DNA from: an uncultured Gemmatimonadales bacterium
GTDB lineage: Bacteria > Gemmatimonadota > Gemmatimonadetes > Gemmatimonadales > Gemmatimonadaceae
DNA length: 64,000 bases
Assembly (NCBI GenBank): GCA_963851265.1
Contig: CAWKNZ010000002.1
Location: forward strand, 32,001 to 96,000
Direction: 5' to 3'
The translations under genes were made by a program, and so were the position numbers. Shown here one piece after another: positions 1-64,000 of the stretch (the first letter of the stretch is position 1; each line of letters starts with the position of its first letter). Below the pieces are notes generated by a model. It worked only from the letters and a program-made list of their open reading frames with translations. It was not told the origin of the DNA and did not search any database.

Positions 1-108
1 GGGAGGTCATGGTGCCCTATCGAACAGCTCGCCCGCCGTGACGCAACCGCGACAGGACCGTGGCCCCCGGCCCGCTGCGGTTTGCACCCGGCCGCCCCAC
101 ACTCCGGT

Positions 109-372
109 ATGCGGCACAGCGAGCACGGCCCGGACGCCGGCGCACCCGTCCCCGAGCGCGTCGTCGAGGAGCTCGACCACCTCCTCGCCGAGCGCGTGCA
201 CCCCGACGACACCCCCGTCGACGAGGACGCCCGCCGCGCCCGCGCCATCGAGTGGGCCGCCCGCGCCGAGCGGCGACGCCGCTTCGCGGCCGAGCACGGC
301 GACGGGCCGGGGAATCTGGACGACGTGCCGCCGCTTTCCGCGCCTCCGTCCGCCCCTCAGTCCGCGGCCTGA
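109..372 (+). CDS. small hypothetical protein
   Basis: ORF 82..372 with ATG at 109; plausible composition, no recognised domain; 3' end overlaps the convergent TPP-enzyme gene. Confidence 0.4.
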   Translation: MRHSEHGPDAGAPVPERVVEELDHLLAERVHPDDTPVDEDARRARAIEWAARAERRRRFAAEHGDGPGNLDDVPPLSAPPSAPQSAA

Positions 373-2222
373 CGCACCTCCTGCCGCTGGAGCTGCTCGA
401 GCACGCCGGTCGCGCGGTCGTCCCCACTCGAGAGCGCCCGCGTCAGCTTGTCCTCCTGCGCCGACGTCAGCTCCGGCGGCAGCGTCGGCACGTCGGGGTC
501 GACCACGGCGTCGATCACGAACGGCCGGTCCGCCGCGAACGCTCGCCGCCACGCGCCGGCCACGTCCTCCGGCCGCTCCACGCGCACGCCGTCCAGCCCC
601 AGGAGGCGCGCGAAGTCGGCGTAGGGCAGGTCCGGGAGCGACTGCGTGACCGGGTTGCGCGGGTCACCCTCCATCACGCGCTGCTCCCACGTCACGTAAT
701 TCAGGTCGCGGTTGTTGAGCACGAGCACGACGAGCCGCGGGTCGGCCCACCGCCTCCAGTGCTTGGCCACGTCGACGAGCGAGTTGAGCCCGCTCATCTG
801 CATCGCGCCGTCGCCGGCGACCGCGACCACCACGCGGTCCGGGTAGGCGAACTTGGCCGCGACCGCGTACGGCACCGCGGAGCCCATCGTCGCGAGCCCG
901 CCGGAGAGCGAGAAGTGCATCCCGCGCCGGATCGGCACGTCGCGCGCGAGGAGCAGCGCGCTCGACCCCGAGTCGCCGGTGAGCACGGCCGCGTCGGGCA
1001 GCTGCCGGCCGAGCTCCCACACCACCTGCTGCGGGTTGAGCGGGTTCGCCGGGGCCACCGCGTGCCGCTCGGCCGCCTCGCGCGACTCGCGCACCCACCC
1101 CTCCACCTCGGCCCGCCACGCATCGCGCTCTGCGTTAGGCGTGAGCAGCGGCAGCAGCGCGCGCAGCGTCTCCGCGCTGTCGCCCTGCAGCGCCACCTCG
1201 GCCGGGTAGCGCAGGCCGAGGTTGGCGGCCGAGCTGTCGATCTGGACGCAGCGCGCCTGCCCCTCTTCGGGGAGGAACTCCGCGTACGGGAACGACGTCC
1301 CGATCATGAAGAGCGTGTCGCACCGCTTGAGCATGCGGTTGCTCGCCGGCGTCCCCAGCCACCCCACCGACCCGGTGACGAGCGGGTGGTCGTCCGGCGT
1401 GGCGGCCTTGCCGAGCAGCGCCTTCGCGACGCCCGCGCCTAACACGTCGGCGGCGGCGAGCACCTCGTCGCCCGCGTGCAGCGCGCCCGCGCCGATGAGG
1501 ACCGCGACCCTCCGCCCGGCGGCGAGGACGTCCGCGGCCGCGCGCAGCTCCGCGTCCTGCGCGACCATCCGCGGCGCGGTGTAGCCCGCGCTCGCGTGCT
1601 GGCGCCCGTGCTCGTGCGCCGGGTGCTCGGCGGCCGGCAGGCGCTGCACGTCGTTGGGCAGGATGACCGCCGTGACCGTGCGCTGCGCGAGCGCGATGCG
1701 GAACGCGCGGTCGACCACGTGGCGCAGCTGCTCCGGGTGGACCACCATCTCGCAGTACGCGCTCGCCACGTCCTGCAGCACCAGCTTGAGGTCGATTTCC
1801 TGCTGCTCGCTCCCGCCGAGCCCCGCGACGCCCTGCTGGCCGACGATCGCGACCACGGGCTGGTGGTCGAGCTTCGCATCGTAGAGCCCGGTGAGCGCGT
1901 GCGTCGCGCCCGGCCCGCTCGTCACGACCACGACGCCCGGCTCGGGGGCGCCGCCGGCGCGCGTGAACTTCGCATGCGCCGTGGCCATGAGCGCGGCCAG
2001 TTCCTCGTGCGCGGCCTGCACGAACTCGATCGGCGGCGCGCCCGCCCCGTCCGCCCCGCCGCCGTCCGCGTCCACGCCGCCGCGGCTCTCGGCGGGCGCG
2101 GCGTGCAGGCGGCCGAGTGCGCCCATGATGCCGTTGACCCCGTCGCCTGGGTAGCCGAACACGCGGCGCACGTCCCAGCGCTGGAGGAGGGCGAGCAGGT
2201 GGTCGCTGACGAGCATCGGCAT
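357..2222 (-). CDS. thiamine-pyrophosphate-requiring enzyme (pyruvate oxidase/dehydrogenase-like)
   Basis: VFGYPGDG, HEE..A.MA, TSGPG, GDGAMQM...NN TPP motif; ATG at 2222 (upstream part of the 1096-aa ORF is an antisense shadow of the MFS gene). Confidence 0.92.
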   Translation of the reverse strand: MPMLVSDHLLALLQRWDVRRVFGYPGDGVNGIMGALGRLHAAPAESRGGVDADGGGADGAGAPPIEFVQAAHEELAALMATAHAKFTRAGGAPEPGVVVVTSGPGATHALTGLYDAKLDHQPVVAIVGQQGVAGLGGSEQQEIDLKLVLQDVASAYCEMVVHPEQLRHVVDRAFRIALAQRTVTAVILPNDVQRLPAAEHPAHEHGRQHASAGYTAPRMVAQDAELRAAADVLAAGRRVAVLIGAGALHAGDEVLAAADVLGAGVAKALLGKAATPDDHPLVTGSVGWLGTPASNRMLKRCDTLFMIGTSFPYAEFLPEEGQARCVQIDSSAANLGLRYPAEVALQGDSAETLRALLPLLTPNAERDAWRAEVEGWVRESREAAERHAVAPANPLNPQQVVWELGRQLPDAAVLTGDSGSSALLLARDVPIRRGMHFSLSGGLATMGSAVPYAVAAKFAYPDRVVVAVAGDGAMQMSGLNSLVDVAKHWRRWADPRLVVLVLNNRDLNYVTWEQRVMEGDPRNPVTQSLPDLPYADFARLLGLDGVRVERPEDVAGAWRRAFAADRPFVIDAVVDPDVPTLPPELTSAQEDKLTRALSSGDDRATGVLEQLQRQEVRQAAD

Positions 2223-2351
2223 GGGCAGGACGGCGGAAGGAACGACGGGTGGACGGCGGATCGGCCGCGCGGGTCGCGGCGGGGCCGCGTCGCGAGGGGC
2301 GTGCCCGCGCCCGCGTCTGGGCCCGGCACCGTCCGTGCTCCCTCGCCCGCC

Positions 2352-3719
2352 GTGACCACCACGACCATCTCCGCCCCCGCGGCGACCGCACCACCGCAGG
2401 GCCCGCCATCGCACGGACCGCCCTCGCAGGGCCCGCCCTCGCGGGTACGCGCGCTGCGCTCGCGCAACTACCGCCTCTTCTTTACCGGACAGAGCGTCTC
2501 GCTCGTCGGCACCTGGGTCACGCGCATCGCCACGAGCTGGCTCGTCTACCAGCTCACCGGGTCGGCGTGGTGGCTCGGCCTCGTCGGGTTCGTCGGCCTC
2601 CTGCCGACGCTCGTCGTCGCGCCGGTGGCCGGCGTGCTCGTCGACCGCTGGGATCGGCGCCGCGTGCTCGTCGCGACGCAGGCGCTCTCGCTGCTGCAGT
2701 CGGTCGTACTCGCCGCGCTCGTCTTCACGCACACGGTGACCGTCGCGCACATCATGTGGCTGCAGCTCGTGCAGGGCCTCGTGAACGCGCTCGACACCCC
2801 GGCGCGGCAGGCGTTCGTGGTGCAGATGGTCGACGACCGCGCCGACCTGCCCAACGCGATCGCGCTCAACTCGTCGATGTTCAACGGCACGCGCGTGATC
2901 GGCCCCGCCATCGGCGGCGCGCTGCTCGCCACCGCGGGCGCGGGCTGGTGCTTCGCGCTCGACGCGGTGAGCTACGTCGCGGTGCTCGCGTCGCTCCTGC
3001 TCATGCACATGCCCGCGCGCACCGCCGCCCCCGCGACGCGCGGCCTCGCCGCGGTCGTCGCCGAACTGCGCGAGGGCGTGCACTACGCGGCCCGCTTCCC
3101 GCCCGTGCGCAACCTCCTGCTGCTCATCGCCCTGCTCGGCGTGTTCGGCATGCCCTACACGACGCTCATGCCCGAGGTCGCGTCCAAGGTGTTGCACGGC
3201 GGTCCGCACCTGCTGGGCTGGCTGATGACCGCCGGCGGCGTCGGCGCGTTGGGCGGCGCGCTCTACCTCGCCGGCCGGCCGAGCGTGGTCGGCCTCGGCC
3301 GCGTGATCGGCGCCGGCGGCATCGCCACCGGGGCGGCGCTCGTCGCGTTCTCGTTCGCGCACACGGCGTGGCTGGCCCTCGCACTCCTCACGCTGGTGGG
3401 GGGCGCCTTCATGGTCACGACGGCGTCGTGCAACACGATCCTGCAGACGATCCTCCCCGAAGCGCTCCGCGGCCGCGTGATGGCCCTCTACACGGTCGCC
3501 TTCCTCGGCACCGCCCCCATCGGCTCCCTCCTCGCCGGAGGACTCGCGGCCCGGATGGGCACGCCCCTCACGATCCTCGCCGGCGCCGTCGGCTGCCTGC
3601 TCGCGGGCGTGTGGTTCGCGCGGCAGCGGAAGGCGTTCTCGGCGCACATCCGGCCGATCTACATCCAGCAGGGGATACTCGAGGTGCAGTCGGGGGAGGA
3701 GCGGGCGGGGCGGGCGTAG
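2352..3719 (+). CDS. MFS transporter (MFS_3/EntS-like)
   Basis: RALRSRNYRLFFTGQSVSLVGTW, G.LVDRWDRRR, D.PARQAF, about 12 hydrophobic segments; GTG start estimated. Confidence 0.9.
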   Translation: MTTTTISAPAATAPPQGPPSHGPPSQGPPSRVRALRSRNYRLFFTGQSVSLVGTWVTRIATSWLVYQLTGSAWWLGLVGFVGLLPTLVVAPVAGVLVDRWDRRRVLVATQALSLLQSVVLAALVFTHTVTVAHIMWLQLVQGLVNALDTPARQAFVVQMVDDRADLPNAIALNSSMFNGTRVIGPAIGGALLATAGAGWCFALDAVSYVAVLASLLLMHMPARTAAPATRGLAAVVAELREGVHYAARFPPVRNLLLLIALLGVFGMPYTTLMPEVASKVLHGGPHLLGWLMTAGGVGALGGALYLAGRPSVVGLGRVIGAGGIATGAALVAFSFAHTAWLALALLTLVGGAFMVTTASCNTILQTILPEALRGRVMALYTVAFLGTAPIGSLLAGGLAARMGTPLTILAGAVGCLLAGVWFARQRKAFSAHIRPIYIQQGILEVQSGEERAGRA

Positions 3720-3779
3720 GACCCGGGCCGCGTCGCGTGCCTAACGACCGGCCTCGGACGCGACGCGCGCGGCGGCCCA

Positions 3780-5310
3780 CTACCCGATCTCCACCTCCCC
3801 TCCCCCCACCCGCCGCACCCGGTGCGCGTTCGTCTCCACCACGTACGCCCCGGCCATCGCCCCCGGCTCCGCGACCCCGCGCAACACCGTCTCCACCCGC
3901 CTCGTCGCCGGGTCCAGCGCCTTCACCGCGTCGTTGTACCCGTCGGCCACGAGCAGTCGTCCGCCCTCCCACGCCAGCCCCGCCGGGTGCTGCAGGCGGA
4001 CCTCGTCGCCGACCCCGTCGCGGTCTCCGAAGTCGAACAGCCCCGTCCCCACCAGCGTCCGCACGCCGTCGTCCTGGCCGCCCTCGAGCGCGGCGCGGGT
4101 CGTCTCGCGCACCGCGCTCGCCTCCGCGTCTGCCCACCACACCCGGACGCCGTCCGACGCCAGCGCCACCGGCTGCGCGAGGAGCGCGTCGAGCGCCGGC
4201 GTGCCCGGCGGCGCGTCGACCAACCCTTCTCCCCTCCCCCCGACGACCGGCCGCGCGGTCCCGTCGCCGCCGCGCGGGTCCACGCGCCAGATCTCGTGCG
4301 TGCCCGCCATCGCGACGAGCAGCGTGCCATCGTCGAACGCCAGGAGCCCCCAGGGCGAGGCCATCGCGCCCGCGGCGCGATCTGCTGCCGTCCGCACGCG
4401 AACGCCGGTGCCCGCGACCACGCGCGTCGCGCCCGTGGTGAGGTTCACGGCGCGCACCCGGTGGGTGCCCGTGTCGGCCACGTACAGCGTCGCCGGACCC
4501 GCGCCGCGCGCCGACGCGTCGGACGCGTCGGGCGCGAACGCCAACCCCTGCGGCCGCACGAACGGGTCGCCCGCGCCGTCGTACTCGCGGTCGACCGCGA
4601 GGCGGCGCCCGCCGTCCGTTAGGCGCCCCACGAGCAGCCGCGCGCCCGGCCCGCCGTCGCCGTTGCTCGACACCGCCATGCGCCGCACCCCGCGCGCGTC
4701 GGGCGCGGACACCGCGAGCCCGCCCGGGTAGCGCAACGGCGACGCCGCGGCGCCGACCCCCGCCGCGTGGCGCGGGCTTGCGCCGCGGCGTGCTGCCCGC
4801 GCGCGGCGCGCGGTCGAGCGTGCCCGCGGCGTCGGCCGCCGCGACCACGTCGGCCACGAGGGCGGTGAGCGCCGCGAGGCGCGGCTCGCCCGCCTGCTGC
4901 CACACCACGTAGCCGCGCGGGTCGACCACCGCGAGCGTCGGCCAGCCGCGCGCGGCCCACGCCCGCCACAGGCGGAACTGCCGATCGTTGACGATCGGGT
5001 GGTGGCCGGCGCCGAGCCGTTGGGCCGCGTGCGCGATGCGGTCCGTGTCGCGTTCCGCGATGAACTTGCCGCTGTGCACGCCGACCACGACGAGCTCGCG
5101 CGCAAAGCGCGCCTCGAGCGCGGCGAGCGTCGCGATCACGTGCTGGCAGTTGATGCACCCGTAGGTCCACAGGTCGACCACCACCACCTTGCCGCGCAGG
5201 TCGGCGAGCGTGAGCGGCGCCGGCGTGAACAGCCAGTCGAGCCCTGGTGGGAAGTCGGGCGCGCGCACGGCGGCTCGGCGGACGTCGGGAGTTGGGTGCG
5301 AATCGGTCAT
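3780..5310 (-). pseudogene. thioredoxin-like + NHL-repeat protein (NHLRC2/SOQ1-like), frameshifted
   Basis: N-half (ATG 5310; LRGKVVVVDLWTYGCINC, VHSGKF) and C-half (PLRYPG, ADTGTHRVR, SPW, GLFDFGDRDG, LQHP) lie in different frames; break at about 4740-4815. Confidence 0.75.
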
Positions 5311-5354
5311 CGGCGGCGGGACGGTGCGGTCACGCGCACGATACCTTGTCGCGC

Positions 5355-6479
5355 GTGACCGCACCGTCCGAGCAGGACCCCGCGCGCGCACCCGCGTCTT
5401 CCGAGCCCGCGTCTTCCGCGGCGGCGTTTTCCAAGCCGGCGTCCGCACTCCCGCCTCACCACAAGCCCGGCGGCGGGTTCGTGAACCCGTGGCCGAGCGG
5501 GCGACGCGCCGGTGCGGCCGCGCTCGCGCGCTGGCTCGTCGTCGAGCGCGTGGCGCACCGGCGTGCCGTCGACCCCGACCCGCGCGTGGCGTTCCCGCGG
5601 GTGGCGAGCGCCTACGCGACGCCGCGCGCATCCGCCGACGCGATCACGGCGACGTGGGTCGGGCACGCGTCGTTCCTGGTGCAGCTCGCGGGGCAGAACG
5701 TGCTGCTCGACCCGGTGTGGGGAGACCGCGCGTCGCCGCTGCCGTTCGCGGGGCCCAAGCGCTTCACGCCGCCGGGCGTCGCGTTCGACGCCCTGCCCCC
5801 GGTCGACCTCGTCGTGCTCTCGCACGACCACTACGACCACCTCGACGCGCCCACCGTGCGCCGGCTCGCGGCCCGCGACCCGGGCGCGCGCTGGCTCACG
5901 CCGCTCGGCGTCGGCGCACGGCTGCACGCGTTAGGCGTGCCGGCCGACGCGGTGGCGGAGTGCGACTGGTGGGGCGCGGCCGACGCCGGGCCCGTGTCGG
6001 CGACGTGCGTGCCCGCGCAGCACTTCTCCGGGCGCGGCCTGGGCGACCGGGACCGCACGCTCTGGTGCGGCTGGGTGCTGCGCGCGCGCGCCGGCCCCGA
6101 CGGGGCCGCGGGGCGGGCGGTGTACTTCGCCGGCGACAGCGGGCTGCACCCCGACTTCGCGGAGGTCACGCGGCGGTGCGGCCCGGTCGCGCTCGCGCTG
6201 CTTCCGGTGGGCGCGTACGCGCCGCGCTGGTTCATGCGCCCCGTGCACTGCGACCCCGACGACGCGCTCGCCGCGTACGACGCGCTGCGCGCGGGGCAGC
6301 GCGCGTCGCACCCCGGCGCGCCCGACCCCGTGTTCGGCGCGACGCACTTCGGCGCGTTCAAGCTCACCGACGAGCCGACCGACGAGCCGCCGCGGCGCAC
6401 GCGCGAGGCCTGGGCCGCGTCCGGGCGCGACCCGTCGCGGCTGTGGGTGCCGCTGCACGGCGAAACGCGGGTGGTCTAA
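5355..6479 (+). CDS. MBL-fold metallo-hydrolase (NAPE-PLD/RomA-like)
   Basis: TWVGHAS, LLDPVW, SHDHYDHLD, PAQHFSGR, YFAGDSG, PVGAY.PRWFM, THFGAF.LTDE. Confidence 0.92.
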   Translation: MTAPSEQDPARAPASSEPASSAAAFSKPASALPPHHKPGGGFVNPWPSGRRAGAAALARWLVVERVAHRRAVDPDPRVAFPRVASAYATPRASADAITATWVGHASFLVQLAGQNVLLDPVWGDRASPLPFAGPKRFTPPGVAFDALPPVDLVVLSHDHYDHLDAPTVRRLAARDPGARWLTPLGVGARLHALGVPADAVAECDWWGAADAGPVSATCVPAQHFSGRGLGDRDRTLWCGWVLRARAGPDGAAGRAVYFAGDSGLHPDFAEVTRRCGPVALALLPVGAYAPRWFMRPVHCDPDDALAAYDALRAGQRASHPGAPDPVFGATHFGAFKLTDEPTDEPPRRTREAWAASGRDPSRLWVPLHGETRVV

Positions 6480-6634
6480 CAGTCGTCTAACAGCTGCGGG
6501 GGCGCGGGCGGGAGGCGATTTCCATCGACTCCGGACGAAACCGCAGCTATTTTTCGCGCGTTGGGCGCGGAACCCGTCGTCTGCGCCTAATTCTTGCGTA
6601 AGGCGCCGGCACACCTCCCACAGGAGACCATCAC

Positions 6635-7183
6635 ATGGCGACTCGTTCCAAAGCTTCGGGCGACACCACGTCGGGTTCGCGTCCGCGGAGCAGCTCGGGC
6701 AAGAACGGCACGTCGAAGGGTGGCGCCTCGGCGGCGTCGAAGGGCACCAAGGCGGGCGCGAAGCCCGCGGCGCGCAGCGGCGCGGCGGCGAGCAAGGCGC
6801 GCGGCGCGTCGTCGACCGCGACCCCCGCTCGGGCGAACACGAAGGCGGCGGCCAAGGTCGGGGCCGCGAAGCGCACCAAGTCCGCCGCGAAGCCGGCGAC
6901 GACGGCCAAGCGCGCGACGGCCAAGCGCGCGGCGGCGAAGCCCGCGACCACCAAGGCGTCGGGTGCGAAGACGTCGGGCACGAAGGCGGCTGGTCCCAAG
7001 ACGTCGGGCCCCCGCACGGCGGCGAAGCGCGCGGGCGCGACGCGCACCACCGCGAAGCGTGCGACGGCGAAGCGCGCCACCACCAAGCGCGCCACCGCGA
7101 AGCGCGCAACGGCCACGCGCCCCGCGGCCAAGCGCAGCCCGTCGCGCTCGGCCAAGAAGCCGGCCGCGTCGTCGCAGTCATGA
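6635..7183 (+). CDS. histone H1-like Lys/Ala/Thr-rich DNA-binding protein
   Basis: AGGAG RBS before ATG; repeated TAKRA/KTSG units, no acidic residues after position 10. Confidence 0.75.
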   Translation: MATRSKASGDTTSGSRPRSSSGKNGTSKGGASAASKGTKAGAKPAARSGAAASKARGASSTATPARANTKAAAKVGAAKRTKSAAKPATTAKRATAKRAAAKPATTKASGAKTSGTKAAGPKTSGPRTAAKRAGATRTTAKRATAKRATTKRATAKRATATRPAAKRSPSRSAKKPAASSQS

Positions 7184-7188
7184 CGCCG

Positions 7189-7223
7189 GGCGGGGCCCGG
7201 GCCTAACCCGCCCGGGCCCCGCC
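7189..7223 (+). terminator. 14-bp GC hairpin after histone-like gene
   Basis: GGCGGGGCCCGGGC / GCCCGGGCCCCGCC perfect stem with loop CTAACCC; no U-tract. Confidence 0.45.
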
Positions 7224-7250
7224 GCCCCGGGCCGCCGGCCCGGCCCGCGC

Positions 7251-8636
7251 ATGTCGCAACCCGAATCGCGCCCCGCGGCGCGGCCCGCGCCGCGCCTCGC
7301 CGTCCCCGAACTCGCCCTCGTCCTCCTCGTCGGCACCGCGGGCAGCGGCAAGAGCACCTTCGCGCGCACCCACTTCGGCCCGTACGAGACCGTCTCGTCC
7401 GACGCCTGCCGCGGCGCGGTCTCCAACGACCCCAACGACCAGACGAGCACGGCCGACGCGTTCGCCCTGCTCCACCACGTCGTCGCCCTCCGGCTCGCGC
7501 GCGGGCTGCTCACCGTCGTCGACGCGACTAACGTCCAGCCCGACGCGCGCCGACCGCTCCTCGCGCTCGCGCGGCGCCACCACACGCCCGCCGTGGCCGT
7601 CGTGCTCGACCTTCCCGAACGCGTCTGCCAGGCGCGCAACGCCGAGCGCGCCGACCGCCAGGTGGGTCCGCACGTCGTCGGCAACCAGCACGCCCAACTC
7701 CGCCGCTCCCTGCCCGGCCTGCCGCGCGAGGGCTTCGCCGCCGTCTACGTGCTCCACGCGGAGGCCGACGTCGACGGCGCGGTCATCGTGCGGCAGCCGC
7801 TCGCGAGCAACCGCACCGGCGACCACGGCCCGTTCGACATCATCGGCGACGTGCACGGCTGCGCCGACGAGCTCGAAGCCCTGCTCGCCGGACTCGGCTA
7901 CGCGCCCGACGCCGCGCCCGACGCCGACGGCGTGCGCGCCTGGCGCCACCCCGACGCGCGCACGGCCGTGTTCCTCGGCGACCTCGCCGACCGCGGCCCG
8001 CGCGTGCCCGACGTGCTCCGCACCGCGATGGGCATGGTCGCCGCCCGCACCGCGCTCGCCGTGCCGGGCAACCACGACGTGAAACTCCTCAAGGCCTTAC
8101 GCGGACAGACGGTGCAGCGGACGCACGGCCTCGCGCAGTCGCTCGAGCAGCTCGACGCCACGCCGCCCACCCTGCGCGCGCGCATCGCCGAGTTCCTCGA
8201 CGCGCTGCCGAGCCACTACGTGCTCGACGGCGGCCGGCTCGTCGTCGCGCACGCCGGTCTCACGGCGGAGCTGCAGGGGCGCAGCTCGGGCAAGGTGCGC
8301 GCGTTCGCGCTCTACGGGCAGACCACGGGCGAGAGCGACGAGTTCGGGCTCCCCGTCCGCTACCCGTGGGCGGCGGAGTATCGCGGGCGCGCGGCCGTGG
8401 TGTACGGCCACACCCCCGTCGCCGCCCCCGCGTGGGTCAACGAAACCATCGACATCGACACCGGGTGCGTGTTCGGCGGGCGCCTCACCGCGCTCCGCTG
8501 GCCCGAGCGCGAACTCGTCTCGGTGCCGGCGGCGCGCCAGTACGCCGAGCCGCGTCGGCCGTTCCTGCCCGCCGCCGACCGCGCCGCCAAAGACGACGGC
8601 CCGGCGTCCGAGGCGGACGCCGGGCCGAGCGCCTAA
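7251..8636 (+). CDS. polynucleotide kinase-phosphatase (bacterial Pnkp kinase + phosphoesterase domains, no ligase domain)
   Basis: P-loop GTAGSGKST, VVDATN; metallophosphoesterase GDVHG, GDLADRGP, GNHD, HAG, YGHTP, IDTGCVFGG; stops at 461 aa. Confidence 0.9.
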   Translation: MSQPESRPAARPAPRLAVPELALVLLVGTAGSGKSTFARTHFGPYETVSSDACRGAVSNDPNDQTSTADAFALLHHVVALRLARGLLTVVDATNVQPDARRPLLALARRHHTPAVAVVLDLPERVCQARNAERADRQVGPHVVGNQHAQLRRSLPGLPREGFAAVYVLHAEADVDGAVIVRQPLASNRTGDHGPFDIIGDVHGCADELEALLAGLGYAPDAAPDADGVRAWRHPDARTAVFLGDLADRGPRVPDVLRTAMGMVAARTALAVPGNHDVKLLKALRGQTVQRTHGLAQSLEQLDATPPTLRARIAEFLDALPSHYVLDGGRLVVAHAGLTAELQGRSSGKVRAFALYGQTTGESDEFGLPVRYPWAAEYRGRAAVVYGHTPVAAPAWVNETIDIDTGCVFGGRLTALRWPERELVSVPAARQYAEPRRPFLPAADRAAKDDGPASEADAGPSA

Positions 8637-8652
8637 CGCGAGGCGGGCGGGG

Positions 8653-9459
8653 TCACTTCGACGCCGACCCGGGTTCCGCCATCTTCCGGTGCTGCTCCGC
8701 CTTCAGCGGCTCGGGGACGAGTTCGGCGAGCACGCCCTGGATCTTCGTCTTCAGCGACTCGGCGATCACGTGGTCCTTGCCGGCCACCATCGCCTCGAAG
8801 CCCATCCGCGCCACCTCGGCCGCGTCGTCCTTCTTCGAGCTGCCGACCTTCGTGTCCTCCATGTCGGCGCGGTGGAAGAAGTTCGTCTCGGTCGCGCCCG
8901 GCTGCAGCGCGGTCACGGTCACGCCCGTGTCCTTCAGCTCGTTACGGATCGCTTCGGAGAAGCTGTGCACGAACGCCTTCGACGCGTTGTAGACCGCCTG
9001 GAATGAGCCCGGCATCAGCGCGGCGATCGACGACGTGAACAGCACCTTCCCCTCGCCGCGCGCGACCATGCCGGGCAGCAGGCGGTAGGCGAGGTGCACC
9101 GTCGACCGCACGTTCAGATCGATGAGCTCGAACACGCGGTCGAGGTCCTGGTCGAGGAACGCGCCGCCGAGGCCGACGCCCGCGTTGAGCGCGATCGCGT
9201 CGGGCGTGCGCCCGTCCGCGGCGAAGCGACCCGCGAGGCGCTCGACGCCGTCGCGCGTGGCGAGGTTCACCTGCACTGGCTCGACCGTCGCGCCACCAGC
9301 GCGGAGTTCGGCGGCGGCCTCTTCGATCCCCGCGTCCTCGGCGGCGATCACGAGGTCGTAGCCGTGCGCGACGAACTGCTTGGCGAGCTCGAGCCCGATG
9401 CCGCTCGACGCGCCGGTGACGACGGCGAGGGGACGACCGGTAGAATTCGTGGTAGCCAT
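8653..9459 (-). CDS. short-chain dehydrogenase/reductase
   Basis: TGASSGIG, LNAG, catalytic YNASK. Confidence 0.95.
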   Translation of the reverse strand: MATTNSTGRPLAVVTGASSGIGLELAKQFVAHGYDLVIAAEDAGIEEAAAELRAGGATVEPVQVNLATRDGVERLAGRFAADGRTPDAIALNAGVGLGGAFLDQDLDRVFELIDLNVRSTVHLAYRLLPGMVARGEGKVLFTSSIAALMPGSFQAVYNASKAFVHSFSEAIRNELKDTGVTVTALQPGATETNFFHRADMEDTKVGSSKKDDAAEVARMGFEAMVAGKDHVIAESLKTKIQGVLAELVPEPLKAEQHRKMAEPGSASK

Positions 9460-9615
9460 CAGTTGCTCCTGAAAGTTCGGGAAACGAACGGTGGAGCGCC
9501 CGCCTGTGGCAAACCCGGCGCCGCCGCGGCGGCCACCGACGGAGTTCCGTCCGACATCGGCAGAGTGGTGGACCGCCGGTGAGCAACGTCGATCCGTGGG
9601 CCGTCCGGCAGCCGA

Positions 9616-9670
9616 GCGCGCGACGAACTCAGGCGCGCGACGAACTCACGCGCGCGACGAACTCAGGCGC
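9616..9670. repeat. 17-bp tandem repeat x3 (GCGCGCGACGAACTCAG)
   Basis: units at 9616, 9633 and 9650; the last unit contains the stop codon of the HD gene. Confidence 0.85.
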
Positions 9671-10259
9671 CCAACGCCGCCAGCCCCGCGGCGAGCAGCC
9701 GGTCGAACTCCGCTTCGAGCGCCGCGTTCGTGCCGCGGCACCCGTCGATCACCTCGGCGCTCCAGCGCAGGTAGGCGACGCGGCGCTCCTCCGACCAACC
9801 GACCGGCGGCGCGTGCGTGACGTCGCGCACGTTGCAGATCTTGTCGCCGAGCTTGACGAGCCTGGCCGCATGCGAGGCCGCGCGCGCGTGCACGACCTGC
9901 AACCGCTTGCGCTCGGTCTTGGGCAGCAACTTGTCGTCGGTGACCTCGGCCACCACGCCGCGCACCGCGGGCCCGAACCGGCGTTCGATCTCGTCGAGGG
10001 TCGTCTCGGTGTCCTCGACCGTGTCGTGCAACACGGCCGCGGCGAGTGTGTCGGCGTCGGTCACGCCACCGACCGTCGCGAGCACGGCCGCGACCGCGAT
10101 GCAGTGGTTGATGTACGGCGAGTCCTCGCCGTCCTTGCGACGCTGCCGGCGGTGGCGCTCCGCGGCGAAGTCGAGCGCGGCAAACACCTGCGCGGCGAAT
10201 GCGCCGCGGGACGTCGCGTCCGACGGGACGGCGGCAGTGGCGAGCGAGTCGCGCGTCAT
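9663..10259 (-). CDS. HD-domain hydrolase, Mesh1/small alarmone ((p)ppGpp) hydrolase-like
   Basis: FAAERH..QRRKD...[28 protein letters not shown]. Confidence 0.9.
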
Positions 10260-10722
10260 GCGGTGCAACGTACGCGGCGCCAGGGTGATTTGTGCCCGCA
10301 TGCGCCGATGGCGCGGTGTGGGGGTTGACAACGATTCCGGGCGCGTGTTGGTTGGGCGTCCTGGGAGTCGCGTCCCGATGTGTGTACGAGTCGTGGGCCC
10401 CGCGTGTGAACGCGGCGGCGCACCCTCGCCCCGCTGCGCAGCGTGCGCCGGGCCACCATCGGCACGCGACTTTCGTGTTTCCGGCCCCTGCGGGATCGCG
10501 CCGCGGCCGCCTCGCCCCTTTCCCACACCCCACGTCCATGCCCAACGCCAGCTCGCAGCTGCGACTCCGACCGGCCCTCGCCGGTCGCGGCGGCGCGCGC
10601 GAATGCGAGCCGACGATGTCGGGCGCGGCCCGAAGCACGTGGTGCCCGCGTCGACGCGGTACAGGTACGGACCCGGAGCGGCGCGCGCCCTAGCGCCCCG
10701 CCCCGCCTTCCCGGGAGCGACT

Positions 10723-10763
10723 CGCCCCGCCTGTGCCCCGCGCCAGGCGGGGCGCTTTCGTGT
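10723..10763 (+). terminator. intrinsic-terminator/attenuator-like hairpin upstream of the Y RNA-rsr-rtcB unit
   Basis: CGCCCCGCCTG (10723-33) / CAGGCGGGGCG (10744-54) followed by CTTTCGTGT; lies 30 nt after a 51-codon ORF (10538..10693). Confidence 0.5.
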
Positions 10764-11053
10764 CCGCCCGGCGCATCCGCGCCGGGCGCGATCCGGACTA
10801 ACGCCGTTTCCCGCATTCCACTCGGGGGTGCGCGCTGACCGACCACCGAAACGCCAACACGGGCAACACAGCACAGCACAGTGGTCCGCCGTCGGCCGGC
10901 GGGTCGGGCGGTCGCGCGGACGGACACGCGACTCCCCCCGCCCGGCCGTCCCGCCCCGTCGCGCCGGCGGCGGACCACCCCTCGAGCCCTGGCTCGGCGG
11001 CCAGAGCGCCACGCCGCGCCATCCGCTCGTACGCGCGCCGCGCAGTCGGCCAA

Positions 11054-11150
11054 CGGGCCGAGCAGTGAGGCCGATCGACCCGGGATCGGGAGGTCGCGGG
11101 GTCGTATCCCGCCGGGCCCATCACGTACCTCGTACCGCACCACCCGCCCG
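11054..11150 (+). ncRNA. degenerate YrlA-like Y RNA (tRNA-mimic) remnant
   Basis: terminal stem CGGGC/GCCCG, GAGG/CCTC stem, T-arm GCGGG-GTCGTAT-CCCGC at 11096-11112; lies about 56 nt upstream of a TROVE remnant; no D-arm after the T-arm. Confidence 0.6.
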
Positions 11151-11206
11151 CGCGCACCCCGTGCCCGAGGGCGTTCCACCACGCCCACATCACGGAGGGC
11201 GAGCAG

Positions 11207-11793
11207 ATGATCGATTTCACGCAGCACGTCGCGACGCGCCTCCGGCGCTTCGCTTACGGGATCGCCGGGGCCACCCCGCGGCGCGACCCCGTTCCGGGCA
11301 GCGCGCAGCGGCCGGACGCGGCCGGCGCCTACGCCTGGCGCATCACCGACTGGCAGCGGCTCGACCGGTTCCTGCTCCTCGGGAGCACCGGCGGGACGTT
11401 TCACGTCGGCGCACGGCCGCTCACCCGCGAGGCCGCCGGGGCGGTGGAGCGCTGCCTAACCCAGGACGGCCCTCGCGTGGTGGCCCGCGCCGCGCTACCA
11501 CGCGTGGCGCGCACGGGCACACACCGCTTTCGCAGGTCGACGCGTTCGTGGTCTTCACGGACGACCTGACGCGGGTCGGCCCGGTCCGCCCCGCGGGGGC
11601 GCTCCGGCGGTACCGCGAGCGCACGGGGATCGCCGCGACGCTCGTCGCCGTGGGGATGGCGTCTAACGGCTTCGCGATCGCGGACCCCGACGACGGAGGC
11701 ATGATGGACGTCGTCGGGTTCGACGCCGCGGTGCCCGGCGTGATCGCGGCCGTCGCGCCGGGCGTGGGCGCAGGGGATCACGCCGACCCGTGA
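11207..11793 (+). pseudogene. rsr: Ro60/TROVE (Rsr) pseudogene with large internal deletion and frameshift
   Basis: GGAGG RBS; N-terminal TROVE motif (AGAYAW..DWQRLDRFLLLGSTGGTF) and, in another frame, the C-terminal vWA motif (VDAFVVFTD..YRERTGI..VGMASNGFAIADPDDGGMMDVVGFD); under 600 nt in total. Confidence 0.85.
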
Positions 11794-11916
11794 CCGGCCG
11801 GACATGGACGGGCCGGGGTGCCCCCGACCGGGGGTACGCCGGTCCGACCGCCGCGCCGCTCGCCGGCTTCTCTCAACACCGCATTCCAGTCGACCCGTTC
11901 CTTTCTTCTTGTTCTT

Positions 11917-13149
11917 ATGAAGATCTTCGGCCAGCATGAACCGGCCACCCTCGCCCAGCTCGCCGACGTCCGCTCGCGCGCCGCCGAGGCCGCGCTCATG
12001 GCCGACGGCCACGTCGGCTACGTCATGCCCATCGGCGGCGTCGCCGCGTACCGCGACCAGGTCTCGGTCGTCGGCGTCGGCTTCGACATCGCGTGCGGCA
12101 ACGCCGCGATCCGCACCGACCGTACGCTCGCCGACCTCGGTGGCACGCACGAGGCGCAGCGGGCCGCGCTGTCGGACCTCGCCGACGCGATCCACGCGAC
12201 CGTGAGCTTCGGGGTGGGCCGCAAGAACTCGTCGGACGACGCGCCGGTGGACCACCCGCTGTTCGAGGACGCGGCATGGGACGCGGTGCCCGCGACGCAC
12301 CGCCAGGCGCTGCGTACCAAGGCGCGCCAGCAGCTCGGCACGGTCGGCAGCGGCAATCACTACGTCGACGTGTTCGCCGACGAGACGGGCGCGCTCTGGG
12401 TCGGCGTGCACTTCGGCAGCCGCGGCTTCGGCCACACCGTCGCCTCGGCGTTCCTCGCCCTCGGGCAGGGCAAGCGCTGGGACGAGCGCGCCCCGGAGCG
12501 CGAGGTGCTCCTCGAACTTGGCGCGCCGTTGGGCCACGACTACTGGCACCTGATGGCGCTCGCCGGTCGCTACGCGTACGCGGGACGCGAGTGGGTCGCG
12601 CGCAAGGTGGTCGCGCTGATCGGCGGGCGCGAGGTCGAGTTGATCCACAACCACCACAACTTCGCCTGGCGCGAGGAACACGACGTCGGCGACGGCGTCG
12701 AGCCCGTGGTCGTCGTCCGGAAGGGCGCGACGCCGGCCTTTCCCGGACAGTTCGGTTTCATCGGTGGCTCGATGGGCGACGACGCGGTGATCGTCCGCGG
12801 AGTCGCCGGGGTGGACGAGCCCACCGCGGCCGCGCAGCGCGGCGCGCTCTACTCGACGGTGCACGGCGCGGGGCGCGTCATGTCGCGCACGGCGGCCGCA
12901 GGCAAGCGCAACCGAAAGACCGGGCAGCTGATCACCCCGGGGCGGATCAGTCCGGAGATGATGCACGACTGGCTGTCGGACCGCGGCGTCATCCTTCGCG
13001 GCGGAGGGCTGGACGAAGCCCCGCAGGCGTACCGCCGGTTGCCCGAGGTACTCACGGCGCAGGAGGGGACGATCGAGGTCGTGCACACGCTCACGCCGTT
13101 GGTGGTCGCGATGGCGCGGGAGAAGGAGTTCGACCCGTACAAGGATTGA
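11917..13149 (+). CDS. rtcB: RNA-splicing/repair ligase RtcB
   Basis: MADGHVGY.MPIGG, VGFDIACGN, GTVGSGNHY, HNHHN, RKGATPA, GSMG, HGAGR, DEAP.AY. Confidence 0.95.
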   Translation: MKIFGQHEPATLAQLADVRSRAAEAALMADGHVGYVMPIGGVAAYRDQVSVVGVGFDIACGNAAIRTDRTLADLGGTHEAQRAALSDLADAIHATVSFGVGRKNSSDDAPVDHPLFEDAAWDAVPATHRQALRTKARQQLGTVGSGNHYVDVFADETGALWVGVHFGSRGFGHTVASAFLALGQGKRWDERAPEREVLLELGAPLGHDYWHLMALAGRYAYAGREWVARKVVALIGGREVELIHNHHNFAWREEHDVGDGVEPVVVVRKGATPAFPGQFGFIGGSMGDDAVIVRGVAGVDEPTAAAQRGALYSTVHGAGRVMSRTAAAGKRNRKTGQLITPGRISPEMMHDWLSDRGVILRGGGLDEAPQAYRRLPEVLTAQEGTIEVVHTLTPLVVAMAREKEFDPYKD

Positions 13150-13201
13150 TGCAGGCGCGGAACGGGACTCGTCGACGTCGCCCGCGCTCCTACCTTCCGG
13201 T

Positions 13202-14329
13202 GTGCCGCGCCGCCCCCAACTCCGCCCCGCCCTCGCGCCGGACCACCTCCGCCACGCCACCTACTCACCCAGCACGTCCGCACGCCGCCGCGTCCTCCTC
13301 GCCGAGGTGACCGCGGCGTGCGCGCCCCTCCCGGGCACCTACCGGATGCTCGGCGCGACCGGCATCGTGATCTACGTCGGCAAGGCGAAGCGCCTGCGCC
13401 CGCGACTCCTGTCCTACTTTCGCGCCGCGCAGAACAACCGCCGTCGCGACAAGCAGGCGCGCATCCTCCGCCACGCGCACGCCATCGAGTGGGAGTACGC
13501 GCACAGCGAGTTCGCCGCCCTGCTGCGCGAGATGCGACTCATCAAGCAGTACCGCCCCCGGTTCAACATCCTGCTCAACACCGACGAGGCTCCGCGCGGC
13601 TGGCTCGCCTTGAGCGGCGGGTCCGTCCCCTCGCTCCGCATGGTGCTGCGGAGCGACGCCGAGGACGCGCCCGTGCTGTACGGACCCTTTCGGCGGCTGC
13701 ACGAGTTGACCGACGCCGCGCGCGCCCTCGCCGACGCGACCGGCCTGCGCGACTGCGGCGCCGTCCGTCCCGACCCCGCGTGTCTGCGCGCCCAACTCGG
13801 CGCGTGCGCCTGCCCCGGGCGCGCCGCGGGCGCGACGCCCGACGACTACGCGCGCCGCGTCGCGGTCGCGCGCGACTTCCTCGCCGGGCGCACGCGGGCG
13901 CCGCTCGACGTTCTGACCGGGCGCATGACCGAGGCCGCCGACGCGCTGCAGTTCGAGCGCGCGGGCGTCATCAAGCGCAAGCGCGACGCGCTCGCGTGGC
14001 TCGCCGGGCGGCTCGAGCGCTTTCACGCGGGCGCCGACCGCCTGACGTTTCGCTACCGCTCGCTCGGCCACGACGGTACCGAACGCGTGTACCTCGTGCG
14101 CCGCGGCACCGTGCGCGCCGACCTGGCCGCGCCCGCGTCGCCCGACGAGGTGGCCGCGCTCGACGCGCTCGCCGCGCGCGTGTTTTCGGCGCCCGACGTG
14201 ACCGACGCCGACGTGCCCACGCACGACCTCGACGAGTTCTACCTCGTCGCGAGCTGGTTCCGCCGCCACCCCGAGGAACTCGCGCGCGTCGCACGCCCCG
14301 ACGTGGACGGCCCGGCGCGGCCGGCCTAA
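13202..14329 (+). CDS. GIY-YIG nuclease, UvrC-N/Cho-like with UVR domain
   Basis: PGTYRM..VIYVGKA..LR.RL.SYF, E..LIKQYRPRFN, Cys cluster, M.EAA..LQFERA; lacks UvrC RNaseH/HhH C-terminus. Confidence 0.85.
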   Translation: MPRRPQLRPALAPDHLRHATYSPSTSARRRVLLAEVTAACAPLPGTYRMLGATGIVIYVGKAKRLRPRLLSYFRAAQNNRRRDKQARILRHAHAIEWEYAHSEFAALLREMRLIKQYRPRFNILLNTDEAPRGWLALSGGSVPSLRMVLRSDAEDAPVLYGPFRRLHELTDAARALADATGLRDCGAVRPDPACLRAQLGACACPGRAAGATPDDYARRVAVARDFLAGRTRAPLDVLTGRMTEAADALQFERAGVIKRKRDALAWLAGRLERFHAGADRLTFRYRSLGHDGTERVYLVRRGTVRADLAAPASPDEVAALDALAARVFSAPDVTDADVPTHDLDEFYLVASWFRRHPEELARVARPDVDGPARPA

Positions 14330-14350
14330 CCGGCGCCCGCGCTCGCGGGT

Positions 14351-15541
14351 ATGATGGCCGTGAGCAACCACCCCGCCCCCCGCGATCCCGCCATGCGCCG
14401 TCTTCCGCCCGCCGCACTCCTCGTCGCCGTTCCGGCCCTCGCCGCGGCGCAACCCGCCGAGCGCGCCGCGTTCGTCGTCACCCTCGGCCGCGATACCGTG
14501 GCCGCCGAACAGTTCACCCGGCGCGGCAACGTCGTCGAGGGCGACGTCATGACGCGGCAGCCGCAGGTGCGGGTGACGCACTACACCGTCACGCTCGACG
14601 CGCAGGGCCGGCCCGCGTCGGTCGAGACCCGCACGCGCAACGCCGACGGCTCCGCCGTGCCGCGCGCCGCGACCGGCGCGACCGGCACGTTCCGCGGCGA
14701 CAGCGTCAGCTACGACATCCGCTTCGCCGACAGCGTCGCCCACCGGCGCGTGGCCGCGCCGGCGGGCACGCTGCCCAACATCAACGGCTCGTACGCGATG
14801 TACGAGACCGCCACGCGGCGCATGCGCGCCGCCGGCGTGACGCGCGACACCGTGCGCCTCGTTTCGCCCGGAGCGCCGCGCGCCGCCGCACTCCCCATCA
14901 CCCTCGCCGGCGACAGCGCGCAGCTCGACTACTTCGGGGACCCCGTGACCATGCGCCTCGACGGTGCGGGGCGGATCCAGCGCGTGGACGGGACGCACAC
15001 CACCAACAAGGTGATCGCCTCGCGCGTCGCCGCGGTCGACGTGGCCGGGCTCGCGGCGCGCTACGCCGCGGCCCCGGCGATGGGCGCGGCGTCGCCGCTC
15101 GACAGCGTGCGCGCGTCCATCGGCGCGGCGGACGTCGCGGTGGTCTACAGCCGGCCCTCGGTGCGCGGGCGCACCGTCTGGGGCGGCGTGCTCGTGCCTT
15201 ACGGCACCTGGTGGCGCACCGGCGCCAACGCGGCGACGGCGTTCCGCACCACCGCGGACCTCGCCGTCGGCGGCACGCGCGTGCCGGCGGGCAGCTACAC
15301 GCTCTTCACGCTCCCGACCCCGGCGGGCACGCAGCTCATCATCAGCAAGAAGACCGGCGAGTGGGGCACCGACTACGACGCCACGCAGGACCTCGCGCGC
15401 GTCCCGCTCACCGTCACCCCGCTCACCGCGCCCGTCGAGCAGTTCACGATCGCGCTACGGCCCACCGGCGCGGACGCGGGCGTGCTGCGCATGCAGTGGG
15501 GCGACCGCGAACTGTCGGTGCCCGTCGCCGTCGCGCACTGA
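14351..15541 (+). CDS. secreted DUF2911-domain protein
   Basis: signal peptide (alternative ATG at 14393); C-terminal YSRPSVRGR..LVPYG.WWRTGAN..YTLFT.P..EWGT.Y. Confidence 0.85.
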   Translation: MMAVSNHPAPRDPAMRRLPPAALLVAVPALAAAQPAERAAFVVTLGRDTVAAEQFTRRGNVVEGDVMTRQPQVRVTHYTVTLDAQGRPASVETRTRNADGSAVPRAATGATGTFRGDSVSYDIRFADSVAHRRVAAPAGTLPNINGSYAMYETATRRMRAAGVTRDTVRLVSPGAPRAAALPITLAGDSAQLDYFGDPVTMRLDGAGRIQRVDGTHTTNKVIASRVAAVDVAGLAARYAAAPAMGAASPLDSVRASIGAADVAVVYSRPSVRGRTVWGGVLVPYGTWWRTGANAATAFRTTADLAVGGTRVPAGSYTLFTLPTPAGTQLIISKKTGEWGTDYDATQDLARVPLTVTPLTAPVEQFTIALRPTGADAGVLRMQWGDRELSVPVAVAH

Positions 15542-15857
15542 CGTTTCCGGATCGCACGGTCTGGGGGCTCCCGACGCGGCGGTCCGGGCCCCCGGCCGTT
15601 GGCTCGCGTCCGATCCGGCAGCGCGCGGCTCGTCGGCGCACGTCCGGTCCGCCGCCCTGCGGACGGACCGGGCGCGCAGGGTGCGGAGCGGGCGAGTGGG
15701 CATCGGCGGGGGCTGGGCGGGGGCGCGGGCGGCGCCTAACAGGCGGCCGGCGCCGGGCCCCCCGCGCGGCGGCGCGCCGGCACGTCCCGAAACGCACTCG
15801 GCGCCGCCCGCGGGAGTCGCGGGCGGCGCCGAGTGGCACGGAGCGTCGGTCGAGCGA

Positions 15858-16091
15858 TCAGGACGGCTTCTTCATGCTGGACGAGTCGGACATCATCGCC
15901 TTCCGCTTCGACGAACGATGACGGCGGCTGTGCTTCTTCATGCTCCCGGACTTCATCGACGACGAGTCCTGCATCGACGAGCCACCCATCGCCGAGCCGG
16001 AGGCCGGCTGCTGGGCGCCGGTGGCCGGCTGCTGGGCCGCGGCGGTGCCCGCCACGAGGGCGAGGGCGGCGAACGCGAGACGAGCCTTCAT
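15858..16091 (-). CDS. small secreted Met/Ser/Lys-rich low-complexity protein
   Basis: GGAG RBS, signal peptide MKARLAFAALALVAGTAAAQ, SSM(K/Q) repeats. Confidence 0.7.
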   Translation of the reverse strand: MKARLAFAALALVAGTAAAQQPATGAQQPASGSAMGGSSMQDSSSMKSGSMKKHSRRHRSSKRKAMMSDSSSMKKPS

Positions 16092-16560
16092 GCGAGTGCT
16101 CCGTGTAGGAAAGATGGTGCGGGCGCGTGCGCGGGTTCCGCTCGCCGGTGAGCGGCTGTGCACGCGTCGCCTACGCTACAGTCGACCGCGCGCGCGCGCC
16201 AGAGGCCGCCGCGCAGGAACGCTCGCCGATTGGGGATCGGGGGCGCGGTGAGACGCGCGCCTCGTGCATCGCCGCACGATCGCGGCCGGCCGCCGCTCGT
16301 CTTGCGCAGGGCGCGCGCACGGCGCCCGATCGTCCGCGATCTGCGTTGCGCGAACGCCGGGACCGGCGTCGATACGCGGTCCGACGTGCGGCGCGGCGCC
16401 GTATGCGTGTCCCGACGCGTGGTGCGACGCCGTGGGACGCGGTGCGACGTGGGGCCGTGCGGCAGTGCGCGGCGGTGTGCCGGCGTTCGCGCGCGACGTG
16501 CTCGGTCGCATCGCAGCGATCGCTGCGACGTGAGAAGTCGCGTGAGGCGGCGTGCGGTCG

Positions 16561-16610
16561 GCGGCGTGCGACGGCGTGCGACGGCGTGCGACGGCGTGCG
16601 ACGGCGTGAG
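16561..16610. repeat. 10-bp tandem repeat x5 (ACGGCGTGCG)
   Basis: read directly; intergenic. Confidence 0.85.
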
Positions 16611-16660
16611 GCACACGGCCGTGGAGATGGGCACGGACGCGACGAATTCGTGCGCGCGCC

Positions 16661-16689
16661 TTGACTGTTGCGTCGCCGACGCTTATCAC
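16661..16689 (+). promoter_or_regulatory. putative sigma70 promoter
   Basis: TTGACT-N17-TATCAC about 190 nt upstream of the 16877 ORF. Confidence 0.35.
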
Positions 16690-16876
16690 GTCGTCACGCG
16701 GAGTCGTGTTGCGCGCGGCGACGCGCGGCCCGGCGTCGCGCGACGACCGCGCGCACGACGCGAGCACTGCATTGGTCGCGTTCTGAATCGAACACGAGCG
16801 GTACGGGGCACGCGGCGTGCAAGGTGTGACCGGCAGTCCGTCGAATACTGTCCTGAGGCGCGCATAGGAGGCGCTC

Positions 16877-18046
16877 ATGCCCACGGGTGACGGGTTGGAC
16901 GAGGAGTTCGCGCCAGACCTCCGCCTCGCGCCGCGGCGCGGCGACGACGACGACGACGACCTCGGCGGCTACGGCTACGAGGCCGAAGACGAGGACGACG
17001 AGGAGGAGGAGGACGAGGACGAGGAAGAGAGCAGCGCGGGCTACGCCGCACGGCGCAGCCGGCGCGAGCGCCTGTTCGATGATCCCGAGTCGGCGGCGCG
17101 CGAGGACCTCGACGAGGTCGAGGTGGAGGAAGACGGCGGCGGCGCGGCGGGCGACGCCGAGGAGTCGGACGACGACGACGAGCGCGGTGCGATCGTTGGG
17201 CCGGACGACGACTCGGAACCGCTCGACCTCGTCGGCGGCGCGGCAGGCCAGGACGCGGGGCAGGACGCCGACCCGCTCGACGTTGACGACGACGACGCGG
17301 AACTCGGCGGCGGCACCGGAAGCGGCAGTGGCAGTGCGACGGATTCCCACCATTCCCACGACGAGGAGACCACCATGGCCGAAAACGAGACCATCAACGG
17401 CGGCGAGAGCAGCAACACCACCGACGCCGGCGCCGGCGCCGGCGGCGCCGGCGCGGGCAACGAGGGCAGCGCGAGCGGCCGTGGCGCGCGCAAGGGCGCG
17501 CGCAAGAGCGCCGCGAAGTCGGGCGCGCGCAAGACGACCGCCAAGGCGGCGTCGAAGAGTGCCGGCAAGAGCGCCAGTAAGAGTGCGGGCAAGAGCGCGC
17601 GGAAGGCCGCGAGCAAGGCCGCGAGCAAGACCGGCGCGCGCAAGGGCGCCGCGAAGTCGGCGGGCAAGAGCGCCTCGAAGAGCACGTCCAAGTCCGCCAT
17701 GAAGGGCGGCGCGCGGAAGGCCGCCGGCAAGACCGCGAGCAAGGGCGCGAGCAAGAGCGCGGGCAAGACGGCGTCGAAGAGCGCGAGCAAGGGCGCGCGG
17801 AAGGCCGCCGGCAAGACCGCGAGCAAGACCGCGAGCAAGGGCGCGAGCAAGGGCGCGAGCAAGACCGGGTCACGCGGCGGCGCCGCGAAGTCGGCGAGCA
17901 AGACGGCCGCGAAGGGCGGCGCGCGCAAGGCGGCGGCCAAGTCGGCGTCGCGCGGCAGCGCGAGCAGCGCCCGCAAGAGCCCCGGCCGGCCCGCGACCGC
18001 GAAGCGCGGCACGGCGCAGAAGGGCGGCGCCCGCCGCGGGCGCTGA
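16877..18046 (+). CDS. bipartite protein: Asp/Glu-rich N-half + histone H1-like Lys/Ala/Ser C-half
   Basis: AGGAGG RBS before 16877; second GAGGAG RBS with in-frame ATG at 17375; KSA(G/S), KTAS, GARK repeats. Confidence 0.7.
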   Translation: MPTGDGLDEEFAPDLRLAPRRGDDDDDDLGGYGYEAEDEDDEEEEDEDEEESSAGYAARRSRRERLFDDPESAAREDLDEVEVEEDGGGAAGDAEESDDDDERGAIVGPDDDSEPLDLVGGAAGQDAGQDADPLDVDDDDAELGGGTGSGSGSATDSHHSHDEETTMAENETINGGESSNTTDAGAGAGGAGAGNEGSASGRGARKGARKSAAKSGARKTTAKAASKSAGKSASKSAGKSARKAASKAASKTGARKGAAKSAGKSASKSTSKSAMKGGARKAAGKTASKGASKSAGKTASKSASKGARKAAGKTASKTASKGASKGASKTGSRGGAAKSASKTAAKGGARKAAAKSASRGSASSARKSPGRPATAKRGTAQKGGARRGR

Positions 18047-18108
18047 GCCCGCGGCCGCCGCGCCACCGGCCCGCCCCGCGGCCGGTCTAACACCCCGTTA
18101 GACTGGCC

Positions 18109-19668
18109 GTGGGGTCGGCCGACCTCGGCGCGCCGCTCGGCGCGCCACTCGACGCGCTCCCGCTCGCCGTCTGGACCCTCGACCGCGAGTTGCGCGTCAC
18201 GGCGGCGAACCCCGCGTGGGCCCGCTTCGCCGCCGCGGCGGGCGCGCCCGCAGACCCCGCGCGCGCCGTCGGGCGCTCGCTCTGGGACGTCGTCACCGAC
18301 CCCGCCGCGCGCGCCGCCCTCGCGCGCGCGTTGGGCCGGGCGCGCGAGCGCGCGGCCCCCACGCATTGCGACCTGCCCACCGTCCCGAGCGCCGGCGATG
18401 CAGCGGGCGGTGCGGCCGGCCCGCGCACGCTGCGCGTCGACGTCGCCCCGTTCGGCACCGACGGGTTCGTGTGTTCGGCCGTCGAGCTCGCGCCCGCCCG
18501 CTGGTCCCGCGAGGCGCTCATCGACGCCGGCATCGCGCTCTCGCGCACCCTCGACCTCGACCGCATCTACGACGTGGCCGCCCGCGAGGCGCGCCGCGCG
18601 CTCGGCGCGAGCGCGTTCGCCGCCGCCGCCGCGGACGACGACACCGCCGCGCTCCGCCTCACGCACCGCGCCGGGTGGGACCGCGAGAGCGACGACGCCC
18701 TCGAGCGCCGCCTCGCACCCGCGTGGCTCGAAGCCCTCGCCACCGGCCGCGTCGTCGAACGCGCCGAGCACGAGTTCACCGCGCCGATCGCGACCGCCGA
18801 CGGCGCGATCGGCGCCATGACGGTGCGCGTCCTCGCCGCCGTCGACGACGTCGATCCGAACGTGCAGCGCGACGCCGACCCGAGCGTCGACCCGCACGAC
18901 ACGGTCGCGCGCCTGCTCGAAACGCTCGCCGCCCAGACCGCGGTCGCGGTCGAGCGCGCGTGGCTCGTGCGCCGCGTCGAGCAGAAGCGCCGCCTCGAGG
19001 CGATCGGCGAGGTGGCCGCGGGCGTCGCGCACGAGCTGCGCAACCCGCTGTTCGGAATCTCGAGCGCGGCCCAACTCCTCGGCTTCCGCGCCGCCGGCGA
19101 CCCGGTCGTCGAGAAGAACGTCGGCCGCATCCTGCGCGAGGCCGAGCGCCTCAACCGCATCATCGCGGCGCTCCTCGACTACGGGCGCCCAACGGCCGCG
19201 CGCTTCGCCCCGGGCGACCCCGACGCCCTCTGGGACGACGTGCTCGACGCGCAGCGCGCGCGCCTCGACACCAAGCACCTCACCCTCGACCGCCGGCGCG
19301 CGCCCGCCGCAGGCCCCGCCGGTGCGTCGACCGCGCGCTTCGACGCGGAGCAGATGCGGCAGGTGTTCCTCAATTTGCTCGGCAACGCCGTCGACGCCGC
19401 CCCCGAGGACAGCACCGTCACGCTCTCGTCCGCGCCCCTGGCCAACGGCGGATGGCGGTGCCAACTCCACAACGCCGGCCCCGCCATCCCGCCCGAAGCG
19501 CTCGCGCGCGTGTTCGAACTCTTCTACTCCACCAAGACCGGCGGCACCGGCATCGGACTCGCGCTCTGCCAGCGCGTGCTCGACGAACACGGCGGCACCA
19601 TCGCCATCGAAAGCGCCCCAGAAGCGGGAACGACGGTCACCCTCATGCTCCCGCCCGCCCCGCCCTGA
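18109..19668 (+). CDS. PAS/GAF sensor histidine kinase
   Basis: AHELRNPL, QVFLNLLGNA, FYSTK.GGTGIGL. Confidence 0.92.
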   Translation: MGSADLGAPLGAPLDALPLAVWTLDRELRVTAANPAWARFAAAAGAPADPARAVGRSLWDVVTDPAARAALARALGRARERAAPTHCDLPTVPSAGDAAGGAAGPRTLRVDVAPFGTDGFVCSAVELAPARWSREALIDAGIALSRTLDLDRIYDVAAREARRALGASAFAAAAADDDTAALRLTHRAGWDRESDDALERRLAPAWLEALATGRVVERAEHEFTAPIATADGAIGAMTVRVLAAVDDVDPNVQRDADPSVDPHDTVARLLETLAAQTAVAVERAWLVRRVEQKRRLEAIGEVAAGVAHELRNPLFGISSAAQLLGFRAAGDPVVEKNVGRILREAERLNRIIAALLDYGRPTAARFAPGDPDALWDDVLDAQRARLDTKHLTLDRRRAPAAGPAGASTARFDAEQMRQVFLNLLGNAVDAAPEDSTVTLSSAPLANGGWRCQLHNAGPAIPPEALARVFELFYSTKTGGTGIGLALCQRVLDEHGGTIAIESAPEAGTTVTLMLPPAPP

Positions 19669-19971
19669 CGGGCCGGACCCTCGATCGGCGCCCGCAGCCG
19701 GCCTAACACGCCGTCCCGCGGCCCCGCGCCCGAACGGCCGCGCGCCCGAACACCCGCGCGCCCGAACACCCGCCGCTCCTCCGGCCGACGCTGCAGCCCG
19801 CCCCCGACGCGGCACGCCGCACGACCTCGTGCGAGATTTCGATCTGCGCGCCCAGGGCGGCCGCGAACGGCGCCGCGGCGAATGCGACGCGGCGCCGAAC
19901 CGCCACCCGTGCTCCTCTGCGGCGCCGCTGCGGCGAGTCCCGGCACGCGTCTCGCGCCTTCCCCGGTCATC

Positions 19972-21360
19972 ATGCTGTCCGTTCTCATCGTCGACGACGA
20001 CCGCACCACCCGCGAGACCCTCGGCGACTACTTCGCCGGGCTCGGGTACGCCGTACGCACCGCGGCGACCGCGACCGAGGGGCGTCAGGCCGCCGGGATG
20101 CACTCGCCCGACGTCGCCGTCGTCGACGTGCGCCTGCCCGACGCCAACGGGCTGACCCTGTTCGAGACACTGCGCGCCGACGACCCCGAGTTGGCCGTCG
20201 TCTTCCTCACCGGCCACGCCGACGTGCCCACCGCCGTGCGCGCCATGCGCGACGGCGCCGCCGATTTCCTCGAGAAGCCGATCGACCTTCCGGCGCTCGA
20301 CGGCGCCGTGCGCCGCGCGGCCGACCACGCGCGCATGCGTCGCGAGCTCACGCTCCTGCGCGCCCGCGACGCCGAGGCGCTCTGGCAGGACAGCGCGCCG
20401 GCCGGCTTCACGCCCGCGATCGCGCCGTCGCTCGACCGGCTCATCGCGCTCGCCGCGCGCAACGACGAGGTGCCCGTCCTGATCATCGGCGAGACGGGCA
20501 CCGGCAAGGGGTTCGTCGCGCGCCGCATCCACGAGATGTCGCGACGCGCACCCGCCGCGTTCGTCGAGATCAACGGCGCCTCGCTCGCCGGCGCCCTCGT
20601 CGAGAGCGAGCTGTTCGGCCACGAGAAGGGTGCGTTCACCGACGCGCGCCAGGCTAAGCGCGGGCTGCTCGAGGTCGCGGGGCGGGGCACGCTCTTCCTC
20701 GACGAGGTGGCCGAACTCGCCCCCGAGGTGCAACCCAAGCTGCTCAAGGTCATCGAGGAGCGCACGTTCCGCCGCGTGGGCGGCACGGCCACATTGACGA
20801 GCGACGCGCGCCTGCTCGCCGCAACGCACACGCCGCTGGAACAGGCGGTCGCGGCCGGCCGATTCCGCGCCGACCTCTACTACCGCCTGCAGGTGCTCAC
20901 CATCGCGCTGCCCCCGCTGCGCGACCGGCGTCCCGAGATCGCCGCCCTCGCGCGCACGCTCCTCCCGCCAGGTGCCACCCTCACCGAGGTCGCGGCCTCG
21001 GCACTCGTCGCCTACGATTGGCCGGGGAACATCCGCGAGCTCAAGAACGCGCTCTGGCGGGCGACGATCCTCGCCGACGGCGGGGCGATCCTCCCCGAGC
21101 ACCTCGGCCTGGGTGCCACGCGCCTGGCCGTGGTCGAGCGCGAAGTCACGCGCCCGGTCATGACCCTGGCCGACGCCGAACGTGTCGCGATCGACGCCGC
21201 GCTCGCGGCCACGAGTGGGAACCGGACGCGGGCGGCGAGCCTTCTAGGCATCGCGCGCTCGACGCTCAACGAGAAGTTGCGCCACGGGGTGACCTCCGGG
21301 GTGCCCGAGGGACCGCCGCGCCCCCACGTGTCCGACCGAATCCAGCAACGCAGCGGCTGA
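19972..21360 (+). CDS. sigma54-dependent response regulator (NtrC/AtoC-type bEBP)
   Basis: REC (LIVDDD), GETGTGK, ESELFGHEKGAFTDA, FLDEV, FRADLYYRL, WPGNIREL, C-terminal Fis HTH. Confidence 0.95.
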   Translation: MLSVLIVDDDRTTRETLGDYFAGLGYAVRTAATATEGRQAAGMHSPDVAVVDVRLPDANGLTLFETLRADDPELAVVFLTGHADVPTAVRAMRDGAADFLEKPIDLPALDGAVRRAADHARMRRELTLLRARDAEALWQDSAPAGFTPAIAPSLDRLIALAARNDEVPVLIIGETGTGKGFVARRIHEMSRRAPAAFVEINGASLAGALVESELFGHEKGAFTDARQAKRGLLEVAGRGTLFLDEVAELAPEVQPKLLKVIEERTFRRVGGTATLTSDARLLAATHTPLEQAVAAGRFRADLYYRLQVLTIALPPLRDRRPEIAALARTLLPPGATLTEVAASALVAYDWPGNIRELKNALWRATILADGGAILPEHLGLGATRLAVVEREVTRPVMTLADAERVAIDAALAATSGNRTRAASLLGIARSTLNEKLRHGVTSGVPEGPPRPHVSDRIQQRSG

Positions 21361-21375
21361 CACTCGGCATGACGC

Positions 21376-21429
21376 AAACGACCGAAAGCCGGACGGCCCG
21401 ACACGGGACCGTCCGGCTTTCGGTCGTTT
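21376..21429. promoter_or_regulatory. 21-bp perfect inverted repeat (candidate paired bEBP enhancer sites and/or terminator)
   Basis: AAACGACCGAAAGCCGGACGG ... CCGTCCGGCTTTCGGTCGTTT, 70-125 nt upstream of a sigma54 motif. Confidence 0.6.
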
Positions 21430-21501
21430 TGGGCATGCCGTTGTGCGTGGCGAGTTCACGTAAGTGTCGATATTGCAACAGGTTGCGGGTCGGGTACACC
21501 G

Positions 21502-21516
21502 TGGCGCGCAACTCGC
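21502..21516 (+). promoter_or_regulatory. sigma54 -24/-12 promoter
   Basis: TGGCGCG-CAAC-TCGC (GG-N10-GC); IHF-like CAA-N4-TTG at 21476-21485. Confidence 0.65.
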
Positions 21517-21534
21517 CTTGGATACGTGCATCCG

Positions 21535-21990
21535 ATGGCTTCCCGCGCTCCGTTCCGGTTCGTGTCACGACACGTTCTCATCGTCGAGGATGAGCAGAGT
21601 ATCCGCGACATCCTCGCGGAGCTGTTCGACGTCGACGAGACGATCACGATCACGGCCGCGACGCTGGAACAGGCCATGGCCGCGCTCACCACGGCGCGGT
21701 TCGACCTGATCCTCACCGACCTGCGACTCGGCGGACATCGCGACGGCGGATTGCGCGTGATGGCTGCCGGCGGACTGCTCTCGCCCGACGCGACGGTGAT
21801 TGTCCTGACGGCCTTCCCGGACGACGATCACCGCCACGCCTCGGCTCGGCTCGGCGCAACACACTTTCTCGAAAAGCCCGTCTCGCTCCAACGCATCGCC
21901 GGCCTCGCGGCCGACGCGGGCGTCGCCTCGGCCATGCATCCAAATGCCTCGACCCTGCGCGAGGCCGTGCGCCAGGAAACGATGTCGTGA
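21535..21990 (+). CDS. single-domain response regulator receiver
   Basis: VLIVEDE, LILTD, VIVLTA, FLEKP; start uncertain (21535 ATG or 21562 GTG). Confidence 0.88.
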   Translation: MASRAPFRFVSRHVLIVEDEQSIRDILAELFDVDETITITAATLEQAMAALTTARFDLILTDLRLGGHRDGGLRVMAAGGLLSPDATVIVLTAFPDDDHRHASARLGATHFLEKPVSLQRIAGLAADAGVASAMHPNASTLREAVRQETMS

Positions 21991-22184
21991 AGGGATGAGA
22001 AACGGTACGACGTAACAATCGAAGCAGGAACGCGACAGCATCGGCGCTGTCGAGTGCCCGTGCTCGCTAGACCGGTTTCGCCACGTGTGTGGGGTGGTGT
22101 GGGGGGCGGACCGATCTAGCGGGGCGGGTACTCTTGCGTCCGGCCCCCTGGTCGGACGCCTTGCTCGCACGAGGCGCGGGCGTC

Positions 22185-22937
22185 TCAGGCCGGCCGTCGC
22201 ACCAGGCGGCCGACCGTGCGGTCATAGACTCGACTCACCGTCGCCGCCCCCGTGAGCACCGGCCGATACCCGACGTCCGACAGATCTGCACCCGACACCA
22301 GGTCGGCGTCGAGAGCGGCCACCGCATCGCCCAGCTCACGTTCGAGACGGCGCGTGAGCCCCGCGGTCGAGCGCGCGCCGTACTCCGCGGCCGTCGACGC
22401 CTCGCCGACGCGCACGACGCACTCCGGCCTGGCCGCCTCCCGGAATTCATACCGGATCGCGACCGCGACGAGCCGCGCTTCGGGCACGCTCTGGCTGATG
22501 CGCGCCAGCCCCGACCGGAACCGCAGCGCCGCCCGATTCGGAAACAACTCGCCCTGCGGAAAGAGCCACAGCACCCGGTCACGCCCGCCCCGCAGCAACC
22601 CCGTCGTGTACTCCGCCACCGCGCGCGCGTCGTCGATCGCGAGCCCCTCGCCCGTCACGCCGAAGCAGCCCACGCGGCGGAAGAACGGGTACCGCGTCAG
22701 CTGCGCGCCGTCCATGAGCCCGTACCCATCCCGCCGGAACACGTCGTGCGAAAGGAACACGGCGAGCACCGGATCCCACCACGCTCCGTGGTTGGCGTAC
22801 GCGATCACCGGCGCTCCGCCCTCGGGCCACGCGGACCCGCCCACGCGCACCCGGGCGAACGTCCCGCGCAGCAGCCGGCGCCCGTAGCCCGCGTAGAGCC
22901 GCTCCAGCACTGGCTGCTTCCGGGCCGCGATCAGCAT
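22185..22937 (-). CDS. lysophospholipid/glycerol acyltransferase family protein
   Basis: NHGAWWD (HX4D), LFPQG. Confidence 0.88.
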   Translation of the reverse strand: MLIAARKQPVLERLYAGYGRRLLRGTFARVRVGGSAWPEGGAPVIAYANHGAWWDPVLAVFLSHDVFRRDGYGLMDGAQLTRYPFFRRVGCFGVTGEGLAIDDARAVAEYTTGLLRGGRDRVLWLFPQGELFPNRAALRFRSGLARISQSVPEARLVAVAIRYEFREAARPECVVRVGEASTAAEYGARSTAGLTRRLERELGDAVAALDADLVSGADLSDVGYRPVLTGAATVSRVYDRTVGRLVRRPA

Positions 22938-22991
22938 GGCCGCAGCTTAATGCGGTCGAGGCATCCCGACAGTGTCACCGCGAACACCCCT

Positions 22992-24005
22992 GTGAAAGAC
23001 TCGAAATCCTGGAAGCCGCTGGCCGCCCTCACCGGTGCGGTCGCCGCCGTGGCCGGGGCCGCCGCGCTGAACGCCGCGGTCGCCCGCCCACTCGGCTCGC
23101 TTCCCAATCCCATCGGCGGCGACGCTGGGTGGTACGAGTGGCGCGGCTACCGCATCGCGTGGACCCGGCGCGGCACGGGGCCGGCGGTGCTGCTGGTCCA
23201 CAGCATCCACGCCGCCGGCTGGTCGTACGAGTGGCGCCACGCGGTCGACCCGCTCGCCGCAGCCGGGCACACCGTCTGGACGCTCGACCTGCTCGGGTTC
23301 GGCCGATCCGACCGCCCCGACATCGAGTACTCGGCCCGCCTCTACGTCGACCTCCTCCGCGACTTCATCACCGAGGCCATCGCCGAGCCCACGGTCCTCA
23401 TCGCGTCGTCGCTGAGCGGGGCGCACGCGGTCGCGGTCGCGGCGGGATTCCGTCCGGTGTCCGCCCTCGTCCTCGTCGGCGCGCCCGGTATCACGGTGCT
23501 GGCCAAGCCCCCCAAGCCGCCCAACGACGCCACACACGCGATGATCGTCGCGCCGTTCGCCGGCCAGGCGCTGTACAACGCGCTGGTGACGAAGCCGAGT
23601 CTGGCGTTCTTTCTCCGGCGCACGTACGACGACGACCGCCGCGTCACGCCCGAGCTGCTCGACGCCTACTCGGCCACGGCGCATCAGCCCGGCGCGCGCT
23701 ACGCGCCCGCGGCGTTCCTCGGCATGCGCCTCAACCTCTACGTGGGCGGCGCGCTCGCGCGCGTACGCCAGCCGATCCTGCTCACTTGGGGGCGCGAGGC
23801 CAAGGAGGTCACGCTCGCCGAACTCGACGAGTACCGCGCCATCCGCCCCGACGCCCACGTGCGCACCTTCGAGGCGTGCGGCGCGCTCCCGCACGACGAG
23901 CGCACCGCCGAATGGTGCGCCGCCGTGCTGGAGTTCACGGCGGGGATGCGTCGCGCGGCCGAGGAGGGGAGCGAGGAGTCGCTCGGCACTGCCCTGTCGT
24001 CCTGA
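22992..24005 (+). CDS. alpha/beta hydrolase fold protein
   Basis: LLVHSIH, DLLGFGRSDRP, IASSLSG, LPHDE; N-terminal hydrophobic segment. Confidence 0.88.
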   Translation: MKDSKSWKPLAALTGAVAAVAGAAALNAAVARPLGSLPNPIGGDAGWYEWRGYRIAWTRRGTGPAVLLVHSIHAAGWSYEWRHAVDPLAAAGHTVWTLDLLGFGRSDRPDIEYSARLYVDLLRDFITEAIAEPTVLIASSLSGAHAVAVAAGFRPVSALVLVGAPGITVLAKPPKPPNDATHAMIVAPFAGQALYNALVTKPSLAFFLRRTYDDDRRVTPELLDAYSATAHQPGARYAPAAFLGMRLNLYVGGALARVRQPILLTWGREAKEVTLAELDEYRAIRPDAHVRTFEACGALPHDERTAEWCAAVLEFTAGMRRAAEEGSEESLGTALSS

Positions 24006-24058
24006 GCGGCGCGCCGGGCCGTCGTCCCGCGCCGCGCTCGGGATGACGGCCCGGCGCC

Positions 24059-25774
24059 CTACCCCCGGTACTCCGCCGTGCTGCGGACCGCCTTCCCGCA
24101 CGCCGGCCACGTCACCGGACGCCCCGTGCGCGGGTTGTTAGGCAGCGGGTCGATCCGGTCCCGCGGGATCGTTCCGGGGTCCTCGCTCGCCTGGTACGCC
24201 AGCATCGCCGCGAGCATCGCGTTCGACCGCAGGTCGCGCATCACGAGCTTGTCGTAGGTGTCGCGCGTCGTGTGCCACGTGGTCTGGAAGTAGTCCCACG
24301 ACAGCGAGTTGAGCCCGAACGCGGGCGCCCCGTAGCACGCGAACGACGCGTTGTCGCTCCCCCCCGACGCCGGACTGCCGCGATCGTCGAAGCGGATGTA
24401 CTGCGTGACCTCGGCCGGGATCTCGCCCAGGTACCGCCGCAGGAACGCCCCCGCGCCCGCGAGCCCGCCCGCGCTCATCGTCACCACGCGCCCGGTGCCG
24501 TTGTCCTGGTTGAAGAGCGCCTGCAGCCCGCGCACCACCTCCGGGTGGTCTTCGGAGTACGCTCGCGACCCGTTCAGCCCTTCCTCCTCGCCGCTCCAGT
24601 GCCCGACGAGGATGGTCCGCCGCGGGTTGGGCAGCACCTGCTTGAGCAGGCGCATCGCCTCCATCATCGTCACCGTGCCGGTACCGTTGTCGGTCGCGCC
24701 CGACCCGCCGTCCCACGAGTCGAAGTGCGCCGACAGCAGCACGTACTCGTTGGGCTTCTCGCGCCCGCGGAGCTCGGCGATCGTGTTGAACACCGGCTGC
24801 TCGCCAAGGAACTCCGATTGCGCGTCGAGGCGCACGCGCGGGCCCTGGCCGCGTTCGGCGAGGCGGACGAGCAGGCCGTAGTCCTCGCAGCCGACGTCGA
24901 AGCTCGGGAGCTTCTGCCGCGGCGACCCGAAGACCTTGTCGACGCCGGGGTAGCCGGAAAAGTTGTGCGTGAGCACGGCCACCGCGCCCGCGCCCTGCAG
25001 TGCCGCCTGCAGCCCCGTACCCCCGAGCCCCGGCGTGCCGGCCGCGCCCGCGGCCGTGAGACGCGGCTGCCAGGCGGTGCGCACCGAGTCCTGCCGCGCA
25101 CGCACCTCCGCCTGCTCCTCGGGCGTGCCGAACTCCTGGAACTGCGAGGCCGGGCGGCACGAGAGCGTCGGCGGGCTCGCGAGCACCGCGCGGCCGCGCG
25201 CGTTCCCGGCGGCGAGCCACGCCGCGAACCCGGCCGAGTCGCGCACGTCGGGCAGCAGCACCACCGCGGCCTCGACTGGGCGTCCGTTGGTCCCCGGGCT
25301 CCAGGCGAGCATCGTCGCCTCGAGCGTGCGCACCCGCGGCGCCAACAGATCGAGGTGCGCCGGGCCGCGGCGCCAGCTGTTGAACGTGCCGAACCGCTCG
25401 CGGCGCGCGGGAATCCCCCAGCGACGGTACTGCGCGAGCGCCCAATCGCTCGCGGCGAGGTTGGCCGGCGCGCCCGTGAGTCGCGGGCCGATCGAGTCGG
25501 CGAGCGCCTGCGAGAGCGCGGCGACCTGCGACCGGGCCGTCTCCTCGTCGAAGATCCGCCGGATCACCGGGTCGGTCGGCGGCGTGGTGCGGATGTACGG
25601 CGCCGTCGTCGGCTGCGCGAACGGGTTGGGTGCGGCCGACGTCGCCGCCGGCGGGGCGGGGGGCCGGGTCGGCGCGGCCGCGGGTGGCGCGGCAGGCGTT
25701 TGAGCGAGTGCGGGCGCCGCGGCGAGCAGCGCGGCGCAGAGCAGGGAAGTCGAGCGGTGGGCGGGCGTCGTCAT
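24059..25774 (-). CDS. secreted M28 peptidase (carboxypeptidase Q-like)
   Basis: signal peptide, IGPRLTG, SAHFDSWD, GATDNGTG, GEEEGL.GS, GGSD, WHT..DTYD. Confidence 0.92.
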   Translation of the reverse strand: MTTPAHRSTSLLCAALLAAAPALAQTPAAPPAAAPTRPPAPPAATSAAPNPFAQPTTAPYIRTTPPTDPVIRRIFDEETARSQVAALSQALADSIGPRLTGAPANLAASDWALAQYRRWGIPARRERFGTFNSWRRGPAHLDLLAPRVRTLEATMLAWSPGTNGRPVEAAVVLLPDVRDSAGFAAWLAAGNARGRAVLASPPTLSCRPASQFQEFGTPEEQAEVRARQDSVRTAWQPRLTAAGAAGTPGLGGTGLQAALQGAGAVAVLTHNFSGYPGVDKVFGSPRQKLPSFDVGCEDYGLLVRLAERGQGPRVRLDAQSEFLGEQPVFNTIAELRGREKPNEYVLLSAHFDSWDGGSGATDNGTGTVTMMEAMRLLKQVLPNPRRTILVGHWSGEEEGLNGSRAYSEDHPEVVRGLQALFNQDNGTGRVVTMSAGGLAGAGAFLRRYLGEIPAEVTQYIRFDDRGSPASGGSDNASFACYGAPAFGLNSLSWDYFQTTWHTTRDTYDKLVMRDLRSNAMLAAMLAYQASEDPGTIPRDRIDPLPNNPRTGRPVTWPACGKAVRSTAEYRG

Positions 25775-25824
25775 CCGATCCAGCTTATCGCCTCCCACCG
25801 CGGATGTCCCCCGCGCGCTCCGGA

Positions 25825-26373
25825 TCAGGCGCTACGCCCCAGCGCGGCCCGCACCGCCTCGCGCATCGCGAGCAGCGCGTCGCCCCGGGCCGCCGCCGTG
25901 TCGCCGCGCACGTGCAGCTCGACGCCGTCGGTCACCGCGACGCGCTGCCACTGGGCGGGCGTGCCGTCCACGACCCCGTCCGGCACCGGCGCGCCCGGCG
26001 CGGCGCCCTGCAACGCGGGGGCGAGCGCGGTCGCGACGCGCCGTTCGAGCGCGTCGCCCGCACTCTCCTTCAGTTCGCGCTTGATGCCGTCGAGCGGTTG
26101 CCCCTCGCGCTGCCGGATCTTGATCGCGAGCAGCTGCAGCAGATGCCGGTAGTGATAGATGGCCGACGTACCCGTCCCCTCCGGGCGGTCGAGCAGCCCG
26201 TTGGCGACGTAGAAGCGCACCGCGCGCGCGCTGGGCGCCGCGCGCGCCGAGGCGTTGGTCGGCCGCATCCCGGCGGCGTCGACGAGGGCCGTGGCGTGCG
26301 CCGCGAGCGAGCGGGCGTTGAACGGCGCGTGGCGGGCGTGCAGCCGCAGCAGATGCACGGGTGACTCGGCCAT
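25825..26373 (-). CDS. MerR-family HTH transcriptional regulator
   Basis: RAVRFYV..GLLDRP......A.Y...HLLQL..IK; C-terminal W.R..V..GVELHV. Confidence 0.8.
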   Translation of the reverse strand: MAESPVHLLRLHARHAPFNARSLAAHATALVDAAGMRPTNASARAAPSARAVRFYVANGLLDRPEGTGTSAIYHYRHLLQLLAIKIRQREGQPLDGIKRELKESAGDALERRVATALAPALQGAAPGAPVPDGVVDGTPAQWQRVAVTDGVELHVRGDTAAARGDALLAMREAVRAALGRSA

Positions 26374-26467
26374 ATGCGCCACACGATAGAAGTCGGGCAC
26401 TGACTGCGGTAGGGTGGCGCGGCGCTGGCGGGCCTGTGTCGTGAGTTCGTGACAGCAACGTCCCCGA

Positions 26468-27919
26468 TCACAGCACCCGCTCCAGGAGCGCCGCCCCTCC
26501 GTCGCGCGCCTTCTCCCACCACGGCCGCCGGTGCATCGCGTCGCGCGTCATCTCGCGGCTGTACCGCAGGTCGTTGAGGAACGTCCGCTCCATCCCACCC
26601 ACCACCGTCGAGTCGAGCATCAGCAGCGTCGTCTCGTCGTTGAAGGCGAGCGAGCGGTTGTCGAAGTTCATCGACCCCACGCTCCCCCACTGCCCGTCGA
26701 CGGTGAGCGTCTTGGCGTGCATGTTGGACGGCTGGTATTCGTAGATCCGCACGCCGCCGGCGAGCAGCTCCTCGTACCGGAACCGCCCCGCCCAGCGCGC
26801 GGTCTTCACGTCGCTCCGCGGCCCCGTCGTCAGCACGCGCACGTCGACGCCGCGCCGCGCGGCCGAGATGAGCAGCCGCCGGAAATCGTTGTCGGGGATG
26901 AAGTACGCGTTTGAGATGTAGAGCCGGTGTCGCGCCCCCGCGATCGACAGCGCGTAATACCGTTCGGCCGCGGTGCTCCCCGTCGACGGCACGGCGTGAA
27001 GGAGCCCCGCCTCGACGGCGCCCGAATCGCCCGAGGCCGGCCGGAACGACACGCCGGGATAGAAGGTGCGCCCCGTGAGCAGTTCGCCCGTCGCCTCGGC
27101 CCAGGTCGTCGCGAAGGTCGCCTGCAACTGCGCCACGGCCGGCCCCTCGAAGCGTACGTTGGTCTCGCGCCACTCGTTCGCGCGGCGCCCCCCACCCAGC
27201 CAGTAGTCCGCGAGCCCGAACCCGCCCGTGTAACCCACGCGCCCGTCGACCACCACCACGCGCGCGTGCGACCGTTCGGCCACCGTGTTGAGGTCGTTCC
27301 AGCGGAGCTGCCGCAGCCACGCCACCTCGACACCGCTGTGCGCGACGGCGTCGGCCCACCGGCGCGAGAGCGTCTGCGCGCCGAAGCCGTCGAGCAGCAG
27401 CAGCACCCGCGCGCCGCGGTGCGCGCAGTCGCCGAGCGCCGCGGCCAGGGTGTCGGCCACCGCGCCGGGCTTGGCGAAGTACATCTGCACCGTGACCGCG
27501 TGCTCGCAGCTCCGGATGTCGCGCCAGAGCCGCGGGTAGGTCCCGTCGCCGTTGTCCAGCACCTGCACGCGGTTCCCGGGGTGCAACTCCGCCCCGGTGT
27601 AGAGGGCCATCGTCCGCGCGAACAGCGAGTCGCCCGGGGACGGCGCGCCGTGCGCGTCACCCCGCGCGATCACGTACTCCACCGGCGTGCCCCGCGTCAT
27701 CGACAGCGCGCCGACGAGCGCGAGCGCCAGCACGAGGGCGACGGCCAGGTAGCTGAGCAGACGCCGCGCGACCGTCGGCCAGGGGACGTACGACGCCTCG
27801 GCGTCCGCGTCGTGGGCGGGACGGGCGGAGTCCGGAGCGGCCGGCGGAGAGGCGATGGCCATCGCGCGCGCCGATGCACCGCGCGTTCCACGCCGACGTG
27901 CCCGCGGCGCGTGGGTCAC
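26468..27919 (-). CDS. cardiolipin synthase-like phospholipase D
   Basis: two PLD motifs: HARVVVVDG..GYTGG and HAKTLTVDG...VGSMNFDNRS; start may be 27863. Confidence 0.9.
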   Translation of the reverse strand: MTHAPRARRRGTRGASARAMAIASPPAAPDSARPAHDADAEASYVPWPTVARRLLSYLAVALVLALALVGALSMTRGTPVEYVIARGDAHGAPSPGDSLFARTMALYTGAELHPGNRVQVLDNGDGTYPRLWRDIRSCEHAVTVQMYFAKPGAVADTLAAALGDCAHRGARVLLLLDGFGAQTLSRRWADAVAHSGVEVAWLRQLRWNDLNTVAERSHARVVVVDGRVGYTGGFGLADYWLGGGRRANEWRETNVRFEGPAVAQLQATFATTWAEATGELLTGRTFYPGVSFRPASGDSGAVEAGLLHAVPSTGSTAAERYYALSIAGARHRLYISNAYFIPDNDFRRLLISAARRGVDVRVLTTGPRSDVKTARWAGRFRYEELLAGGVRIYEYQPSNMHAKTLTVDGQWGSVGSMNFDNRSLAFNDETTLLMLDSTVVGGMERTFLNDLRYSREMTRDAMHRRPWWEKARDGGAALLERVL

Positions 27920-28033
27920 GCCGCGTGGGTCACCCCCCGCGTGGGTCCATGCCGCGTGGGATCACGCAACCGGCACGGCGCCGGTGCCGTACGTTGTCGC
28001 GCGCCGCGCCCCCTTAACCGCCCCCACCCGCCC

Positions 28034-28612
28034 ATGCACGCGACCGAGGAGTTCCAGTACCTGTCGGTGCTCGTCTCGATCGTCCTCGGCCTCGGCATCA
28101 CGCAGCTGCTCACCGGCGTCGGACGACTCGCCCAGGCGCGCGGGCGCGTGCGCGGCTACTGGCCGGCGGCGCTCTGGATCGTGCTGCTCTTTCTCATCCA
28201 CGTGCAGTCGTGGTGGGCGATCTTCGCGCTCCGCGACCATCACGCGTGGACGTTCCTCGCCTTCCTCGTCGTGCTCATGACGCCGACGAGTCTGTACCTC
28301 ATGGCCGCGCTCGCCCTGCCCGACGTCGACCTGCGGAGCGCCGAGCCGGTGGATCTGCGCGAGCACTACCACGCCCAGGCCCGCTGGTTCTTTGGCGCGG
28401 TGGAACTGGTGATTCTCTCGAGCCTGCTTCGACCGCTCGTCATCGACGGTCGGATCCCACTCGACGTCGACCGCGGCATCCAGGCCGTGTTCTTCGCGCT
28501 CGCGGGTGCCGCGATGGTGATCCGCCGCGAGGCGTTCCACCGCACGTTCGCCCTCGCCGGCGCGGCGCTGTACGCGGCGTACGTCGCCCTGCTCTTCACC
28601 AAACTGCCCTGA
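28034..28612 (+). CDS. hypothetical membrane protein
   Basis: FQYLSVLVSIVLGLGITQLL; about 6 TM segments. Confidence 0.8.
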   Translation: MHATEEFQYLSVLVSIVLGLGITQLLTGVGRLAQARGRVRGYWPAALWIVLLFLIHVQSWWAIFALRDHHAWTFLAFLVVLMTPTSLYLMAALALPDVDLRSAEPVDLREHYHAQARWFFGAVELVILSSLLRPLVIDGRIPLDVDRGIQAVFFALAGAAMVIRREAFHRTFALAGAALYAAYVALLFTKLP

Positions 28613-28623
28613 GGCCGACCGCC

Positions 28624-30264
28624 GTGCGCCATCCAACGCCGCGCGTGCCCGCCGCGCTCGGCCCCGGCACGCTGACGGCACTCGCCGCGGGCGTGCTCGC
28701 GCTGCACGCCGCCGCCAACGCCGCGTCGCCCTACGGCGTGCACCGCGACGAACTCCTCTACCTCGCCATGGGCCGCCACCTGCGGCTCTGGGCGATGGAC
28801 TTCCCGCCGTTCATCGCCATCTGCGCCCAACTCACGCGTGCCGCGGCTCGGCCGTTCGGCGGCGAGCAGACCGTGGCGAACTCGCTCGCCACCCTCCGCC
28901 TCCTCCCGGCGCTCGCCGCCGCAGCCATCGTCGTGCTCGCCGTCGCGATCGCCCGCACACTCGGCGGCGGACGCGGAGCGCAGCTCATCGCCGCGGGATG
29001 CGTGCTCGCATCGCCGCTGTACATGCGCACCGGCGCGCTCTTCCAACCCGTCGTGTTCGACCAGCTCTGGTGGACGCTCGCGCTCTACGCCCTCGTCCGC
29101 CTCGAACGCGGCGCGGACGCCGCCGCGTCCGCCCCGGGCCGAAGTCGGCGCGACTGGCTGCTCCTCGGCGCGGCGCTCGGGCTCGGGCTGCTGACGAAGT
29201 TCTCGGTCGCGTTCATCGCGGTCGGCGTGCTCGCGGGCGTCCTGGCGACGCCGCTCCGCCGCGCGCTGCGCACCCCGTGGCCGTGGGCGGCAACGCTCCT
29301 CGCGCTGCTGATCGGCGCGCCCAGCGTGGTCGGACAGCTGCGGCTCGGGTGGCCGGTGGTGCAGCAGATGTCCGACCTGCGCGCGTCGCAGCTCGCGCAC
29401 GTCGGCCCGGGCGCGTTCCTGGGCGGCCAGCTCCTGTTCGGCCCGGCGGTCCTGCTCGCCGCGTTCGGCGTCTGGGCGCTCCTCGTCCGGAAGTCGTTCC
29501 GCGCCGGTCGCGCGGCAGCGGTCGCGTGCGTGGTCGCGTTCGCGCTGCTCCTCTTGGGGCACGGCAAGGCGTACTACATCGGCCCCATCTACCCGATGTT
29601 GTGGGCGGCGGGCGCTGTGGCGCTCGCGCAGGATGTCGCGCGGTGGCGTGCGACGCGGGCATCGCGCGCGCGACTCGGCATCGCGGTCGCACTCGTCACG
29701 GTGGCGCTGATTGCGCTCTACGGCCTCGCGGCCGTGCCACTCGGCGTCCCCCTCCTGCCGCCCGTGCCGATGGCCCGCTACGCGGCCGCGCTCGGTGTCG
29801 GCACCGAAACCAACACCGGCGGCCACCTCGCCCTCCCCCAGGACTTCGCCGACATGCTTGGCTGGCCCGAGCAGGCGCAGGCCGCGGCGCGCGTGTTTCA
29901 CACCCTCTCGCCCGCCGACCAGGCCCGCGCTGCGATCGCCGGCGGCAACTACGGCGAGGCGGGCGCGATCGAGCTGTACGGTCCCGCGCTAGGCGTTCCC
30001 GCCCCGGTGAGCGCCGCCGGCAGTTACTGGTTCTTCGGCCCCGGCGCGCGCCCGGGCGCCATCCTCGTCGCACTCGGCGATTCGGCGCACCTCGCGCGCG
30101 ACCTGCCTCGGCTGTACGCTCGCGTTCGCCCCGTGGCGCGCGCGATCCCGGACTCGCTCCGGCGCTGGGTCGTTCCCGAGCAGCGCAATACGTGGGTATT
30201 CGTCTGCGACGGCGCGCGGCGAACGCTACAGGACGTATGGCCGTCGCTGGGCGGTCGGAATTGA
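28624..30264 (+). CDS. glycosyltransferase family 39 (ArnT/PMT-like) membrane protein
   Basis: YGVHRDELLY, DFPP, GLLTKF, GKAYY, NYGEAGA. Confidence 0.88.
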   Translation: MRHPTPRVPAALGPGTLTALAAGVLALHAAANAASPYGVHRDELLYLAMGRHLRLWAMDFPPFIAICAQLTRAAARPFGGEQTVANSLATLRLLPALAAAAIVVLAVAIARTLGGGRGAQLIAAGCVLASPLYMRTGALFQPVVFDQLWWTLALYALVRLERGADAAASAPGRSRRDWLLLGAALGLGLLTKFSVAFIAVGVLAGVLATPLRRALRTPWPWAATLLALLIGAPSVVGQLRLGWPVVQQMSDLRASQLAHVGPGAFLGGQLLFGPAVLLAAFGVWALLVRKSFRAGRAAAVACVVAFALLLLGHGKAYYIGPIYPMLWAAGAVALAQDVARWRATRASRARLGIAVALVTVALIALYGLAAVPLGVPLLPPVPMARYAAALGVGTETNTGGHLALPQDFADMLGWPEQAQAAARVFHTLSPADQARAAIAGGNYGEAGAIELYGPALGVPAPVSAAGSYWFFGPGARPGAILVALGDSAHLARDLPRLYARVRPVARAIPDSLRRWVVPEQRNTWVFVCDGARRTLQDVWPSLGGRN

Positions 30265-30313
30265 CTTGCGGCGGTTGTGGGATAATATGCAGCCCCCAAT
30301 GCATAACATCCCG
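30261..30313 (+). promoter_or_regulatory. arg operon promoter with two ARG-box-like half-matches
   Basis: TTGACT-N16-TAATAT; TGGGATAATATGCA (30278-91) and TGCATAACAT (from 30300) resemble the ArgR box TGNAT-W4-ATNCA. Confidence 0.5.
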
Positions 30314-31336
30314 GTCGGCATCCTTGGCGCGAGCGGCTACGCGGGCCGCGAACTTTGCGCCCTCGTCGCCGCCCATCCGCGCTTCACCCTCGCCTTCGCG
30401 ACCGCCGACCGGCGCCGCGGCGAGACCGTACGCGTGGGGCCGCCCTACGGCCCGCCCGCCGCGGTCACCTTCGTCGCACCAGACGACGCCCCCCTCGGCG
30501 ACGCGGCCCTCGTCTTCGCCGCCCTCCCGCACGGCGCCTCCGCGGAGTGGAGCGCGCGCGCCCGCACCACCGGCGCGCGCGTTGTCGACCTCTCGAGCGA
30601 CCTCCGCCCCGGCCACCTCACCGACGCCGTGCGGCAGGCGCTCGCGCCCGCCGCGACGTCGACCGGCATTCCGTACGGACTCCCCGAGCTCTTCCGCGAT
30701 CAGGTGCGCTGCGCCGACGTGGTCGCCAACCCCGGCTGCTACCCGACCGCGATTCTCGTCGCGCTCGCCCCACTCGCCCGCGCGGGGCTGATCCGCCCCG
30801 GCGCGACCGTCGTCGCCGACGCGGCGAGCGGCGTCACCGGCGCGGGCAACTCGCCCAAGGAAGAACTGCTCTTCGGCGAGGTGACCGAGAACTTCCGCGC
30901 GTACGGCACCGCGAACGGCCCGTCGGGCCCCTCGGCCAACGTCCACCGTCATCTCCCCGAGATGACCGCAGCACTCGGCGCGCTCGGCGCCGACGCGGAT
31001 CTCGTCTTCACCCCGCATCTCCTGCCGGTCGCGCGCGGCATCCTCGCCACCTGCACGGTGCCCGTCACCGAACTGCCCGACGACCCGCTCGCCGTGTGGC
31101 GCGACGCGTACGCCGGCGAACCGTTCGTCGAGGTGACCGAGGCGATGCCGGCGATCACCGACGTCCAGCGGCGCAACGTCGTGCGCGTCACCGCCCTCCC
31201 GGTGCGCGGCGTGCGCACGCCCACACTGCTCGTCGTCGCGGCCATCGACAACCTCACCAAGGGCGCGGCCGGGCAGGCCGTGCAGAACGCCAACCTCATG
31301 CTCGGCCTCGACGAGACGGCCGGGCTGCCGCGCTAG
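30299..31336 (+). CDS. argC: N-acetyl-gamma-glutamyl-phosphate reductase
   Basis: GASGYAG, ALPHG, DLSSDLR, YGLPE, ANPGCYPT, SGVTGAG, HRHLPE, DNL.KGAAGQA.QN. Confidence 0.96.
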   Translation: MHNIPVGILGASGYAGRELCALVAAHPRFTLAFATADRRRGETVRVGPPYGPPAAVTFVAPDDAPLGDAALVFAALPHGASAEWSARARTTGARVVDLSSDLRPGHLTDAVRQALAPAATSTGIPYGLPELFRDQVRCADVVANPGCYPTAILVALAPLARAGLIRPGATVVADAASGVTGAGNSPKEELLFGEVTENFRAYGTANGPSGPSANVHRHLPEMTAALGALGADADLVFTPHLLPVARGILATCTVPVTELPDDPLAVWRDAYAGEPFVEVTEAMPAITDVQRRNVVRVTALPVRGVRTPTLLVVAAIDNLTKGAAGQAVQNANLMLGLDETAGLPR

Positions 31337-31339
31337 CCC

Positions 31340-32161
31340 ATGTTCGACCAGGGATCGCGCGACCACGGCATCGTCGTCGTCAAGATCGGCGGCCGCCCGC
31401 AGGCGGACCCCGCGCTGCCGGCGGCTCTCGCCGGGGTGTGGCGCGCCACCGGCGGGCGCCTGGTCGTCGTCCACGGCGGCGGCGACGCGGTGAGCGAACT
31501 CCAGCGTGCCCGCGGTGTCGAGCCGCGCTTCGTCGGCGGCCGCCGCGTCACCACCGCGGGCGACCTCGACGTGCTCCGCATGGCACTCTCGGGCCTCGCC
31601 AACAAGCAACTCGTCGCGGCGCTCGGCGCTGCGGGCGTGCCCGCCTTCGGCTGCTCGGGCGAGGACGGCGCACTCCTCACCGCCACGCGCACGGCCGACG
31701 CCGCGCTCGGCGCCGTCGGCGTGCCGGCGCGCGTCGACGCCCCCCTGCTGCACCTCTTGTTAGGCGCGGGGCGGTGTCCGGTCGTCTCGCCCGTCTCATC
31801 CGACGCCGGCGCCCCCGGCGCGGCGCTCAACGTGAACGGCGACGACGCCGCCGCCGCCGTAGCCGCGGCCCTCGGCGCCTCCGAACTGTTCTTCCTCGCC
31901 GACGTCCCCGGCGTGCTCGCCGGCGGTGCGCGCGACGGGGGTGCCCCGATCGCCGAACTCGATCAGGCGAGCGCACACGCCCTCGTCAGTAGCGGCACGG
32001 CCGCCGGCGGGATGGCCGCCAAGCTCGAAGCGGCACTCGCCGCTCTCGGCGCCGGGGTGATTCGCGTGCGCATCGGCGACATCGCCGCGCTCGCCGGCTC
32101 GTCGCCCGGCACCGCCATCGTCGGCACGACGGATGCCCACGCCGTCGCGCCGCCGGGTTGA
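31340..32161 (+). CDS. argB: acetylglutamate kinase
   Basis: VVKIGG, VHGGG, RVTT, NVNGD, DVPGV, GGMAAK. Confidence 0.93.
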   Translation: MFDQGSRDHGIVVVKIGGRPQADPALPAALAGVWRATGGRLVVVHGGGDAVSELQRARGVEPRFVGGRRVTTAGDLDVLRMALSGLANKQLVAALGAAGVPAFGCSGEDGALLTATRTADAALGAVGVPARVDAPLLHLLLGAGRCPVVSPVSSDAGAPGAALNVNGDDAAAAVAAALGASELFFLADVPGVLAGGARDGGAPIAELDQASAHALVSSGTAAGGMAAKLEAALAALGAGVIRVRIGDIAALAGSSPGTAIVGTTDAHAVAPPG

Positions 32162-32213
32162 CGGCGTTCTCGCACCACACGCTCGCGTTCCCGCTCGCAC
32201 CATCGCTTCAGTC

Positions 32214-33512
32214 ATGGCCACCGTCGTCGCTCCCGACGTCTCGCACGTCGTCTCCGCTCCGGCTCCCGCCGGGCCCGTTCCGCCGCCCGCCGCCGATCAC
32301 CTGCTCGGCACGTACAAGCGCGCGCCCATGCGCCTCGTCCGCGGCGAGGGCGTCACCCTGTGGGACGAGTCCGGCCGCGGCTACCTCGACTTCACGAGCG
32401 GCATCGCCGTCAACGCGCTCGGCTACGGCGATCCCGGTCTCGAGCAGGCCATGCGCGACGCGACCGAGAGCGGCCTCGTTCACGTGTCCAACCTCTTCCG
32501 CACCGAGCCGGGCGAGCGGTTGGCCGAGTTCCTCGTCTCGCACTCGTTCGCCGCGCGCGCGTTCTTCTGCAATTCGGGCGCGGAGGCCAACGAGGGTGCC
32601 TTCAAGTTCGCCCGGCGCTGGGCCCGCACCTTCGTCCCGGCGGGCGCGACCGAGGCCCCTGGCGCGTTCGGTCAGGCCGCCAAGCACGAGATCGTCTCGC
32701 TCCGCGGCGCGTTCCACGGACGCACGATGGGCGTGCTCGCCGCCACCGACCGCGTCCAGTACCGCGCACCCTTCCAGCCGCTGGCCGGCGGGGTGAGCAT
32801 CGCCGAGCGCGACATCCACGAGTTGGAGCGGGTCGTCGACGCCGAGCGCACCGCAGCCGTGATCGTCGAGCCGGTGCAGGGCGAGGGCGGCGTGCGGGTG
32901 GTCGATCCCGGCTTCCTGCGCGAGCTCCGCGCACTCACCACCGAGCGCCAGGTCGCACTCATCTTCGACGAGATCCAGTGCGGGCTCGGTCGCCTCGGGA
33001 CGTTCTTCGCCTACGAGCACGCCGGCGTGACGCCCGACATGGTCACGCTCGCCAAGCCGCTCGCCGGCGGGCTGCCGATGGGCGCGGTCCTCGTCAACGC
33101 AGCAATCGGCGCGGCCATCCAGCCGGGCGACCACGGGACCACCTTCGGCGGCGGCCCGTTCGTGTCGGCCGTCGCGCTTCACGTCGTCGAGCGCATCGCG
33201 GAGCCGGCGTTCCTCGCGCACGTGCGCGCGGTCGGGGACGGGATGGGCGCGGGCCTTCGCGCACTCGGCGAGCGGACCGGCCGCGTCCGCGCGGTGCGCG
33301 GCGCGGGCCTCATGTGGGGCGTCGACACGCACGAGCCCGCGGCCGCCATCGTCGAGCGTGCGCGCACCGCCGGGCTGCTCGTGCTCACCGCCGGCGAGCA
33401 CACGCTCCGGCTGCTCCCGCCGCTCGTGATCTCCGACGCCGACGTCGCGCGCGGACTCGCCATCCTCGAGGACGTGATCGCGGCCGGGAATCCGGCCGGA
33501 GCGGGGGCATGA
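32214..33512 (+). CDS. argD: acetylornithine aminotransferase
   Basis: NSGAEANE, FHGRT, EPVQGEGG, DEIQCG.GR, TLAKPLAGG, HGTTFGG. Confidence 0.95.
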   Translation: MATVVAPDVSHVVSAPAPAGPVPPPAADHLLGTYKRAPMRLVRGEGVTLWDESGRGYLDFTSGIAVNALGYGDPGLEQAMRDATESGLVHVSNLFRTEPGERLAEFLVSHSFAARAFFCNSGAEANEGAFKFARRWARTFVPAGATEAPGAFGQAAKHEIVSLRGAFHGRTMGVLAATDRVQYRAPFQPLAGGVSIAERDIHELERVVDAERTAAVIVEPVQGEGGVRVVDPGFLRELRALTTERQVALIFDEIQCGLGRLGTFFAYEHAGVTPDMVTLAKPLAGGLPMGAVLVNAAIGAAIQPGDHGTTFGGGPFVSAVALHVVERIAEPAFLAHVRAVGDGMGAGLRALGERTGRVRAVRGAGLMWGVDTHEPAAAIVERARTAGLLVLTAGEHTLRLLPPLVISDADVARGLAILEDVIAAGNPAGAGA

Positions 33513-34033
33513 CCCCGCCGCCCGCCCTCGTCGACTCCTGCGTCGCCCGCACGGCCCGCGTGCGCCGCGCGCACGCGACCGACGCGGCCCAGATCGCCAC
33601 CCTCGTCTCGGAGTGGGCCGCGGAAGGTCTGCTGCTGCCGCGAAGCCTCGCCGCGATCGCGGCGAGGCTCGACGACTACGTGGTCGCCGTCGACGCGGCC
33701 GGGCGCGTCGTCGCCTGCGCCGCCGTGTGCGAGTACGCGCCGTCGCTCGCCGAAATCGTGAGCGTTGCCGTGTCGCGCACCGCGCACGGCGGCGGGCTCG
33801 GGGCGCGCATCGTCGCGGCCGCCGAGCGCCTCGCGCGCGTGCGCGGGCACACCGAAGTGTTCGCGCACACCCGCAACCCGGAGTTCTTCACCGCCATCGG
33901 CTACGAGTGCGTCGACCGCGGTCTGTTTCCCGAGAAGCGCGGCCGCCCGCAGTGCACGTGCGTGCGCCGCGAGTTCCGGCGGACGCGCACGGCGCTCACC
34001 GCGCCGCCCGACGCGGTCCGCTTGGCGGCCTGA
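33509..34033 (+). CDS. argA: short GNAT N-acetylglutamate synthase
   Basis: GLLLPRS, LAEIVSVAV, GGLG, EFF..GY....FPEK; ATGA overlap with argD. Confidence 0.75.
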   Translation: MTPPPALVDSCVARTARVRRAHATDAAQIATLVSEWAAEGLLLPRSLAAIAARLDDYVVAVDAAGRVVACAAVCEYAPSLAEIVSVAVSRTAHGGGLGARIVAAAERLARVRGHTEVFAHTRNPEFFTAIGYECVDRGLFPEKRGRPQCTCVRREFRRTRTALTAPPDAVRLAA

Positions 34034-34178
34034 TCGCGGCGGAGCCGGGCTCCGCCGCCCCGTGAGCACGCGGTCGGATCGCGGGCTCCTTGCGCACGCT
34101 GGTCCATAGTCTGCCAGTTTCCCGGACACATCGCGCAGGCACGACCCACGTCGGTCGTGCCATCCTCGTCCGTCTGCC

Positions 34179-36755
34179 GTGTCCGTCGCCTCCGTCAGCA
34201 CCGCGCTCCACGCCGTCTACTCACCGCCGCTCGTCGTCGCGTCGTTTCTGATCGCGGCCCTCGCGTCGTACACGGCCCTCGACTTCGCGGCACGCGTCAC
34301 GGCGGCTACCCGAATGGCGCGCGCGTGGTGGCTGGCCGGCGGCGCCGTCGCACTCGGCCTCGGCATCTGGGGCATGCACTTCGTCGGCATGCTCGCCGTT
34401 AGGCTCTACGCGTCCAACGGGTCGTCGCTCGCGACGGCGTACGACGTCGCGCGCGTGATCCTCTCCATCGTCGTGGCCGTGGCCGCGGCCGCGCTCGCGC
34501 TCTGGGTCTCGTCGCGCGCGGAAGTCGGGCGCGGTTCGCTCGCCGGAGCCGCACTCGTGATGGGCGTGGGCATCGCCGGCATGCATTACATCGGCATGGC
34601 GTCCATGCGCGTGCCCGGGGCGGCGGACGGCCTGCCGGGCATCACCTACCGCCCCGCGCTCGTCGGACTCGCCTACGCCATCGCGGCCGGCGCGTCGCTC
34701 GTCGCATTGTGGCTCGCGCGGCGCGCCTACCGCGAACGGGGCGCGTTCCTGGTACGGCTCGGGCTCCCCGCCGTGATCATGGGCCTGGCCATCGCCGGCA
34801 TGCACTACACGGGCATGGCCTCCGCCACCTTCCACCCGATCCTGACACCCGCGGCGCTCAACCTCGGTGACGCTGCCGACGTCACACTGGCCGTGGGTGA
34901 CGAACGCATCGCCGGGACGCTCCTCGCCACGCCCGCGCTCGGGGCCGCCGTCACCATCGCGCTGTTTTTCGTGCTCGCGTTCACGCTCATCGGGAGCACC
35001 GCCGGACGGTGGGCGGCTACGGCCCCACTTCCGGACGATCTGCTCGCCGTCCGGTCTGGAACGCCCACCCCACCCCGGCCGACGTCCACGCCCTCGCTCC
35101 CCGGCGACAACCGCCGCAACGACGGTCGTGGCCCGGGCGAGGGATGGCGCGCGTGGCACATGTGGCGCCGCGAGGCCGACGCGCTCGACGCGGGCGGGCC
35201 GTCGCTGCGCACCAAGCTCGCGGCCGGCAGCGCGGCGGCGGGACTCGTGCTCGTCGTCGCGCTCGTCGCGTACTGGGGCTTCGACCAGTTCGAGGAGGCG
35301 TCGAGCTGGCTCGCGCACACCTCGCAGGTGCGCGCCTCGGTCCAGGCGCTCGAGACGGCCGTGTCCGAGGCCGAAGCGTCGGGACGCGCGTACCTCCTGT
35401 ACGGGCGACCGCGCTACGTCGATCAGTACCGGGCCGAGGTCGCCCAGACCGAGCGCCACCTGACGACCGTCCGGCGCCTCACGGCCGACAATCAGCAGCA
35501 GCAGCGGCGCCTCGATCGCATCGACCCACTCTTCACGCGCCGTTTCAGCGTCATCGACTCCCTCATCGCGCTGCGCCAGCGCGGCGGTGCCAACGCCGTC
35601 CTCTCCGTCCTCGCACGGCGCGACAGCCTGTTCGGCGTGACCGACCGCGGCCTCCTGCTCGCCGACTCGCTCCACAGCCTCGTGTCCGAGGTCGACGGCG
35701 CGGAAGCGAAACTGTACGAGCGCCGCAGCGAGCGCCTCGCGACCCGCTCGAACATCGTCACCGTCACCCTCCTCGGCGGCAGCCTCGTCGCCTTCACGCT
35801 CATCCTGCTGATCCTCCAGGCCATCCGGCGCGACGTCGCCGCGCGCGAGGCCGCGCAGTCGCGCGTCCGCGAACAGGGCGAAGCCCTCGCCGTCCAGGCC
35901 GAACAGCTCGAACAGCAGCAGACCGAGCTGAAGCAGCAGGTCCAGGAGCAGCAGGTGATGAACGCGAAGCTGGCCGATGCCAACCACCAGCTCGAACGCA
36001 GCGCGTGGCGCCACGAGCGCCTCATCTACCAACTCGAGCGGAGCAACCAGGACCTCGATCAGTTCGCCTACGTCGCGTCGCACGACCTCAAGGCGCCGCT
36101 GCGCGGCATCGTCAACCTCGCGAGCTGGATCGAGGAGGACCTCGCCCCGGTGATGACCGACGACACGCGCGAGCAGATGCACCTCATGCGCGGACGCGTG
36201 CACCGGATGGAGGCGCTCATCGACGGCATCCTGCAGTACTCGCGCGCCGGCCGCGTCCGCACCGCCCCCGAACCGGTCGACACCGCCGTGCTCGTCGCCG
36301 ACGTCGTCGAGCTGATCGCGCCGCCCGAGGGCACGCAGATCATCGTCGCCGAAAACATGCCGAAGGTACTCGCCGAACGCGTGCCCCTGCAGCAAGTCTT
36401 CATGAACCTGATCGGCAACGCGATGAAGTACGCGCGCCGAGCCGACGCGCCGATGATGGTGCGCGTATCGTGGACCGAGGAGCCGGTCGACCCCGACGCC
36501 CCGCGACTGTATAGGTTCTCCATAGCCGACAACGGGCCCGGCATTGCTCCGCAATACCATGAGCGCGTGTTCGGCATTTTTCAGACGTTGCAGTCGCGTG
36601 ACCAGGTGGAGGGCACGGGCATCGGGCTCTCCGTGGTCAAGAAGATCGTCGAGGGGCAGGGCGGCCGAGTGTGGGTGGAGAGCGCCGAAGGCGAAGGCGC
36701 CACCTTCCACTTCACGTGGCCGGCGGCCCCCGTGTCCACCACCGCCGACGTATGA
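34179..36755 (+). CDS. MHYT + CHASE3 sensor histidine kinase
   Basis: GIWGMHFVGM, MHYIGM, MHYTGM; CHASE3-like AHT..V..RAYLL..LTADN..QQ.RL; DQFAYVASHDLKAPLR; DNGPGI, GTGIGL. Confidence 0.93.
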   Translation: MSVASVSTALHAVYSPPLVVASFLIAALASYTALDFAARVTAATRMARAWWLAGGAVALGLGIWGMHFVGMLAVRLYASNGSSLATAYDVARVILSIVVAVAAAALALWVSSRAEVGRGSLAGAALVMGVGIAGMHYIGMASMRVPGAADGLPGITYRPALVGLAYAIAAGASLVALWLARRAYRERGAFLVRLGLPAVIMGLAIAGMHYTGMASATFHPILTPAALNLGDAADVTLAVGDERIAGTLLATPALGAAVTIALFFVLAFTLIGSTAGRWAATAPLPDDLLAVRSGTPTPPRPTSTPSLPGDNRRNDGRGPGEGWRAWHMWRREADALDAGGPSLRTKLAAGSAAAGLVLVVALVAYWGFDQFEEASSWLAHTSQVRASVQALETAVSEAEASGRAYLLYGRPRYVDQYRAEVAQTERHLTTVRRLTADNQQQQRRLDRIDPLFTRRFSVIDSLIALRQRGGANAVLSVLARRDSLFGVTDRGLLLADSLHSLVSEVDGAEAKLYERRSERLATRSNIVTVTLLGGSLVAFTLILLILQAIRRDVAAREAAQSRVREQGEALAVQAEQLEQQQTELKQQVQEQQVMNAKLADANHQLERSAWRHERLIYQLERSNQDLDQFAYVASHDLKAPLRGIVNLASWIEEDLAPVMTDDTREQMHLMRGRVHRMEALIDGILQYSRAGRVRTAPEPVDTAVLVADVVELIAPPEGTQIIVAENMPKVLAERVPLQQVFMNLIGNAMKYARRADAPMMVRVSWTEEPVDPDAPRLYRFSIADNGPGIAPQYHERVFGIFQTLQSRDQVEGTGIGLSVVKKIVEGQGGRVWVESAEGEGATFHFTWPAAPVSTTADV

Positions 36756-36762
36756 CGCCCGC

Positions 36763-37215
36763 ATGAGCTCGACTCAGCTTCCGGTCGCCGACGCGACCAC
36801 GCGCGACCGCTGCCTCAACATCCTCCTCGTCGACGACGACGAGGTGGACGTGATGAACGTGAGGCGCGCCTTCACCAAGGCGCACATCACGAACCCGCTG
36901 TTCGTCGTCCATGACGGGCTGCAAGCGCTCGAGAAGCTGCGCGTCAACGATTTCCCGTGCGACCGCCGGCTCGTCCTGCTCGACCTCAACATGCCGCGCA
37001 TGAACGGCATCGAGTTCCTGCGCGAGCTGCGCAAGGACCCCGCCCTGCACGCCACCCCGGTCGTCGTGCTCACCACGAGCGACGACGAGCGCGACAAGGT
37101 CGACGCCTACGACCTGAACGTCGCGGGCTACCTGCTCAAGCCGGTCACCTTCGCGAGCTTCGTCGAGATCATGGCGGCGCTCAACAAGTACTGGACCCTC
37201 GTCGAGATGCCCTGA
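36763..37215 (+). CDS. Rcp1-like single-domain response regulator
   Basis: ILLVDD, LLDLNMPRMNG, VVLTTS, YLLKPV, KYW terminus. Confidence 0.93.
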   Translation: MSSTQLPVADATTRDRCLNILLVDDDEVDVMNVRRAFTKAHITNPLFVVHDGLQALEKLRVNDFPCDRRLVLLDLNMPRMNGIEFLRELRKDPALHATPVVVLTTSDDERDKVDAYDLNVAGYLLKPVTFASFVEIMAALNKYWTLVEMP

Positions 37216-37266
37216 GGGGGCCCTCCTGACCACGGTCACCGAATACGGGCCAGCGAGAGCGGACGT

Positions 37267-38613
<1,347 letters not shown>

Positions 38614-38750
38614 GTCGCGGTGTAAGTCGCGGTCGTGTCCCCGTCGCGTCGGGACAATGCGGTCCGCGACCTGCTAGCAACGCCTTCCCCCGCGGGACGG
38701 TCGCGCTCCCGACGGCGTTCCGTGTCCACCTGACGACGAGAGAGCCACCG

Positions 38751-39098
38751 ATGTTGAACCGCCTCCGAATCCACGCCGCCGTCGTGCTCACGTCGGTCTG
38801 CCTCGCCGGGACCGCCTGTGGTGGCGGTCGCGACACGAGCGCCGGCACGGCCGCGAGCGCGCCGGTCGCTGCGCCGGTCACCACCCCGGCCCCGGCCGCC
38901 GCACCAGTCACCACGGCGCCCACCGCCGTGACGCCCGAACACCACAGCAAGCTCGGCGGCGCCGTCGCCGGCGGCGTCGTCGGCCACATGATCGGCGGGA
39001 AGACGGGGATGCTCGCCGGCGCAGCCGCGGGTGCCATGATCCAGCACCACCGCAACAAAGTCGCGCGACGCGAGGCCGCCGCGGCCGCGAACCCGTGA
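38751..39098 (+). CDS. small lipoprotein with glycine-zipper
   Basis: lipobox GTAC, GAVAGGVVGHMIGG..GAAAGA. Confidence 0.8.
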   Translation: MLNRLRIHAAVVLTSVCLAGTACGGGRDTSAGTAASAPVAAPVTTPAPAAAPVTTAPTAVTPEHHSKLGGAVAGGVVGHMIGGKTGMLAGAAAGAMIQHHRNKVARREAAAAANP

Positions 39099-39187
39099 AC
39101 TGACCAGCGTCGGGCGGCTCGGTACCGCCTGACGCCAGCGACCGGCACAGGAGGGGCACCCGGCACCACGCGCCGGGTACCCCTCCT

Positions 39188-40687
39188 GTGCCGCGCCGCC
39201 CCCGCATCGTGCGGCCGCCCAGCAGCGGGCGGTCGCTGGTTCCGCTCGCCTTCGCGCTGACCGCCGCCGCCGCGGTCGCCAGCGCACGCCGCGTGTTTCC
39301 GTCAGTCACCCCGTCGGCGTCGCACTTCACGCTCGCCGACGGAGTGCGACGCCTGCGTGCCGCCGTCGTCGGCGACGCCCGCGAGCCCGCCGGCGCACCC
39401 GTGCTCGGCGAGTCGCCCGTACGCGCGCGACTCCGGGCGCGCACGTCGCGCCTCGCGCGCCGCACCACTCCGCTCGACGACGCCCGCAGCGCCCCACACA
39501 ACGACGTCGTCGGCGTCCCGTGGTGGGACGAGAACGCCGGCTGGGGCGCGGACGTCGTGCGCTGGGCCGAGCGCACTACCGCGCCACTCACGTCCGAAGC
39601 CGGGGACACCGTGGCCGTCGCGGCGCCAGCGCTCCCCGAGGCCCTCCCGACGGCGTTGCGCGCACGCGGCGTACACTGGAGCGCGCAGGGCGCGGTCACG
39701 CTGCTCGGCGATGGGCGTGCCGTGCTCGAGGCGCCGGGGAGCGCCGCCATCACCGCGGTCACGCCGGTCGGCGTCACGCGCACGCCCCTCATCGTGCGGC
39801 CCGTCGTCCGCGGCCGCCTGTACGCCGCCACCGACGGCGGGCCGGTGTCCGCGCGCATCGTCGTGCGTCGCGGTGCGTGGGCCGACACCACGTGGACCGA
39901 CGCGTCCGGCCGCTTCCGGCTCGGTCTCCCGCCCGACGCGAGCGCCCTCGACGCGGCCGACGTCCACGTGGAGCCGTCGGCGCCCGCCGCGCGCGGCGCG
40001 GTCGCCTACGAGCCGTGCGTACTCCATGCGGTGCCCGCCGCCCGCCTGCACACGTTAGGCGTCGTCGTCCTTCCCGCGCGCTGGACCGTCACGTCGGGCA
40101 GCTATGCCGGCGTCACCGTCCCGGTGCGCGCGACGGCCGCGCGCGGCTACTGGCAGTTCACGCGCGAGCACGGCGCCCCGATCGGCTGGATCCACGACGC
40201 GCCGCACACCGTGGCGTTCGCCCCCGGGTTCGATCCGGTCGACCAGGCGACGTTCTGGAGGGCCGCCCGCGCCGTCGAGGACGCGTGGGGGCGCTCGCTC
40301 TTCGTCCCGTTCACACCGGCCGCGTCCGGCGACTCCGCAGATGCCGACGTCGTCGTACGTCCCGTACCCACCCTGCACGCCGACGGACTCACCACCATCG
40401 GATGGGATGGCGTCGGTACCGTGGGTGGGGCGGCCATAGACTTTCGCATTCCCCGTCCGGGCACGCTGCAGCCGCAGGTCGCCGCCCACGAACTCCTGCA
40501 CGCCCTCGGGTTTGGCCACGCGCGCAACTGGCTTTCGGTGCTCGCGCCGGCCGGCCGCGCGATCGCGCCGGAACCCACGGCCGCCGACGTCGCCTACGGA
40601 CAGCTGTACGAGGGACTCCGCCGCCAGGCCCGCCGTGCCGAGCACGACTACGGCGGCGCCTACGGATGGGACGACGCGGCGCCCTGA
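39188..40687 (+). CDS. hypothetical secreted protein with C-terminal metzincin-type Zn motif
   Basis: HELLHALGFGH (HExxHxxGxxH); N-terminal hydrophobic stretch; start uncertain. Confidence 0.65.
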   Translation: MPRRPRIVRPPSSGRSLVPLAFALTAAAAVASARRVFPSVTPSASHFTLADGVRRLRAAVVGDAREPAGAPVLGESPVRARLRARTSRLARRTTPLDDARSAPHNDVVGVPWWDENAGWGADVVRWAERTTAPLTSEAGDTVAVAAPALPEALPTALRARGVHWSAQGAVTLLGDGRAVLEAPGSAAITAVTPVGVTRTPLIVRPVVRGRLYAATDGGPVSARIVVRRGAWADTTWTDASGRFRLGLPPDASALDAADVHVEPSAPAARGAVAYEPCVLHAVPAARLHTLGVVVLPARWTVTSGSYAGVTVPVRATAARGYWQFTREHGAPIGWIHDAPHTVAFAPGFDPVDQATFWRAARAVEDAWGRSLFVPFTPAASGDSADADVVVRPVPTLHADGLTTIGWDGVGTVGGAAIDFRIPRPGTLQPQVAAHELLHALGFGHARNWLSVLAPAGRAIAPEPTAADVAYGQLYEGLRRQARRAEHDYGGAYGWDDAAP

Positions 40688-40707
40688 GCACGCGCCGCGG
40701 TCTGGCG

Positions 40708-41493
40708 TCACCCGTTGCGCAACAACGCTCCGAGAATCGACCCCGCCACCGACCCTCCGGACGACGCTCCCCCCGCGCGCGTGTTGTCGTCGTCCGCGCC
40801 GGTCCCGCCGTGCAGGTACATCGACTGCAGTCCCACGCGTCCCGGGCCCGTGAACCGGTTGAACGCGAGCGTCCCCGCGCTCGCGAACAGCCCCGTGCTG
40901 AGCCCCTGCGCGACCGTCTCGAGCTGCACCGACGGATCCTTGTAGACCCACCCGCCGGGCTCGACGTCGATCTGCGCGCCCGCGTCGAGCGTCACCTCGA
41001 ACAGGTTGCCGTACCCGTGCAGCCACACGATGCCGCCCCCCGGCTGCTCCGAGGTGAACGTGTCGACGAAGAACCCCGACCCGCCGAACAGCAGGTTGGC
41101 CACGCCCCGCACCCGCCGGAAGGTGTAGTCCACGCCGTTGGTCGCGGCCAGGAACTGGTGCTCGCGCACGTCGAGCGCCTGCCCCGGCGCGAGGTGCATC
41201 GCGATGACGTGCCCGGCCCCGTCGCGGCTGAACCCGATCTCGCCCGGTCCACGCGCCTCGGTCATGAAGATCGGCATCCCCGCCAGCATGCGCGAGAACG
41301 CGCCGCCTAACGGCTTCACCCCCACCTCCACCGAGCGGTTCTTCCAGAGCAGCACGTGGTGCTCGAAATACACGCCCTCCCGCGACAGCTCCACGTGCAG
41401 GACGGGCACGAGTTCGCCCTCGATGTGGTACGTGACGCCGGCGTACGTCTCGTCACGCCGAGCGGTGGGGAGCAGGACGGGGACGATCCGCAT
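40708..41493 (-). CDS. AIM24 family protein
   Basis: Y.IEGELVPVL, R.LAGMPIF, VREHQFLAAT, LHGYGN, FTGPGRVGLQSM; GGAGG RBS. Confidence 0.88.
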   Translation of the reverse strand: MRIVPVLLPTARRDETYAGVTYHIEGELVPVLHVELSREGVYFEHHVLLWKNRSVEVGVKPLGGAFSRMLAGMPIFMTEARGPGEIGFSRDGAGHVIAMHLAPGQALDVREHQFLAATNGVDYTFRRVRGVANLLFGGSGFFVDTFTSEQPGGGIVWLHGYGNLFEVTLDAGAQIDVEPGGWVYKDPSVQLETVAQGLSTGLFASAGTLAFNRFTGPGRVGLQSMYLHGGTGADDDNTRAGGASSGGSVAGSILGALLRNG

Positions 41494-41537
41494 GAAACCT
41501 CCGGGGTGGGGCGTGGCAGCCGGCGCGAGCCGTGATT

Positions 41538-42503
41538 CTACTGCCGCGACCCCACCCCGGCGAGAGCGTCCGGTGTCGGCCGCGCATCCTCCACTTCGTC
41601 CTCCGACTCGATCTGCGGTGGCGGCGCTGGGAATCCCGCCAGCCACTCCCGCACGCACGCGAAGAACGCCGCGCGGTGCGCCACGCCCGAGAACAGGTGG
41701 TCCGCACGCGAAAACACGCGCGTGGTCACCGCACCGTGCGCCGCCCCGCCGTGCGGCACCGCGCGGCCGAGGACCTCCGCCGTCTGCCGCTCGCTGTTGA
41801 AGATGGAATCGAACGTCCCCGTGAACACGAACAGCAGCCGCGCCCCGCGCCCCAGCACCGCGGCCACGTCCGACCGGAAGCGCGCACGCGTCGGGTACTC
41901 GCGCTGAAACACCGGCTGGCCCGCGCTGGCGTCCCCGGCCGGAGCCGTGCGCGCGAATCGCCGCCGCAGCGAGCGCCACCGCGCGAACCGCTGCCAACGC
42001 TCCAGCTGCAGGTACCGCAGGGTCTGGCGGCGCACGTAGTAGCCGAACGTCGGATACGTGTAGCCGTCGACGAACACCGCGCCCACCACGCGCCGGTCCG
42101 CGACCGCTACCGGGTGCATGCTGTCGACCCCCGAACACAGCCCCACGAGTACCACCTCGCGTATGCCGAACTGTGCCTCCAGCCAGTCCAGCGCCTCACG
42201 CACGTCGGCCGTCGCCTGCTCACTACTCCCCTGCGCCCCGGCCCTGGGCAGACTGTCGCCCAACCCCGAGAGGTCGAAGCGCAGGGCGTACCACCCCATG
42301 GCCGCGGCGGCACGCGCCAGCTCCACGTACAGGCGGAATGGCCCGACGTGGTGGCTCAGTCCGATGTTCGCCATCACCACCGCCCGGCGCGGCGCCGCCA
42401 CGCCGGACACGCCCGCGTCCGCCGGGTGCGAGACCACGCCGACCAGCCCCCGGTGCGAGCCGAACACGACGGCGCGCTCGACCACCGCCGTCGCGTTAGA
42501 CAT
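41538..42503 (-). CDS. alpha/beta hydrolase with GLCSG elbow (exosortase-associated hydrolase-1-like)
   Basis: HHVGPFRLYV, LRFDLSGLGDS, VGLCSG, ADHLF; overlaps the upstream gene. Confidence 0.85.
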   Translation of the reverse strand: MSNATAVVERAVVFGSHRGLVGVVSHPADAGVSGVAAPRRAVVMANIGLSHHVGPFRLYVELARAAAAMGWYALRFDLSGLGDSLPRAGAQGSSEQATADVREALDWLEAQFGIREVVLVGLCSGVDSMHPVAVADRRVVGAVFVDGYTYPTFGYYVRRQTLRYLQLERWQRFARWRSLRRRFARTAPAGDASAGQPVFQREYPTRARFRSDVAAVLGRGARLLFVFTGTFDSIFNSERQTAEVLGRAVPHGGAAHGAVTTRVFSRADHLFSGVAHRAAFFACVREWLAGFPAPPPQIESEDEVEDARPTPDALAGVGSRQ

Positions 42504-43320
42504 GGACAGGTCCCTGCGGAACGCGCGTCGCGATGTAGTCGCCGATCGCGCCGGGAATGTGGCGCGCCATGAGCGTATCGCTCTCCCAGTGCCCGCCGCG
42601 TGCGAGCGTCGCGTCCGCGACGTGGCGCACCTCGCACCGCCCGCCGCGCGCACCGAGTGCCGCACCGAGCGCCGCGTACTCCGGGCCTTCGTCCGCGCCA
42701 ATCACGAGCACCCGACCGGGCGCACCGCACCCCTCGGCCATCAGGTCCACGGCGGCGATCTCCGCGCGCATCGCCGGCGTCATCAAAAAGCCGAGTAGTT
42801 CGTCCGCCGCGCGGCGATCGTCTTCGGGGTACCTGCGCTCGCCCAGCCCGGACGCCTGCTCCGCGTCGAGCCCTGCGAGGTACTCCACGCCCCGCGCGAC
42901 CGGGTCCCACAGCACGAGGTCCGAAACGGCGAGACCGGCCGCACACGCGCGTGCCGCGACCACGGCGCCGAGCCGTAGCCCGACGAGCGCCGGCCGCCGC
43001 ACCCCGGCCACGTCTTGCAACTCGCGCGCGGCCATGCGCGTGTCCTCCACCCACCGCGCGAGGCTCCCTTCGTCCGACTCGCCCGCCGAGTCACCCGTTC
43101 CCGCATAGTCGAAACGCAGTACGTGCACCCCGGCGGCCGCGAGTGCGGCCGCCAGGCGCCGGTACGCCCAGTGCGCCTGGCGGTATTCCTGCGGCCCCGG
43201 ATAGCAGAGCACCACGCCGCTCCGGCGCGGTGCTGTGACGCGGGCCGCGATCGCGACCGACGCCGGATGGTACACGCCGAACAGCTGGCGGCCGGTGTCG
43301 CCAAAGAATCGGGGAATCAT
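42496..43320 (-). CDS. alpha/beta hydrolase with GLRLG elbow (exosortase-associated hydrolase-2-like)
   Basis: LFGVYHP, C.P..QEY, LRFDYAGTGDS.G, VGLRLGA, LWDPV. Confidence 0.85.
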   Translation of the reverse strand: MIPRFFGDTGRQLFGVYHPASVAIAARVTAPRRSGVVLCYPGPQEYRQAHWAYRRLAAALAAAGVHVLRFDYAGTGDSAGESDEGSLARWVEDTRMAARELQDVAGVRRPALVGLRLGAVVAARACAAGLAVSDLVLWDPVARGVEYLAGLDAEQASGLGERRYPEDDRRAADELLGFLMTPAMRAEIAAVDLMAEGCGAPGRVLVIGADEGPEYAALGAALGARGGRCEVRHVADATLARGGHWESDTLMARHIPGAIGDYIATRVPQGPVHV

Positions 43321-43357
43321 CTGAAGCTCGGGACGTACCTGGACTGTCGCCCGGCTG

Positions 43358-46300
43358 CTACGGCCCGCCGACCTGCACGTACCGTCCGGGCTCGTTCGGG
43401 TGGGCGACGAACCATGCCGGCGAGCCGTCACGCGCGCGGCCGAGTCGCGCGCCGGGCACGGGCGGCGCGCCGACCGCCGCCGGCGCGGACTCCGCGGGCC
43501 GCGGCGGCAGGAATCCGCCCTCCTGCATCTCGGCCACGGCGCTCGTGAACGCGTCGACCACGAGGCGCAGGTCCTCGGTGCTGTGACTCGCGGTCATGAA
43601 GCAGGGGAACCCGTCGTACACGTGCACGCCGCGGTCGCGCAGCATGTAGAACAGCAGGTCGCCGTGCGGCTGCTCGGCCGTGTAGAACGTCTTCCACACC
43701 GACGCGAAGTGCCGGATCTCGAGCGGCGCGCCCGAGGCGCGGAACATCGCGTTGAGCTCGTCGGCGAGGTCGCGCGTGCGGTCGGCGAGCATGCGCTGCA
43801 ACGCCGGGCCGCGCGCCTTCAGCTCCAGGAGCACGGCCCGCGCGGCCGCGAGCGCGAGCGGGTGGCGCACGAACGTCCCAGCGAAGTACGTCACGCCCAC
43901 CTCGGGCACCGACGCGTCGCCGAACCGCCACGCGCCGCCGTCGAGCGCGTCCATGAACTCGCGCTTGCCCGCGATCACCCCGATCGGCAGCCCCCCGCCG
44001 ACGATTTTGCCGTAGGTCGCGAGGTCGCCGCGGATGCCGAAGTGCTCCTGCGCGCCGCCCGGCGCCGCGCGGAAGCCGGTCACGATTTCGTCCCACACGT
44101 AGACGATCCCCTGCTCCTGCGTGAGCGCGCGCAGTTCGCGCAGGAACTCCGCCGGCTGGAAGTCCGGGCGCCGGCTCTGCACCGGCTCGACGACGACCGC
44201 GGCCAGCTCGTGCGCCCGCTCGCGCAGCACGGCCATCGATTCGGGCGTGCCGTAGTCGAGCACGAGCACGTTGTCCGTCGCCGAGCGCAGGATGCCCGGC
44301 GCGGCCGGCACCGCGCGGTGCGTGCGCGTCCCGCGCACGATCACCTCGTCGTTGATGCCGTGGTACGACCCGCCGAAGATCGCGACCAGGTCGCGCCCGG
44401 TCACCGTGCGCGCGATGCGGATCGCGCCCAACACCGCCTCCGATCCGGTGTTGCAGAACGCCACCCGCTCGGCCCCGGTCACCTCGGCGAAAAGCTCCGC
44501 CACCTCGGCCGCGAGCGGGTGCTGCGGCCCGACCTCGAACCCGAGGTCCAGCTGCCGCTTGACCGCCTCGACCACGAACGGCGCCGACCAGCCGAACAGG
44601 TTGGAGCCGAACCCCGACAGCACGTCCACGTACTCGTTCCCGTCCACGTCCCACATCCGCGACCCCGCCGAGCGCCCGACGACGAGCGGGTAGACGAGCT
44701 CCTTCGTCGCGGGGCGGAAGCCGGTCACGGCGCGGGGGTCGGCCATCCGCGCGCGGTGGGCGTCGGCAAACTGCTTCGACCCGGCCGTGCGCGCCGTGTA
44801 GCGGCGCATGAACGCGTCGAACCGCGACCGCTGGCGCGCGTCGAGGTCCGCGCTCCCCTTCGGCGTGATGCGCGGGGCCGCGCCGAACGCCTTCTTCGCG
44901 TCGTAGAACTCGCGCTGCGGACCGGTGGTGACTAACGGTGCGTCGTCCGCCGCCGGCGTATCCGCCGCCACGGCCGACGCCGGAGCGACCACGTTCGGAG
45001 GAACAACGGTCGGGGCAGCCACGGTCGGGGCAGCTACCGCCGGGGGCGGCGCAACCGGCGCCGGCGCCGCGAGCGCGACGCCTTCGGCCGCGCGGGCAGA
45101 TCCCGAGAGCAGGGCGAGCTGCTGGGTCATCACCCGCAACTGCTGCTCGATCAGCTGCTGCACGGCGTGGCCGCCACCCATCTCGACCAGCATCGGAGCG
45201 GCGACGGTACCAGCCACGGTACCGCCCGCGGAACCGACCACCGTCGGCGGGACCGCGACGGCCGCGGCGCTGGGCACGACCGCCGCCAACTCCGGCGCCG
45301 CCGCCTCCACGTAGTCGGCCTGTTCGGGCGGCATTGCCGCGTCGAGGTGCGCCGCGAGGCGATCGACGGTCGTGTACTCCTCGATCATCTGACGGAACGT
45401 CACCCGCACGCCGAAGCGCTTCGCCACGGCGAGGGAGACCTGCGTGAGTACGAGCGAGTCGATCCCGAGCTCGACGAAGCTCTCGGCCGCGTCGCCCGCG
45501 CCGATCTCGACGCCCGACACGGTTTCGAAAAGCTCGCACACCTGGGAGACGAGGCGGGGAAGACGGGCGGTGTTCGACACGGCAGGGGGAAGCGCGACGC
45601 GCGCAGACGCGTCGAGAGGAGGGGTGACGGACGGAGCAGGCGGTGCAGCGGCCGCGGCACTCGCCCGGGAGGACGAACCCGCAGGGAGCGGTTCCGGGGG
45701 CAGCGGATCCACCCAGTAGCGTTGACGCTCGAAGGGGTAGCACGGCACCGGCACGCGCCGGCGCGCCTCGCCGCGCACCACGCCGTCCCAGTCGGGACGC
45801 ACGCCGCACGTCCACAGCCGACCGAGCGCGGACAGCACGGCCTCGCCCTCCACTGCCGGATCGCCAGCGTCGCCGAGCGAGGCGACGCACGCCTGTGTGG
45901 CGCGGTCGGTGACTTGCTGCCGCGCGAGCGTCGACAGCGTCGCGCGCGGCCCGACTTCAAGCAGCAGCGCCCCGGGCTCCGACCACACCGTCCGCACCGC
46001 GTCGGCAAAGCGCACCGTCTCGCGTAGGTGGCGCGCCCAGTACCGCGGGTCGCACGCCTGCTCCGGCGTGAGCCACGTTCCGGTCACCGACGAGACGATC
46101 GGCGTCGTCGGAGCCGCGAGCGCGACACCACGGACGATGTCGAGGAACGGCGCGACCGCCGGTTCCATCATCGGCGAGTGGAACGCGTGCGACGTATGCA
46201 AGGGGCGGCACGCCACGCCCTCCGCGTCGAGCTCCGCCTGCAGTCGCGCGACGGCCTCGGTCGGCCCGGCCACGACGCACAGCGCGGGGCCGTTCTCCGA

Positions 46301-49300
46301 CGCGATGGCCAGCTCCGCCCCGAGCCGCGGTGCGACGGCCGCCGCGCCCAGGCGCACCGACAGCATGCTTCCCGTCGGGAGCTGTTGCATCATGCGGCCG
46401 CGCTCTGCCACGAGCCGCATGCCATCTTCCGGAGAGAACACGCCGGCGATCGCGGCCGCGACGAACTCGCCCACGGAGTGCCCCACCATCGCCCAGGGCC
46501 GAACGCCCCACGACTGCCACAACTCGGCGAGTGCGTACCCGGTCGCGAAGAGAGCGGGTTGTGTGACGGACGTCTGCCGCAGAACGGCCGCGGTGTCGGG
46601 CCCGTCCGCGAACAGCAGCTCGCGCAGGTCGCGGCCGAGGACCGCCCGCGCGCCCTCTGCGCAGCGGTCGAACGCCGCGCGGTAGACCGGCTCGCCGGCG
46701 TACAGCGCCGCACCCATCCGCGGGTACTGCGCGCCCTGGCCGGGAAACGCGAATACGACGCTCGGCGCCCCCCCGCCCGAGCGGCGCGTGTGCACGCGCC
46801 GCTCGTCGCGCGCGGCGAACGCGTCCGCCGCGTCGGCAGGTGACGACGCGACCACGGCGCGCCGGTGCGCGAACGCGCGCCGCCCCACGCGCAGCGTGTG
46901 CGCCACGTCCGCGAGGCACGCGTCGGGGCGCGCGCGCAGATGCGCCACGAGATCGTCCGTCGCACGCTCCAGCGCCGCCTCCGAACGAGCGGAGAGCACG
47001 AGCAGCTGCGCGCCCCGCGAAGGACCGTCGCTCGGGGGCAGCGGCGCCTCCCCGAGCACGATGTGCGCATTCGTGCCGCCCACCCCGAACGAGCTCACGC
47101 CAGCCATCCGGGGCCGCGCGCCGCGCGCCCACGCACGCGGTTCGGCCTGCACCCGGAACGGACTCCGCTCGAGCGCGAGGTGCGGGTTGGGCGCGGTGTA
47201 GTGCACCGTGCCCGGCAGGCACTCGTGCGCGAGGGCGAGCGCGGTCTTGATCACGCCGGCGGCGCCCGCCGCGACGACCGTGTGCCCCACGTTGCCCTTC
47301 ACCGAGCCGAGCGCGCACGGGCCGGCATCGGCCGGCCGCCCACCGAACACCTGCGAGAGCGCCGCGAACTCGACCGGATCGCCTAACGGCGTCGCCGTGC
47401 CGTGCGCCTCCACGTACGAGATCTCGTGCGGCGAGACGCCCGCGTCCGCGTGCGCCATCGCGACCGCGGCCGCCTGCCCGTCGACGCTCGGCGCCGTGAA
47501 GCTGGCCTTCGCCGCGCCGTCGTTGTTCAGCCCCACGCCGCGGACCACGGCGTGGATCGTGTCGCCGTCGCGCACCGCGTCGCTCAGGCGCTTGAGCGCC
47601 AGCACGGCGGCGCCGTCGCTGAACACCGTGCCCGACGCCGCCGCGTCGAAGGGACGCGTCCGACCGTCCGGCGACAGCATCCCGCCCTCCTGATACAGGT
47701 GGCCGCTGTTGGTCGGCACCGTGAGGGACACGCCGCCCGCGAGGGCGAGGTCGCACTGCCCCGCGCGCAGGCTCATCACGGCCTGGCAGATCGTCACCAG
47801 CGACGTCGAGCACGCGGTGTGGATGCTCAGCGCCGGTCCCGTGAGGCCCAGCCGGTGCGCGGTGCGCGTCGCGACGTAATCCTTCTCGTTGAGCAGCATC
47901 GCGTTGAACGCGCCGAACTGCTCCACCACGTCGGGCCGTCGCGCGAGCACCGTGCTCGCGTACGAGTTGTTGTACACGCCGGCGAACACGCCCACCGGCC
48001 CGTCATGTCGTTCGGGGACGTAGCCGGCGTGCTCGAGCGCGTGCCACGCGAGTTCGAGAAACAGGCGCTGCTGCGGGTCCATGATCTGCGCCTCGCGCGG
48101 CGACAGTCCGAAGAACCCCGCGTCGAACTGGTCGACGTCGCGCAGGGTGCCGCGTGCGGCCACGTACTGCGGATCGGCGCGGAGCCGCGGGTCCACCGCG
48201 GCGTCGAGCTCCGCATCGCTGAAGCGCGAGATCGATTCGACGCCGTCGCGCAGGTTGCGCCAGAACGCGTCCACGTCCGCCGCACCCGGAAACCGAGCCG
48301 CCATCCCGATGATGGCGACGGGCTCGGGCGCGCCGTCCGCCCGGCCGTTCGTGCGGTCGATCCCGCGCGGCGCCACGACCTGCACCGGTGCGTCGCCCGC
48401 GATATGCCCGGCCATCGCGCGCGGCGTGCGATGTTGGAAGAAGTGCGCGATGGGAATGTCGAGGCCCAGCCGCGTCTGCAGCCGCGCGCGCGCGCGCACG
48501 ACGAGCAGCGAGCTCGCCCCGAGGTCGAACACGTTGTCGTCCGGCCCGACGCGAGGAACGCCCAACAGTTCGGCCCACACCTGCGAGATAGCGCCCGCCG
48601 CGTCCTGCTCGGCCGGGGCCACGTGCGCCGGCGTGCCGCCGACATCGGGCGCGGGCAGGGCGCGCACGTCCACCTTACCGTTAGGCGTGAGCGGGAGCAC
48701 GCTCAGCCAGACGAAGGCGCTCGGCACGAGGTACTCCGGCAGCGTCGCCCGGAGCGCCTCGCGGATGGCGCCGTCGGCCGGCCGGGCGGTCGCCTCGGCG
48801 ACCACGTAGGCGACGAGCCGCTTGGGAAGACCCTCCGCGACCGCCCGCGCCACGACCGCCGCGTCGCGCACCCCGGGCACGCGGCGGAGCGAAGTAGCGA
48901 CCTCTTTCGGTTCGATACGGTACCCGCTGATCTTCACCTGGTCGTCCGCCCGACCGACGAACTCCAGCGCGCCGTTCGGCAACGTGCGCACGAGGTCGCC
49001 CGTCCGGTACAGGCGGGCGCCGGCATCGTCCGACCACGCGTCGTGCACGAAGCACTCCGCCGTCAGGTCCGGCCGCCCGAGGTAGCCGAGCGCGACTCCG
49101 GCACCGCCGATGAACAGCTCGCCGGTTTCGCCTGCGGGAACGGAACGCCGCTCGGCGTCCAGCACCCGCAGCGTCGTCTGCCGGATGGCGTACCCGATCG
49201 GCACCGACGTCCACGACTCCGGCACCGGCGACGGAATCGCGTAACAGGCGGCAAACGTCGTCGTCTCGGTCGGCCCGTACCCGTTGATGAGCTGGGTCCC

Positions 49301-50194
49301 GTCGAGCACCTCCTGCGCGCGCCGCACGTGACGCACCGAAAGCGCCTCACCGCCCGTCAGCAGCTGACGAAGGCCGCGGAGCGCGGCGGGCGCCTCGTCG
49401 ACCACCGCGTTGAACAGCCCGGCCGTGAGCCACATCGTCGTCACGCCGTCCTCCGCGATCGCGCACGCGAGCCCTTCCGGGGTCGGCACGCGGTCGCGGT
49501 AGAGCGCGCACGTGCCGCCCGTGAGCAGCGGCCCGAAGATCTCGAACGTGGACGCATCGAACCCGAGCGGCGCGGCGTGTAGCACCGTGTGCGCCGGCCC
49601 GAGTTCGACGTAGTCGACGTCGCACACGAGGCGAACGATCGCCCGGTGCGGTACTTCGACGCCCTTGGGCTCACCCGTCGATCCCGAGGTGAACATCACG
49701 TACGCACGATCGTCCGGCCCCACCGCGGCCGCGGGCCGTTCGGCCGACCTCTCCTCAGGTGCCGCGTACGTCTCCGGCCCGTCGAGTCGTAGAACGGTCC
49801 ACGCCCCCGCCGGAACGCGCTCGGCGTGCGCAGCGTCGGTGATGACGACCGGCGACGCGGTCGCGCGCAGCAGGTGCGCGAGGCGCTCCGCGGGATACGA
49901 CTCCTCGAGCGGAACGTACGCCGCGCCGGCCTTCAGGATCGCGAGCAGCGCGGCCACCATCGCCGGCGTGCGGTCGAGGCACACGCCCACGGCCGCGCCG
50001 CGCCCGACGCCGCGGGCCTGCAGTGCGGCGGCGAGCTGGTTCGCGCGCGCGTCGATCTCGGCGTAGCTCGTGCTGGCACCCGCGTGGCGAACCGCGGCCG
50101 CGTGCGGCGTGCGGGCGACCTGCGCTTCGAACGCGGCGTGCACCGTCGCCGGGCGCGCCATCCCGGCCGGCGTCGTCGTGCGCCGCTCGCTCAC
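43358..50194 (-). CDS. hybrid NRPS-PKS: A-PCP-KS-AT-ACP-aminotransferase (class III)
   Basis: A (FTSGSTGEPKG, YGPTE, YRTGD, PNGK), PCP (DLGASSL), KS (DPQQR, TACSTS, HGTAT, GH), AT (GHSVG, HAFHS), ACP (GIDSL), AMT (NTGSEA, DEIVTGFR, YGKIVGGG); GTG 50194 overlaps the PPTase stop. Confidence 0.95.
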   Translation of the reverse strand: MSERRTTTPAGMARPATVHAAFEAQVARTPHAAAVRHAGASTSYAEIDARANQLAAALQARGVGRGAAVGVCLDRTPAMVAALLAILKAGAAYVPLEESYPAERLAHLLRATASPVVITDAAHAERVPAGAWTVLRLDGPETYAAPEERSAERPAAAVGPDDRAYVMFTSGSTGEPKGVEVPHRAIVRLVCDVDYVELGPAHTVLHAAPLGFDASTFEIFGPLLTGGTCALYRDRVPTPEGLACAIAEDGVTTMWLTAGLFNAVVDEAPAALRGLRQLLTGGEALSVRHVRRAQEVLDGTQLINGYGPTETTTFAACYAIPSPVPESWTSVPIGYAIRQTTLRVLDAERRSVPAGETGELFIGGAGVALGYLGRPDLTAECFVHDAWSDDAGARLYRTGDLVRTLPNGALEFVGRADDQVKISGYRIEPKEVATSLRRVPGVRDAAVVARAVAEGLPKRLVAYVVAEATARPADGAIREALRATLPEYLVPSAFVWLSVLPLTPNGKVDVRALPAPDVGGTPAHVAPAEQDAAGAISQVWAELLGVPRVGPDDNVFDLGASSLLVVRARARLQTRLGLDIPIAHFFQHRTPRAMAGHIAGDAPVQVVAPRGIDRTNGRADGAPEPVAIIGMAARFPGAADVDAFWRNLRDGVESISRFSDAELDAAVDPRLRADPQYVAARGTLRDVDQFDAGFFGLSPREAQIMDPQQRLFLELAWHALEHAGYVPERHDGPVGVFAGVYNNSYASTVLARRPDVVEQFGAFNAMLLNEKDYVATRTAHRLGLTGPALSIHTACSTSLVTICQAVMSLRAGQCDLALAGGVSLTVPTNSGHLYQEGGMLSPDGRTRPFDAAASGTVFSDGAAVLALKRLSDAVRDGDTIHAVVRGVGLNNDGAAKASFTAPSVDGQAAAVAMAHADAGVSPHEISYVEAHGTATPLGDPVEFAALSQVFGGRPADAGPCALGSVKGNVGHTVVAAGAAGVIKTALALAHECLPGTVHYTAPNPHLALERSPFRVQAEPRAWARGARPRMAGVSSFGVGGTNAHIVLGEAPLPPSDGPSRGAQLLVLSARSEAALERATDDLVAHLRARPDACLADVAHTLRVGRRAFAHRRAVVASSPADAADAFAARDERRVHTRRSGGGAPSVVFAFPGQGAQYPRMGAALYAGEPVYRAAFDRCAEGARAVLGRDLRELLFADGPDTAAVLRQTSVTQPALFATGYALAELWQSWGVRPWAMVGHSVGEFVAAAIAGVFSPEDGMRLVAERGRMMQQLPTGSMLSVRLGAAAVAPRLGAELAIASENGPALCVVAGPTEAVARLQAELDAEGVACRPLHTSHAFHSPMMEPAVAPFLDIVRGVALAAPTTPIVSSVTGTWLTPEQACDPRYWARHLRETVRFADAVRTVWSEPGALLLEVGPRATLSTLARQQVTDRATQACVASLGDAGDPAVEGEAVLSALGRLWTCGVRPDWDGVVRGEARRRVPVPCYPFERQRYWVDPLPPEPLPAGSSSRASAAAAAPPAPSVTPPLDASARVALPPAVSNTARLPRLVSQVCELFETVSGVEIGAGDAAESFVELGIDSLVLTQVSLAVAKRFGVRVTFRQMIEEYTTVDRLAAHLDAAMPPEQADYVEAAAPELAAVVPSAAAVAVPPTVVGSAGGTVAGTVAAPMLVEMGGGHAVQQLIEQQLRVMTQQLALLSGSARAAEGVALAAPAPVAPPPAVAAPTVAAPTVVPPNVVAPASAVAADTPAADDAPLVTTGPQREFYDAKKAFGAAPRITPKGSADLDARQRSRFDAFMRRYTARTAGSKQFADAHRARMADPRAVTGFRPATKELVYPLVVGRSAGSRMWDVDGNEYVDVLSGFGSNLFGWSAPFVVEAVKRQLDLGFEVGPQHPLAAEVAELFAEVTGAERVAFCNTGSEAVLGAIRIARTVTGRDLVAIFGGSYHGINDEVIVRGTRTHRAVPAAPGILRSATDNVLVLDYGTPESMAVLRERAHELAAVVVEPVQSRRPDFQPAEFLRELRALTQEQGIVYVWDEIVTGFRAAPGGAQEHFGIRGDLATYGKIVGGGLPIGVIAGKREFMDALDGGAWRFGDASVPEVGVTYFAGTFVRHPLALAAARAVLLELKARGPALQRMLADRTRDLADELNAMFRASGAPLEIRHFASVWKTFYTAEQPHGDLLFYMLRDRGVHVYDGFPCFMTASHSTEDLRLVVDAFTSAVAEMQEGGFLPPRPAESAPAAVGAPPVPGARLGRARDGSPAWFVAHPNEPGRYVQVGGP

Positions 50195-50949
50195 GACACG
50201 CGCCCCGTCCTGCTCCACCGGTCGACCGCCGGAAGCGCGAGACACGTGTAGACATGGCCGTCCGCGATCGCGAACGCCACGTCGAACACCGCGCCGGCGC
50301 CGAACGTCGCCGAGGCGTCATCCCCGCCGAGGCCGCGCGTGAGGCGCAGGCGAACGGTGCGCGCCACACGGTCGAGTCGCGTGAGCCGGGCGTCGTCGAC
50401 GTCGAAGAACTCGCCGACCAGCGGGCGCAGGCACTTGTAGAGACTCTCTTTCGCCGAGAACCCGACGGTGACGAACTCCGCCCACGAGATCGCGTCGTCG
50501 CGGGCGACGGCATCGGCTTCGGGCAGCGCACTGCGCATGATCTCGTCCGCGTCGCGTTCTGCGAGCACCTGTTCGCAATCCACCCCCAGCCCGCGCCAGC
50601 GCGCCGCCGAACCGACGATCGCGACCGCGCGCGTGGCCGCGTGGGAGATCGAGCCGACCGCACCTGCCGGCCACGCGGGCGCACCGGCGTCGCCGATCGC
50701 GACCGGTACGTCGCCGTTCCACCCGGCCGCATCTAGCGCCAGCGACGCGCAGTAGCGCCCCGCCAGGTATGCAGCGAGTCGGCGCGGCGCAGCCCGCACC
50801 AGCGCGGGTTCGTAGGCGACGACCGACTCGCGACACCCGTCGCCGACAGCGGCGAAGCACACCGCGTGCGCCGACCACCCCCCGCGCCGAACGATCGCGG
50901 GCGCGACGACGTCGCTGACGTGCAACGCGGCATCGTCGCGTCCCGCCAT
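50191..50949 (-). CDS. 4'-phosphopantetheinyl transferase (EntD-type)
   Basis: R...YLAGR.CA, P.WP.G.VGSISH, GVDCE, FSAKESLYK; start uncertain. Confidence 0.9.
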   Translation of the reverse strand: MAGRDDAALHVSDVVAPAIVRRGGWSAHAVCFAAVGDGCRESVVAYEPALVRAAPRRLAAYLAGRYCASLALDAAGWNGDVPVAIGDAGAPAWPAGAVGSISHAATRAVAIVGSAARWRGLGVDCEQVLAERDADEIMRSALPEADAVARDDAISWAEFVTVGFSAKESLYKCLRPLVGEFFDVDDARLTRLDRVARTVRLRLTRGLGGDDASATFGAGAVFDVAFAIADGHVYTCLALPAVDRWSRTGRVS

Positions 50950-51104
50950 GCGCACGCGCATGCTGCGCGGGTGCACGCCGCGCGCGTGTACCGCGTCGGC
51001 TACGCCCGGGGGCTCGTACAAGGTTCTCATTGCGTGCTCATGCGTAGGTGGTGCAACTCGTCGTTCTGCGAGAGATTGGCGCACTTCGCCCATTTCTCGG
51101 ATCT

Positions 51105-52040
51105 ATGAATCGTCTGTCCGCCCGGGGTGCGTTTCTCGGTAGCGTGCTCGTTGCGGGTCTGCTGCTCGCATGGGGCGGCATCCGGATGGCCCGCGCCGCA
51201 GCGAGCGAACTCGCCGACTTCCACCCGACCCGCCGCGCGATCCCACTGCCCACGGACGCCGACGCACTCGCCCTCCGTCCGGTCACGTTCGCGGTACCCG
51301 GCTCGGGGCCGATCCACGGCTGGTACGCGCCGACGCACAACGGCGCGGCCGTCATCCTGCTCCACGGCAGCGGGAGCGACCGCCGCCAGGTGCTCGGCGT
51401 TGCGCGCGCTCTCGTCCAGGGCGGATACGGCACCCTCCTGTTCGACTGGCCGGGGCACGGCGAGAGCGACGGCGTCGTGCGGTACGGCGCGCCGGAGCGC
51501 CGCGCCCTGCAGGTCGCAGTGCGCTACGTCCAGGACCAATCGGGCGTCGCCGAAGACCGGATCGGCGTCTATGGCTTTTCGATCGGTGCATTCATCGCAG
51601 CGCAGGTCGCGGCGGTCGACCGCCGGGTACGCGCCGTCGTCCTCGCGGCGCCCCCCGCCGACGCGGTGCTCTTTACGCGCCACGAGTACGCCGCCGGGGG
51701 CCCAATGGCACAGTGGGGCGCGCTGCTCGGTCTGCGACTCGGCGGAATGCGATTCGACGAGCCTCAGCCGGCCGCGCTGGTGCACCGCATCGCCCCCCGC
51801 CCGCTTCTCGTCGTCACCGGTACGGCCGACCGCACCGTGACGCCCGCGATGGCGCGCGAACTCTACGCCGCCGCGGGCGAGCCGAAGCGGCTGTGGCTCG
51901 TCGCAGGAGCGGGCCACGGCGGGTACGACGCGGTGGCACCGGACTTCGGGGCGGGCATTCGCACGTTCTTCGACGGGGCGCTCGCGCCGACGGCGGGCGC
52001 GGGCGCAGGCGCGCCGCCGACGCCGATCGCCAGTCGTTAG
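51105..52040 (+). CDS. membrane-anchored alpha/beta hydrolase
   Basis: N-terminal TM, LLHG, GHGESDG, GFSIG (Ser elbow), G.AD, GAGH. Confidence 0.88.
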   Translation: MNRLSARGAFLGSVLVAGLLLAWGGIRMARAAASELADFHPTRRAIPLPTDADALALRPVTFAVPGSGPIHGWYAPTHNGAAVILLHGSGSDRRQVLGVARALVQGGYGTLLFDWPGHGESDGVVRYGAPERRALQVAVRYVQDQSGVAEDRIGVYGFSIGAFIAAQVAAVDRRVRAVVLAAPPADAVLFTRHEYAAGGPMAQWGALLGLRLGGMRFDEPQPAALVHRIAPRPLLVVTGTADRTVTPAMARELYAAAGEPKRLWLVAGAGHGGYDAVAPDFGAGIRTFFDGALAPTAGAGAGAPPTPIASR

Positions 52041-55000
52041 GCGGAACCGCCGAGCATCCGCTTGATGCGCCCGAACACGCCCTCGGACGTCGCGATGGCC
52101 GCGGATGGCTCGCCGCCGCGCGCCGCCGGATGGCCGGCCTGATCGGACGCGTCGATCTCCGCAGCGACCTGCTCTAACGTGCCGAGCAGCACGACGCGCG
52201 GGCTGACGCGTACGCCCCGCTCGCGCGTGACGCGGTCGATGAAACGGAAGCAGAGCAGCGAGTGCCCCCCGAGGTCGAAGAACTTGTCCGTGCTGTGCAG
52301 GCTCGGCGTCCCGAGCAGCTCCCGCCAGAGTGCCGCGACGTACTGCTCGGTTGGCGTGGTGGGGAGTGCCGCGGGTCTCGCCGCCTCCCAAGGTGCCGCG
52401 ATCGCCAGCCGATCCCACTGCGGAGCGCCGTCCGCGCCCCGCGCGAGTCCGTCAACCTCGACGAAGTGCTGCGGGACCGCCGCCTCGGGGAGCACCTCAC
52501 GAACGCGCTGCCTCAACTCGGTTTCGGTGTACCCCGCGCCGCGCGCCGGTACGACGCACGCGATCGGGCGGGGCTCGCCGTACTCGTCGGTGCGCACGGT
52601 GACGGCCGCGTCCGCGACGCCCGTGTGACCGCGGAGCGCCGCGGCGATGGCCTCGAGTCCGAACACCCGCCCGCTGCGGCCCACCCGACCCGGTTCGGGC
52701 GCGAGCACCTCCACGCGCCCATCCGCGGTGCGGCGCGCCCGTTCGCCGCTCCGGAACGCGCGCGCGCCGGAGCGGAGGGGGTCGTCGACGAACCGCGGAT
52801 CGCCTGCGCGCAGCCGTGCCGCCGCCTCCACGGCCGCCCCAGCGACGTGAAGCCACCCGGGCACGCCCGGCGCGACGACCTCGCCGTGCGCGTCCAGCGC
52901 GAACAGACGGGCGCCCGGGAGCGGCGCGCGGGCGATGCCGCTCGCGGCGTGCGGGGCATTGTTAGGAACACCCATCGCGTTCCAACCGCCGGCCGCGGCG
53001 TGACCGAAGATCGCGAGCACACGCGTCGCGAGACGCGAGACGGTCGCGAGCAGCTCCGGCGTCGCGCCGTCGGTCACGAGCGCGGTGAGCCGCGCGTCCC
53101 CGTTCCACCCTGCGACATCCAGCTCGCGCCAGACGTCTGCCGGCGCCGCCACGAACGTCGCGCGGACGTCCTGAAGCCACTCGGCAAGCAGCGACCCGTC
53201 AACGTCGGAGCCGTCCGGCGGGGGCGCGAGCGCCGCGCCACACGCGAGCGGCAGCAGTAACTCCAGCAGCGCCGCGGGCGCCGCGGGCGAGTGCACGGGC
53301 ACGGCAATCGTTGCCTCGCTCACGTCGAGGCGTGCGGAAAGGCCGGCGGCGAGCGCGTCGAGACCCGCGCGCGAGAGTGCGGCCGTCGTCGGACGCCCCG
53401 AGGCGTCGACGTCGTGCAACACGAACGCCACCTCGTCAGCCGCGCCGACGTCCTCACCAGAGGTCAGCAACGTCGCGCCGGTTGTGATCGCATCGAGCGC
53501 GATGCGCGGAACGCTCGTGCCAAGTGCGCGCACGCCGGCCGCGGTCGTGAGCGCGCAGGCGACGCCAGCCGACGCCGCGACCGCGTCGTTGTACGCGGCC
53601 GGGTCGCGGGTGTCGAGCAGCAGCGCGGCGCCGTGCGCAGCGCGCACGCCGAGCATCGCCGCCGCGCGCGACGCGACGTCGTCCGCCAGCACGGCCACGC
53701 GCGCCCCGGCGGCGACTCCGCTAGCCGCGAGCGCCGCACGGACCGCTTCGGCACGCGCGAGCAACTGCCCGTAACTGACCGGGCCGCGCGACGGGTCGTT
53801 CACGGCGATGGCGTCCGGGCGTGCGGTGCCTGCCGCGACGATCGACGCGACGAGCGAACGCGCCGGCTCGTCCGCGCCCTCGACGAGCGCGTCGTCGCCG
53901 ACCGCGGAGCGCAACTCGTCCGTACTGAGCAGCGGCAGCCGCCCGATCGTCTGGTGCGGGTCGTCGAGCACCGACATCAGGAGCGTTCGAAGGTGCGCCA
54001 GGAGTCGTTCGGCCGTCGCGCGCTCGAACAGGTCCGTGCTGAAGTTGAGGACCGCCAGCAATCCCTGCTCCCTGGACATCGTCCACAGCATCAGATCGTT
54101 CGTCGCCGCAGTCTGCGGCATCTGCACCTGCTCGACCCGCAGACCGGCGGCGGCCCGCGGACGCGCGCGCGCGTCCTGCATCGAGAACAACGCCCGCAGC
54201 GCAGGCACCTTCCCGCCCAGCAGCTCGAACGGCATGTCCTGGTGCGCGAACGCGTCGAGCGTGACGTCCCGCACGCGGCCTAACAGCGCGGCGAACGACG
54301 CTGCCGGGTCCACGTCGAACCGCAGCATCACGGTGTTGACGAACGCGCCGACCACCGGCTCCGTCTCGGGCCACGTGCGCGCGCGCACCGGCGTCCCCAC
54401 GAGCAGGTCACGCTGGCCCGAGTACCGATGCAGGAGCGCGTTGTACGCCGAGAGCAGCAGCATGAACAGCGTCGCCCCGTGCGCGTGCGCGAGGGCCGTG
54501 AGTCGGTCCACCTCGGCGTTCGTGAACGCGATGTGCGCGCGCCCGCCGCCGTAGGTCGGCTGCGCGGGCCGCGGCCGGTCGGTCGGCAGCTCGAGCGTCG
54601 GCAGGTCGTCGCCGAGGTGCGCCCGCCACCACGCCACATGCCGCCCCATCTCCGGCGACGTCAGGTACGACTGCTGCCACGCCGCGAAATCGCCGAGCGT
54701 GATCGGAAGTTCGGCCAGCACGGGCGCGCGCCCAACGGTGCGCGCCTCCAACAGTTCGCAGAATTCGGTGATGAAGATGTCGAACGACCAGCCGTCCCAC
54801 ACCAGCCCGTGGCGCACGGTGTAGAGCAGGTGCTCGCCCGGCGCGAGCGTGATGAGCGCCGCGCGGAGGAGTGGCGCGACGGCCAAGTCGAACGGCGTGG
54901 CACCTTGCTCCTCGACGTAGGCGGTGACCGCCGCATCGCGTTCGGCCGGGTCGAGATCCGAGAAGTCCAGCCGCACCAGGCCGATCCGCGCGTCCGGCTC

Positions 55001-58000
55001 GACGACCTGAACGGGGACGCCGTCCGCCAACTCGAAGCGCGTCCGGAGCTGATCGTGCCGTTGCGCGAAGTCGTCGAGCGCACCCTCCACGGCGCCGGCG
55101 TCGACGTCACCGGTCAGTTGCCACGCGGCGGCGTGCACGTGCGTCGCCGCAGTCGCCGGGTCGAGCTCCTCCAGGCGCCAGATCCGGTGCTGCAACGCCG
55201 TGAGCGGCGCGCGCGTGCGGGTCGGGTCGTGCGGGATGGTCGATGCTCGGGCCGAGCCCGTTCCAATCGAGCCTTGCGTCTCGCCCGTCTCCCGCGCGAC
55301 CAGCGCCGCGAACCGCTCGACCGTCGGCGCTTCGAAAATGCGCCGGTAGGCCAACTCTACGCCGTGGTCACGCCGCAAGCGTCCGAGCACCTGCGCGGCC
55401 ATGAGCGAATGTCCCCCGAGCTGGAAGAAGTCGTCGTGCGCGCCGACCCGTCCCACGCGCAGCGCCTCGGCCCACAGCTCCGCGACGAGGCGCTCGGCCG
55501 GTGTGCGGGGTTCCACGAACGCGGTCCCGGACGCGGGCGTGTGTGCGGCCGCGAACCCTCGCGGCTCGGGGAGCGCCGCGCGGTCGACCTTGCCACTCGG
55601 CGTGAGCGGCAGGGCCGGCAGCACGACGAACGTCTGCGGGATCATGTAGTCCGGGAGTGCCGCCCGAAGGTGGGCGCGCAGCTCCTGTTCGTTAGGCACC
55701 ATCGCCGCCGCGACCACGTACGCCACGAGGCGCCGGTCGTCGGGCCGGTCCTCGCGCACCACGACGACACACGCACCCACGCCCGGGCACTCGCCGAGGC
55801 GGGTTTCGATCTCGCCGAGTTCGATCCGGTAACCGCGCAGCTTGACCTGATGGTCGTTGCGGCCGAGGCACTCGAGCGTGCCGTCGCCCAGCCGGCGGAC
55901 GACGTCTCCCGTTCGGTACATGCGGGCGCCCGGCTCGCCCGCGAACGGGTCCGCGAGGAACCGCTCCGCCGTGAGCTCCGGGCGGCGCAGGTAGCCGTTC
56001 GACACGCCCGTGCCGCCGATGAAGAGCTCGCCGCGCACGCCGACCGGAACCGGCTGCATCCGCGCGTCGAGCACGTACGCGCGCGTGTTCGCGATCGGGC
56101 CGCCGATCAACACGCGGGCGACCGGCGACTGCACGCGCCAGAACGTCGACCAGACCGTCGTTTCGGTCGGACCGTAGCCGTTCCACACCTCGCCAGCTCG
56201 CGCACAGAGCGCGTCGCCCAGATCCCGGGGCATTGCCTCGCCCGTGCAGATCACACGCAGGTGTGACCCGCCTTCCCACCCCGCGGCGAGCAGGAGTCGG
56301 TAGGTGGCCGGCGTCGCGTCGATGAACGTGACGCGTTCGCGCTCGACCAGGGCGCGAAGTTGGACGCCGTCGGCCGCGACCTCTCGTGAGGCGAGCACGA
56401 CGCGCGCACCGACGGTCAGCGGCAGGATCGTCTCGGACACCGCGATGTCGAACGACAGCGTCGTGATCGCGAGTACGACGTCGCCCGCGGTCATGCCTGG
56501 CGTCTGCTGCACGGACAGCAGCAGGTTGACCACCGCGCGGTGCGGCACGACCACGCCCTTGGGACGGCCGGTGGAGCCGGAGGTGTAGATGACGTACGCC
56601 GGCCCGTCCGGCTCGGGCTCGTCCGAGTCGACGTGCGCCGCGAACGGCTCGGTCGAGAGCGCGGCGATCGACGGCGCGTCGGCGCCGTCGATCGACACGA
56701 CCGGGACGTCGGGGCGCGCGGCCGTGAGCGGCGTGTCGGCGCGCACCGACTCTTGGGTGAGGAGCAGTGCGATCTGGGCGTCGTCCGCGGCGTGCGTGAG
56801 CCGGTCGACCGGGTGGCCCGGGTCGAGCGGCACGTACGCGCCGCCGGCCTTGAGCACGGCAAGCACGGCGACGAACAGTTCCGCCGTGCGCTCGAGGCAG
56901 AGGCCGACGAACGCGCCGCGCCGGACGCCGCGCGCGCGCAGGTGGCGCGCGAGCCGGTTCGCGCGCGCGTCGAGTTCGCCGTACGTGAGCGCGCGGACGC
57001 CGTCGTCGATCGCGACTGCGTTAGGCGTACGCGCCGCCTGCGCCTCGACGAGCGGGTGCACGAGCGGGCACTCGGGGAGGGCCAGCGCCGGCCCGGCCGC
57101 GGCCGATTCGTGCGCGGTCGTGAGCGGGAGCGACCCGACCGTCACATCGGCCGCTCCGTCCGCGTCGGCGACGCCCTCGAGCAGGCGTTCGTACGCCGCG
57201 AGCCATGCGCGCACGGTCTCGGCATCGTAGAGCGCGGTGTTGTACTGGCACTCGAGCGTGACCGCGCCGTCCAGCTCGACCGCGTTGACGAACAGGTCGA
57301 AGTTCTCGCTCGAGCGCGGGACCGCGTGCAGCGTCGCCGACATTCCCGCGAATGGCATCGCCGCCGCGGTGATGCCCTTGTCGACGTTGAACGCGACCGA
57401 GACGAGCGGCGGGCGGCCGGGGTCGCGCGCGAGCGGCAGGCGCGCGAGCAGGCTGCCGAGCGTCACCGACTGGTGTTCCTGCGCGTCGAGCATCTGCCGC
57501 CGCACGTGGGCGAGCGCGTCGCGCACCGGCGCGTCGCTCGTTAGGCGCAGCCGCACGGGGAGCATGCTCACGAGGTGGCCGACCAGCCGCGGCATGCCGC
57601 AGGCGGGCTGCCCCGCGGTGGGCACGCCGATCACGAGGTCGTCGCCTCCCCCCAGCCGGTGCAGGAGCATGCCGAACGCGCCAAACAGCGTCGCGAACTG
57701 GCTCGCCCCCGCACGCGCGCCGGCGCGCGTCGCGCGCCGCACGAGGTCCGCGCCGAGCACGTAGTCCACGCGCGCGGCCGCGTACTGGCGAGTCGCGGGG
57801 CGGGGGTGGTCCGTAGGCAGGTCGAGGACGGGCGCGCCCTGCGCGAACTGGTCCAGCCAGTACCGCTCGGCCGCATCGACCGCGGCGAGCGCGTCCGGGT
57901 CTGCCGCGGCACCGGCGTAGGCCGCGAACGAATCGGCCGGCGGAAGGTCCAGCGGCCGGCCGGCTCGGCGCGCGGTGTACGCCGCCGCGAGCTCGGGGAC

Positions 58001-58516
58001 GATCACGCCGAACGACCAGCCGTCGCACACGATGTGGTGGGCCGAGATGACTAACGCGTGCTCGTCCGGCTCGAATCGCGCGAGGTCGAATCGCACGAGC
58101 GGACCCTGCAGCAGGTCGAACGGTTCTGCCACGACCCGTGAGCGCAGTGCCTGCCACGCGGCGTCACGTGCGGCGGCCGGCAGCGGATGCCAGTCGTGGC
58201 GCACGACGGGCACGTCGGCCGGCGCCTCCGCGATCGCGACGACGGTCCCGTCGGCCGAGAATGTCGCGCGAAGTGCCTCGTGGCGCGCGACCACGTCCGC
58301 CACGGCGCCGACGAGTGCATCCACGTCGAGCATACCACGCAGGCGCACTTCGACCGCCTCGTTGAACGCGAGCGACGCTTCCGTCCCCATCCACGTCGCC
58401 GCCCAGATCTCGCGCTGCGCGGCCGTGGACGGCACGGCGCTGGCGAGTGCGGGGCCGGCGAACGGGTCGAAGTCGTCGGTCGGGGAGAAGCTGGTCGGGG
58501 CGATGGCGGTAGTCAC
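52037..58516 (-). CDS. NRPS: C-A-PCP-C*-A*(degenerate)-PCP, no thioesterase
   Basis: C1 HHIVCDG; A1 YTSGSTGRPKG/YGPTE/YRTGD/PSGK; PCP GGHSL; C2 HGLVWDG; eroded A2; terminal PCP GGHSL; start GTG 58516 (alternative 58561). Confidence 0.94.
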   Translation of the reverse strand: MTTAIAPTSFSPTDDFDPFAGPALASAVPSTAAQREIWAATWMGTEASLAFNEAVEVRLRGMLDVDALVGAVADVVARHEALRATFSADGTVVAIAEAPADVPVVRHDWHPLPAAARDAAWQALRSRVVAEPFDLLQGPLVRFDLARFEPDEHALVISAHHIVCDGWSFGVIVPELAAAYTARRAGRPLDLPPADSFAAYAGAAADPDALAAVDAAERYWLDQFAQGAPVLDLPTDHPRPATRQYAAARVDYVLGADLVRRATRAGARAGASQFATLFGAFGMLLHRLGGGDDLVIGVPTAGQPACGMPRLVGHLVSMLPVRLRLTSDAPVRDALAHVRRQMLDAQEHQSVTLGSLLARLPLARDPGRPPLVSVAFNVDKGITAAAMPFAGMSATLHAVPRSSENFDLFVNAVELDGAVTLECQYNTALYDAETVRAWLAAYERLLEGVADADGAADVTVGSLPLTTAHESAAAGPALALPECPLVHPLVEAQAARTPNAVAIDDGVRALTYGELDARANRLARHLRARGVRRGAFVGLCLERTAELFVAVLAVLKAGGAYVPLDPGHPVDRLTHAADDAQIALLLTQESVRADTPLTAARPDVPVVSIDGADAPSIAALSTEPFAAHVDSDEPEPDGPAYVIYTSGSTGRPKGVVVPHRAVVNLLLSVQQTPGMTAGDVVLAITTLSFDIAVSETILPLTVGARVVLASREVAADGVQLRALVERERVTFIDATPATYRLLLAAGWEGGSHLRVICTGEAMPRDLGDALCARAGEVWNGYGPTETTVWSTFWRVQSPVARVLIGGPIANTRAYVLDARMQPVPVGVRGELFIGGTGVSNGYLRRPELTAERFLADPFAGEPGARMYRTGDVVRRLGDGTLECLGRNDHQVKLRGYRIELGEIETRLGECPGVGACVVVVREDRPDDRRLVAYVVAAAMVPNEQELRAHLRAALPDYMIPQTFVVLPALPLTPSGKVDRAALPEPRGFAAAHTPASGTAFVEPRTPAERLVAELWAEALRVGRVGAHDDFFQLGGHSLMAAQVLGRLRRDHGVELAYRRIFEAPTVERFAALVARETGETQGSIGTGSARASTIPHDPTRTRAPLTALQHRIWRLEELDPATAATHVHAAAWQLTGDVDAGAVEGALDDFAQRHDQLRTRFELADGVPVQVVEPDARIGLVRLDFSDLDPAERDAAVTAYVEEQGATPFDLAVAPLLRAALITLAPGEHLLYTVRHGLVWDGWSFDIFITEFCELLEARTVGRAPVLAELPITLGDFAAWQQSYLTSPEMGRHVAWWRAHLGDDLPTLELPTDRPRPAQPTYGGGRAHIAFTNAEVDRLTALAHAHGATLFMLLLSAYNALLHRYSGQRDLLVGTPVRARTWPETEPVVGAFVNTVMLRFDVDPAASFAALLGRVRDVTLDAFAHQDMPFELLGGKVPALRALFSMQDARARPRAAAGLRVEQVQMPQTAATNDLMLWTMSREQGLLAVLNFSTDLFERATAERLLAHLRTLLMSVLDDPHQTIGRLPLLSTDELRSAVGDDALVEGADEPARSLVASIVAAGTARPDAIAVNDPSRGPVSYGQLLARAEAVRAALAASGVAAGARVAVLADDVASRAAAMLGVRAAHGAALLLDTRDPAAYNDAVAASAGVACALTTAAGVRALGTSVPRIALDAITTGATLLTSGEDVGAADEVAFVLHDVDASGRPTTAALSRAGLDALAAGLSARLDVSEATIAVPVHSPAAPAALLELLLPLACGAALAPPPDGSDVDGSLLAEWLQDVRATFVAAPADVWRELDVAGWNGDARLTALVTDGATPELLATVSRLATRVLAIFGHAAAGGWNAMGVPNNAPHAASGIARAPLPGARLFALDAHGEVVAPGVPGWLHVAGAAVEAAARLRAGDPRFVDDPLRSGARAFRSGERARRTADGRVEVLAPEPGRVGRSGRVFGLEAIAAALRGHTGVADAAVTVRTDEYGEPRPIACVVPARGAGYTETELRQRVREVLPEAAVPQHFVEVDGLARGADGAPQWDRLAIAAPWEAARPAALPTTPTEQYVAALWRELLGTPSLHSTDKFFDLGGHSLLCFRFIDRVTRERGVRVSPRVVLLGTLEQVAAEIDASDQAGHPAARGGEPSAAIATSEGVFGRIKRMLGGSA

Positions 58517-58539
58517 GAGCGTTCCTTGAAGGCGGCGAA

Positions 58540-59457
58540 TCAGCGAATCGGGACGTGGCACACCCGTTCACGTCGCGGGCGGAGCAGCATTGTGAGTACG
58601 ATGAGCACGAACTTCGGATCCTGAACCAGGTAGCGCCGCCAGAGGCGGCGTGGCTCCTGGCCGAGCCGGTACGCCCACTCCAGTCCCGCGCGCGACATCC
58701 ACGCGGGCGACCGGCGGAGCGCACCGGCGAGGAAGTCGAGGCTCGCGCCGACACCGACGGCGACCACCGGGCCCATGGCGGGCAGCGCTCGGGCGATGAA
58801 CAGCTCCTGCTTCGGCGCGCCGAGGCCGACGAAGAGGAGGTCGGGCCGGGCCGCGCGGATGCGCGCGATCACGGGCGCGTCGGCCGCGTGGTCGGGTTCA
58901 CACGAGATGCGCGCGTCGTCGGTGCCGACGACGTTCACGCCGTGGTCGTCGCGCAGCCGGCGCGCGGCCTCGACCGCGCTGCCCGGGCCTCCGCCCAACA
59001 CGTACACGCGCCAGCCGCGCTGGGCGGCGCGCTGCGCCATCGGCAGCAGCATGTCGGAGCCCGAGAGCTTCTCCGGAACGGCGGGGCGCAGCAGGCGCGA
59101 GGCCCAGACGAGCGGGACGCCGTCGGTCAGACTGAGGCTCGCGCCGGCGTAGGCGGCGCGGAACCCGGCGTCGTGCTCCGCCATGACGACGTGGTCGACG
59201 TTCGGCGTGAACACCGAGCCGCCCTCCCCGCGCGCGACGAGGGCGTCGAGGGCGTCGAGGGCCTGGCCGCGTGTGAGCACGTCAACCCAGAGGTGACCCA
59301 TGCGCAGCCGCGCGCGCGTGGGGGCGGGCGCCGGCGGCGCGTAAACCGGTGACCCGTCGACGGCCGCCGCGTACGCGGGCGTCGCACGGGGCGAGCGCGT
59401 GCGGACCGCGGGGATGTAGTCGGTGGGGGTCGGCGCGGGCGCCGCGGTCGTGCTCAT
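58540..59457 (-). CDS. WecB/TagA/CpsF family glycosyltransferase (GT26)
   Basis: TPNVDH, DG.PLVWA, SGSD, LGAPKQE, GLEWAYRL.QEPRRLWRRY. Confidence 0.94.
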   Translation of the reverse strand: MSTTAAPAPTPTDYIPAVRTRSPRATPAYAAAVDGSPVYAPPAPAPTRARLRMGHLWVDVLTRGQALDALDALVARGEGGSVFTPNVDHVVMAEHDAGFRAAYAGASLSLTDGVPLVWASRLLRPAVPEKLSGSDMLLPMAQRAAQRGWRVYVLGGGPGSAVEAARRLRDDHGVNVVGTDDARISCEPDHAADAPVIARIRAARPDLLFVGLGAPKQELFIARALPAMGPVVAVGVGASLDFLAGALRRSPAWMSRAGLEWAYRLGQEPRRLWRRYLVQDPKFVLIVLTMLLRPRRERVCHVPIR

Positions 59458-59933
59458 CGGTCGCGCACGGTGATGCTGCCGACGAAGTGCGGATGACCGA
59501 CGGCCGCCACCGTGCGGCGTGCGTCGCCCACGACGCCCGTGCCGAGTGGGACGACGAGCAGGGCCGCGTCGGCCGCGCGTGCGAGCGGGATGGCCGGGGC
59601 CCGCACGAGGGGCGACGCGAGGACGACGAGTACGCGCGCGCCGGCCGCCGCGCGTCCGCCGACGGCGCCGATCACCTGCTGCACGTCTTCTGGCGCGGCG
59701 TGCTCCGCATCGATCACCTCGACCGGGGTCGCCTGGTACGCGCGCGCGGCGCCGGCGAGGCGTTCGGCCAGCGGCCACGCCGACGTGCCGGGATCGGCCG
59801 GAACGAGGGCGAGTGAGCCCCAGCCGTGCTGTTCGAGCGTGAACCAGAGATGCGCCCACTCCCCGGCGTCGACGGTGGACGTGCCGGCGTCGACGGTGCC
59901 TGATGCGCGGGGGTGCGGTTCGATCGACATCAT
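59454..59933 (-). CDS. stand-alone BY-kinase-fold pseudokinase-like protein (myxobacterial WzeX/EcpK-like)
   Basis: 159 aa; LWF..W.SLALVPA, VLVVL.SP, LA.AADAALLVV.LG resemble a CpsD/CapB fold without Walker A GK(S/T); coupled inside the EPS operon. Confidence 0.55.
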   Translation of the reverse strand: MMSIEPHPRASGTVDAGTSTVDAGEWAHLWFTLEQHGWGSLALVPADPGTSAWPLAERLAGAARAYQATPVEVIDAEHAAPEDVQQVIGAVGGRAAAGARVLVVLASPLVRAPAIPLARAADAALLVVPLGTGVVGDARRTVAAVGHPHFVGSITVRDR

Positions 59934-61192
59934 GGGTGACGGAGTGCAGAGGGATGCGACGGACGCGGGGCGGCGCCCTCCGCGGCGGGTGCGATCGGGA
60001 CGGCGGCCTGCGGCGCGCGCGCGGTGCGCACCCACGCATCGCCGCGCGTGCGCGGGCGTAGCGCGACGGCGAGTTTCCACGCCGCGTACGCCGGCCCCCA
60101 CGCGAGGTCGAGCACCACACGTGGGCCGTGGCCGGCGAGCGCCGCCCCGCGCGCGACGTACGCCGCGAGACAGACGAGCGCCGCCCCCCACGGGGCAACG
60201 CCCACCACGCCGGCCCACCCGGACCAGGCGGCTACGGCCGCCGTCACGGTCCCGAGGAGCGCGACCGCGCCGAGCGTGGTCAGCGGTGGCACGAGCAGGT
60301 CGGCGGCGAGGTCGAGCGGCACGCGGTCCTTGCGCACCCACGTCGCCCGGACGAGTGTCGGCACGAGGCGGCGGACCAGGTCGGCCCTGCCGTTTTCCCA
60401 GCGTTCCCGCTGCGTCTGGGCGGCCTCCGCCGTGACTGGCATCTCGCCGAGTACGGTGGCTTCGGGGACGTACGCGACGCGCACGCCGGCCGCGCCGAGG
60501 GCGACGCCGTATTCGACGTCCTCGACGCGCGAGAACGCCTGGTGCGGATGCCGGCGGAGCGTATTCATGCTGAAGCCCATGCCGTTTCCCCGCAGTCCGC
60601 ACGAGAGCCCGAGCCGCTCGCGTCCGAGCGAGCGGGTGGTGTGGTAGCAGGCGAAGGCGACGGCCATGAGCCGCGTCCGCCACGAGGCGTCGGCGTTGCG
60701 CACACCGTACTCCGCCTGGACCGACGCCTCGCCCGCGCCGAAGCGGGCGGCGAACGCGCGCAGCAGGTTGGGCGAGACCACCGTGTCGGCGTCGACCACC
60801 ACGACCGCGTCGGCGACGCCGTCGGCGATCGACACGCCGTAGGCATGGGCCAGCGCGTAGCCCTTGCCGCGCCGCGCCGCGTCGTGCCGATCGAGGACGA
60901 GTGCGCCGGCCGCGCGCGCCCGAGCCGCGGTGTCGTCGGTGCAGTTGTCGGCGACGACCAGCACGCGGTACCGCTCGCGCGGGTAGTCGAGCGCGAGCAG
61001 GCTACTGACGGTCGCGCCGATACCCTGCGCCTCGTCGTGCGCGGGAACGATCACGTCGAAGCGCACGCGATCGTTTGGTGCGGGCGGCGTGACGTCGCGT
61101 GCGGCGGCCGCGAGCATCGCGAGGTAGCCCGACGCGGCCAGCACGGGAGTGCCTGCGACTGCGAGCGCGACGTTCACGAAGGCGGGCGTCAT
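59930..61192 (-). CDS. glycosyltransferase family 2 (processive-type motifs)
   Basis: VPAHDE, ADNCTD, GKGYAL, VDAD, GNGM, ED, QRERW. Confidence 0.93.
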   Translation of the reverse strand: MTPAFVNVALAVAGTPVLAASGYLAMLAAAARDVTPPAPNDRVRFDVIVPAHDEAQGIGATVSSLLALDYPRERYRVLVVADNCTDDTAARARAAGALVLDRHDAARRGKGYALAHAYGVSIADGVADAVVVVDADTVVSPNLLRAFAARFGAGEASVQAEYGVRNADASWRTRLMAVAFACYHTTRSLGRERLGLSCGLRGNGMGFSMNTLRRHPHQAFSRVEDVEYGVALGAAGVRVAYVPEATVLGEMPVTAEAAQTQRERWENGRADLVRRLVPTLVRATWVRKDRVPLDLAADLLVPPLTTLGAVALLGTVTAAVAAWSGWAGVVGVAPWGAALVCLAAYVARGAALAGHGPRVVLDLAWGPAYAAWKLAVALRPRTRGDAWVRTARAPQAAVPIAPAAEGAAPRPSHPSALRHP

Positions 61193-62766
61193 GCAGCCCC
61201 CCGCGCGCGCGGCGCCGACGCGCCAAAGAGGCGCGTGCGCTGGGGCCACGCGCCGGTGCTCACCGCGAGCTGGCCCGAGGCGGCGAGCGCCACCGCGAGC
61301 ATCCCCTGTGTGGTCCACGACTGCGTGCCCATGTCGGCCCACGCCTGAATGAGGAACGCGACGAACGTGGCGAGCGCGCCGTACGCGACCGCCCGGTCGA
61401 GCGGCGACGCCGCGAACGCGCGGGCGCGGGCCGCGAGGAACACGCCGGTGGCGATCGGGAGCCAGAGCAGGGTGAAGCCCAAGAGCCCGCCGATGCTCCA
61501 CATCCACAGCACGCTGTTGTGCGCGATGTAGCGGTACTGCGGGAAGTACTTGGAAATGTCGTCCGCGTGGACGACCTCGACGTACTCGTGCCCCCACCCC
61601 GACCCGACGAGCGGGTTGCGCCGGAGCGTCGTGAGAAGGTTGTAGTTTTCGATGTCGCGCGTCTGGCTGGACGCGTCCTTTTGCGTCGCCACCGACATCA
61701 GCTTGGCGGCCGGCGCGAACAGCGATCCGGTGCGGTTGCGGCCGACGGCGACGTACAGGCCGACCACCGGGAGCGCGGCTAGCCCGGCGAGGGTGACGGA
61801 GCGCCGCGCGCGCCGCGGCAGGGTCGCGTAGAACATCACGGCCGCGCCGAGGAGCGTGACGTAGGCGGTGCGGCGGTTGTTGATGACGAGCCCGAACAGC
61901 GTCCACGCCGTGAGTGCGCCGGCGACGATGTAATGCCTGACGCTCGGCCGGTAGTAGGCCGCCGCGAGCCAGACGGCGAGCGAGACCACGAAGAGCACCG
62001 AGTCCGCGTGACTCGTGACCGTGGCCGGCACGATCCCGAGCGGGCGGGCGACGCGGAAGTAGTAGTAAGCGCCGATGAGGATCTTGGTGCACGACACCGC
62101 GGCCGCGATGCCGGCGAAGAGCGCCGCGTCACGCGCGCCGCGCATGGTCGCGCAGAGCAGCATCGCGAGCACCGGCATCCAGAGCAGCTGCCGGAACTGC
62201 CACAGCGATTGGCGCACGTCGCCGCCCCGTGCGACGCCCCACAGCTCCATCGCGAGCACCGCGGCGACGTTCAGGACGAGGGTGAGGACGAGCGGGCGCG
62301 CCGCCGGCACACGGCCCGCCGCGTCGGTGCGGTCGCCGGCGAGGGCGCGCACCGCGGCCAGCGCGACCAGCACCAACGCGAGCAACTCGAGACCCGAGAC
62401 GCGCGCCGCCTCCACGCCGACCAGCTTGTTGAGGTTCTCGACGAGGAGGAGCTGGAGCGGGTAGACCGGCGAGTGCCAGACCTCCGTGTCGTTAGGCAAG
62501 CGGCTCGGCGTGACGTCGGCCAGCATGGCGAGGGCGAGCGCGGCGAACAGCGGAACGCGCACGGGGAGCGTCGCCACCGCGTACGCGGCGGTGACGAGCA
62601 GGGCCGGAACCGCCGCGAGCAGCGGGTTCGCCGTCGTGAGCAGCACACCCGCGGACACGGCCACCGTGCCGCCCACGACGGCGACCAACACGTGATCGGC
62701 GCCCTCGCGGGGCGCCGACCAACGTCGGGGGGTGACGTCCCCGACGTACGCGGGGGCAGCGCTCAC
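61189..62766 (-). CDS. Wzy polymerase / O-antigen ligase family membrane protein
   Basis: about 12 TMs, NNRRTAY, R..ENYNL, P.VG.GWG, HNS.L; GTGA/ATGA overlaps with neighbours. Confidence 0.85.
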   Translation of the reverse strand: MSAAPAYVGDVTPRRWSAPREGADHVLVAVVGGTVAVSAGVLLTTANPLLAAVPALLVTAAYAVATLPVRVPLFAALALAMLADVTPSRLPNDTEVWHSPVYPLQLLLVENLNKLVGVEAARVSGLELLALVLVALAAVRALAGDRTDAAGRVPAARPLVLTLVLNVAAVLAMELWGVARGGDVRQSLWQFRQLLWMPVLAMLLCATMRGARDAALFAGIAAAVSCTKILIGAYYYFRVARPLGIVPATVTSHADSVLFVVSLAVWLAAAYYRPSVRHYIVAGALTAWTLFGLVINNRRTAYVTLLGAAVMFYATLPRRARRSVTLAGLAALPVVGLYVAVGRNRTGSLFAPAAKLMSVATQKDASSQTRDIENYNLLTTLRRNPLVGSGWGHEYVEVVHADDISKYFPQYRYIAHNSVLWMWSIGGLLGFTLLWLPIATGVFLAARARAFAASPLDRAVAYGALATFVAFLIQAWADMGTQSWTTQGMLAVALAASGQLAVSTGAWPQRTRLFGASAPRARGAA

Positions 62767-64000
62767 GGTCGGGGCGCCTCGCCGAGCACCGGCAGTCCGA
62801 CGAGCCGCGACACCTGCCACGCCTCGACGAGGCGCCCGCCGACGAGGTCCGCGGCGACGGCCGCGAACGCCGCGAGCAGGGCGGCGACGGCGAACCCGCC
62901 GACCAGGACGAGCGGTACGTTAGGCCGCGCGAGGTGCGTCGGGAGCTGCGCGGGCGTGATGACGGTATACCGGTACTTGAACGCCGCCTTGGCCGTTTCG
63001 AGTTCGATGCGCGCGGCCTCGAGCCGGTCGAGGAGGTCCTCGTAGTCGGCGACGGCGATCTTGAGGCGCGAGCGGGCGTACGTCAGCCGCGGGTCCTCGA
63101 GCGTGTCCACGGGCGCGGCAAGGCGCGCGAGGGCCGTGGTGGCGATGCTCGCCTCGGCCCCGGCGGGGCTCTGTACTGCGTCGGCGGCCGAGCCGCCGAC
63201 GGCGGCGACCTGCGACGCGAGCTGCCGTTCGGTGGCGCGGTGTACGGCTAGTTCGGGCGGCTCGGCGGCCAGCGCGGCGAGCGCCTGTTGGGTGTTCACC
63301 ACGTCGGGGTGCGCGGCGCCGTGCGTGAGGCGCAACTCGGCGAGGTGCGCCTTCAGGGCGCTGGCGCGCTGCGCGCGGTCGGATTCGGCGCTCGCGATGG
63401 TAGCGCGCTCGACGGCGAGGTCGCGCGAGAGGGCGGCGGCCGCCGGGTCGCTCCGGCGCCGCGACACTCCGCCCCACGCGGCCGGAGCCACGCGGACGAC
63501 CGGCGCGTGCGCGGCGGTCGGCGTCAGCTGTTTGACCTGCGAGAGCGCCGTGTCGATCTGCGCGTGCGCCTCGGCCACGTGTGACTCGAGGATCCCGATG
63601 CTCTCGCCGATGAGCGACTGCTCGGAGGCGTGCCGGGCTTCGAGGAAGTTGCGCTGCGCGGCCTGCACCAGCTGCAGCGCGAGGGCCGGGTCGGGGAAGT
63701 GCACGCCGATGCGGACGGTGCCCTCGTCCGTGGTCACCCAGAGCTGGTGCTCCAGGTACCCGACGATTTCCTTGCGGCGCTCGTCGGCCGGCATTTTTAC
63801 ACCAAGCGCTTCTTTTACGGCGTCCTTGATCCGCCCGGCGGGTGACCGCAGGCGCGGCCACGCCTGCTCCAGGCCGACCTCCCGCACGAGCGCGACGAGG
63901 TTGGCCTGGTTCAGTACCGCCTCGGCGGCCATGCGCGTCGGCGCGTCCGATTCGGCGGGCACGGCGCGGCGCGGATTGCCGAGCGCGGGCATCACGAAGT
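62763..64000 (-). CDS. polysaccharide co-polymerase (GumC/Wzc-N-like chain-length protein), 5' end outside the window
   Basis: coiled-coil, HPDV motif, YRYTVITPA..P, C-terminal TM, GLPVLG; no kinase domain. Confidence 0.85.
   Translation of the reverse strand, partial: FVMPALGNPRRAVPAESDAPTRMAAEAVLNQANLVALVREVGLEQAWPRLRSPAGRIKDAVKEALGVKMPADERRKEIVGYLEHQLWVTTDEGTVRIGVHFPDPALALQLVQAAQRNFLEARHASEQSLIGESIGILESHVAEAHAQIDTALSQVKQLTPTAAHAPVVRVAPAAWGGVSRRRSDPAAAALSRDLAVERATIASAESDRAQRASALKAHLAELRLTHGAAHPDVVNTQQALAALAAEPPELAVHRATERQLASQVAAVGGSAADAVQSPAGAEASIATTALARLAAPVDTLEDPRLTYARSRLKIAVADYEDLLDRLEAARIELETAKAAFKYRYTVITPAQLPTHLARPNVPLVLVGGFAVAALLAAFAAVAADLVGGRLVEAWQVSRLVGLPVLGEAPRP

Follow-up and report, generated by a model that had tools for sequence, protein, structure and literature searches.

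The window, the whole 64,000-nucleotide stretch of DNA that was analysed, comes from a Gemmatirosa-like bacterium (genome G000), in which an exopolysaccharide (EPS) gene cluster leads straight into a small NRPS-PKS line (Table 1). The domains named in the initial annotation, namely a polysaccharide co-polymerase (PCP), Wzy, GT2, WecB/TagA, an NRPS, a PPTase, an A-T-KS-AT-ACP-AMT hybrid and two hydrolases, are all borne out, as is the tight coupling of the genes. The EPS genes are joined by four-nucleotide overlaps (GTGA at 62763-66; ATGA at 61189-92, 59930-33 and 59454-57), and a gap of 23 nucleotides containing AAGGA separates the WecB/TagA stop (58540) from the GTG start of the NRPS gene (58516). 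The PPTase gene is coupled to the hybrid by a GTGA overlap (50191-94), and the two hydrolase genes overlap by 8 nucleotides (42496-503). In three genus-mates (G001, G004 and G003), epsA and the NRPS gene are likewise close together (35, 11 and 26 nucleotides, respectively), which rules out an assembly artefact. The genes had been described as a same-strand run, which is correct for the EPS, NRPS, PPTase, hybrid, HydA and HydB genes. However, abH3, a gene overlooked in that description, lies antisense between the NRPS and the PPTase/hybrid pair and is convergent with the NRPS gene, so the line is not one unbroken run. A scan for promoters and terminators gave nothing above chance (0 promoters, and 3 terminators compared with 5.0 in shuffles).

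Table 1. Genes at the junction of the EPS cluster and the NRPS-PKS line, in window positions
Feature	Position	Strand	Evidence and remarks
PCP, EpsV-like, 3' part	62763..64000	-	Full gene G000:C2:94763-96331, 522 aa; NF041864 EpsV E=1.2e-85, 288 bits vs cut-off 800
Wzy repeat-unit polymerase	61189..62766	-	PF04932; NF041870 Wzy_EPS E=1.6e-106, under cut-off
GT2 glycosyltransferase, EpsU-like	59930..61192	-	NF041865 E=3.1e-131, under cut-off
Putative EcpK-like pseudokinase, 159 aa	59454..59933	-	Sequence: no Walker A motif, no Tyr tail
WecB/TagA/CpsF glycosyltransferase, EpsA-like (WecG)	58540..59457	-	PF03808; TIGR00696 above cut-off; NF041872 E=1.8e-85
NRPS, 2159 aa, C1-A1-T1-C2*-A2*-T2, no TE	52037..58516	-	Domain and motif analysis
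abH3, Ser-type alpha/beta hydrolase (GFSIG), 311 aa, N-terminal hydrophobic anchor	51105..52040	+	PF12146; hydropathy
EntD/Sfp-type PPTase	50191..51030	-	PF17837, PF01648, NF007604; start uncertain (50961, 51030 or 51093)
Hybrid A-T-KS-AT-ACP-AMT, ~2278 aa	43358..50194	-	Domain and motif analysis
HydA, alpha/beta-fold pseudo-hydrolase	42496..43320	-	Arg116 at nucleophile elbow (GLRLG); no conserved C-terminal His
HydB, alpha/beta hydrolase	41538..42503	-	Invariant Cys123 (GLCSG), His269; acid at 146 after strand 6

The EPS genes in the window form the terminal part of a complete eps cluster of the Myxococcus type, which reaches 17 kb past the window. Profile scans place PHPT, glycosyltransferases, Wzx, Wzy, PCP and OPX components in G000:C2:90540-113152. 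Eight components have their best matches in the M. xanthus eps NCBIfams (EpsV, Wzy_EPS, EpsU, EpsA, EpsD, EpsY, Wzx_EPS and EpsB), at scores below the equivalog cut-offs (for example, 438/700 for EpsU, 401/800 for Wzx_EPS and 354.5/370 for EpsD). The earlier statement that no exporter is visible is accurate for the window, but Wzx, an OPX protein and a likely OM barrel are encoded upstream, beyond its end. The 159-amino-acid protein appears to be EcpK-like, because it lacks Walker motifs and a Tyr tail and is encoded with epsV and epsA orthologues; the likeness is to the published description of M. xanthus EcpK. It has no Pfam or NCBIfam match, and a single match, in Corallococcus, is encoded some 4 kb away from the epsA orthologue there. 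The M. xanthus eps system likewise pairs a PCP without a kinase domain with a separate pseudokinase, according to the main text of PMC12004946, in which the word 'NRPS' is absent. Its genes form two clusters, whereas those of G000 form one and, unlike the M. xanthus pathway, carry attached NRPS, PKS, HydAB and PPTase genes.

The catalytic motifs of NRPS module 1 are intact, including that of C1 (HHIVCDG), and its A1 specificity code is DISDITGVWK. Module 2 is degenerate, in that C2 (HGLVWDG) lacks the catalytic His and A2 lacks the A3 loop and the A10 Lys; T2 keeps its carrier Ser. The code of the hybrid A domain is DAFWLGGTFK. Substrate names for A-domain codes (Val, Pro, Gly, Ser) are provisional assignments, not predictor-derived. 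Motifs are intact throughout the rest of the hybrid (KS Cys/His/His; AT GHSVG and HAFHS; ACP Ser; AMT PLP motifs DEIVTG and GKIVGGG), and a domain scan of it gave no match to KR, DH or ER. As had been reported, domain scans find no TE or reductase domain in either megasynthase. The hybrid has the domain order of the KS-AT-ACP-AMT-C modules of McyE and MycA, whose AMT domains transaminate a beta-keto thioester. The AMT and C domains, split in G000, are fused in L094 and G239 as they are in McyE/MycA, which fixes the order as hybrid first and C1 second. In contrast to McyE/MycA, in which the starter is a fatty acyl or polyketide chain, the hybrid begins with an amino-acid A-T unit, and the line has no TE and would make no lipopeptide.

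The initial annotation held that a line without a TE needs a trans-acting release step, and HydA and HydB are now candidates for it; this function is proposed from sequence and structure prediction. The elbow residue is Cys in all 85 HydB alignments and Arg in 71 of 72 HydA alignments. In L091, L095, L096, L073, L099, G060 and G281, HydA follows the last carrier domain as a fusion, in the place of a TE, and HydA-HydB fusions occur in G005b, G010b, L073, G174 and G281. The two proteins are predicted to form a heterodimer, with a complex score of 0.85 (best control, 0.00), agreement between runs in at least 77% of contacts and a partner pLDDT of at least 83. The mark for such scores is reached by 116/157 solved complexes and 2/215 mismatched pairs, counts that are only rough for the custom alignments used here. 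Hydropathy analysis finds no hydrophobic N-terminal segment in HydA or HydB. Among solved structures, HydB is nearest in fold to esterases, to the thioesterase DcsB and to GrgF; searches with both proteins return generic esterases and no relative that is close or heterodimeric. A search of the ESM Atlas returned unnamed hydrolase clusters. The third hydrolase, abH3, travels with the module, as module loci contain about 20 of its homologues, the majority of which resemble it at the N-terminus.

These features suggest a route by which the line might decorate the EPS. The hybrid would load Val, extend it with malonyl and transaminate the beta-ketone, giving 3,4-diamino-5-methylhexanoyl-ACP. C1 would then join the diamino-acyl unit to the amino acid bound to T1, and C2*-A2* would add no residue, serving with T2 as a hand-over or docking unit. 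HydA, bound to HydB, may stand in for the thioesterase, with the HydB Cys taking the chain as a thioester and passing it to a sugar hydroxyl or amine. The absence of hydrophobic N-terminal segments is consistent with transfer on the cytoplasmic side, to the lipid-linked repeat unit ahead of flipping by Wzx. The decorated polymer would be exported by Wzx, Wzy, EpsV/EcpK and the OPX protein, and membrane-anchored abH3 may trim, edit or re-transfer the tag at the outer face. Tagging would make the polymer more positively charged and would be an optional accessory of the eps pathway. Transfer of a Val-derived 3,4-diamino-acyl-amino-acid by HydAB to the repeat unit before flipping has, in our judgment, slightly better than an even chance of being correct. 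The conserved Cys and Arg, the two kinds of fusion and the predicted complex all argue for it.

The module is found in Myxococcota, Acidobacteriota, Lysobacteraceae and Comamonadaceae, with its order shuffled among EPS genes. It lies inside or brackets such genes, in varied orders, in Lysobacter, Luteimonas, Comamonadaceae, Acidobacteriota, Polyangiaceae, Myxococcaceae and G099, and it adjoins at least two unrelated kinds of EPS cluster (Myxococcus-type and Lysobacteraceae-type). Because the pairing recurs in several phyla, the line likely attaches its predicted amine-rich tag to polysaccharide. HydB is within 30 kb of an OPX gene in 18/63 matches, compared with 1/77 for ordinary thioesterases in the same 47 genomes, and polysaccharide markers occur at 18/49 module loci but at only 12/451 control windows. 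A close EpsU orthologue is present in 1/250 sampled Gemmatimonadota, versus 5/5 other-genus carriers of the G000 HydB clade; the HydB tree is a quick tree whose backbone is without resolution. In the Myxococcota G335, G427 and G073, the sole Wzx_EPS-family match is directly upstream of the hybrid, and epsV is elsewhere. This wzx gene is 1.37 Mb from the eps cluster on the same contig in G335, and that cluster shows no wzx. As the only match of its kind in these three genomes, the flippase next to the hybrid is probably the one that the eps pathway uses. An 11-TM gene that adjoins the hybrid in G446 and G061 was considered as a flippase and rejected, as it is an amino-acid permease.

The linkage is not obligatory, and eps clusters also occur without the module. 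On whether homologues mostly lie away from EPS genes, which had been named as one point that would decide against decoration, the evidence is divided. The association is strongly enriched, it survives gene-order shuffling in several phyla, and the flippase stays with the hybrid; however, 31/49 module loci have no polysaccharide marker within 10 kb on either side, although wider flanks link some of these. In Corallococcus, as seen in complete genomes, 116-128 kb separate HydB from the closest OPX gene, and epsU is megabases away. Other unlinked carriers are G093, G071, G346, G341, G411, G379 and Anaeromyxobacteraceae. In the family of G063, polysaccharide genes are found at only 3/9 fetched sites and HydB relatives in only 36/121 genomes. 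A close EpsU was not detected in several carriers, as 16/47 genomes gave no match at 1e-40. Conversely, G190 has an eps cluster and no HydB match. Also against decoration are a real TE on the Lysobacter NRPSs, the decay of the G000 locus (the dead module 2 and damaged ACP/FkbH genes) and the absence of the PPTase gene from the G004 locus. The earlier proposal that the product is a unit placed on sugars and not a diffusible metabolite is therefore only partly supported, as the most likely reading of the enrichment, the flippase position and the HydA/HydB release candidate.

The unlinked carriers might instead indicate that HydAB is a split thioesterase that frees a small molecule, either the diamino-acyl amino acid or a lactam. 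Its siting in EPS islands would then reflect a non-covalent matrix role or co-regulation, and abH3 would activate or degrade the product at the membrane. Hydrolysis or cyclisation of the chain would be just as feasible for a Cys-His hydrolase, and on chemical grounds the free 4-amino group favours lactam release. The esterase and thioesterase folds nearest to HydB are also compatible with release, and each of the 12 Gemmatimonadota HydB sites fetched is next to NRPS or PKS genes, yet 3 of them show no polysaccharide cluster. However, the genes annotated across G000:C2:73.5-114 kb include no small-molecule exporter or resistance gene, lines with an ordinary TE keep clear of OPX genes in the same genomes, and the flippase keeps with the hybrid when the latter is apart from eps. 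Moreover, at L080 and L083 HydA and HydB sit within EPS clusters although the locus has no megasynthase. Release of a free molecule thus seems unlikely, but it is the strongest of the competing explanations.

Alternately, the acceptor might be a carbohydrate other than each EPS repeat, such as a chain cap or primer, or another Und-PP-linked glycan (O-antigen, glycoprotein glycan or glycolipid anchor) that shares the flippase. A lone Wzx adjoins the module in L088 as well as in G335, G427 and G073, and a two-megasynthase line would be costly for stoichiometric decoration. WcbR and RkpA are reducing type I PKSs without NRPS modules, and an anchor role is known for wcbR/rkpA PKS genes. Such genes lie within polysaccharide synthesis and export clusters, as here, and are a precedent for non-repeat roles (available text of PMC3908369). 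By contrast, the hybrid of G000 is a non-reducing NRPS-PKS that includes an aminotransferase, and it is accompanied by a second NRPS and a Wzx/Wzy pathway. The hybrid lacks a fatty-acyl ligase and reductive PKS domains, and the flippase beside it is the only Wzx_EPS match in those three genomes, so this explanation is less probable still than free release. Finally, the module could be a decaying hitch-hiker, an independent cassette that inserted beside eps in a few ancestors and was co-transferred since with no functional link. Its patchy distribution, the dead module 2 and the gene losses in G004 and G190 fit this picture. Adjacency to unrelated cluster types in many gene orders does not, nor do the conserved catalytic motifs or the fact that the C2/A2 motif loss is common to a wide clade that keeps the T2 Ser, and such an origin is very improbable.

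Decoration of the repeat unit resembles D-alanylation by the Dlt system (DltA, C, B and D) in how it would work, through adenylation, a carrier-bound aminoacyl group and transfer to a surface polymer that gains positive charge. Carrier-dependent decoration of this kind is known for single amino acids. Here the cargo would be a multi-step PKS/NRPS product, and transfer is predicted to be cytoplasmic, by a Cys alpha/beta-hydrolase heterodimer; no MBOAT (DltB) or DltD-like gene is found among the locus genes scanned. Of the named families, those that HydB and HydA match best are exosortase A-associated hydrolases 1 and 2 (TIGR03100 and TIGR03101), at scores far below the cut-offs (65.5 vs 168.45 and 72.4 vs 202.75), and no exosortase matches among the locus genes scanned. 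Hydrolases of these families also occur in EPS loci, for example Bcam1334 in the Burkholderia bep cluster (available text of PMC3584217). Their partner is a single acyl-CoA ligase (TIGR03098), whereas the upstream partner of HydA/HydB is a multi-module NRPS-PKS. The literature search found neither a tested function for TIGR03100/TIGR03101 nor a paper on a multi-module NRPS-PKS feeding a Wzx/Wzy exopolysaccharide. The C. difficile flagellin glycan was rejected as a precedent for NRPS modification, as the available text of PMC5207246 names FemAB, ATP-grasp, cyclodeaminase and aminotransferase genes and does not contain 'NRPS'.

More broadly, HydA/HydB may be an undescribed heterodimeric, Cys-based carrier-to-sugar acyltransferase that replaces the TE of many NRPS/PKS lines, with the megasynthases as interchangeable side-chain factories for EPS. 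In this bacterium, a Myxococcus-type EPS would receive a cationic peptide tag with a vicinal diamine (aminostatine-like) ahead of flipping. We hold this tentatively, at a little under even chances. If it is true, it would give a function to widespread 'TE-less orphan' clusters, which genome mining treats as incomplete natural-product pathways, a mechanism to the long-unassigned TIGR03100/03101-like pair, and a modular route to functionalised polysaccharides. Decoration is directly testable in named cultured carriers, which include Luteimonas wenzhouensis YD-1, Lysobacter arvi UC and Corallococcus strains, the last providing a natural unlinked comparison. For Luteimonas abyssi, the available text of the genome report (PMC4687298) gives NRPS/PKS counts only.

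The exopolysaccharide (eps) genes of the window are the last five of a complete Wzx/Wzy cluster, and they adjoin a module of NRPS, hybrid, PPTase, hydA, hydB and abH3 genes (see table). Every gene, overlap and domain that the initial annotation lists is present in the sequence. Names of homologues suggest that the host is Gemmatirosa-like. The top named matches of the cluster genes are Myxococcus eps families, with every score below the family cut-off, and the 159-aa gene fits EcpK (PMC12004946) in its motif loss and in the position of its single Corallococcus match. Synteny with the whole locus is kept in two compared genomes (G001 and G004), and in G003 over the stretch fetched. The module-eps system is real, conserved and uncharacterised. 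No account of such a system was found in the open-access literature, with subscription journals scarcely covered. It can be read as a variant form of the carrier-dependent decoration of polymers, and would come close to being categorically new should its chemistry be confirmed.

Features of the locus, its flanks and a compared NRPS (G000:C2, contig of the source genome; L numbers, fetched loci)
Feature	Location	Strand	Content
Ordinary genes	window 22185-38613		Acyltransferase, M28 peptidase, PLD-family enzyme, PMT-like membrane transferase, sensor kinase/response regulator genes
AIM24/TIGR00266-like gene	window 40708-41493	-	44 nt past hydB
hydB	window 41538-42503	-	Cys-His alpha/beta hydrolase
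hydA	window 42496-43320	-	Nucleophile-less Arg alpha/beta fold
Hybrid	window 43358-50194	-	A-T-KS-AT-ACP-AMT
PPTase	window 50191-51030	-	
abH3	window 51105-52040	+	Ser hydrolase
NRPS	window 52037-58516	-	C1-A1-T1-C2-A2-T2
Upstream remainder of Wzx/Wzy cluster	G000:C2:96.3-114 kb		OPX gene, likely OM barrel, Wzx
Same, continued	G000:C2:96.3-114 kb		Phosphoglycosyl transferase, nucleotidyl transferase, EpsD-EpsC-like fusion, two hexapeptide proteins, methyltransferase
Same, continued	G000:C2:96.3-114 kb		Ricin-DUF1996 protein, GH18, GH44
Hydrophobic gene	G000:C2:96367-96537		56 aa, between OPX gene and epsV
Second carrier system within eps	G000:C2:103573-106070 (L001:9573-12070)		Hexapeptide-ACP and hexapeptide-FkbH-like proteins
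Lysobacter NRPS	L075:2908-9084 (also L076, L087, L090)		C-A-T-C-T-TE-T, then hydA, hydB, wzx; one carrier without A domain, another after the TE

The HydB survey yielded at least 469 relatives among at least 598 candidate stretches, and the best 80 were kept; 57 of these have an AMT hybrid or NRPS orthologue, 49 with 5 kb or more of free flanking sequence. The initial annotation had tied the module to polysaccharide genes, and strong enrichment near OPX and other polysaccharide genes is indeed seen, but several carriers are unlinked, and 31 of these 49 loci, drawn from the best 80 of at least 469 relatives, have no polysaccharide marker within 10 kb on either side. A marker occurs in 18/49 loci versus 12/451 10-kb windows of the source genome outside the locus, a comparison favoured by a marker set that contained proteins from the same loci. 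In an independent, Pfam-based test over 47 genomes, an OPX gene lies within 30 kb of 18/63 HydB matches (16 genomes) versus 1/77 thioesterases (3/81 with the four otherwise left out for lying within 5 kb of a HydB), or 18/61 versus 1/42 with Corallococcus left out. Kinship and broken contigs would make any p-value overstate the significance. In an unbiased sample of Gemmatimonadota, 12 of 25 HydB sites were fetched; all adjoin NRPS/PKS genes of varied architecture, six being clearly in polysaccharide clusters, three partly and three not. We regard it as very improbable that the module is a hitch-hiker.

When wider flanks are considered, the module is found inside or surrounding exopolysaccharide genes of Lysobacter arvi, Luteimonas, Comamonadaceae, Sorangium and genomes G068, G079, G086, G099 and G106. 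In G335, G427 and G073, the sole Wzx_EPS match is directly upstream of the hybrid, with epsV at another site; no wzx was seen in the eps regions of G335 (60 kb) and G427 (40 kb), and in G335 the flippase and eps region are 1.37 Mb apart. These three pairings may reflect one event. A close EpsU orthologue occurs in 1 of 250 sampled Gemmatimonadota versus all five other-genus carriers tested (G061, G062, G099, G446, G447), which retain it also when their module is dispersed; a single transfer followed by common descent could account for the pattern. The PPTase is directly behind epsA in G190 (L185-L186) and G446 (L193-L194), with the NRPS and hydAB not found in the former and on other contigs in the latter.

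Linkage is absent in complete Corallococcus genomes, G093, G071 and Anaeromyxobacteraceae loci, and in the family of G063, where HydB relatives occur in 36/121 genomes, only three of nine fetched sites have polysaccharide genes. G190 has eps but no HydB match, G066 has the NRPS and HydAB without a match to the hybrid, and Lysobacter NRPSs contain an internal TE. The module is therefore an accessory to eps, enriched but not obligatory. Its product may be a free compound in some lineages. A free metabolite as the output of the line is, in our estimate, unlikely.

HydA and HydB are candidates for the release device. The elbow residue is Cys in 85/85 aligned HydB homologues and Arg in 71/72 for HydA. 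Within 32-row alignments, Cys123 and His269 of HydB are present in every row and Asp/Glu146 in 31, and no conserved C-terminal His is found in HydA. Both resemble the TIGR03100/03101 families and score well below the cut-offs. The HydB model (pLDDT 84.6) is an alpha/beta hydrolase whose best structural match has Z 22.1 and rmsd 3.5 over 231 aligned residues; no single match stands clear among solved structures. Seven loci have HydA fused C-terminal to the last carrier domain, and five have it fused to HydB. The predicted HydA-HydB complex scores 0.85 (best control 0.00), where natural fusions tend to reach the mark, which is passed by 116/157 solved complexes and 2/215 mismatched pairs, counts that are only roughly valid for this pair. 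Runs agree to 77% or more, partner pLDDT is 83 or higher, and conserved residues of each protein lie at the interface. The model thus supports binding; searches of solved structures found no similar complex. Fused HydA-HydB proteins of about 590 aa occur in a recurring cassette (L021, L022, L073) with ACPS, acyl-CoA-dehydrogenase-like genes, a 305-aa family, DUF1839 and a GH2-like gene.

The initial annotation proposed that the line decorates the polysaccharide. HydAB would move the cargo onto the lipid-linked repeat unit prior to flipping, which we consider somewhat probable; cytoplasmic timing is suggested because HydA and HydB have no export signals by hydropathy and the flippase stays with the hybrid. 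That the unit instead serves as a cap or anchor, or goes to another glycan, seems quite unlikely.

The cargo can be predicted in part. In the hybrid, the motifs of KS, AT, carrier and AMT domains are intact, and its A-domain code is DAFWLGGTFK, relatives having the same type or DVQFVAHVVK; we take these to be Val and Pro codes. Under McyE/MycA logic, the hybrid would presumably make 3,4-diamino-5-methylhexanoyl-ACP. The NRPS is placed downstream by AMT-C fusion in L094 and G239 and by the collinear gene order of Corallococcus and Lysobacteraceae. Its A1 code in G000, DISDITGVWK, differs from the Gly-type code of relatives. The codes look swapped in L058, where A1 of the NRPS has the Val type and the hybrid one that resembles DISDITGVWK. 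A cupin/JmjC-like gene (PF13621, weak), a candidate tailoring hydroxylase, accompanies the module in Myxococcota (L047, L054, L061, L066, L074, L098, L121, L183) and is absent from the G000 locus.

The second NRPS module has the C2 motif HGLVWDG and an A2 without the A3 loop and A10 Lys. Among 46 NRPS rows (longer than 1700 aa, same C2 type, kin not independent), both motifs are gone in 24, including one duplicate (L037/L107), and kept in 19; three, from one Anaeromyxobacteraceae-type lineage, keep only the C2 His. T2 Ser is present in all aligned terminal carriers, two shorter rows of the survey being without the carrier motif. Module 2 is therefore a conserved pseudo-module, and the product probably has one residue fewer than the number of domains would imply. 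Genomes G341 and G411 (L179-L182) each have two NRPS versions, with the second module intact in one and dead in the other, and two adjoining hydA/hydB pairs.

The initial annotation placed its listed genes on one strand, which holds for those genes and misses abH3. This gene, whose product has a hydrophobic N-terminal segment by hydropathy, is found alongside the module in both Gemmatimonadota and Myxococcota, unlinked Corallococcus included. Its plus-strand position makes a separate promoter probable for the PPTase-hybrid-hydA-hydB block. The G004 locus (L006-L007) is without the PPTase, and its abH3 is shortened internally.

Other genes of the region deserve mention. The 56-aa gene is 84-89% identical in G001 and G004 and has no family match. 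In G000, the hexapeptide-ACP is without the ACP Ser (WDADG; relatives WDSLG), and the FkbH-like protein has 587 aa versus 724-799 in relatives. Wzy has 841-844 aa, with a co-polymerase-like N-terminal part, in G335 (L212-L213) and G427 (L214). The AIM24/TIGR00266-like gene, found in G003, is absent from G001 and G004 and so is probably outside the system. Among the ordinary genes, one run resembles arginine synthesis and contains a class III aminotransferase and a GNAT.
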